In this document: positions 1 to 31,666 of the stretch, in pieces | Position numbering within the stretch: position 1 is the stretch's first letter | Layout: every line of letters begins with the position of its first letter | Source of the DNA: Candidatus Ratteibacteria bacterium | GTDB taxonomy: Bacteria > Ratteibacteria > UBA8468 > B48-G9 > DTJG01 | Direction of reading: 5' to 3' | DNA: 31,666 nucleotides | Assembly (NCBI GenBank): GCA_049971295.1 | Contig: JBMFLH010000009.1 | Span: 1-31,666, forward strand | Made by a program: the position numbers and the translations under genes | The notes under the pieces: generated by a model | What the model was told of the DNA's origin: nothing | What the model saw: the letters and a program-made list of their open reading frames with translations, nothing else | Databases searched by the model: none

Positions 1-2
1 CC

Positions 3-680
3 CATGCCGGGCTTGTGAATCTTCAGGATATTATTGGTAGAATGCCAGGCGACTCTGTCACCACAAATACAAACCAGAAACTTTATTTTTTTCTTCCATC
101 CCTTGAAGAACTTATTCTTCATTATGTAAAAAGAAGCACACAGATTATTTATCCCAAGGATGCAGGTTATTTGATTTTGAAATTAGGAATAAAACAGGGG
201 ATGAAAATCCTTGAAATTGGAACTGGTTCAGGCGCAATGACCTTGATTCTTACGTATTTTGCAGGTAGCAATGGTAAAGTTTATACTTACGAAGAGAGAG
301 AAGAGTTTGCAAAAAAGGCAAAAAATTTGATTGAAGAGATGCAACTTTTAGATAGGGTCATATTTCACATAAAAAACATTGATGATGGAATTGAAGAAAA
401 TGAATTTGATTGTGCGGTGATTGACTTGAAAGAACCTGAAAATTATCTTCCTGATGTTGTTAATTGTCTTTCCTATGGAGCAATATTTGGAATAGTTGTT
501 CCAACAACAAATCAGGTTTCAGCAGTCATTCAAATTTGTGAGAACCTGCCGGTGATGAATATTGAAGTGTGCGAGATACTCTTCAGAAAATATCGGGTCA
601 ATTCAGAAAGATTAAGACCATTTGATGTGATGGTCGGTCACACTGCATACCTGATTACCGGAAGAAAAATAAAAAAATAG
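3..680 (+). CDS. trmI: tRNA (adenine(58)-N1)-methyltransferase, 5'-truncated by the window edge
   Basis: Motifs RSTQIIYPKD, SAM-binding LEIGTGSGAMT, YEEREEF and RLRP..MVGHTAY. The frame is open to the window start (HAGLV...), so the listed GTG at 15 is not the true start. Confidence 0.92.
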   Translation, partial: HAGLVNLQDIIGRMPGDSVTTNTNQKLYFFLPSLEELILHYVKRSTQIIYPKDAGYLILKLGIKQGMKILEIGTGSGAMTLILTYFAGSNGKVYTYEEREEFAKKAKNLIEEMQLLDRVIFHIKNIDDGIEENEFDCAVIDLKEPENYLPDVVNCLSYGAIFGIVVPTTNQVSAVIQICENLPVMNIEVCEILFRKYRVNSERLRPFDVMVGHTAYLITGRKIKK

Positions 681-687
681 AACCATA

Positions 688-737
688 GTGAATTTCCGGT
701 GCTACACCTCATCAGTTACATCGCCCTGTAATTTCAC
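688..737 (-). ncRNA. Hammerhead ribozyme-like motif (type III layout, two core deviations)
   Basis: Minus strand reads GTGAA-A-TTACA(gggcga)TGTAA-CTGATGA-GGTG(tag)CACC-G-GAAA-TTCAC. It has three stems, the CUGAUGA core and GAAA, but lacks the U of the UH cleavage site and has an extra G before GAAA. Confidence 0.35.
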
Positions 738-820
738 CGGTTGAATTCTCTTCAACTTTCTTCTTCCTTTCCCTTTTCTTTGAAAAATATTATATATCTT
801 GGCAAAACACTGCCGATACC

Positions 821-849
821 TTTCTAAAACATTGTAATTCGTGTATAAT
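821..849 (+). promoter_or_regulatory. Sigma70-type promoter for rarA, probably leaderless transcript
   Basis: Perfect TATAAT at 844-849, 6 nt before ATG 856. Weak -35 (TTTCTA) at 17-bp spacing. No Shine-Dalgarno. Confidence 0.45.
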
Positions 850-855
850 TTTAGT

Positions 856-2226
856 ATGAACGACCAACTTTTTGAACAAAATAATAGCAGTAAAATTGAG
901 TATGAGCCACTTGCATATAGATTGAGGCCACAAACTCTTGAGGAATTTGTTGGTCAAAAGCACATTCTTGGCGAGGAGAAAATTCTTAGAAAACTTATTA
1001 TGACAGACAATCTACCGAATATGATATTCTATGGTCCACCCGGTTGTGGAAAAACCGCACTTGCGCAACTTATAGCCAGAACAACAAAAAAACGATTCGT
1101 CAGTTTGAATGCAATTACTGCAACAGTGGCTGATGTCAGAAAAATTATAGACCAGGCGAACTGGAACAAAAAGCAAAAGACTCAGAGAACAATTCTTTTT
1201 ATTGACGAGATTGCTCACTTTAACAAACTTCAGCAGGACGCCTTAATGCCTGAAGTCGAAAATGGAACAATTATACTGATAGGTGCAACCACACATAATC
1301 CGTTTTTTTCAATAAATAAGGCGCTTGTCTCCCGTTCAACTGTGTTTGAATTCAAAAAACTTGAAATAGACGACATTATAACGATTATCAATAGAGCTCT
1401 GACAGATAAAAAAAATGGACTTGGTGAACACAAAATTGAAATGTCTGAAGAGGTAAAAAAATACATTGCAAAATATTCAAATAGAGACGCCAGGGTCGCT
1501 CTGAATATTCTTGAAACTATTGCCAGTGTCGCGGACAAAAATGCAGGTGGTACAAACATTATTGATATGGAAACTGTCAGGGAAATTACAGGGAAAAAAT
1601 ACACTGGATACGATAGAGAAGACCAGCACTATGATACCATTTCGGCATTCATAAAAAGTATCAGGGGTTCTGACCCTAATGCTGCATTGTACTGGCTGGC
1701 AAAGATGCTCGTATCAGGAGAAGACCCCGCCTTTATTGCGCGGAGACTGGTTATTGCAGCATCAGAAGATATTGGGAACGCAGACCCGATGGGAATTGTC
1801 GTGGCATCATCAGCGCTTTCTGCTGTCCAGCATACTGGTATGCCAGAAGCGCAGATATGCCTTGCTCAGGCGACCATATACCTTGCGACAGCACCAAAAA
1901 GTAACGCCAGTTATCTTGCGATTAAATCAGCAACGGAAGAGATTGAAAAAGAAATGATTCAAGAAGTACCAGACCATCTCAAAGGAACCGGTTATTCTGG
2001 CGCAAAAATTCTTGGACATGGAAAGGGATACCTCTATCCACACGATTACAAAGGTCACTTTGTACCGCAGAAATATACCGAAAAACAACTTTTTTTTTAC
2101 AAACCCACTGACTCTGGATATGAACGAAAAATCAAAATGTTCCTTCAAAGAATTGAAGCATTGAAAAAAATTAAAAAAACACTGGAGACCGATGATAAAA
2201 GCGGAAATCAGAAAACAAATTCTTGA
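856..2226 (+). CDS. rarA: Replication-associated recombination protein A (MgsA/RarA AAA+ ATPase)
   Basis: PLAYRLRP, Walker A GPPGCGKT, Walker B LFIDEI, SAFIKSIRGSDPNAALYWLA, ASEDIGNADP and YLYPHDY. ATG 856 preferred over GTG 841. Confidence 0.96.
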   Translation: MNDQLFEQNNSSKIEYEPLAYRLRPQTLEEFVGQKHILGEEKILRKLIMTDNLPNMIFYGPPGCGKTALAQLIARTTKKRFVSLNAITATVADVRKIIDQANWNKKQKTQRTILFIDEIAHFNKLQQDALMPEVENGTIILIGATTHNPFFSINKALVSRSTVFEFKKLEIDDIITIINRALTDKKNGLGEHKIEMSEEVKKYIAKYSNRDARVALNILETIASVADKNAGGTNIIDMETVREITGKKYTGYDREDQHYDTISAFIKSIRGSDPNAALYWLAKMLVSGEDPAFIARRLVIAASEDIGNADPMGIVVASSALSAVQHTGMPEAQICLAQATIYLATAPKSNASYLAIKSATEEIEKEMIQEVPDHLKGTGYSGAKILGHGKGYLYPHDYKGHFVPQKYTEKQLFFYKPTDSGYERKIKMFLQRIEALKKIKKTLETDDKSGNQKTNS

Positions 2227-2746
2227 AATAATGAAGAAAATGAATGTTCAGGAGTGGAAGGAAAAAAGTGAAAAAATCTTTACCAACTTTACATCCCTTC
2301 CCGAATATTCTCAGTGCTGGGTTCTGATGAGTTATGTATCTTTTGATAAGGAAGTAAGCACAATTCCAATCATCAATGATTGCCTGGCAAAAGCAAGAAC
2401 AGTTTGCGTACCAAAGATTGACTGGAAAAATCTCTCAATGGTTCCAGTCCAAGTATTTAACGAAGATGACATTGACTTTTCACAAAAAATTCCACAACCT
2501 TTCAGCGACGCGCACATTTCGGTTTCTGAAATTGAACTGGTGATTGTACCAGGTATTGCCTTTGATAGAAATTGCAATCGACTTGGCAGGGGAAAAGGAT
2601 TTTACGATAGATTCCTTGCCACATGCAATGCAATCAAAATTGGACTTGCTTTTGATTTCCAGGTACTTGAAGAAATCCCTGTCAGCAAACACGATATCCC
2701 GATGGAAATCATTGTTACTGAAAGCCAGATTATCAAAAAAACTTAA
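2192..2746 (+). CDS. ygfA: 5-formyltetrahydrofolate cyclo-ligase
   Basis: N-terminal KAEIRK, signature VPGIAFDRNCNRLGRGKGFYDRFL and HDIPM..IVTE. Confidence 0.93.
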   Translation: MIKAEIRKQILEIMKKMNVQEWKEKSEKIFTNFTSLPEYSQCWVLMSYVSFDKEVSTIPIINDCLAKARTVCVPKIDWKNLSMVPVQVFNEDDIDFSQKIPQPFSDAHISVSEIELVIVPGIAFDRNCNRLGRGKGFYDRFLATCNAIKIGLAFDFQVLEEIPVSKHDIPMEIIVTESQIIKKT

Positions 2747-4239
2747 ATCTGTTGGTCAGATATCTTTTTCAATTGGAGATACTTTTCGTATGGCTGTTGC
2801 CACTGGTCATGATTTTCAGGTAGATATTCAATCACAGGAAATGATTCTGCAACAAGTTTTCTGAATTCCTGATGATTTTTCACAATTTTTGCAGCTATCA
2901 TTTGAACACCAATATTTCCAATAGAAGTTGCTTCCACCGGACCACACAATACCCTTTTGTTTATACTGGATGCTGTAAAGGAAGAAAGTACCCTGTTCTG
3001 AGAGCCACCGCCAACAATGTGCAATGTGTCAATTTCTCCTGCAAGGGACTGGAGCCGCTCAATATGTAATCGATATTCAAGAGCCAGGCTTTCAAGTATT
3101 GTTCTTGAAATTTCACCGATACTCACAGGAATTTTTTGATTCGTTGTTTTGCAAAACCTTTGAATTTTCTCAACCATGTCTCCCGGAAATAAAAACATGG
3201 AATTGTTAACGTCAATGAGCGAAACAAACGGCTTTTCCTGGAAAGCAAGTTCGCCAAGTTCCACATATGAAAACTGTCGATTATAGGTTTTCTCCCATTG
3301 TCGTCTGCATTCCTGCCATATCCATAGTCCCATAATGTTTTTTAAAAATCTAATCTTTCCGTTATAGCCACCTTCATTGGTAAAATTGTATTCAAGTACC
3401 TTCTGGTTTATCAACGGGTTATCAAGTTCTTTTCCAAGAAGAGACCAGGTTCCTGAAGAAAGATACGCCCAGTTACCTTCTGCAGGAACAGCAAAAACAG
3501 CAGATGCTGTATCGTGACAACATACAGAATATACTGGAACCCTGTCGCAACCGGTCTCCTGACGAATGAATTTTGAAAGATACCCTAATTTTTTGCCAGG
3601 CGGAATAATATCACATAGAATGCTTGTCGGAATACCAAGTTTTTTCAAAATTTCCTTTGCCCAATCACCCCTTGGGTTGTATCTTTTTTTTTCAGGATTT
3701 AATATCTGAGAAGTTGAGGCAATCGTAAATTCATTTGCTATTACGCCGCACAACCAATAATTAAATAAATCAGGCATAAAAACCATTTTGTACGCTGATG
3801 AAAGCAACCATGAACATTCCTGTTTCGTTGCGTACAACTGAAATAAAGTGTTAAGAGGCATAAATTGAATACCTGTTTTTTGAAATATTTCCTGTCTGCC
3901 AACAATTCTGAAAACCTTCTTCATAATATCTTCTGTTCTGTTAACCCTGTAATGAAACGGTAGACACATTAAAATGCCATTTTTATCAAGAAATGCGTGA
4001 TCAACACCCCATGTCGTCACACCAGTGCCAACAATATTTTTACCAGCCGTCTTCAACGCTGTTTTTATTTCTCCAAAAATTGCAGGCGCATCCCAGAAAA
4101 GATGCCTGTCAATCTGTATTCTATACGTGGTAAATCTATGAATTTCCTTGATTTTCAAAATATTCTTTTCAAGCCAGCCAGCAATTGCTCTTCCGCTTTC
4201 TGCTCCAAGGTCAATTGCGAGAAAAATTGTGTTGTCCAT
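2743..4239 (-). CDS. rhaB: Rhamnulokinase-family (FGGY) sugar kinase
   Basis: LAIDLGAESGR, TWGVD, TGIQFMPLNTLFQL, HDTASAV, YLSSGTWSLLG, NFTNEGG, RFLKNIMGLW and GPVEAT. GGAGG RBS upstream. Confidence 0.9.
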   Translation of the reverse strand: MDNTIFLAIDLGAESGRAIAGWLEKNILKIKEIHRFTTYRIQIDRHLFWDAPAIFGEIKTALKTAGKNIVGTGVTTWGVDHAFLDKNGILMCLPFHYRVNRTEDIMKKVFRIVGRQEIFQKTGIQFMPLNTLFQLYATKQECSWLLSSAYKMVFMPDLFNYWLCGVIANEFTIASTSQILNPEKKRYNPRGDWAKEILKKLGIPTSILCDIIPPGKKLGYLSKFIRQETGCDRVPVYSVCCHDTASAVFAVPAEGNWAYLSSGTWSLLGKELDNPLINQKVLEYNFTNEGGYNGKIRFLKNIMGLWIWQECRRQWEKTYNRQFSYVELGELAFQEKPFVSLIDVNNSMFLFPGDMVEKIQRFCKTTNQKIPVSIGEISRTILESLALEYRLHIERLQSLAGEIDTLHIVGGGSQNRVLSSFTASSINKRVLCGPVEATSIGNIGVQMIAAKIVKNHQEFRKLVAESFPVIEYLPENHDQWQQPYEKYLQLKKISDQQI

Positions 4240-4259
4240 CGTTCCTCCGGGATGGATTT

Positions 4260-4287
4260 ATTATAATCCAGAGTAAATTTCGGTCAA
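4260..4287 (-). promoter_or_regulatory. Sigma70 promoter for rhaB
   Basis: TTGACC-16 bp-TATAAT on the minus strand. An inverted repeat TGGATT..AATCCA (4253-4270) overlaps the -10. Confidence 0.6.
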
Positions 4288-4392
4288 ATTCAACCAAAGG
4301 AAGCAGCAAAACTCCAGCAACAAATCCCAAAACCTAATAAAAGCAATGTTGATTTCCTATGGTTCAGGATTGAGATTGAAAATCTTCTTTAT

Positions 4393-4465
4393 TCACCATT
4401 ACCCTGAGTTCTCTCCCATGTTTTTTATCCTTCCCCTTGCAGGAGAGAATGGAATAAGGAGTAAA
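4393..4465. repeat. Degenerate REP-like pair
   Basis: TCACCATTACCCTGAGTTCTCTCCCATG followed by an opposite-sense copy TCCTTCCCCTTGCAGGAGAGAATGGAATAAGGAGTAAA. Resembles the copy at 17111. Confidence 0.4.
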
Positions 4466-4532
4466 TCCTAAATAAAAACCTGACGAAATTTGGTTATCTT
4501 CTTTTTAAATGTGCGTTCTGACTGGTTATGAC

Positions 4533-4560
4533 TTGACAGAAAATAAGCCAGTTATAAAAT
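4533..4560 (+). promoter_or_regulatory. Sigma70 promoter for the DUF4838 operon
   Basis: TTGACA (4533-4538)-16 bp-TAAAAT (4555-4560). AAGGAG RBS before ATG 4597. Confidence 0.65.
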
Positions 4561-4596
4561 TTACTCTAAACAAATTACCTTACAAAAGGAGAACTC

Positions 4597-6474
4597 ATGC
4601 CTCAAAATATCACAGTCATTAAAAAAAAGAATCATCCCACCATTGACTTTGCAGCCAGGGAGATTCAAAAATACCTCAAAAAAACCGGCTTGAAACAAAA
4701 AGTTCAGATTACTCTTGACATTGAAAATTACGACGATGAAGACAAGATATCAATCAAGCCACTGAATAATGGTTATCTTATCTCTGGATCAAACCCGAGA
4801 AGCGTTTTATTTGCCGCGTATAGATTTCTGGCAGAACTTGGGTTCAAATGGCTCAGACCAGGAAGACGCGGAGAAATAATTCCTGATATCAAAAAATTTA
4901 AAAGGAATATCAACGTTAATGAAAGGGCATCATACAAGTACAGAACATTGTGCATTGAAGGCGCTGCATCCCTACAACACATACTTGACCTGATTGACTG
5001 GGCGGCAAAAAACAGGATGAATGGATACTTTATCCAATTTGACTATGGAACGTACTTTTTCAAAAGATGGTATGCTCACCAGGACAATCCATATATGAAG
5101 CCAGAAAAATTTGATGAAACTGATGCAAAAAAATTCGTTGAAATCATCGCAAAAGAAGTCAAAAAAAGGGGTATGAGATTAGAAAAAATGGGACATGGCT
5201 GGACATGCCGGGCTCTTGGCATTCAGGGAGAGGGCTGGGACCCAACAAAAAACACAATATCTGAAATTCCAGAAGAAAAAAGAAACTGGATTGCTATGAT
5301 AGACGGAAAGAGGGAATTCTTCAAAAATGTCCCTCTCAATACAAATTTGTGTTATTCAAATCCATCTGTTCGTTCAGCCATTGCTGACGCAATCGTTGGG
5401 TATGCGGAAGAACATCCTGAAGTTGATGCAATCCATTTCTGGCTTGCAGATGGTTCAAATAATAACTGTGAGTGCGAGGACTGTCAGAAAGCAAGGGTTT
5501 CTGACTTTTATGTAAAAATTCTCAATGAACTTGATGAAAAACTTGCAGCTCGTAATATTCAGACAAAAATTGTTTTCCTCATATATGTTGACCTACTCTG
5601 GCCACCTGAAATTGAAAAGATAAAAAACCAGGACAGATTCATTATTATGTTTGCACCCATTACGAGAAGTTATATTCAATCATTTGCAAATACAAAACCC
5701 GATCAAGGGATAAAACCATACATAAAAAATAAACTTGAGTTTCCGAAAAATGCAGCGGATAACATGCTTTACCTTCAAAAATGGCAGGATATGTTCAAAG
5801 GAGAGGGTGCAGATTTTGATTATCATCTTATCTGGGCGTGTTACTACGACTTAAATCACTTCACGATTGGAGAAGTATTATACAGGGACATCGTTTATCT
5901 TAAAAATATGAATCTGCACGGATTTATTTCGTGCCAGAACCAACGCGCAAGTTTTCCAACAAACTTTCTTATGGATATCCTATCTCAAACCTTGTGGAAT
6001 AGAAAAATCCCTTTTAAGAAAATTGTCGAAGAAAGTTTTTCCAATGCATTTGGAAAGGATTCAAAAAAAGTGATTGATTTTCTGAAAAAAATGTCTCAGC
6101 TCTGGAAGCCATTTTTTGAGCCAGTTTTTATTCCGCAACCTGATGAGAAGCGCATAGCCAGCGGCATCAAAAACATAAAAAAAATAGAAAAAATATGCGC
6201 AGAGTTTAGACCCTTTGTCGACAGAAAAGCAAAATCCACCAGCGGCGCAAACCAATGGTCGTGGAAGTACCTGCGATACTATCTTGAACTCCTTGGGCTT
6301 TTGTTGCCTGCGATGCTATGTTATCTTTATAGATCTTCTGAATGCAGAAAGAAGTTTGAAGAATTGTTTGAATTTCTCAGGAAGAACGAAAAAATTCTAC
6401 ACCCTGCTTTAGATGTTTCCACCTACATTAAGGTCCTTCAGTGGAGAGTCAACGAAGCAGAAGGAATTACATGA
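4597..6474 (+). CDS. DUF4838-family protein (putative glycoside-hydrolase-like, cytoplasmic)
   Basis: N-terminal GH20/67-like domain (FAAREIQKYL, ISGSNPRSVLFAAYRFL..LGFKW), LCYSNP, DG.NN.CECEDC, and FDYH. No signal peptide. Confidence 0.75.
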   Translation: MPQNITVIKKKNHPTIDFAAREIQKYLKKTGLKQKVQITLDIENYDDEDKISIKPLNNGYLISGSNPRSVLFAAYRFLAELGFKWLRPGRRGEIIPDIKKFKRNINVNERASYKYRTLCIEGAASLQHILDLIDWAAKNRMNGYFIQFDYGTYFFKRWYAHQDNPYMKPEKFDETDAKKFVEIIAKEVKKRGMRLEKMGHGWTCRALGIQGEGWDPTKNTISEIPEEKRNWIAMIDGKREFFKNVPLNTNLCYSNPSVRSAIADAIVGYAEEHPEVDAIHFWLADGSNNNCECEDCQKARVSDFYVKILNELDEKLAARNIQTKIVFLIYVDLLWPPEIEKIKNQDRFIIMFAPITRSYIQSFANTKPDQGIKPYIKNKLEFPKNAADNMLYLQKWQDMFKGEGADFDYHLIWACYYDLNHFTIGEVLYRDIVYLKNMNLHGFISCQNQRASFPTNFLMDILSQTLWNRKIPFKKIVEESFSNAFGKDSKKVIDFLKKMSQLWKPFFEPVFIPQPDEKRIASGIKNIKKIEKICAEFRPFVDRKAKSTSGANQWSWKYLRYYLELLGLLLPAMLCYLYRSSECRKKFEELFEFLRKNEKILHPALDVSTYIKVLQWRVNEAEGIT

Positions 6475-7445
6475 CGCACAGAGAAAGAGTAATCGCAACC
6501 ATTAAAGGCGATTCAATTGATAGAGTCCCCGCTGACTATTACGGCACTGCTGAAGCCACTGCCAAATATCTCAAGGAACTTCGCCTTAAAGACGAATTTG
6601 AATTGATTCAATTCCTCGACACAGATGTAATCAGGGCAGTGGCAGGCCCAGGAAAGGTGAAATTTTCAAGAGAAAAAGAATTTATGAAAAATGTTACGAG
6701 CCCCGCTGAAGTAAGAAAACTTTCAAAAGACATCCCACTGATTGACGACCTGATAGATAACACGCCAATTATCCAGGCAAGGAAACAGTATCCTGACTAT
6801 GCAATATTGACCTATGGACCTGGGTCAATCTTTCTGGGCGCAAACAGTTTTTTTGGTTATGAAACTTCACTGATGTATCATGCAGCAAGACCTGACTTGA
6901 TTAAAGAACTGATTAAATGCGCTGTTGAATATGCAATTGATGTAATTGACAAACTTTACAGAGATGTTGGAAATGCTGTTGACATCGTATCTCTTGAAGA
7001 TGACTTTGGAACACAAACATCACTGTACATAAGTTATGAGATGTTCCTCGAGTTTTACAAACCCGCATTCGCGACAATTATATCCCAACTAAAAAAATAC
7101 GGATATTTTGTTCAGTTCCATTCCTGTGGCGCAGTTTCTCAATTAATACCTGATTTTATAGAAATTGGCGTTGACATCCTCGACCCTGTACAGGTTTCAG
7201 CAAAAGGAATGGACATTGAAACACTGGCAAAAAAATTTAAAGATAAAATTTGTTTTCACGGTGGAATTGACACGCAAAAACTTCTACCTTATGGGACTCC
7301 GAAGCAGGTAAAAAATGAAGTCAAAAAAATCATTAAACTATTTGAATGCCGAAGGATTTTCATTTGCCCTTCCCAAAACTTTCTTCCTGATATACCAGTT
7401 GAAAATCTTCTGGCAATGTACAGAGCAGAAAGAACCTGTGACTGA
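6471..7445 (+). CDS. Uroporphyrinogen decarboxylase-family (UroD/MtaA-CmuA-like) protein
   Basis: MTHRERV..DRVP, DDFGTQ, FHSCG, GVDILDPVQ, FHGGIDTQ.LP.GTP. The start at 6471 overlaps the upstream stop (ATGA). Confidence 0.88.
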   Translation: MTHRERVIATIKGDSIDRVPADYYGTAEATAKYLKELRLKDEFELIQFLDTDVIRAVAGPGKVKFSREKEFMKNVTSPAEVRKLSKDIPLIDDLIDNTPIIQARKQYPDYAILTYGPGSIFLGANSFFGYETSLMYHAARPDLIKELIKCAVEYAIDVIDKLYRDVGNAVDIVSLEDDFGTQTSLYISYEMFLEFYKPAFATIISQLKKYGYFVQFHSCGAVSQLIPDFIEIGVDILDPVQVSAKGMDIETLAKKFKDKICFHGGIDTQKLLPYGTPKQVKNEVKKIIKLFECRRIFICPSQNFLPDIPVENLLAMYRAERTCD

Positions 7446-8089
7446 TGAAGGATAAAAACAATAAGGAAATTGCAGAAATTCTGTTCACATACGGACAAAT
7501 CAAACAGGATATTCAGGAAAAATTGAACCAATTCAAAAAGATAGGCAAAAGATTAAAAAGCAAAGAAATTTTCAAGGAACTGTGCTTTTGCATTCTGACG
7601 GTTCAATCAAAAGCTGAAAACTGCTGGAAATGCATAGAATCGCTTGATGATACAAATTTACTTGAAAATGGAAATTTCGACCAAATACTATGTCTCATGA
7701 AAGGTGTCAGGTTTCACAAAAGCAAAACCAAAAGAATTATTGAAGCCCGTTGGTCGCTACAGACTTTGATACGACTACTGAAATATGAAACAGATGCAAC
7801 CAAAATAAGGCAGTGGCTGGTGAAAAACGTCAATGGACTTGGAATGAAGGAAGCCACGCATTTTCTGAGAAATATCGGAAAAGCAGACAATCTTGCAATC
7901 CTTGACAGACACATTTTGAGAAGATTGCATAAACTTGGCATTATTGAAAAAATCCCCGGGTCTCTCAGTGTCAAAAATTACCTTGAAATTGAAAAGAAAA
8001 TGCAGGCATTCGCAAAATCAATCAAAATCCCTGTTAATCATCTTGATTTTGTTTTCTGGCATCAAGAAACAGGAAGGATATTCAAGTAA
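7445..8089 (+). CDS. ogg: N-glycosylase/DNA lyase (8-oxoguanine glycosylase, OGG2 type)
   Basis: ELCFCILT, VRFH..K, HhH motif GLGMKEATHFLRNIG, AILDRHILR and a C-terminal Lys (GRIFK). Confidence 0.92.
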   Translation: MKDKNNKEIAEILFTYGQIKQDIQEKLNQFKKIGKRLKSKEIFKELCFCILTVQSKAENCWKCIESLDDTNLLENGNFDQILCLMKGVRFHKSKTKRIIEARWSLQTLIRLLKYETDATKIRQWLVKNVNGLGMKEATHFLRNIGKADNLAILDRHILRRLHKLGIIEKIPGSLSVKNYLEIEKKMQAFAKSIKIPVNHLDFVFWHQETGRIFK

Positions 8090-8094
8090 AACCA

Positions 8095-8133
8095 CACCTT
8101 ACCTTAAGTCCCTACCACAAAAGAAAAGAAGAA
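8095..8133. repeat. Degenerate REP-like copy between convergent genes
   Basis: CACCTTACCTTAAGTCCCTACCACAAAAG resembles CTCACCATAATCCTACCCCACAAGG at 11173. Confidence 0.3.
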
Positions 8134-8192
8134 GACATGGGAGAACCCACAGTAAAAAAATTCGGTGAGATTTCAAAAGAAACGTCAAAAGA

Positions 8193-9200
8193 TTATCTTT
8201 CCCAGATGCCTGCAATCTTGAATCCGCATTTTTTGCAGGTGCCACCGATAATATTGTTTTCAGAAACAAGATACCCTTCTCTTCTAATAAGAAGGAACCC
8301 GCACTTCGGACAAACAGTATTTTCTCCTTCATCTCCAGGAATGTTGCCTGTGTACACATAATAGAATCCTGCTTCTCTCGCCATCCGTCTGAATTGCTTT
8401 ACTGTTCCTACTGCTGTTGGATAATGGTCTGACATTTTATATGTTGGGAAAAATCTTGAAAAATGCCAGGGAATTTCAAAAGAAATTTTTGAAATGGCAT
8501 CAACGAGTAGCCGAAAAACTTCTTCACTATCATTGTATCCTGGTATCAATAATGTTGTCACCTCAACCCAGATACCATAATCCTTCATCGCCTGAATGTT
8601 TCTCAGCACTGGCGCCAGATGAGCTCCACACAGATTTCTGTAAAAATTTTCATCTCCTTTAAGGTCAACATTTGCGGCGTCCAGATACGGCGCAATTTTT
8701 TTCAGTGCCTCTGGACTCATATATCCATTTGTCACAAAGTTATTTTTCAATCCTGCCTGTTTTGCAAGTACCGCGCATTCGTAAGCAAACTCAAAATAAA
8801 CAGTTGGTTCTGTGTATGTGTAGGAAATGCTATCGCAATTGAACTTTTTCGCATATCTTACGATTTCAGCAGGCGATGTCATTCCACCATAAGGCGTATA
8901 GTCCGAAGATGCCTGGGATATTTCAAAATTCTGACAAAATTGGCATTTGAAATTACAGCCAACTGTTGAAATTGAAAAGGCAGCGCTGCCTGGAAGAAAA
9001 TGGAAAAATGGTTTTTTCTCAATCGGGTCAACATTTTTTGCAACAGGGTATCCGTAAACAAGGGAAAAAAGTTCTCCATTGCGATTTATTCGTACGTTGC
9101 ATAATCCACGCGTGCCATCCTCAATTACACAAAAGTGATTACACAACCGACATCTGACCTTTTTCCCTTCAAGTTTTTCCTGAAAAAATGCCAGGTGCAT
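8193..9200 (-). CDS. amrS: AmmeMemoRadiSam system radical SAM enzyme
   Basis: VRCRLCNHFC, DPIEKKPFFHFLPGS, GCNFKCQFCQN, YTYTEPT, YVYTGN and CPKCG. Confidence 0.95.
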   Translation of the reverse strand: MHLAFFQEKLEGKKVRCRLCNHFCVIEDGTRGLCNVRINRNGELFSLVYGYPVAKNVDPIEKKPFFHFLPGSAAFSISTVGCNFKCQFCQNFEISQASSDYTPYGGMTSPAEIVRYAKKFNCDSISYTYTEPTVYFEFAYECAVLAKQAGLKNNFVTNGYMSPEALKKIAPYLDAANVDLKGDENFYRNLCGAHLAPVLRNIQAMKDYGIWVEVTTLLIPGYNDSEEVFRLLVDAISKISFEIPWHFSRFFPTYKMSDHYPTAVGTVKQFRRMAREAGFYYVYTGNIPGDEGENTVCPKCGFLLIRREGYLVSENNIIGGTCKKCGFKIAGIWER

Positions 9201-9204
9201 GGCG

Positions 9205-10059
9205 TTACTCCAGCCTGTATGTAAGAATCATTGGTTGACTGTTTCTCAAAATTTCCACAGTCACAAGTTTTGTCTGGCTATTGATGATGTTGTTGTACAC
9301 TGCGTATGCCTTTGAAAGGCTATCAATCAGGGTACCATTGATTCTTTTTATCACATCGCCTGGCTGCAACCCAATCTGTGAATACATTCCTCCTTCAGGG
9401 ATCCTGTTCACAGTAAAGCCCCCTACTCTGCCTTCTTCAATGTATGGAGTAACACTGATATTTGAAAAAGCAGAAGGATCATTCCTTACCTGGTCGATGA
9501 GAGCACTAAGATTGATATTTCTCGGTTGCTGGGGAATCGGAACAGAAGACGATAAAGATGTAACAGTACCAGTGGCAGATAGAGTCGTTTCAGTTGATGA
9601 CAGGATAGGCGGGCTCTTCACAGAAGTATCCTTTAAAGTAATCATCGATTTACTATCAATCTGCGGCTTTGGAAGACTAAGAGTAATTTCCTTGTCATCA
9701 TAATAAAAAATCACATTGTTTTCATTGATTTTAACCAACCGGGCATTTTCAATAATATCCCCCTCAACTATTAGTGTTTCCGATCTTTTTGATACTATCT
9801 CAATGATTGCCTTTGAGTCAGTATCAGGACTGTAGATAATTCCTTTCAAAGTGATCAAACTCTCAAGCGGTGGTGCTGGAGAAGGTTTCAGGATAGATTT
9901 TACTGGCGTTTGAGGTGGTGGCACAGGGTCAGCAAAAATCTTCCGTCTCAAAATAAGAGAATAATCATTTGCGGAAAAAGACGAAAAAACAAAAATCATC
10001 GAAAAGAAGGAAAAAATACATATTGAGCGAGTTAAACGAAAATTATTTAGGTATAACAT
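9205..10059 (-). CDS. Type II secretion GspC-like protein (HR domain + PDZ)
   Basis: N-terminal hydrophobic segment. HR-like LKGII...KAIIE...EGDIIENARLVKINENNVI. S/T/P linker. GspC-type PDZ (GFTV...GLQPGDVIKRING...VEILRN). GAGGTG RBS. Confidence 0.8.
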   Translation of the reverse strand: MLYLNNFRLTRSICIFSFFSMIFVFSSFSANDYSLILRRKIFADPVPPPQTPVKSILKPSPAPPLESLITLKGIIYSPDTDSKAIIEIVSKRSETLIVEGDIIENARLVKINENNVIFYYDDKEITLSLPKPQIDSKSMITLKDTSVKSPPILSSTETTLSATGTVTSLSSSVPIPQQPRNINLSALIDQVRNDPSAFSNISVTPYIEEGRVGGFTVNRIPEGGMYSQIGLQPGDVIKRINGTLIDSLSKAYAVYNNIINSQTKLVTVEILRNSQPMILTYRLE

Positions 10060-10076
10060 GCTCTCACCTCATAAAA

Positions 10077-10085
10077 ATTATAGCA
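10077..10085 (-). promoter_or_regulatory. Extended -10 promoter for gspC-like/amrS
   Basis: TGCTATAAT on the minus strand, just upstream of the RBS. Confidence 0.55.
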
Positions 10086-10237
10086 TAAAAAATCAGGAGC
10101 TTAAAATATTAAAAATCCCCTGCTCTATTTCACCACGCAAGAAGGTTCTCAAGGTTTGGAGTTTAAAAGTTTTTGAAAAATTCACACTTGTTTTTTCCCA
10201 AATTCCTTCTGTTTTTCCCCTGATTTCATTTAATTTT

Positions 10238-10275
10238 TACTCCTCCTTAATGTGAGCGGTAGCAAGGTTAGGATG
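10238..10275. repeat. Degenerate REP-like copy
   Basis: TACTCCTCCTTAATGTGAGCGGTAGCAAGGTTAGGATG aligns loosely with 17111-17150. Confidence 0.3.
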
Positions 10276-10400
10276 ATTAAAAAAATCTACAAACCTTAAA
10301 GCTGAAATACTGAACCGCAGAAATTCAATTAAGAATCAAATTAACATCCACCTGTTATAAATGAAGGAAGCACACCGCGAAATAGGAATAAATAAAATTT

Positions 10401-11165
10401 TTACTGAGATTGGCCACTGAACCAGAATGGATCTGTTGTTCCTGAAAACCAGACAGGAACCTGTTGTTTTGTCCTTGATTCAACGTGGCCATCGCAAAAA
10501 AGAAAGCTTGCTGTGCCAGAATGCCTGTATGCAATGCCCATTTCAGGATGGTTGAAATTTATTCTCGCATAGTAATCTGAATTATCAAGTTGTGGTCCTG
10601 GTTTCATATCACATAGCAAAAATGTCTCTGCTGGTTTCGTAATCCTTGACAGTTTAGGCCAGAATCTTAAATCAGGGTCTGAACTTGTTCCACATAAATA
10701 GCCATTAATACCATACCAGGTAGCAACTTTATTCACCGCTGGTTCCATTCCACTCCAGTTAACATTCCAGTAAGCAGAACTTTTTGGCTCCGCTGGACAT
10801 CGCAAAATTCCTGAAACCCAGTTATCCTCGCACGGGTCATACATACTGCTGTAAGCTGTAAAACCTGTTCTCGTCTGCGGAAGGTAGAAGGCAATTTGAG
10901 TAAACCACACATTAGACATTGTTGCATCCTTCGGAAAAAAACCATCCCAGTCCTCAGCATACATTGCAAAACAAACTCCAAGTTGCTTAAGATTGCTCAA
11001 ACATACTGCCTGATGCGCTCTTGCACGCGCCTTTGAAAGAACAGGTAACAGCATTCCTGCGAGAACTGCGATGATTGCTATCACAATCAATAATTCAATA
11101 AGGGTGAAGCCAATTTTTGTGTTTGTGTAAATTTCAGTATAACTCATACAAAACCTTTCTTGCAT
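10401..11165 (-). CDS. Prepilin-type N-terminal cleavage/methylation protein, DUF1559/H-X9-DG family
   Basis: G|FTLIELLIVIAIIAVLAGMLLPVLSKARARA, CLSNLKQLG, LRCP, and C-terminal RHSGTASFLFCDGHV (H-X9-DG). Confidence 0.92.
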   Translation of the reverse strand: MQERFCMSYTEIYTNTKIGFTLIELLIVIAIIAVLAGMLLPVLSKARARAHQAVCLSNLKQLGVCFAMYAEDWDGFFPKDATMSNVWFTQIAFYLPQTRTGFTAYSSMYDPCEDNWVSGILRCPAEPKSSAYWNVNWSGMEPAVNKVATWYGINGYLCGTSSDPDLRFWPKLSRITKPAETFLLCDMKPGPQLDNSDYYARINFNHPEMGIAYRHSGTASFLFCDGHVESRTKQQVPVWFSGTTDPFWFSGQSQ

Positions 11166-11172
11166 TTCCTAT

Positions 11173-11245
11173 CTCACCATAATCCTACCCCACAAGGTAC
11201 CACCTTTTCTGCTCTCCCTTTCCTTGATGGAAGATGACAAGGGTA
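11173..11245. repeat. Degenerate REP-like pair
   Basis: CTCACCATAATCCTACCCCACAAGG followed by an opposite-sense copy TCCCTTTCCTTGATGGAAGATGACAAGGGTA. Confidence 0.4.
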
Positions 11246-11264
11246 CAAACAGGATAAACGAACT

Positions 11265-14200
11265 TTATCGCAATTGCAAAACAAAGTTCTTTGTCGCAAA
11301 ATGACTCAATTTGAAGTTATACTCGCCGTCAGATGGATATGTGGTTTTATAACCGGGTTTTTCAACCCATAACCTGTAATTCCCGGCAGGGAGTGGATAA
11401 AATTTATACGCGCCAGTTGAATCAACTGTATATTGCATTGTTCCTGATGTACCTTCACAATAAATGATGGCTCCTGCTGGACCACTGGTATCATTCACCT
11501 TCACAGTCCCTGAAATTGAGTATGCAACAAGGGTAAAATCTCTGCCTGTCGCATTTTGAGGAATTGACAATAAGTGAGAACCATTGGAAGGAGAAACAAC
11601 TGTATGATTGCTCAGATACGCTGTAATTGTATATGCACCAGCGGAAAGCGGTGAAAATATATAATTTCCAGTTGCATCAGGACTGGTATTGATCGTGCCT
11701 GATGGCCCTGTAAGGGTCACAGTTACATTTGTCACAGTATTTGGACTGTTCAACAAGGTTACCTTTCCAGATATATAGAATGAAGTGATAACAAAATCGC
11801 GCGTCAAATTAGAATTCAGGGTAAATTTATATTTCCCATTATTTGGCACAATGACTGTATAGTTTGGAATGCTCGCGCTTAATTCGTAATCACCCCTCGG
11901 GACAGGTTTGAACTGATAATAACCGTTTTCGTCAGGTGTTGTGGTTCTGTCAACACCAGACCCTTTCAAAGAAATAACAACATCAGTCACATTACCATTC
12001 GCCTGATAGAAAGAGACCTTGCCAGAAATTACATACGAAACAAGAGTAAAGTTCTTGCCAGTGGCATCAGGTCCAAGAGTAATAGCATAACTTCCATCGC
12101 CAGAAGGAAGCATTGTTGAATAATCGGTTAAACTTGCGCTGATTTTATATGTGCCAGCCGGCAGTTGCGAAAATTCATAATAGCCTGACGCGTCAGGATT
12201 TGTTGTCGCCATCAAGGAACCATCCTTTTCACATTTAACTGTGACAGTTTGTACATCAGCATCTCCAATAAGTTTTACTGCGCCTGAAATCTTGTAAGTC
12301 GCAAGCACAAAATTGTACCCACTGATATTTTTATTTGTTAAGGTAATTTTATAAATTCCACCCGCTGGAGCGATGGTCGTATAATCAGCCAACGAAGCGG
12401 ATAAATCATAAGTCCCTGGTGAAAGTCCTGAAAGGGTGTAATTCCCTTTTTCATCCGGGTAGGTAGTTAGTCCTGCTGCTGAAATGGCAACATCTGTCAC
12501 CTTTTCTGTTCCACCCTGCAATTTCACATTTCCTGAAACAGATAGCAGGATTGATGCAGTAAGGTCAAAGTTTTTCAGGTCAGCATCCGGACCCACAGTG
12601 ATTTTGTATGAGCCCGAAACAGGGTTTGTCACAGCGTAGCCATCGAGTACTGCATATACCTCATAGTTTCCAGGTAGAAGCCCGGTATATTCATAGTAAC
12701 CAGTTCCATCTGGTTTTGTTGTCTGTTTGTTGCAATAAATAACAACAGAAGACATTTTCCCTGTACCACCAATAAGATTTACTTTTCCTGAAATTGTGTA
12801 AGTTTTTACGATTGTGAAATTGCAGTTCTGGGCATCAGGACCTAATTTAACCTTGTAAATATTATTTGTCGGACCTATCACAAGATATCCTGGTATTTCA
12901 GCGTGTACTTCATAGGTTCCTGCAAGAAGATCTGAAATCGTATACCTGCCAAATGTATCAGGATTTACGATAGCGCCCGAACTGCAGATAATCTGAACCT
13001 GGGTCACATCTCCATCTGTAATTGAAACTGTTCCAGTAATTGAATAGGTCGGAATTGCCTGCATTGTAAAATCAACACCCGCAACGTCCCTATCATAGAG
13101 TTTCACTGTCTGCCTGCCAGAGCCACCAGGATTTGATGTCACGTATTTCGACAACTCAATCCAGAGCTCATAACTCCCAGCAGGCAGGTTTGTAAACGAG
13201 TACTTACCATTGACATCAGGATTCGTTGTCTTGTCAATATTTGTGGTTTTGTCTTTGCAATGGATAGTCACACTTGTTACAACACCTGTTCCACCAGCAA
13301 GAGTTACAGTACCGCTGATTTTGTAAGTTGGTACTGGTTCAGGCGCAATAGTAAAATTGATATTTGAAACTTCAGGGCTTGCATCATTGACAACAACATA
13401 ATAATGTCCACCATTGACAACCGGGAAAGTTGTTTTATAACCAAGCCGTTCAACATAGACATCGTATGTGCCGGCATTAAGATTTTTGAAATAATAGTTG
13501 CCATAACCATCAGGATATGTTTTATAGTCACCGCAGTGAACGACGATCTGATCTGGTTTGATTCCTTCACCAGAAACAGCAACATTTCCTGAAATCGTGT
13601 AACCACCCAGTGTGGTCCCTGGCATCATGAGAAAATCAATATTTGTCGCTGATGGGGGAACATAAACCTCATAGCCCCAGTTCAGACCTGCTTCTCTTGG
13701 CCTCAAGGAATAATATTTTTCAAGTTTTACCCTGACTCTATAATAACAGCCGGGCTCAACCCCTTTGAAGTTGTAATAACCATTTTTATCAGGATTGACG
13801 ACAAGCCAGTCAATTTCATTGCCACCTTTTTTGTCAAGTCTTGCTGCTGTGACTGTCGCCTTTGTCAGGTCCGCTGTACCTGAATAAAGCGCAAGTTTTC
13901 CTGAAATTGAATATGTCGCAAGAATGAAGTTTCTCACTTCGTCTTTACTTGTAACAGTTACATCATAATAACCAGCGGATGGAGAAATGCAACCATAGCC
14001 AGCAAGTTTTACTTCAACTCTATATGGATTGCCAAGTTTCAATGAGGGGACAAGATTATAAAATGCGTAGTTTCCACTCTCATCAGGATGCATCACCACA
14101 TAGACATTTGGAATGTCTGGATTTTTGCTGGTTGCTGAACAAATGATTGTGACATTAGTAATAGGTTCATTTCCAGGGGTGATAAAGCTCACATTTCCTT

Positions 14201-16304
14201 TTATCGCATAACTCACAAGATAAAAGTCCTTGCCTGTGATATCTTTGTTAGTAATCGTTATGATGTAAGAATCTGTTGTCGGATAAACTGTTTGATATCC
14301 TGTCAAACTCACATAAAGTGTATAGTTTGCTGGCACGAGATTTGAGAATTTGTAATTTCCTGAACTATCTGGAATTGTAGTAAATGTGATGTAATCCTTT
14401 TTCACACTGTTGTAATACTGGCATACAACGAGGGCTTCATATGGATTGCAGGTTCCACCACTCAAAGTAATTTTTCCTGATACTGAATATTTCGCCACTG
14501 GTTCCACCAAGAAATTTTTTCCTGATGCGTCAGGGCCAACAGTCACATCATACCTTCCAGAAGCAGGGTTTGTAACCTTGTATCCCTGCGGAATTTCAAG
14601 ATAAATTCTGTAAGTTCCTTCAGGTACATTTGAAAAATTGTAAGTACCATCATTGTCAGGATGAATTGCGAAGCTGATGCTTGTGTCTGACAGACAATCA
14701 TAATGGACCTTTACATCAGGCGCCTTTATCACTCCTTCAGTAACATCAACCTTACCACTGATGCTGTAATACAAAATTGGCACAAGTTCAAAATCCTTGT
14801 TCTGCTGGTCATTCTGAAGATTATTAATGGGTATTACAACCATTGTGTCACTCCAAACATTATCACTGATTCTCACGCGGCTTGTCTTGTATCCGTCTAA
14901 TTTTACCCAGACCTGGTAATTATTGCCCTTTACAAGATTTAAGAACGAGTATTTTCCTGTGTTGTCAGGAGTTGCCTGGCCTGTAATACCCGAATTAAGA
15001 TTTTTGCAATAAACTGTTGCCTTAGTGAAATCTCCTATTCCTCCGATTAATTTTACTGAACCTGAAATGCTTGCAACATCGGTTCCAGGAATATAGGTAA
15101 ATACAAAGTCCTTTCCTGTTGCGTCAGGTCCAACAGAAACAGTGTACTCTCCGCCAGATGGGAAAGTAATTGCATAATCAGTATTACTGATAGATGCCCT
15201 CACTTTATAAGTTCCAGCAAAAACGCCTGGAATAAAATAATTCCAGTTTGCATCAGGATTGACAGGCGTATAACTGCCACAGGTAATCGTAACATCTGAA
15301 GGATCCACGCCAGAACCGCCTGTAATTGTAACTTTTCCTGCAATGGTGTAGGTGTTTTTGTAAGCAAGGGTGAAATCAACGCCTGTTTTTATAAACGCTG
15401 GTGCATCGGCATTATCCGGAATTTTGATTGAATAATGCCCGCCATTTTCAACAGGATATGCGATTCTATATCCAGGCAGTTCAGCATAAACATCATATGT
15501 GCCTGGAGGCAGGTGCAAAAATTCAAACTTCCCCATTGAATCACAATTTACCGTATTTCCACCGCAATGAACAACAACATCTGTATATGAACCCGTTCCA
15601 CCACTGATTGTCACTTTGCCTTTGACATCATAACCGACCTTAAATGGTCCAATGGTTAAGAAAAATGGCTGGAATGCACCAGTATAGTCATAGTCACCAC
15701 TGATTTCATTTAATTTATTGTGCGAGATAACAATCAGATACCAATCTCCACCCCTGTTTTCAGTAATAACCCAGTCCCCTGCCCCCCATAGGGTATCCTT
15801 TTCTTCAGGGATGTCATACTTATTTGTTGACCACTTTATATGATAATGATCTACCCAGCCAATACCAAATGGAATAATGTTTGAGAAAGTAAATTTTGTT
15901 CCCATGTTATAGCAGACACCTGTCGCTTTGTCGTAACTAATTTGCGGGTCGTAAGGTAGAGTCCAGATTTCGTCACTCGTATTGCACCATGCGGTCTCGT
16001 CTTTATCCCCATTTCTTGCTTTTGCCCTGAATCTATAGGGTGTGTTTGGATCAAGGTCCTCAACGCACCAGTAGGACCAATTGTGATTGCACGTCCATGT
16101 GGTCCCACTTTTTGATAGAACACCGTTTTTCAGGTAATGTTCAAAGTGTGTCGCACCCGGGTCAGCACCCGACATAGCATCAAGCGGATCATAATCATTG
16201 TTATATTTCCACCAGCCATCGGTGCTGGGCGGCGCAGGGTTAAATTTGGTAACACCTTCTGTGTTAAATGTCGTATTTGCTATGTTTTTCCAGTGGTAAT
16301 CTCT
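11265..16304 (-). CDS. Large surface protein, 3' part: end of an FN3 domain plus 16 carboxypeptidase-regulatory-like (transthyretin-like) repeats. No own start; frameshift continuation of 16280-16858
   Basis: 16 repeats of ~85-95 aa with consensus YxISGxV..GG...VxVxC..PD..GxYxFxxL..GxYxV...GY...P..GxY.ITxGPDA.GKNF. The frame is open from 16304. There is no RBS or signal peptide at ATG 16175. Confidence 0.85.
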   Translation of the reverse strand, partial: RDYHWKNIANTTFNTEGVTKFNPAPPSTDGWWKYNNDYDPLDAMSGADPGATHFEHYLKNGVLSKSGTTWTCNHNWSYWCVEDLDPNTPYRFRAKARNGDKDETAWCNTSDEIWTLPYDPQISYDKATGVCYNMGTKFTFSNIIPFGIGWVDHYHIKWSTNKYDIPEEKDTLWGAGDWVITENRGGDWYLIVISHNKLNEISGDYDYTGAFQPFFLTIGPFKVGYDVKGKVTISGGTGSYTDVVVHCGGNTVNCDSMGKFEFLHLPPGTYDVYAELPGYRIAYPVENGGHYSIKIPDNADAPAFIKTGVDFTLAYKNTYTIAGKVTITGGSGVDPSDVTITCGSYTPVNPDANWNYFIPGVFAGTYKVRASISNTDYAITFPSGGEYTVSVGPDATGKDFVFTYIPGTDVASISGSVKLIGGIGDFTKATVYCKNLNSGITGQATPDNTGKYSFLNLVKGNNYQVWVKLDGYKTSRVRISDNVWSDTMVVIPINNLQNDQQNKDFELVPILYYSISGKVDVTEGVIKAPDVKVHYDCLSDTSISFAIHPDNDGTYNFSNVPEGTYRIYLEIPQGYKVTNPASGRYDVTVGPDASGKNFLVEPVAKYSVSGKITLSGGTCNPYEALVVCQYYNSVKKDYITFTTIPDSSGNYKFSNLVPANYTLYVSLTGYQTVYPTTDSYIITITNKDITGKDFYLVSYAIKGNVSFITPGNEPITNVTIICSATSKNPDIPNVYVVMHPDESGNYAFYNLVPSLKLGNPYRVEVKLAGYGCISPSAGYYDVTVTSKDEVRNFILATYSISGKLALYSGTADLTKATVTAARLDKKGGNEIDWLVVNPDKNGYYNFKGVEPGCYYRVRVKLEKYYSLRPREAGLNWGYEVYVPPSATNIDFLMMPGTTLGGYTISGNVAVSGEGIKPDQIVVHCGDYKTYPDGYGNYYFKNLNAGTYDVYVERLGYKTTFPVVNGGHYYVVVNDASPEVSNINFTIAPEPVPTYKISGTVTLAGGTGVVTSVTIHCKDKTTNIDKTTNPDVNGKYSFTNLPAGSYELWIELSKYVTSNPGGSGRQTVKLYDRDVAGVDFTMQAIPTYSITGTVSITDGDVTQVQIICSSGAIVNPDTFGRYTISDLLAGTYEVHAEIPGYLVIGPTNNIYKVKLGPDAQNCNFTIVKTYTISGKVNLIGGTGKMSSVVIYCNKQTTKPDGTGYYEYTGLLPGNYEVYAVLDGYAVTNPVSGSYKITVGPDADLKNFDLTASILLSVSGNVKLQGGTEKVTDVAISAAGLTTYPDEKGNYTLSGLSPGTYDLSASLADYTTIAPAGGIYKITLTNKNISGYNFVLATYKISGAVKLIGDADVQTVTVKCEKDGSLMATTNPDASGYYEFSQLPAGTYKISASLTDYSTMLPSGDGSYAITLGPDATGKNFTLVSYVISGKVSFYQANGNVTDVVISLKGSGVDRTTTPDENGYYQFKPVPRGDYELSASIPNYTVIVPNNGKYKFTLNSNLTRDFVITSFYISGKVTLLNSPNTVTNVTVTLTGPSGTINTSPDATGNYIFSPLSAGAYTITAYLSNHTVVSPSNGSHLLSIPQNATGRDFTLVAYSISGTVKVNDTSGPAGAIIYCEGTSGTMQYTVDSTGAYKFYPLPAGNYRLWVEKPGYKTTYPSDGEYNFKLSHFATKNFVLQLR

Positions 16305-16858
16305 TCAATATAAAAACCTGAATCGTTTGGAACAAAATAGCCAAACCGTGAAAATGAATCAGTAGTCGTAAGATTTGAAGGAAGTGGAGGCGTCAATTTA
16401 ACTGTCAGTCGAGCTTTCTTGGACAAGAAGTCAAATCCCTTTGGTCCGAAAGCAAGCCCTGCAGGAGGTTCAATTGCTGTATAAAATGCGACCCTATAGG
16501 GCACCCAGGAACTTGGTGAAATACCATCAGTATTCCACGCCTGAATAATGCGTCTGTACTGAGTATTCGGCGCAAGACCTGTCTCAGTATAAGACACTAT
16601 ATTTGCATTTACTGACCAAACAGGGTCATGACTCAAAAGATATACCCAATCACTTCCAACTTTCTCATAGTACCATTCATAACACTTAAATCCCTGTTCA
16701 TTGTTTGAATTATCGTCCCATCGCCAGTAAATAGCGCTTGTGGTGTTCAGGGTGTGCTTCAAGTTTCCTGGTGCTGCTGGCGGCGCTGCTTTGAGCGAAA
16801 CAGAAAATACAAAAATTCCCATAATCAGACACAAAATCTGATTTAGTTTTTTATGCAT
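16280..16858 (-). CDS. Large surface protein, 5' part: signal peptide + FN3 domain
   Basis: AGGAGG RBS before ATG 16858. Signal peptide MHKK...SLKA|A. FN3 (PAAPGNL...WRWDDNSNNEQGF...TGLAPNTQY...AWN). A second FN3 begins and is cut by TAG. Confidence 0.82.
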   Translation of the reverse strand: MHKKLNQILCLIMGIFVFSVSLKAAPPAAPGNLKHTLNTTSAIYWRWDDNSNNEQGFKCYEWYYEKVGSDWVYLLSHDPVWSVNANIVSYTETGLAPNTQYRRIIQAWNTDGISPSSWVPYRVAFYTAIEPPAGLAFGPKGFDFLSKKARLTVKLTPPLPSNLTTTDSFSRFGYFVPNDSGFYIEEITTGKT

Positions 16859-17110
16859 CGTTCCTCCTAATTTTTTTGTCAAAAATTGTAATAGTGGTCT
16901 TTGCAATTTTTCTCCATCCATGAAATCACTTCAAGTTTTTTCAAAAAATGCTTTTTTCTTTCTCAATGCCAACTTTAGTTCTGATACAATCAAATCTATC
17001 ACTTCAACCATTCTTCAACCTGCTCTTTCCTTGTAAAAGCTACATAACTTTAGATAAAGCTCTAAACCTCAAGGCACTTTTCGCCTTGATTCTTTCTAAC
17101 TTTCTTTTGA

Positions 17111-17150
17111 TCCACTCACCCTCGACGGTAGAGGCCGCAGGGTGAGGGTA
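17111..17150. repeat. REP-like palindrome, best-preserved copy, adjacent to the RAYT gene
   Basis: TCCACTCACCCTCGACGGTAGAGGCCGCAGGGTGAGGGTA with an 8-bp inverted repeat CTCACCCT/AGGGTGAG, ~20 bp past the transposase stop. Confidence 0.55.
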
Positions 17151-17169
17151 AAAAAATAGTTCAAAATTT

Positions 17170-17853
17170 TCAAAGAGTAACTGATGTCAGACAATTCTCA
17201 AAAATTAGACGGCTGATTGCATCAAAGGTTTTAGCGTAATGTTCTTTGTTTTTAACGAATTCCACATATTCCCTGGCTCTTATATCAACATAACCATCAA
17301 GCGTACAGATTTTCAAATCGCTGCCTATTTTCCTGTTAATGTACTCATTAAATGAACTGTACCGCCACTTCTCAGGCGTCTTCACAAGTCCTGCAAAAAC
17401 TGGCTCCATGTGAAGATGCCTTGTCACCAACAGAAATTGGTCTTTGGTTTCAATTTTTGAACATTTATATCTTCCTGCCCATACTGGCCCAATTCTCTTT
17501 TTCTTTCTATTAAAAAATTTTGCGTAAGAATGCGTAACCTTTGCCATAAACTTTGGTACACCCTGATCACCAACCTGCCTCACAACCATGTGAAAGTGAT
17601 CAGGCATAATACAGTAAGCAATAATATCAACAAATTTTTCTGCATTTGTCTGGGACAACACCACTTCAGGCGAATAACTTTTCAGCGATTCGAATCTTGC
17701 GTATTTCCAGAACATATTTTTCCTGTAATATCTTATTAACCTGATAAATCTTTCGTAGTCCGATATTTGTTGAAATATTTTGATGCCATCAACTGCGATA
17801 TTTAATACATGATAGCAATTCCCACAGACAATCTCAACTTCTCTTTTTGCCAT
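17170..17853 (-). CDS. REP-associated tyrosine transposase (RAYT, IS200-like Y1 HUH family), catalytic Tyr replaced
   Basis: YHV, IF...DYERF, AYCIMPDHFH (HUH), YAKFFNRKKKRIGPVWAGRYK and WRYSS. RHLHMEPV stands where the family has RYIHxNPV. Confidence 0.85.
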   Translation of the reverse strand: MAKREVEIVCGNCYHVLNIAVDGIKIFQQISDYERFIRLIRYYRKNMFWKYARFESLKSYSPEVVLSQTNAEKFVDIIAYCIMPDHFHMVVRQVGDQGVPKFMAKVTHSYAKFFNRKKKRIGPVWAGRYKCSKIETKDQFLLVTRHLHMEPVFAGLVKTPEKWRYSSFNEYINRKIGSDLKICTLDGYVDIRAREYVEFVKNKEHYAKTFDAISRLIFENCLTSVTL

Positions 17854-17868
17854 TGTCTCTACCTGTTT

Positions 17869-18366
17869 TTACTTCACTACTATTTCTTTTTTCCCGATTA
17901 TTTCAATGTCTCCTTCACGATAAGTAGTGAGGATGCCGGTGAGGATATATGAACCTTTTGCGGATTCAGGAATTTTTAATTCATAATTCACTGTAAAAGG
18001 AGTAAGTGCTCTTGCCCATTGAAGCCATTTGTAGGAATTATCCGGCATCACCTTTGTAAAAGGCGGCTCTGAATTTACTATTTTCCATCCATCAGGAAGT
18101 TTTTCAGTGATGATTATACCACTGGTCTGACTTGCTGGAACAATGTCTATCTTCACTCTGATGGTATCTCCTGCATTGCAGTAATCAGGCATAGTCCTGG
18201 TACCTGTCGTTATCATCGTTTTTGCTTCTAACTGAATTTCCTGCTGCGCTGGAGATTTTTTCTCTACTTCAACTTTTTGTCTTTGCGTTGAAGCACAACC
18301 GGATAAAAACAGAAACATTGGAAGTACAATCCCTGCCATACACCAAATTTCTATTCTTCGCTCCAT
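17869..18366 (-). CDS. Lipoprotein with one cohesin-like beta-sandwich domain
   Basis: Lipobox LSG|C. Domain TR.MP....G...GIIITEKLPDGW...YKW...VNY...P...G...TG. Confidence 0.75.
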   Translation of the reverse strand: MERRIEIWCMAGIVLPMFLFLSGCASTQRQKVEVEKKSPAQQEIQLEAKTMITTGTRTMPDYCNAGDTIRVKIDIVPASQTSGIIITEKLPDGWKIVNSEPPFTKVMPDNSYKWLQWARALTPFTVNYELKIPESAKGSYILTGILTTYREGDIEIIGKKEIVVK

Positions 18367-18782
18367 ATGTGTCTATCTCCTGAAACAATGAATCGCGTGT
18401 TTTTCCCAATGTCAATATATCCAGTTAACTCTTTTCTTGATTTGTTACCCTGTGGAATTACAACAGCGTATTTTATCGTTTTCAAAATTTCTCCCTTTTC
18501 AGGAATTTCCCACACGTACATATTTCTAAAAGGTTGAGCCGAAAGAGGTGGATTTGCAGCCACAAGATCCCAGCCATCAGGAACTTTCTCAATAATTCTT
18601 GCTCCATGTGGTAGTAGCGGGCTTACCTTAATTGTCACAACGATAATCTCTCCGCCTGCATAATTTTTGGGTAATTCCCTCAGTGCGGGAGTGTCTGAGA
18701 TTTTTAGTGATGCGTCAGTGCTGAAAATGGTAAAAGAAAGAAAAATTGATAGACCGGTTAATAGCACAGTTTTTTTTATCAT
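18351..18782 (-). CDS. Secreted single cohesin-like domain protein
   Basis: Signal peptide MIKK + hydrophobic core. LRELP..Y.GG...IIEKVPDGW...YVW...IKY...TG...SGD. Confidence 0.75.
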   Translation of the reverse strand: MIKKTVLLTGLSIFLSFTIFSTDASLKISDTPALRELPKNYAGGEIIVVTIKVSPLLPHGARIIEKVPDGWDLVAANPPLSAQPFRNMYVWEIPEKGEILKTIKYAVVIPQGNKSRKELTGYIDIGKNTRFIVSGDRHIWSEE

Positions 18783-18806
18783 GTTTGCCCCGTTTTATTC
18801 AATGAA

Positions 18807-18835
18807 ATAGTACTCAGTTTAAAAGAAATTGTCAA
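18807..18835 (-). promoter_or_regulatory. Sigma70 promoter for the 18782-18366-RAYT unit
   Basis: TTGACA-17 bp-TACTAT on the minus strand, 24 bp upstream of ATG 18782. Confidence 0.7.
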
Positions 18836-18974
18836 GATTTACCAATGTGGCCTTCAAAAATATGCTTCGTTGGGCTCTTTTGCAGTCCTTGTTCTGTTTT
18901 GAACCTAAACCGGTATCCAAAAAATTTGTCATGAGAATGAAGTTGTGTTCATTTTCACTGATTCTTCTCACCCT

Positions 18975-19148
18975 TCACCCTGTCCTTTGCCCTTTCCACG
19001 GGTCACAACCTGCTTTCTGAATGGAGTCAATCCTATTTTTCAACTTCCTCAAATATTTCACCGCAGCATCTCTGTCGTTATCAAGCAGAATTTTTTCAAT
19101 CTCAATCATTTCCGCAGTATCAAATTCTAAAACGATTTTTGGTTTCAT
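18975..19148 (-). CDS. Small hypothetical protein, 57 aa (not in the ORF track)
   Basis: MKPKIVLEFDTAEMIEIEKILLDNDRDAAVKYLRKLKNRIDSIQKAGCDPWKGQRTG*. GAGGT RBS overlaps the upstream stop, 7-bp gap, amphipathic helical pattern. Confidence 0.72.
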   Translation of the reverse strand: MKPKIVLEFDTAEMIEIEKILLDNDRDAAVKYLRKLKNRIDSIQKAGCDPWKGQRTG

Positions 19149-19155
19149 AACGACC

Positions 19156-20034
19156 TCACTGGCCTATCTGATAATCTCCTGTTGTGTTTCCACTGCCAAG
19201 GGTGGAACTAAAGCTACCAGAAATTATTGCTTTTCCAGAACCCTGCAGTTGATATGTAATTGTCTGGTCTGTTAAACTTGTTCCATAAAAAAGCCACTTG
19301 ATAGAATTGCCTGTTCTTTTTGAAATTGAAGGCGTTGAACTGATGAGAGTATATCCCTCTGGTATGTTTTCACTCACAATGATGCCATTGATCCTTGTAT
19401 CTTTAACGTTCACACTCAATCGAACAAAAGCGCCACCTGATGAAATCTGAATCGATCTTGTCACAGTCACTCCTGCTGTCTGTGAAGGAGTTTCTGGTTG
19501 CTGGGGCGGATTTTCAGGCGAAGGTGGATTCTGCGAATCAGGTTGTGATGGCGCAGTTGAAGGAGAGGAAGAAACAGAGGCAACTGATACTCCTGACCCT
19601 GCTGCGCCTGACGACACAGATGGAGATGGCCTTAAAATTGAAGGGGTTCCAGACGGAACTGTAGCTGATGGCAAACTTATTGAACCCGGTGTGATGGAAC
19701 TGTTAGAACTGTCCTGTGTTGTTGATATAACGCTTGAAGATACAAAAGACGCAATCAAAACAGACGATGTATCTGTTGATGACTTCTCTCGCCAGGAGTC
19801 ATAATTCTGATTGATAGTAGCAGCAATTTTATCAGCCCATGCAGGAATTCTCTGTTTCTTTTCCTGTTTTACAGGATATAGTGATTTTTCCGGAGATCTC
19901 TGCGGAATTTGTGTAACAAAACGGGTTTCAGATGATAATGAAGGACCCTGCGGTTTCTGAGAAACCGGTTGTTTTTTTTCGCTGCAGCCAGAAATCAAAA
20001 AACAGCAGATGACCAATACAACTATTTTTTTCAT
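19156..20034 (-). CDS. Lipoprotein with long Ser/Pro/Thr linker and C-terminal cohesin-like domain
   Basis: Lipobox ISG|C. About 100 aa S/P/T/Q low-complexity stalk. VTRSI...GIIVSENIPEGY...IKWLF...ITY...ISG...TTGD. Confidence 0.8.
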   Translation of the reverse strand: MKKIVVLVICCFLISGCSEKKQPVSQKPQGPSLSSETRFVTQIPQRSPEKSLYPVKQEKKQRIPAWADKIAATINQNYDSWREKSSTDTSSVLIASFVSSSVISTTQDSSNSSITPGSISLPSATVPSGTPSILRPSPSVSSGAAGSGVSVASVSSSPSTAPSQPDSQNPPSPENPPQQPETPSQTAGVTVTRSIQISSGGAFVRLSVNVKDTRINGIIVSENIPEGYTLISSTPSISKRTGNSIKWLFYGTSLTDQTITYQLQGSGKAIISGSFSSTLGSGNTTGDYQIGQ

Positions 20035-20036
20035 TT

Positions 20037-20834
20037 TTACTCCAGGACATAAACAAGTTCCACTAACTTTTTATCCCTGACTATCTTTAAAACAGTAAAT
20101 TTCCTGCCAGTTTTAAAAATTTCGTCGTATGCTTTAAAAGCATCTTCTGGCTGTTTTAGAAGAATTCCATTAATGTGCGTGATGACATCGTTTGAAGCAA
20201 GTCCTGCAGATTCAAAAACACTTCCTGGTTCAATGTCCTGCACCTTAAAACCCGCAGTATCAAGAGGAACAAGTTTCATTCCGTATAAAAATTCTGGTTG
20301 CGTTGTCAGCCATTGTAATGCATTTTTTAAGTTAACCTTGAAATAAAATCTGCGGGGCTGGGTCTGCATTACCTTTATTCCTGATTGTGTGAGTAAAAAT
20401 CTTTCATTAAACCCATTTTCAAAAACAACTCCAGTTTCTTCAATGGACACGATTTTATTTCCATTAATAATGTCACCGATTTTCAAAAACAATATTTTGT
20501 TTGAACTGTTTTCTTTTAAGACTGCAGTAGTTTTTGATACCTCGTCAAAAAACACAAAAGTGCCAATCAACTGATATTGCGCATCAAGAGGTTGCGGCTG
20601 AGAGATTGAAAAAACGAACATTGACAAATTTTGCCGGTCGTCTTTTTTTATTTCAGGTGGGGCGAAAAAAACTTTTTTTTGTAGAATTGCAGTTAAATTC
20701 TGCGGAAGATTTTTTTCTGCGCAGAAAATGGAGGAGACAGATAAACTAAAGATGAACATTGGCAGCAATATAAACTTCGATTGCTTCAAAAATTGCTTCA
20801 AATAAACCACTGTATCTTCAGAAAAAACTAACAT
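20037..20834 (-). CDS. Second GspC-like protein (HR domain + PDZ)
   Basis: YQLIGT...TAVL...LKIGDIINGNKIVSIEETGVV and PDZ GFKV.DI.PGSVFESAGL.SNDVITHING...KIVRD. Start ATG 20834 chosen because it couples to the upstream stop at 20828. Confidence 0.75.
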   Translation of the reverse strand: MLVFSEDTVVYLKQFLKQSKFILLPMFIFSLSVSSIFCAEKNLPQNLTAILQKKVFFAPPEIKKDDRQNLSMFVFSISQPQPLDAQYQLIGTFVFFDEVSKTTAVLKENSSNKILFLKIGDIINGNKIVSIEETGVVFENGFNERFLLTQSGIKVMQTQPRRFYFKVNLKNALQWLTTQPEFLYGMKLVPLDTAGFKVQDIEPGSVFESAGLASNDVITHINGILLKQPEDAFKAYDEIFKTGRKFTVLKIVRDKKLVELVYVLE

Positions 20835-23800
20835 ACCTTTTTCTGTCTTGACCTGATAAATACTGCAGCACAGAGAGCAATAATCACAGAATACAGCCAC
20901 ATTTTGTGCAGAACAATCCAGGCAAAAGCAATAAGCGGATATAATAGAACTCTCACGCAGAATTTTATCACAGAATGCTGACTGATGTAATTGGCAACAG
21001 TTGGACTGTGCCTGTAATACCAGTTAACAAATCTTCTTCCTGTATCAGTTTTCAACAAAATTCTATCTCTAAACTGCCTGAGAATCACAATTTCTTTTGC
21101 CAATGGACTGCCAAATGCAGCAGTGGCAATGAAACAACCTCCGCCACCACCACTTGGAGCACTCGAGCCACTATAATTTGCCGCTGGATCAGAAAGATCA
21201 GAGGGATAGGATTCAGCAATTCTGGTTTCTCCCCCTACTCTCAGGTCCCTTAATGCAATTACCCTGTATCTGTATACCACATCAGACTCAATTCTGCTGT
21301 CAACGTAAGGAGCATAGAATGTTGGAACTGTATCCACTGTCGTGATATCAGTAAAAACTGTCAGGTCTCCTGGCAATTTTCGCTTGTAATCATATTCTAC
21401 TGCTCTTTGAATACGCCATCTTGTGGCTTTGTAAGGTTCCTGGGATTTGTCCATAAACCAGATTGCTATTCCATCTGTTGAAGCAACTGCTGTGGGTTTT
21501 GAGGGAGTCATACTATACGGAAATCCATAAATCTTTGTGCTCACTCTATTTGATTGAATTGTGAATTGTTTACCGCCTCTTAAGTAACTCATAACAAGAG
21601 TGTAGTTGTAGGTTACTCCATCAAGAAGACCTCCAGGTTCTGTATGAGTTGCAATGTCAAAATATGAAGTTGCTGACCAGCCAGCAGGAACAGGAATCAC
21701 AGTAATAGAGGTTTCTCCAGAGATACTGTCTGTTCTCCATATTTCATAACTGATAAATTCGGATTGATTGACATTTGTTCGATTTGCCCAGTTTAAAGTA
21801 ATTCCACTGAATGATGGTGTTGCGTAAAGATCAAGCGTTCCACCAAGGACAGAATTAAATGGCTCTGTATATTTTCTTGCATATGCGTTGCTTCTGATAC
21901 CATTTCTATCAACCACTGGTATTGCCCTCGAAGCCCAGGTATTCCAGTCAATTTCAGTTCCACCCCAGCCAACAATTCCAACACTGAAAGCATCGCCAGG
22001 ACTCATGGATGCAGATGTCCTGATAACAACATAAAGGGTACACGGGATTGTTACCGGACTTTGAAATTCAAAAACATAGCCAGACGGTGTATCAAACATG
22101 GATGATGTCAAAAACTTGTACCGTGTTATAATTACAGGACTGTTATAATCAGGGCCTGATGATGAGCCTCTGTAAATTACAACACCGCACTGTTTTAATG
22201 CATCAGCGCTAAAATTTGTTACATTGTACCAGCCAGTAGCAGCATCATACCAGGCGGATAGGGTTGCAAAAGAAGCAAGGTCGTCAAGAGTAAATCCGCC
22301 CCTGTTATAAAATTCAACTGTAATCCCTGTAAGAGATGGATTTTTACCAGAATTGTTGTCTGAGATTTCAACCTTCATCACAGGTGTCGGATCGCTCTGT
22401 GGGGCAATTGTTGCTCCCTGAAGTACAAGTGGAGTGAGTTTTGTAAATACATTACCTGTTATCTTTGTTGAAAAAATTTCATGCGTTGATATTACCTGTT
22501 TCGAGCCAGCAAGTATAATTTCACTCGCAGGAATGTAAAGTTGAAATTTTGAACCATATGGCAAGGTGCTGCTTGTTCTGAGACAAATAAAAAAGTCATC
22601 TCCACTAAAAACATTTGTGGTATCAATGGCAGTATCGTCAGAATATACGGTGCCAGGGTCTGTTAATACACCTGTGGGTGTCATATAGGTATGGTATCTA
22701 TACGCACCAACAGAACTATCATAACCATCACTCGCCCAGTGGAAATCAAAAGGGCCAGAAGGATTGCTGCTAAATTTGCAGGGAATCAATGTATCAGAAC
22801 TATCAAAATTACCAAATGATGTCATTCCTGCCTGACTTTTATTGTCCCTCCACAGAGTAAGTCCAGAATAATTGTCATCACGAAGTGGCGCTATGTCAGA
22901 AGGATCAATATTTTCATAAGCAAGCAAATCTATCCTGATTCTCTGAATATATTCAACAGGAAAATACTTCGTTGGTCCTGAAGCAATGTTCAATGCAAAG
23001 ACAGGAATTACGTTTGATGTTAAATCAGGCGCATCATTTGTGTCTGTGGGGTCAACATACGACTGGCAGATATTTTCAACATAAAGATTATGATAGATGT
23101 CCTTTACCTTATTCTGAGATATTCCCGCGTATTGTTGAGGATAAGAAAGCGGGCCAAAAAGGATTCCACCTGATGGTATCCATATCTTAAAATCTCCACC
23201 AATTGTGATGTTTGGCTCACCAGTATCACCAGCACTTGCAATTGTAATAACGATGAAATAATCATAATTCTGGTCTGCAATATCATCTATTGCATCCCCT
23301 GTATTGTCAACAGGAGACAAACTCACCTTCCACTCCCCGGGGTTCCCAGTCGGGGTAAAACCACTCATCTGGTATTTAAGAAGCTGGTCAGATGCTGGAT
23401 CCCAGGTTCCATTGCCATCTGTATCCTTCCACAGAGTAATCCCTGGCATAGAAAAAGGGTTTTCAGGTTCGTAAAACAGAACATTTCTGTTTCTAAAAAA
23501 ATTATTGGGATCAAAGTCAGAAACTCCTGTATCAGTGATGATAAGTGTGATTGAATTCAGCGCCTCAGGAGGGTCCTGTATATTAGGGTTGGCATCTCCA
23601 CTTGGGGTCACATTTCTCTGGGCGCAACCTATCGCAAGAACTGCCTTTGGCGTTTCCCAGGGTATAACCTGAGGCACATAGTGTATCATTGGAACTGTGG
23701 GAATAGGAAGCGGACTGTTTGCATAATCATAACTCATAGGGATACGGTCATATCTTGGTCTTATCATTTCTCCTGGCTGCCACTGATAATAAGCAGGATA

Positions 23801-24442
23801 TCTCGGAGTTCCTGATGAGTGGGCATTGTCAAATTCTTCAGGAAGTATGTCAGCAATCAACATTTCACACACGATAGAACCAGTGGTTACGCCTGCATTT
23901 GTGGCATCCCCCTCAAGAACCGGGCTTATCGTGACGCCAAGAGAAAGAATCGAAAATGTTGCACTGCTTCCATCAATGCAATCGTCAGCTGTTCTGATTG
24001 CAACGAAAAAATCATTCCCTGCATTACCGCCTGAGTCATCCGGAGGAAGCAGTGGTCTGCGATCAGGAGGAATTTTAATTGTTCCAACTCCACCGGTTAC
24101 ACCGAGAATTGTACCAGAGCGGTCGATGATGACTGAAGAATCAACAAAAAAACCTCCTGTCGCTTGCATGGTTAATGCAACGCTAACCAATCTTTGTGGA
24201 TTTGTGGCTGCTGAATCTGATGCAAGATTTAAGCCAAAAATAATGATATATCCTTCGCCGAACGCATTTTGGCCGATGACATTTGACCACGGATGATGAG
24301 GAGCACCATTAGTGTTTGGCAGAATACCCTGATTATTAACAACGTACGAAGTTACAGTATTAACCGTAACTTTTGAATGAACATAAGGAACAAATAATAA
24401 AGTAAAAATTAATGCTACCACCAACCTTTTTGTTTTTCTCAT
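20828..24442 (-). CDS. Large secreted surface protein: ~4 internal repeats, 2 FN3-like domains, CFI-box-CTERM plus TM tail
   Basis: Signal peptide. GGAG RBS fits ATG 24442. Repeated G[IL]TLW[KR]D..D and D[FY]F[VI].[IL]RT motifs. FN3-like ITLNW...L.DGVTYNY and YRYRVIA. GGGGGCFIATAAFGS...LRQFRD..L...GR.FV.WYYRHSP. Confidence 0.85.
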   Translation of the reverse strand: MRKTKRLVVALIFTLLFVPYVHSKVTVNTVTSYVVNNQGILPNTNGAPHHPWSNVIGQNAFGEGYIIIFGLNLASDSAATNPQRLVSVALTMQATGGFFVDSSVIIDRSGTILGVTGGVGTIKIPPDRRPLLPPDDSGGNAGNDFFVAIRTADDCIDGSSATFSILSLGVTISPVLEGDATNAGVTTGSIVCEMLIADILPEEFDNAHSSGTPRYPAYYQWQPGEMIRPRYDRIPMSYDYANSPLPIPTVPMIHYVPQVIPWETPKAVLAIGCAQRNVTPSGDANPNIQDPPEALNSITLIITDTGVSDFDPNNFFRNRNVLFYEPENPFSMPGITLWKDTDGNGTWDPASDQLLKYQMSGFTPTGNPGEWKVSLSPVDNTGDAIDDIADQNYDYFIVITIASAGDTGEPNITIGGDFKIWIPSGGILFGPLSYPQQYAGISQNKVKDIYHNLYVENICQSYVDPTDTNDAPDLTSNVIPVFALNIASGPTKYFPVEYIQRIRIDLLAYENIDPSDIAPLRDDNYSGLTLWRDNKSQAGMTSFGNFDSSDTLIPCKFSSNPSGPFDFHWASDGYDSSVGAYRYHTYMTPTGVLTDPGTVYSDDTAIDTTNVFSGDDFFICLRTSSTLPYGSKFQLYIPASEIILAGSKQVISTHEIFSTKITGNVFTKLTPLVLQGATIAPQSDPTPVMKVEISDNNSGKNPSLTGITVEFYNRGGFTLDDLASFATLSAWYDAATGWYNVTNFSADALKQCGVVIYRGSSSGPDYNSPVIITRYKFLTSSMFDTPSGYVFEFQSPVTIPCTLYVVIRTSASMSPGDAFSVGIVGWGGTEIDWNTWASRAIPVVDRNGIRSNAYARKYTEPFNSVLGGTLDLYATPSFSGITLNWANRTNVNQSEFISYEIWRTDSISGETSITVIPVPAGWSATSYFDIATHTEPGGLLDGVTYNYTLVMSYLRGGKQFTIQSNRVSTKIYGFPYSMTPSKPTAVASTDGIAIWFMDKSQEPYKATRWRIQRAVEYDYKRKLPGDLTVFTDITTVDTVPTFYAPYVDSRIESDVVYRYRVIALRDLRVGGETRIAESYPSDLSDPAANYSGSSAPSGGGGGCFIATAAFGSPLAKEIVILRQFRDRILLKTDTGRRFVNWYYRHSPTVANYISQHSVIKFCVRVLLYPLIAFAWIVLHKMWLYSVIIALCAAVFIRSRQKKVC

Positions 24443-24509
24443 ACTTTTCAACTCCTTTTTTCAATCATTTTATGCCCTGCTTGTTCTATCAGTACTTCTA
24501 TTTTTAACT

Positions 24510-24546
24510 TCACCCTCTCTTTTTCCTCTTTCGCTGCTGGAAAGGA
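24510..24546. repeat. Degenerate REP-like copy
   Basis: TCACCCTCTCTTTTTCCTCTTTCGCTGCTGGAAAGGA loosely matches the reverse complement of 17111-17150. Confidence 0.3.
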
Positions 24547-24620
24547 TTAAATCAAAGGGTATTTTCTTATCACCCTATCCTATTAGTATTGACCTTTAGA
24601 TGAACAATTACGACAAAGTT

Positions 24621-26435
24621 TTATCCAACAATTTTGCCACACATCCATACAATTGGTTTCAACATTCCCCTTACAAATGCTTTAATTTTTGGCTTATCCT
24701 TGATAAAATCAGCAATAACAGGGCTATGTCTGTAATAAAATCTTACAAATGCTCTACCCGCCCTTGTTTTCAGCAGTTTCTGGTCCCTGAACTTTCGCAG
24801 CGCTTCCACTTCTTTCGCAAAAGGTGTTCCATACGCTGCTGTTGCAATAAAACAACCACTGCTACCTGAATGAACAGGTGGAATTGGAGTACCAATTGAA
24901 AAATAATCGTTTCCCTTTAATTGTTCGGCATTAAGCCGTACTTTAATATACATTTCCTCCAGATTTCTTTCTGTCACATAAGATGTAATGTCTTCCCAGT
25001 TGTTGTTTTCCCCAGGCCAGTGATACACATGTGCTCTGGCTAACGTCACGCTTGTATCAACGAGTGCTAATTCATCATACCTGACAGGTATTTTTATATC
25101 CACAGTATCACCTAAATTCAAGGTGAAGTTTGAACTCAAAAGATATGTATTTTTAAAACCTACGACATTTATTAGTTTTGTCGGAATGTATGTAGATTCA
25201 ACATATCCAACCTTAACCTGTGGGTTTGGCTCTGTAACTCCTGATGAGTTGAAAAACGCAAAAAGATTATAACCAAATGGGTCTGTATAAAACTGGGTTT
25301 CAGTGAATAAATTGTCTCCAGCCCAGATTGTACCTATTGGTACTGTCTTTGAAAAAGTGTCTGAATACCCGGTTGAATATAATGAATAATAAGATGGTGC
25401 GCTGCCATCATCAAAACTAAAGATTCTGTAATAATTTGTATCAACAACAGTATCGTCTATAAACGAAGTTTTTTTATCGGTTGTGTCCTTGAATACGCAG
25501 ATTGCGCCACCAGGTAAACTACTTCCAATAGTATAACTTGTTCCATTTACTGGTTTATCGTCCCATGCAAGAGGTGCATTCTTTCTAAAAATAATTGTCC
25601 CAGTAAAACAGTTTGGATTCTGCCAAGTCAGAAGTATCTCATTAAATAGCCCGCTTGCTGAAAAATCAGAAACAGGAGAAGGACTTCCCACAATTGCAGA
25701 TACTTTTACATTCACAGTATTTATACCATCATTGAATGCAATCATACCTGTATGCGACCCGGATGTAAGAAGTGTTCTTACAATCTGCGCCTGAACCTGA
25801 GTACTCCGGCCTGAACCCAAAGAACCAGAATTCGGATTTATTCTTAACCAGCCAGTAATCCCATCGTCAGTGGTGATTGCAGAGGTCCAGTTTATAGGTG
25901 TGCTGCCAAGATTTGTCAATGTAATGGTCGCTGTTGTGTCAACAGTTCCAAAATGAAGGGACTCTGGTGAAGCGCCAAAACCCGTAGGCGGTAGTGAAAT
26001 ACTCGTTTGGCCTCCAACAGGAATAATCTGCATGTCAGTGCCATCAAAGTATTTTACCACCCCGTTAAAATTCTGAACACCTGTGGCATCTTCAGGAATA
26101 CTGACAGAATACCTGATAATAACAGAAGAAATACCAGTGGCACTAAACTCAAGCCAGGAATAAGTTGATGGCGCAGTAAACTTGTTCACAGGGAGATTTG
26201 ACGAAGTAATCTGCCAGGTTTCAGGTATTGTTTCTTCAACGATCACTGCTCGCGGCATACCAGTGATTTCGACTGAAAGAGTAATATCAATCCTTTGTCC
26301 TGGCAGATAGGTTGGAGAAGAAAAACTTCTTGTGGCATTGACAGAGATCTGTGGCCAGGCACAAGAAATACCGATTCCACAGAGCAAAGAAAAAACATAC
26401 ATTACGGTTTTTTTCACGATTGTTTTATCCAGCAT
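24621..26435 (-). CDS. Secreted protein: cohesin-like + BACON-like + FN3-like + beta domain + CFI-box-CTERM
   Basis: GGAGG RBS fits ATG 26435. ATRSF...Y.PG...IVEETIPETW; SPESLHFG...ITLTNLG...WLRINPNSGSL; PSPVSDFSA...LTWQNP; SSGCFIATAAYG...LRKFRD..L. Confidence 0.85.
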   Translation of the reverse strand: MLDKTIVKKTVMYVFSLLCGIGISCAWPQISVNATRSFSSPTYLPGQRIDITLSVEITGMPRAVIVEETIPETWQITSSNLPVNKFTAPSTYSWLEFSATGISSVIIRYSVSIPEDATGVQNFNGVVKYFDGTDMQIIPVGGQTSISLPPTGFGASPESLHFGTVDTTATITLTNLGSTPINWTSAITTDDGITGWLRINPNSGSLGSGRSTQVQAQIVRTLLTSGSHTGMIAFNDGINTVNVKVSAIVGSPSPVSDFSASGLFNEILLTWQNPNCFTGTIIFRKNAPLAWDDKPVNGTSYTIGSSLPGGAICVFKDTTDKKTSFIDDTVVDTNYYRIFSFDDGSAPSYYSLYSTGYSDTFSKTVPIGTIWAGDNLFTETQFYTDPFGYNLFAFFNSSGVTEPNPQVKVGYVESTYIPTKLINVVGFKNTYLLSSNFTLNLGDTVDIKIPVRYDELALVDTSVTLARAHVYHWPGENNNWEDITSYVTERNLEEMYIKVRLNAEQLKGNDYFSIGTPIPPVHSGSSGCFIATAAYGTPFAKEVEALRKFRDQKLLKTRAGRAFVRFYYRHSPVIADFIKDKPKIKAFVRGMLKPIVWMCGKIVG

Positions 26436-26468
26436 ATTCATTCCTCCGTTAAATTTTCCATCGTTCTA

Positions 26469-28883
26469 TCAAATACTGTTCCAGAAAGGTTCTGTCGTTG
26501 GAGCGTAGGTATATCCACTATGAGCCCAGAAGTCAATTGTTTTCAATAGCCAGAAGTCCCACTGAGACAAATTCATAGGCCAGCCATCAATCTGTAAGTT
26601 TTTTGACCATCTATCTATGGTATAAAGAAGTTCACTATCTGAAATTTCCCAATCTCCGTCTGTATCAGAAGGACAATTGGGTTGTCCATAAACTATATAA
26701 GAGCCCCCTTTAGTCATTGTTCTTGTTGTTCCATCTGTCACACTGCCATTTATAAAGTTCCAGGTTCCTTCAACAGGAATTGACTGGAATTCAATTTTCA
26801 ATTTCAATGTGCCATCAGTCAAAGGAAAGATTGAGCCAATGTTATTTGAAACAATCCACTTTACTGTGCCTGTGGTATTTCCACTGCTTGTATATGGATA
26901 CAGTGCCACATCATTAAACCACGCACCCTTAATTTCCCAGTTGGCTGATGCACCGGCTGCAACTGTCGGCAATTGTTCTGTAATAATAAAGGAAAGAGGT
27001 GGATTCAATCTGTTGATACTGATGTTAAGACAATAATAATACGCAAGATTTCTGTCAATCCTGTTATAGATGAATTGTCTGGAAACAGTCACTTTTTCAG
27101 AAATACTTTTTGTCCAGGAAAATCTATCCTTAGGAACAACTGATAATATTGTTTCAGTTGTACCTGTATCAAGATTTACGATAATAACCGGCCCAGAGAC
27201 AAATGCGATACGGTTATCACTTTCCCACGGCGAAAATTGTGGATAATAACCGGTCTGAGATATCAGTAACGACTGGCCCGAACCATCAGAATTCATAATA
27301 TAAATTCGAGGAATACCATCTCTTGTGGTGACAAAAACAACTTTATTTCCATCAGGAGAAAAACAGGGTTGAAAATTTTCGCTTCCTGGTGTTTGCGTAA
27401 GATTCACTGGAGAACCAGTTGCTGAAATACTGGTGGATGTAATTTTTATCGGCATAGAAAATATCTGACGGCCAGACGATGTTGAACCGGTGTAAACAAT
27501 TTTAGAGCCATCAGGAGAAAAACACAGGTCAGATTTTTCTACTGTTGAGGTATTGGTAAGCCGAAAAGCAGAACCACTCAAATCAATTCTTCTTGCGTAG
27601 ATGTCGTTTGAAATCACGTAAGCAACCCAGTTGGAATCAGGAGAAAAGGCTGGATACTTTGCGTTGGAATTGGACTCAATCTGAACAGAATCTGTTCCAT
27701 CTGCCTTCATCACCCAGATGCCATTGCCAGAGTAAGCAATCAAACTGCCTGTCGGGTCAAAAACAGGATAAGAATTATTGCCAACACTTGACGTCAATTG
27801 AACAATACGGTCAGAAGCATCACGCAGGTATACCTGAGATGGTAATCCTGATGTATAAACAATCTGCGTTGGCCTTGCCTTTACCGGATAATAAACTGGA
27901 TATTTTGCGTCAGCACTATCTGGAATCTGTCTCGCATAAGGATTGATTGCGCCAATCTGCGTTAGATAAAGCATTTTTGTCTGATTGAACGGGCTTCTAC
28001 CAGAAAACACCAGCGCTGTATCAGTGCCTGTGGAATCAATGATTGAAACTGGCTGTGGATCATCCTGATATAAAGGTTGTTCTATGAAATAAAGATTTGT
28101 TAGTATGTCTGTGCTTGAACCTGATTGTACATCATATCTGCTAATTTTCCAGTTTGAATAACCACTGGCTGATTGCGTTTGCGTTGCGTAAAAAAACGAA
28201 GAATGGCTATTGTTTAACATTGGTCTGCCCAATCTCGGAAAATACGGTCCAAAAACACCATTGTTTGTCAGATTCGTCTGATCAGAACCAGTTGTTGAAA
28301 TCAGGTAATAATCCTCAAGATAGCCAAGTTTGTGTTTGAAAATGATATGACTGTCGTCGAGAAACTGAACATCTGAACAATCGCCATCCATCAAAGTTAA
28401 TTGTATCAATCTTTTTAATCCAGTTAATTCTTTCAACCACAGTTGTCTGCCTGAAAATGGACCAGGATTTCTCATTTCAGCAGTGAAGGCGAGTTTTGTC
28501 ATATCAGGGCTCAAAATGCCTGAAACCTGATTTTTTGTTTGAGCCAATAGTTGTTGTGTTGAACTTAAATTCTCAAGTCCACTTCCATCATTATTCACAC
28601 AGTAAAGAAGTGTTTCTGAACCTGTGTTTGCCTTATAGGAGAAAACAATCTTTGTCCCATCAGAAGAAATTGAAGGATCTGTCAAAACACCTGCACCAAT
28701 AGCAATTTCAAGTCGTGTGAGACGGGTGGATGTATCAGTGGAAAGGTTATTCACCCAGAGATTATTGTCTTTTACAAAATAAACATAACCAGAGTACTGT
28801 GTTTGCGCCAAAGCAAAATTTATACTCACAAAGCCAGCAAAAATTCCCAGTATCCCCTTTACTAAATTAAATAGTTTCTTCAT
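26469..28883 (-). CDS. Secreted double TolB-like (PD40) beta-propeller protein with cohesin-like and dockerin-like C-terminal domains
   Basis: Signal peptide MKKLF...ALA|Q. Many P.FSPDG.KI[VA]F repeats. IITEQLP...W...VKW domain. DTDGDWEISDSELL..I..W tail. ATG 28883 overlaps the upstream stop (ATGA). Confidence 0.85.
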   Translation of the reverse strand: MKKLFNLVKGILGIFAGFVSINFALAQTQYSGYVYFVKDNNLWVNNLSTDTSTRLTRLEIAIGAGVLTDPSISSDGTKIVFSYKANTGSETLLYCVNNDGSGLENLSSTQQLLAQTKNQVSGILSPDMTKLAFTAEMRNPGPFSGRQLWLKELTGLKRLIQLTLMDGDCSDVQFLDDSHIIFKHKLGYLEDYYLISTTGSDQTNLTNNGVFGPYFPRLGRPMLNNSHSSFFYATQTQSASGYSNWKISRYDVQSGSSTDILTNLYFIEQPLYQDDPQPVSIIDSTGTDTALVFSGRSPFNQTKMLYLTQIGAINPYARQIPDSADAKYPVYYPVKARPTQIVYTSGLPSQVYLRDASDRIVQLTSSVGNNSYPVFDPTGSLIAYSGNGIWVMKADGTDSVQIESNSNAKYPAFSPDSNWVAYVISNDIYARRIDLSGSAFRLTNTSTVEKSDLCFSPDGSKIVYTGSTSSGRQIFSMPIKITSTSISATGSPVNLTQTPGSENFQPCFSPDGNKVVFVTTRDGIPRIYIMNSDGSGQSLLISQTGYYPQFSPWESDNRIAFVSGPVIIVNLDTGTTETILSVVPKDRFSWTKSISEKVTVSRQFIYNRIDRNLAYYYCLNISINRLNPPLSFIITEQLPTVAAGASANWEIKGAWFNDVALYPYTSSGNTTGTVKWIVSNNIGSIFPLTDGTLKLKIEFQSIPVEGTWNFINGSVTDGTTRTMTKGGSYIVYGQPNCPSDTDGDWEISDSELLYTIDRWSKNLQIDGWPMNLSQWDFWLLKTIDFWAHSGYTYAPTTEPFWNSI

Positions 28884-31288
28884 ATTCTCTTCCATAAGTA
28901 TGTTCCCTGCAATCTGCTATTTGTCATATCGTATGTATAACCCGCCTGATTTGCCCATAAATCAATTGTCGTAAGAAGCCACGTATCCCAATCATTCAGA
29001 TTTTCAGGCCAGCCGGAAATTCTTCCATTGATTGACCATAGGTAAATAATTTTCAATAATTCCTCATCAGAAACCTGCCAGTCAGAATTTGTATCAAAAG
29101 GAAGATGCGGATTGGTAATTTTGATAGACGAACTTCCTTTTGTAAATGTCTTAATGCCATATGTGTCGCACCAGCTGGAAAATACCCTGAAATTCCCATA
29201 GATTTCTGAAGCAGGGTTTGTGGTTTTTATGGTAATTTGAACAACGCTATCCTGAAGCGGAGCAATACCTGACGGACCAAAAAGCCACTTCAATGTACCC
29301 GTGGTTGCGCCATTGCTTGTCAATGGAGATGGCGTATATCCATTAATTTTTGCATCAAAAAGCTGCCAGTTATCAGGAATTACCTCAGTAAGAATTGCAC
29401 TGCCTGGCAATGGAATTCTATCAACGTGAAGAATCAGATAATAGGTAAATGAAATGTATGGATCTCTTTCCGTGATGCTCATTATCCTTTCGGCTTCGAC
29501 CACATCAGCTGGCGCATTGGAAACGCGCAGGTGCTCGGCGCCAATTTGTGTAATGACAGGTGTAATATTTTGCTGCGATATATCAGCTCTGCAAATGAGT
29601 TGAGGATTGCCTGACAAATAATAAATGATGTTTGAATTATCAGCAGAAAAGCACGCGCTTGATGGATTTACGGGATTATTTGTAGCAAATAAAACTTTTC
29701 TCTGCTGAGAACCGTCTCGTTTCATAAGCCACACTTCTGGCAATTGATTCCTGGTTGAAATAAAAACAATCGTGTTTCCATCAGGTGCCCATGATGGACT
29801 GTAATTCTCATAGGTCAATGGTGTGATATTTCTTGGAGCACCAATGGTAATACTCATCGGCGCACCATAGGAAATTTGAACAGGGCTGACAAAAATATTT
29901 TTCTTTCCATTCACTGTGGCAGTGAACGCAATTTCCTGTGCCAGTGGTGAAAAACTGATGTCACCAATCACATTACCGGTAAAAGTCAATCTGATAGAAG
30001 ACCCTGAACCATCAGACCTTTTTGCATAAATGTCGCCATTTTTCACGTACAGAAGCCATAAGCCATCAGGAGAAAATTCAGGGTAGTCAACAGATGAATT
30101 TGGGTCAATCTGAACAATGCCTGTTCCATCGGGTCTGACAACATATAACCCGCTTGCAGACACAAAGGCAACCAGGGTGCCTCTTCTATTTATTGCTGGA
30201 TGGCGATTCCCACTTCCAGCAGTAATTCGGGTAGCATTTCCATTTTCATTTCTCACGTACACATATCCGGCCTGAGAATAAACATATCTTTGCAACTGCG
30301 GTGATGTCGTCACAAAAACAGGCAATGTTGTATGCAAAGCGCCAGAAGTCAATCGTTCTGAATATGGATTGACAACAGGAATGTTTACAGTGTATAAGTC
30401 ATAAACATTTCCTGCCAGGGTCCCGCAAAAAAAGATCGCGGTATCTGTTTCTCCATAGGCGGGATATGGCTCTTCTTGAAGCAATGGGTTGGTCTCAGCA
30501 AAATAAAGAAAGTCGGTGATTAACTTTTCTTTGCCGGTACCGTCAAGCGACATTAACTGATATATTTCCCATTTTCTGTATCCAGCAATTTCCTGTACCT
30601 GCTTTGCGTAAACAATTGCATTTCTTGCAGCATTCAGCATAGGTCTGCCAAGCCGTGGAAAATATGGAGACAAAGATTCATTATTGGTAAGGTTGGTCAG
30701 TACCCCTGCAGTTGTCACAGTATAATAGTTTTCAAGGTACCCGTTTTGCATTTTGAGGAGAATCGTACTATTGTCAATAAAAGAAGGATAGGAGCAATTC
30801 CAACCTGGGTCAAAGGTTAACCTTCTTCTGTTTGTGCCGTCGCTATTGCAAATATAGAGTTGATAAACAGATGGATTATCTCTATCGTTGGCTGTGTATG
30901 CAATGGTATTGCCGTCTGGAGAAACAGCGACACCAGTATAGGAGACCTCTGTATCAGGTGAAAGAAAATCGGTCAACCCGCTGCCATCAAAATTCATCCG
31001 CCATATTGTGGGATTTGGTCTTCCATTTGCAGGTGAACTTCTTGTAAAATATATCAATCTTCCTGAACCATACGAAGAAATCGTTAAAATCCTGCCCTGG
31101 TCTGTTTGTGCAAATGTGGTAAGAAGACTTGTTTCACCAGTGGATGTATCATAAAAAACGATGTTTGAACTATTGCTTGAAGAAGTTTGAGAACAGATTA
31201 CTCCAGATGTTTGAGCAAAAACATAATGCGCAAAGGCAGCAAACATAAACTCTGAAATACACAACCACCTGCATATTTGATTCTTCAT
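28880..31288 (-). CDS. Paralogous double TolB-like beta-propeller protein with cohesin-like and dockerin-like C-terminal domains
   Basis: Signal peptide ...VFA|Q. SPDG/WAPDG PD40 repeats. ILTEVIPDNW...LKWLF. DTNSDWQVSDEELL.II.LW tail. Confidence 0.85.
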   Translation of the reverse strand: MKNQICRWLCISEFMFAAFAHYVFAQTSGVICSQTSSSNSSNIVFYDTSTGETSLLTTFAQTDQGRILTISSYGSGRLIYFTRSSPANGRPNPTIWRMNFDGSGLTDFLSPDTEVSYTGVAVSPDGNTIAYTANDRDNPSVYQLYICNSDGTNRRRLTFDPGWNCSYPSFIDNSTILLKMQNGYLENYYTVTTAGVLTNLTNNESLSPYFPRLGRPMLNAARNAIVYAKQVQEIAGYRKWEIYQLMSLDGTGKEKLITDFLYFAETNPLLQEEPYPAYGETDTAIFFCGTLAGNVYDLYTVNIPVVNPYSERLTSGALHTTLPVFVTTSPQLQRYVYSQAGYVYVRNENGNATRITAGSGNRHPAINRRGTLVAFVSASGLYVVRPDGTGIVQIDPNSSVDYPEFSPDGLWLLYVKNGDIYAKRSDGSGSSIRLTFTGNVIGDISFSPLAQEIAFTATVNGKKNIFVSPVQISYGAPMSITIGAPRNITPLTYENYSPSWAPDGNTIVFISTRNQLPEVWLMKRDGSQQRKVLFATNNPVNPSSACFSADNSNIIYYLSGNPQLICRADISQQNITPVITQIGAEHLRVSNAPADVVEAERIMSITERDPYISFTYYLILHVDRIPLPGSAILTEVIPDNWQLFDAKINGYTPSPLTSNGATTGTLKWLFGPSGIAPLQDSVVQITIKTTNPASEIYGNFRVFSSWCDTYGIKTFTKGSSSIKITNPHLPFDTNSDWQVSDEELLKIIYLWSINGRISGWPENLNDWDTWLLTTIDLWANQAGYTYDMTNSRLQGTYLWKRI

Positions 31289-31322
31289 TTACGAACCCTG
31301 TTATTTATTATGCGCCTAATAA

Positions 31323-31351
31323 ATTTTACAACACCAGGTCGTGGATGTCAA
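31323..31351 (-). promoter_or_regulatory. Sigma70 promoter for the propeller/CFI-box operon
   Basis: TTGACA (31351-31346)-17 bp-TAAAAT (31328-31323). Confidence 0.75.
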
Positions 31352-31478
31352 AAAATCTACGATGAAACCCGAAATCAAAGACCCGAAAAACCCCTCTCGC
31401 TTTAAACTTTCGTAAAGGGCAAGATAAAATTTCCTTCAATCCTCCTATTGTAGCGGGTTTTAAAAAACTCAAGGCGGC

Positions 31479-31511
31479 AAAAAACAGGGCGGGATTTCTC
31501 CCGCCCTGTTT
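31479..31511 (-). terminator. Rho-independent terminator
   Basis: Minus strand AAACAGGGCGGGA-GAAA-TCCCGCCCTG-TTTTTT, ~20 bp after the stop at 31531. Confidence 0.92.
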
Positions 31512-31530
31512 GTGGCATTCTCAAAGATGC

Positions 31531-31665
31531 TTAATCATTCCACTTACCCTGAGTCCAGTACATTTCAGGAACCGGCGTACCAGTTGCACCTTTCTTATAG
31601 GTGTTCGGACCCACAAATTGGTATTCACCGGCAACTGTGGATGGATCTGTGACCTGTCCACCAGA
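31531..31665 (-). CDS. C-terminal fragment of an upstream gene, probably a surface protein
   Basis: Open frame ...SGGQVTDPSTVAGEYQFVGPNTYKKGATGTPVPEMYWTQGKWND* followed by a strong terminator. Confidence 0.7.
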   Translation of the reverse strand, partial: SGGQVTDPSTVAGEYQFVGPNTYKKGATGTPVPEMYWTQGKWND

Positions 31666-31666
31666 A

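Follow-up and report, generated by a model that had tools for sequence, protein, structure and literature searches.

A conserved island of secreted-protein genes with two GspC homologues in a Candidatus Ratteibacteria genome

The window analysed here, a stretch of 31,666 nucleotides from Candidatus Ratteibacteria bacterium, carries a conserved island of genes for secreted proteins accompanied by two gspC genes. We hold with moderate confidence that this island builds an adhesive surface coat, bearing proteases in relatives, and that its products are exported through a single type II secretion system (T2SS) with one of the two homologues, GspC2, as a probable dedicated adaptor. As part of the same reading, the domain shared by six of the proteins is likely a CLIPPER/DUF11 stalk or an export tag, and not a cohesin.

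Gene order and content of the island

All of the 13 long ORFs at 9205-31288 are carried on the minus strand (Table 1), in agreement with the co-oriented gene block described in an initial annotation of the window. The operon likely starts at the candidate promoter upstream of these ORFs, although the promoter was called from its position, because sigma-70-like sites were not enriched across the region (49 versus 40.9 +/- 6.0 in shuffles). A GC-rich hairpin and a T run were read by eye 3' of the propeller remnant at the contig end. An Rfam search gave no match, and the DNA repeats in the window mirror the protein repeats of the giant gene.

Table 1. Features of the window, with coordinates in nucleotides
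Feature	Position	Strand	Remarks
AmmeMemoRadiSam radical SAM gene	8193..9200	-	330 bits vs cut-off 220; conserved downstream neighbour of gspC1
GspC1, housekeeping GspC ortholog	9205..10059	-	detached from gspD-M operon, coupled to AmmeMemoRadiSam gene
DUF1559 / H-X9-DG prepilin-like protein	10401..11165	-	one of a large genomic family
Giant secreted gene, FN3 and many CarboxypepD_reg/SdrD_B-like repeats	11265..16921	-	ORFs 16280-16921 and 11265-16175
REP-associated tyrosine-transposase-like ORF	17170..17853	-	
lp165, lipoprotein with single shared domain	17869..18366	-	
s143, signal peptide and single shared domain	18351..18782	-	
57-aa ORF	18975..19148	-	no Pfam match
lp292, lipoprotein, long Ser/Thr/Pro linker, C-terminal shared domain	19156..20034	-	
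GspC2, cluster-linked paralog, HR-like and PDZ	20037..20900	-	true start probably downstream of 20900
cfi1207, secreted, internal repeats, CFI-box-CTERM, transmembrane helix, basic tail	20828..24451	-	
cfi606, N-terminal shared domain, BACON_2, further beta domains, CFI-box-CTERM	24621..26441	-	no trailing transmembrane helix
prop808	26469..28895	-	architecture as prop802
prop802, signal peptide, PD40/TolB-like beta-propeller, CLIPPER-like sandwich, Trp-rich tail	28880..31288	-	sandwich at ~aa 594-725; one EF-hand-like loop in tail
Candidate sigma-70-like promoter	31323..31351	-	best score, 11/12; directly 5' of first propeller gene
C-terminus of further propeller/Trp-tail paralog	31531..31666	-	cut by contig end; tblastn 59% to C31 propeller tail

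A core of five genes was found in the same order on one contig in at least six of eight sampled genomes, the stretches from G006 and G008 having spanned other parts. This order is kept across three families of the order at 34-46% identity, so that the genes passed the test, proposed with the annotation, of not being scattered in relatives. The distal members (the giant gene, the prepilin, the transposase-like ORF and dockerin genes) differ among genomes. The prepilin-like gene and the giant repeat protein of the annotation were both recovered as such, by DUF1559/H-X9-DG and CarboxypepD_reg repeats, respectively. A frameshift near 16289 divides the giant gene in the assembled sequence; in relatives, the gene is present as single ORFs of 1916 aa (G009) and 1901 aa (G008). 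The prepilin gene comes after it in G009, G008 and G007. Nevertheless, we do not regard the prepilin as specific to the system, as (i) 26 ORFs in the genome match its family, and (ii) in G013 and G018 it does not adjoin the core. The transposase-like ORF has His where all three homologs carry Tyr, presumably the catalytic residue, and is therefore likely inactive.

The two CFI-box-CTERM tails (NF041770) noticed at the outset are secure, scoring 95.6 and 97.5 bits against a curated cut-off of 40. The best Atlas score for cfi1207 was 0.86, with no family attached, and a scan of named genomes gave one locus, L118, at 61% identity. No CPBP-type sortase scored over the cut-off in the genome, and a literature search under 'CFI-box' found nothing. 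Two lipoproteins had also been annotated, and both lipoboxes were found. However, lp292 is a lipoprotein in the three orthologs of this genus only; in the four from other genera, the N-terminus forms a hydrophobic anchor lacking Cys, which disfavours a role as surface anchor.

No catalytic Pfam domain was found in the secreted proteins of the window, and in this respect they are non-catalytic as first described. The description cannot be extended to the lineage: five prop808 orthologs outside the genus are 1378-1414 aa long and carry an N-terminal Peptidase C25 (gingipain-family) domain absent in this genus, with the His-Gly and Cys aligned in all five. A TolB function of the propellers was also rejected, since they score 98.9 and 84.6 bits against a TIGR02800 cut-off of 343, and a tol-pal-like locus on C62 has its own TolB-like gene.

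The shared beta-sandwich domain and the Trp-rich tail

One domain is common to lp165, s143, lp292, cfi606, prop802 and prop808. The first four copies are linked by phmmer (pairwise E 1e-13 to 6e-3), and the propeller copies were joined by profile-profile comparison with hhalign (A3 versus A4; probability 98.4%, E 9e-15). The six-protein family of the initial annotation is thus sound, but its cohesin-like label holds only as a resemblance in fold and not for family membership. Neither PF00963 nor PF00404 matched any of the 13 cluster ORFs at E<=0.1. An HMM of the lineage's own cohesins reached E 0.31 at best against the window ORFs, hhalign against these cohesins gave 1.5%, and Cohesin was absent among the best 25 of 29 Pfam families listed for 62 domain members. 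DUF11 matched 21 of the 62 at E<=0.5 (best 1.6e-7), with the window copies below its cut-off; among 40 chosen database homologs, DUF11 was found in 17 (E<=1e-4) and Cohesin in none. Queries with A3 and A4 against PDB sequences yielded weak or unrelated matches only.

Foldseek, VIA and Atlas comparisons of the predicted domain all pointed to a CnaA-like Ig fold. The CLIPPER structure 9ifr ranked first in Foldseek (E 2.6e-7, TM 0.70/0.69), and Atlas rows named DUF11 appeared at TM 0.80. In VIA, CLIPPER was again first (Z 12.3, rmsd 2.6, 115 aligned), together with CnaA pilins (Z 12.1) and the Clostridium perfringens cohesins 2w1n (Z 11.9, rmsd 3.0, 118 aligned) and 2vo8 (Z 11.8). On these models, the fold comparison leaves CLIPPER, CnaA pilin domains and cohesins tied; for the propeller copy, cohesins trailed (Z 9.3 versus 12.3). 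DUF11/CLIPPER domains (PF01345) are described as CnaA-like domains of fibrillar adhesins (PMC12617251; PDB 9ifr). The domain here differs in occurring once per protein and also in solo lipoproteins, and in being an Arg/Glu variant: Arg is found in strand 1 in 61 of 62 members, and the conserved acid is Glu in all 62. The conserved Lys/Asn of the isopeptide triad is absent, and no conserved Asn was found in the strand examined in the 62 members. Consequently, the domain probably forms no isopeptide bond, with the positions mapped putatively onto 9ifr and the Lys/Asp/Asn triad itself not universal in the family. Beyond the window, the domain recurs as a general-purpose tandem module whose C-terminal tails are exchangeable. 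Altogether, it resembles a stalk module of adhesins more than it does a cohesin, and appears by sequence to be related to DUF11/CLIPPER.

The dockerin-like modules, which had been proposed to end two of the proteins, could not be assigned to the dockerin family. Like type I dockerins (PF00404), the tail has a 12-residue EF-hand-like loop followed by helices. However, it carries invariant Trp residues, and its second repeat retains the helix motif without the loop, and the duplicated F-hand Ca2+ loop of dockerins is therefore missing. The tail has no PF00404 match and gave 0.2% in hhalign against the genome's dockerins, with a score (10.2) within that of 30 shuffles (5.2-13.2). It matched no solved dockerin at E<=10, a search in which the canonical dockerins of the genome matched 10 PDB sequences at E<=0.01. 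The tail was modelled as three helices (pLDDT ~94). No dockerin appeared among structure matches of the two-domain model, a result that is uninformative as the lists were filled by the sandwich domain. The domain and the tail were predicted as one confident unit (pTM 0.85), which suggests packing in cis in the manner of an X-module. An Ig-like module immediately N-terminal to a dockerin, comparable to an X-module-dockerin (X-Doc) dyad, is seen in two C31 paralogs.

True cohesins and nine canonical dockerins are present elsewhere in the genome, outside the window. The dockerins ride on clostripain (C11) and M14 peptidases, and a cohesin-CFI-box scaffoldin is encoded by an ORF split over C47/C109; its counterpart lies inside the cluster in two relatives. 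A cohesin-bearing scaffoldin with dockerin-tagged enzymes is thus found in the genome and the lineage, not in the window: CFI-box-anchored cohesins and dockerin-tagged proteins were rightly anticipated, albeit in proteins other than those of the window.

These data bear on the possibility that the shared domain is a working cohesin that has diverged in sequence, in which case the Trp-rich 'dockerin' of the propellers, with its one loop, would be captured by copies anchored through lipid or CFI-box. The fold ties with non-cellulosomal cohesins, the domain often precedes a dockerin or the short Trp tail and is arrayed in tandem, 3-6 copies at a time, as in a scaffoldin, and domain and tail are found together in 20 of 23 cluster genomes. 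Weak similarity to the first dockerin repeat was seen for a short archaeal tail (hhalign 37%), and dockerins with a single Ca loop can function (PMC12270676). Nevertheless, we consider this model unlikely, as no sequence link to Cohesin exists even through the lineage's own cohesins, the genome already owns true cohesins for its dockerins, and the resemblance of the tail to dockerins is at shuffle level. The predicted packing in cis and the apparent inner-membrane anchoring of lp292 orthologs also argue against it.

A cellulosome-like protease/glycosidase complex has been described for Ca. Stygibacter (Cloacimonadota), with the 'planctosome' cited alongside (PMC8542988). These systems and ours are both non-clostridial cohesin/dockerin displays inferred from MAGs with dockerin-tagged peptidases, and gingipain-like C25 and S8 peptidases occur in both the Ca. 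Stygibacter system and this lineage. Unlike the multi-cohesin scaffoldin and CTD anchor reported there, the scaffoldin here combines a single cohesin with a CFI-box and, in addition, a barrel-like tail; the C25 protease belongs to a propeller protein bearing a Trp tail in place of a dockerin, and the gspC genes lie within the cargo genes.

The two GspC homologues

The genome (92% complete) contains only two GspC-like genes, confirming the pair of PDZ genes first noticed: both encode HR and PDZ domains, PF11356 matching GspC1 at E 9.9e-6, just under the cut-off. gspC is absent from the gspD-M operon on C7; across the order, each of the 28 loci examined likewise has gspC outside the gsp operon. 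In the f5 outgroup, gspC directly precedes gspD-E-F in three of three loci, and these operonic genes cluster with GspC1 (31 rows, support 100/99, midpoint root). GspC2 forms a separate clade of 11 rows from three families (support 100/99). A second gspC was found in 17 of 23 cluster-bearing genomes and in one of 29 others in the order, counts that are not independent because the genomes are related; six cluster genomes (63-92% complete) yielded no second gspC, and G019 has one without the cluster. Judged from the phylogeny, GspC1 is a relocated housekeeping copy, orthologous to operonic gspC, and GspC2 is an old paralog tracking the cluster. The proposal that both are dedicated paralogs was therefore rejected for GspC1; GspC2 is probably a dedicated one.

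Both homologues share HR and PDZ with T2SS GspC (EpsC/OutC; GspC_delta, NF041515), but they are extra-operonic, duplicated and placed among cargo genes. Their NF041515 scores (89.9 and 67.9 bits; E 2.5e-25 and 1.2e-18) are below the cut-off of 150, and their N-termini resemble, by eye, short cleavable signal peptides rather than inner-membrane anchors; thus, their role may differ from that of textbook GspC. These N-termini might also suit a periplasmic or envelope-spanning scaffold that exposes little on the cell surface and retains the TolB-like propellers, the soluble GspC-like adaptors and the lipoproteins within the envelope. The TolB-like character of the propellers, the small solo-domain proteins and the Cys-less, anchored lp292 orthologs would fit such a scaffold. 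We find it very doubtful, as the TolB scores are far too low beside a separate tol-pal locus, and adhesin-type repeats, C25/S8 proteases, dockerins and CTERM tails usually belong to surface proteins. In genus g8, moreover, gspC1 directly follows CFI-box genes in six of six loci.

Alternatively, the relocated housekeeping gspC might mark a genomic parking place for surface-protein genes, with no single complex and GspC2 as a redundant duplicate. Such an explanation would account for the variable distal members, for a domain as common as this (4289 representatives at E<=1e-3) and for gspC1 persisting where the cluster was not found. It appears quite unlikely to us, since the core order is fixed at such low identity across families, and since genomes that have the cluster tend to keep GspC2 whereas most of those without it lack the gene.

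Published work gives some ground for the export reading we prefer. PDZ-dependent information for T2SS resides in the Ig-fold of VesB (PMC12369372), and Cys-containing CTERM signals go with T2SS (bioRxiv 2023.06.07.544157). The putative cargo here has a Gly-rich linker and an invariant Cys tail in common with GlyGly-, MYXO- and Synerg-CTERM cargo; unlike in those CTERM-sorted systems, no processing enzyme was identified for the CFI box. No published work on cargo-linked gspC paralogs was evident among the open-access matches listed.

Proposed export and display

In the reading we favour, the cluster proteins would be exported to the periplasm by Sec, and the HR/PDZ domains of GspC would recruit Ig-domain cargo to the secretin, with lp292, s143 and lp165 probably being periplasmic-side accessories of GspC2. 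CFI-box proteins would be held at the cell via the Gly-rich/Cys tail, and propellers by the putative Ca2+-binding Trp-rich tail, which takes the slot of a sorting or anchor module. Canonical dockerin proteins would dock on the separate cohesin-CFI scaffoldin. The shared domain is no universal export tag, since cfi1207 and the giant protein lack it, and the missing trailing transmembrane helix of cfi606 counts against this reading.

It is attractive to speculate further, although we rate the idea as rather improbable, that GspC is a modular cargo adaptor, which left the operon, gained a signal peptide and was duplicated. GspC2 and three solo-domain accessories would then travel with the cargo island and read the Arg/Glu CLIPPER variant as an export tag, and the Trp-rich EF-hand tail would be a new docking module with its own receptor. 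If this is the case, the exchange of GspC-cargo cassettes would reprogram a single secretin machine.

Because a housekeeping GspC exists here beside a paralog inherited with a cargo set that shares an Ig-like domain, the choice of folded cargo by T2SS could be probed directly, by swapping small and expressible domains to examine PDZ/Ig recognition. The association of the CFI-box tail with gspC and true cohesins in the lineage suggests a purpose for the CFI box, and the widespread Trp-rich EF-hand tail is defined by this lineage. On our best reading, a surface adhesin/protease island with a dedicated GspC adaptor, akin to known cellulosome-like protease displays, brings a system for displaying proteases on the surface to a phylum that has hardly been studied.

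Layout and conservation of the island

The window represents one entire contig (C9) of the source genome G000 (1.89 Mb, 92% complete), whose close homologs carry the NCBI label 'Candidatus Omnitrophica bacterium', under which, according to a preprint, Ratteibacteria were annotated (10.1101/2023.11.21.568195). The giant repeat gene, interrupted here, is a single ORF in two relatives (1916 aa in G009, 1901 aa in G008).

Features of the window and of loci fetched from the source genome and its relatives
Feature	Coordinates	Strand	Remarks
Housekeeping genes	window 1-8089		tRNA m1A methyltransferase-like, MgsA/RarA ATPase, 5-formyl-THF cyclo-ligase, FGGY sugar kinase, DUF4838 protein, UroD-like protein, 8-oxoguanine glycosylase
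gspC1-AmmeMemoRadiSam radical SAM pair	window 8193-10059		functional link not apparent
Cluster genes, all	window 31288 down to 9205	minus	
prop802, prop808		minus	PD40/TolB-like propellers, 802 and 808 aa
cfi606, cfi1207		minus	CFI-box-CTERM proteins, 606 and 1207 aa
GspC2		minus	between CFI-box and small-protein genes
lp292, s143, lp165		minus	292, 143, 165 aa; lipobox in two
57-aa ORF	window 18975-19148		between lp292 and s143; no family match; none at that position in relatives listed
Transposase-like ORF	window 17170-17853	minus	REP-associated tyrosine-transposase-like; His where all three aligned homologs keep Tyr
Giant repeat gene, DUF1559 prepilin, GspC1	down to 9205	minus	giant gene apparently frameshifted at a short run of A near 16289
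REP-associated tyrosine-transposase-like ORFs adjoining cluster genes (G044, G016, G041)	L040:2208-2867, L042:10315-10986, L072:4119-4877, L121:1-555		
T2SS region	L071 (G000:C7:10001-30000)		second secretin with pilM/N/O-like genes upstream of gspD-M operon; 270-aa HEAT-like ORF where f5 genomes hold gspC; three DUF1559 prepilins after the operon
Third secretin of G000	C23		in pilus-like locus
C109 protein	L003:2-2422 (G000:C109)		internal CFI box, then transmembrane segment, second signal-peptide-like stretch, C-terminal domain resembling outer-membrane beta-barrel (by eye)
Homologs of C109 protein	L119:5709-9524, L042:3655-8619, L121:2080-7044		
vWA-domain ORF overlapping next propeller ORF	L001:9288-13015 (G000:C31)		
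4184-aa protein near paralogous cluster	L034:7448-19999 (G016:C43)		cfi1207-similar region, RCC1 repeats, BACON domains, C-terminal dockerin

The profile of the beta-sandwich domain shared by six window proteins matched 21 of 61 relatives, and that of the propeller C-terminus 22 of 61; across 65 genomes of the phylum, the 22 with matches all belong to one order. Among the matches listed, the core order prop802-prop808-cfi606-cfi1207-gspC2 was intact in six of eight sampled genomes (G001, G009, G013, G016, G018 and G044), the stretches sampled from G006 and G008 covering other parts of the cluster. The lp292-s143-lp165 genes come next in G001, G008, G009 and G013, and in G018 with one extra gene inserted. 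The genes are hence clustered rather than scattered in relatives, and we consider it improbable that the block is a loose parking place for genes.

Beyond the genus, prop808 orthologs measure 1378-1414 aa; the one long ortholog scanned contained Peptidase_C25 (E 1.3e-55), and a His-Gly and a Cys, which we take to be the catalytic dyad, were aligned in all five long orthologs. The lipobox of lp292 is kept in 3/3 same-genus orthologs, and those of other genera have a hydrophobic N-terminus without Cys (4/4).

Identity of the shared domain and the Trp-rich tail

The shared domain was detected in four proteins by phmmer, and the propeller copies were linked to it by profile-profile comparison (98.4%, E 9e-15). 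AlphaFold gave confident models of the cfi606 copy (pLDDT 96.7) and of the propeller copy together with the tail (94.0). In Foldseek, a crystal structure of CLIPPER (DUF11) took the top rank (E 2.6e-7, TM 0.70), and the rows below it included cohesins (TM 0.53-0.66). The VIA Z scores were tied between CLIPPER (12.3), CnaA pilin/adhesin domains (12.1) and Clostridium perfringens cohesins (11.9 and 11.8). With the propeller copy as query, the highest score went to CnaA domains (12.3), the best cohesin reaching 9.3. The modelled fold by itself is therefore compatible with a cohesin but is no proof of one.

The sequences favour DUF11 over Cohesin. Of the copies in the lineage, 62 in all, 21 were matched by DUF11 at E<=0.5 (best 1.6e-7); Cohesin was not among the 25 families listed out of 29, and hhalign gave 1.5% against the lineage's own cohesins. 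An Atlas structure search also named DUF11 (TM 0.80). The family of the shared domain comprises 4289 representatives at E<=1e-3, often in tandem in secreted proteins, including those of Altiarchaeota; among 40 homologs hand-picked from the best 150, DUF11 was found in 17, Dockerin_1 in three and Cohesin in none. Thus, the 'cohesin-like domain' of the initial annotation holds as a resemblance of fold, not as a sequence relationship. CLIPPER domains are described as typically adhesin stalks, some missing the isopeptide bond (PMC12617251); the shared domain differs in keeping an Arg (61/62) and a Glu (62/62), apparently in place of the isopeptide-bond residues.

By a rough sorting into classes named here, the C-termini of the best 150 homologs were FYR-like (45), Trp-tail or dockerin (24), transmembrane (13), CFI (2) or other (66). 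The ~45 FYR-ending homologs (among P0027-P0166), several tandem domain copies each, look like a conserved uncharacterised surface-protein family of another lineage.

At their C-termini, prop802 and prop808 have a stretch of ~70 residues that combines a single EF-hand-like loop with two long helices and contains invariant Trp residues. Its score against the genome's canonical dockerins (10.2) fell within the range of 30 column shuffles (5.2-13.2), and it matched no dockerin of solved structure, whereas the canonical set matched ten PDB sequences. The tail does not belong to PF00404, and the 'dockerin-like module' of the initial annotation holds as a resemblance of motif. The tail matches a shorter Trp tail of database homologs (93%), itself weakly like the first dockerin repeat (37%). 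Since dockerins with a single loop can function (PMC12270676), the tail may nevertheless dock. On balance, a divergent cohesin-dockerin pair, to which the fold lends itself and the sequence comparisons do not, seems unlikely.

Cohesins, dockerins and scaffoldins in the lineage

G000 has two Cohesin matches, on contig C47, and nine canonical dockerin tails, whose carriers include a clostripain and an M14 carboxypeptidase; two dockerin proteins on C31 start with the shared domain. Three additional propeller/Trp-tail paralogs reside on C31 and C101, and C9-, C101- and C31-type genes are united in one locus of G009. A 1272-aa G009 protein, running from cohesin through CFI box to barrel-like tail, matches both the C47 end (66%) and C109 (67%), and the CFI-anchored scaffoldin of G000 is therefore probably split across these contigs. 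A 1655-aa scaffoldin homolog directly precedes lp292-lp165 in G041 and G044. Cohesin was present in 19/23 cluster genomes and 5/38 others, in sets compiled by hand in which kin are not independent. The anchored cohesin-plus-dockerin architecture proposed initially thus exists in the lineage, with other proteins playing those parts.

The order of parts in the C109 protein suggests a polyprotein cleaved at the CFI box or downstream of it, an architecture that may offer a clue to the processing of the box. CFI boxes occur in 51/61 genomes and are therefore not specific to the cluster. The vWA and propeller ORFs on C31 are probably one frameshifted gene; their counterpart is a single ORF in G006 (1140 aa) and G005 (1233 aa).

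MAG-based work has reported dockerin-tagged peptidases, C25 included, in cellulosome-like displays of Cloacimonadota and Planctomycetes (PMC8542988), and non-cellulosomal dockerins were noted in Omnitrophota (PMC10066038). The present lineage shares the tagged peptidases and C25 with these displays.

GspC paralogs and the proposed export route

The gspD-M run of G000 (genes identified by eye from translations) lies on C7 and does not include gspC; a search of the genome for GspC-like genes returned only the window's two and a protease PDZ. In three genomes of family f5, gspC is immediately upstream of gspD-E-F. Across 28 order-level loci, gspC1 had no gsp neighbour within the fetched stretch; it lay directly before the AmmeMemoRadiSam gene in 20, one gene away in two, and directly after CFI-box genes in the remaining six (genus g8), where the two CFI-box genes scanned had C25-like or S8 domains. 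A tree of 42 rows, with midpoint root, three long branches and G023 left out, separated a GspC1 clade of 31 rows, operonic f5 genes included (100/99), from a GspC2 clade of 11 rows from three families (100/99). A second gspC was found in 17/23 cluster genomes versus 1/29 other genomes of the order. 'Dedicated GspC paralogs' is accordingly a probable description of GspC2, but not of GspC1, which groups with operonic genes. Inspected by eye, the N-termini of both types resemble cleavable signal peptides.

In Vibrio cholerae, VesB depends on the EpsC PDZ, the signal residing in the VesB Ig fold (PMC12369372). The T2SS is needed for GlyGly- and MYXO-CTERM cargo, and Synerg-CTERM co-occurs with it, in an account that makes no mention of the CFI box (bioRxiv 2023.06.07.544157). 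With roughly even confidence, we propose an adhesive coat exported by the T2SS, with GspC2 serving the island. Sec would export the cargo, which GspC would then likely recruit to the cell's single T2SS; by analogy with known T2SS, GspC2 would serve island cargo. CFI-box proteins would remain tethered, and propellers would be retained through the putative Ca2+-binding tail, yielding a coat that would be adhesive and, in most relatives, would bear a protease as well. A periplasmic scaffold seems improbable. Cellulosome-like peptidase display is already known; the literature searched yielded no account of the CFI box, the window locus or cargo-linked gspC paralogs. The relocation and duplication of GspC are the part most worth following.
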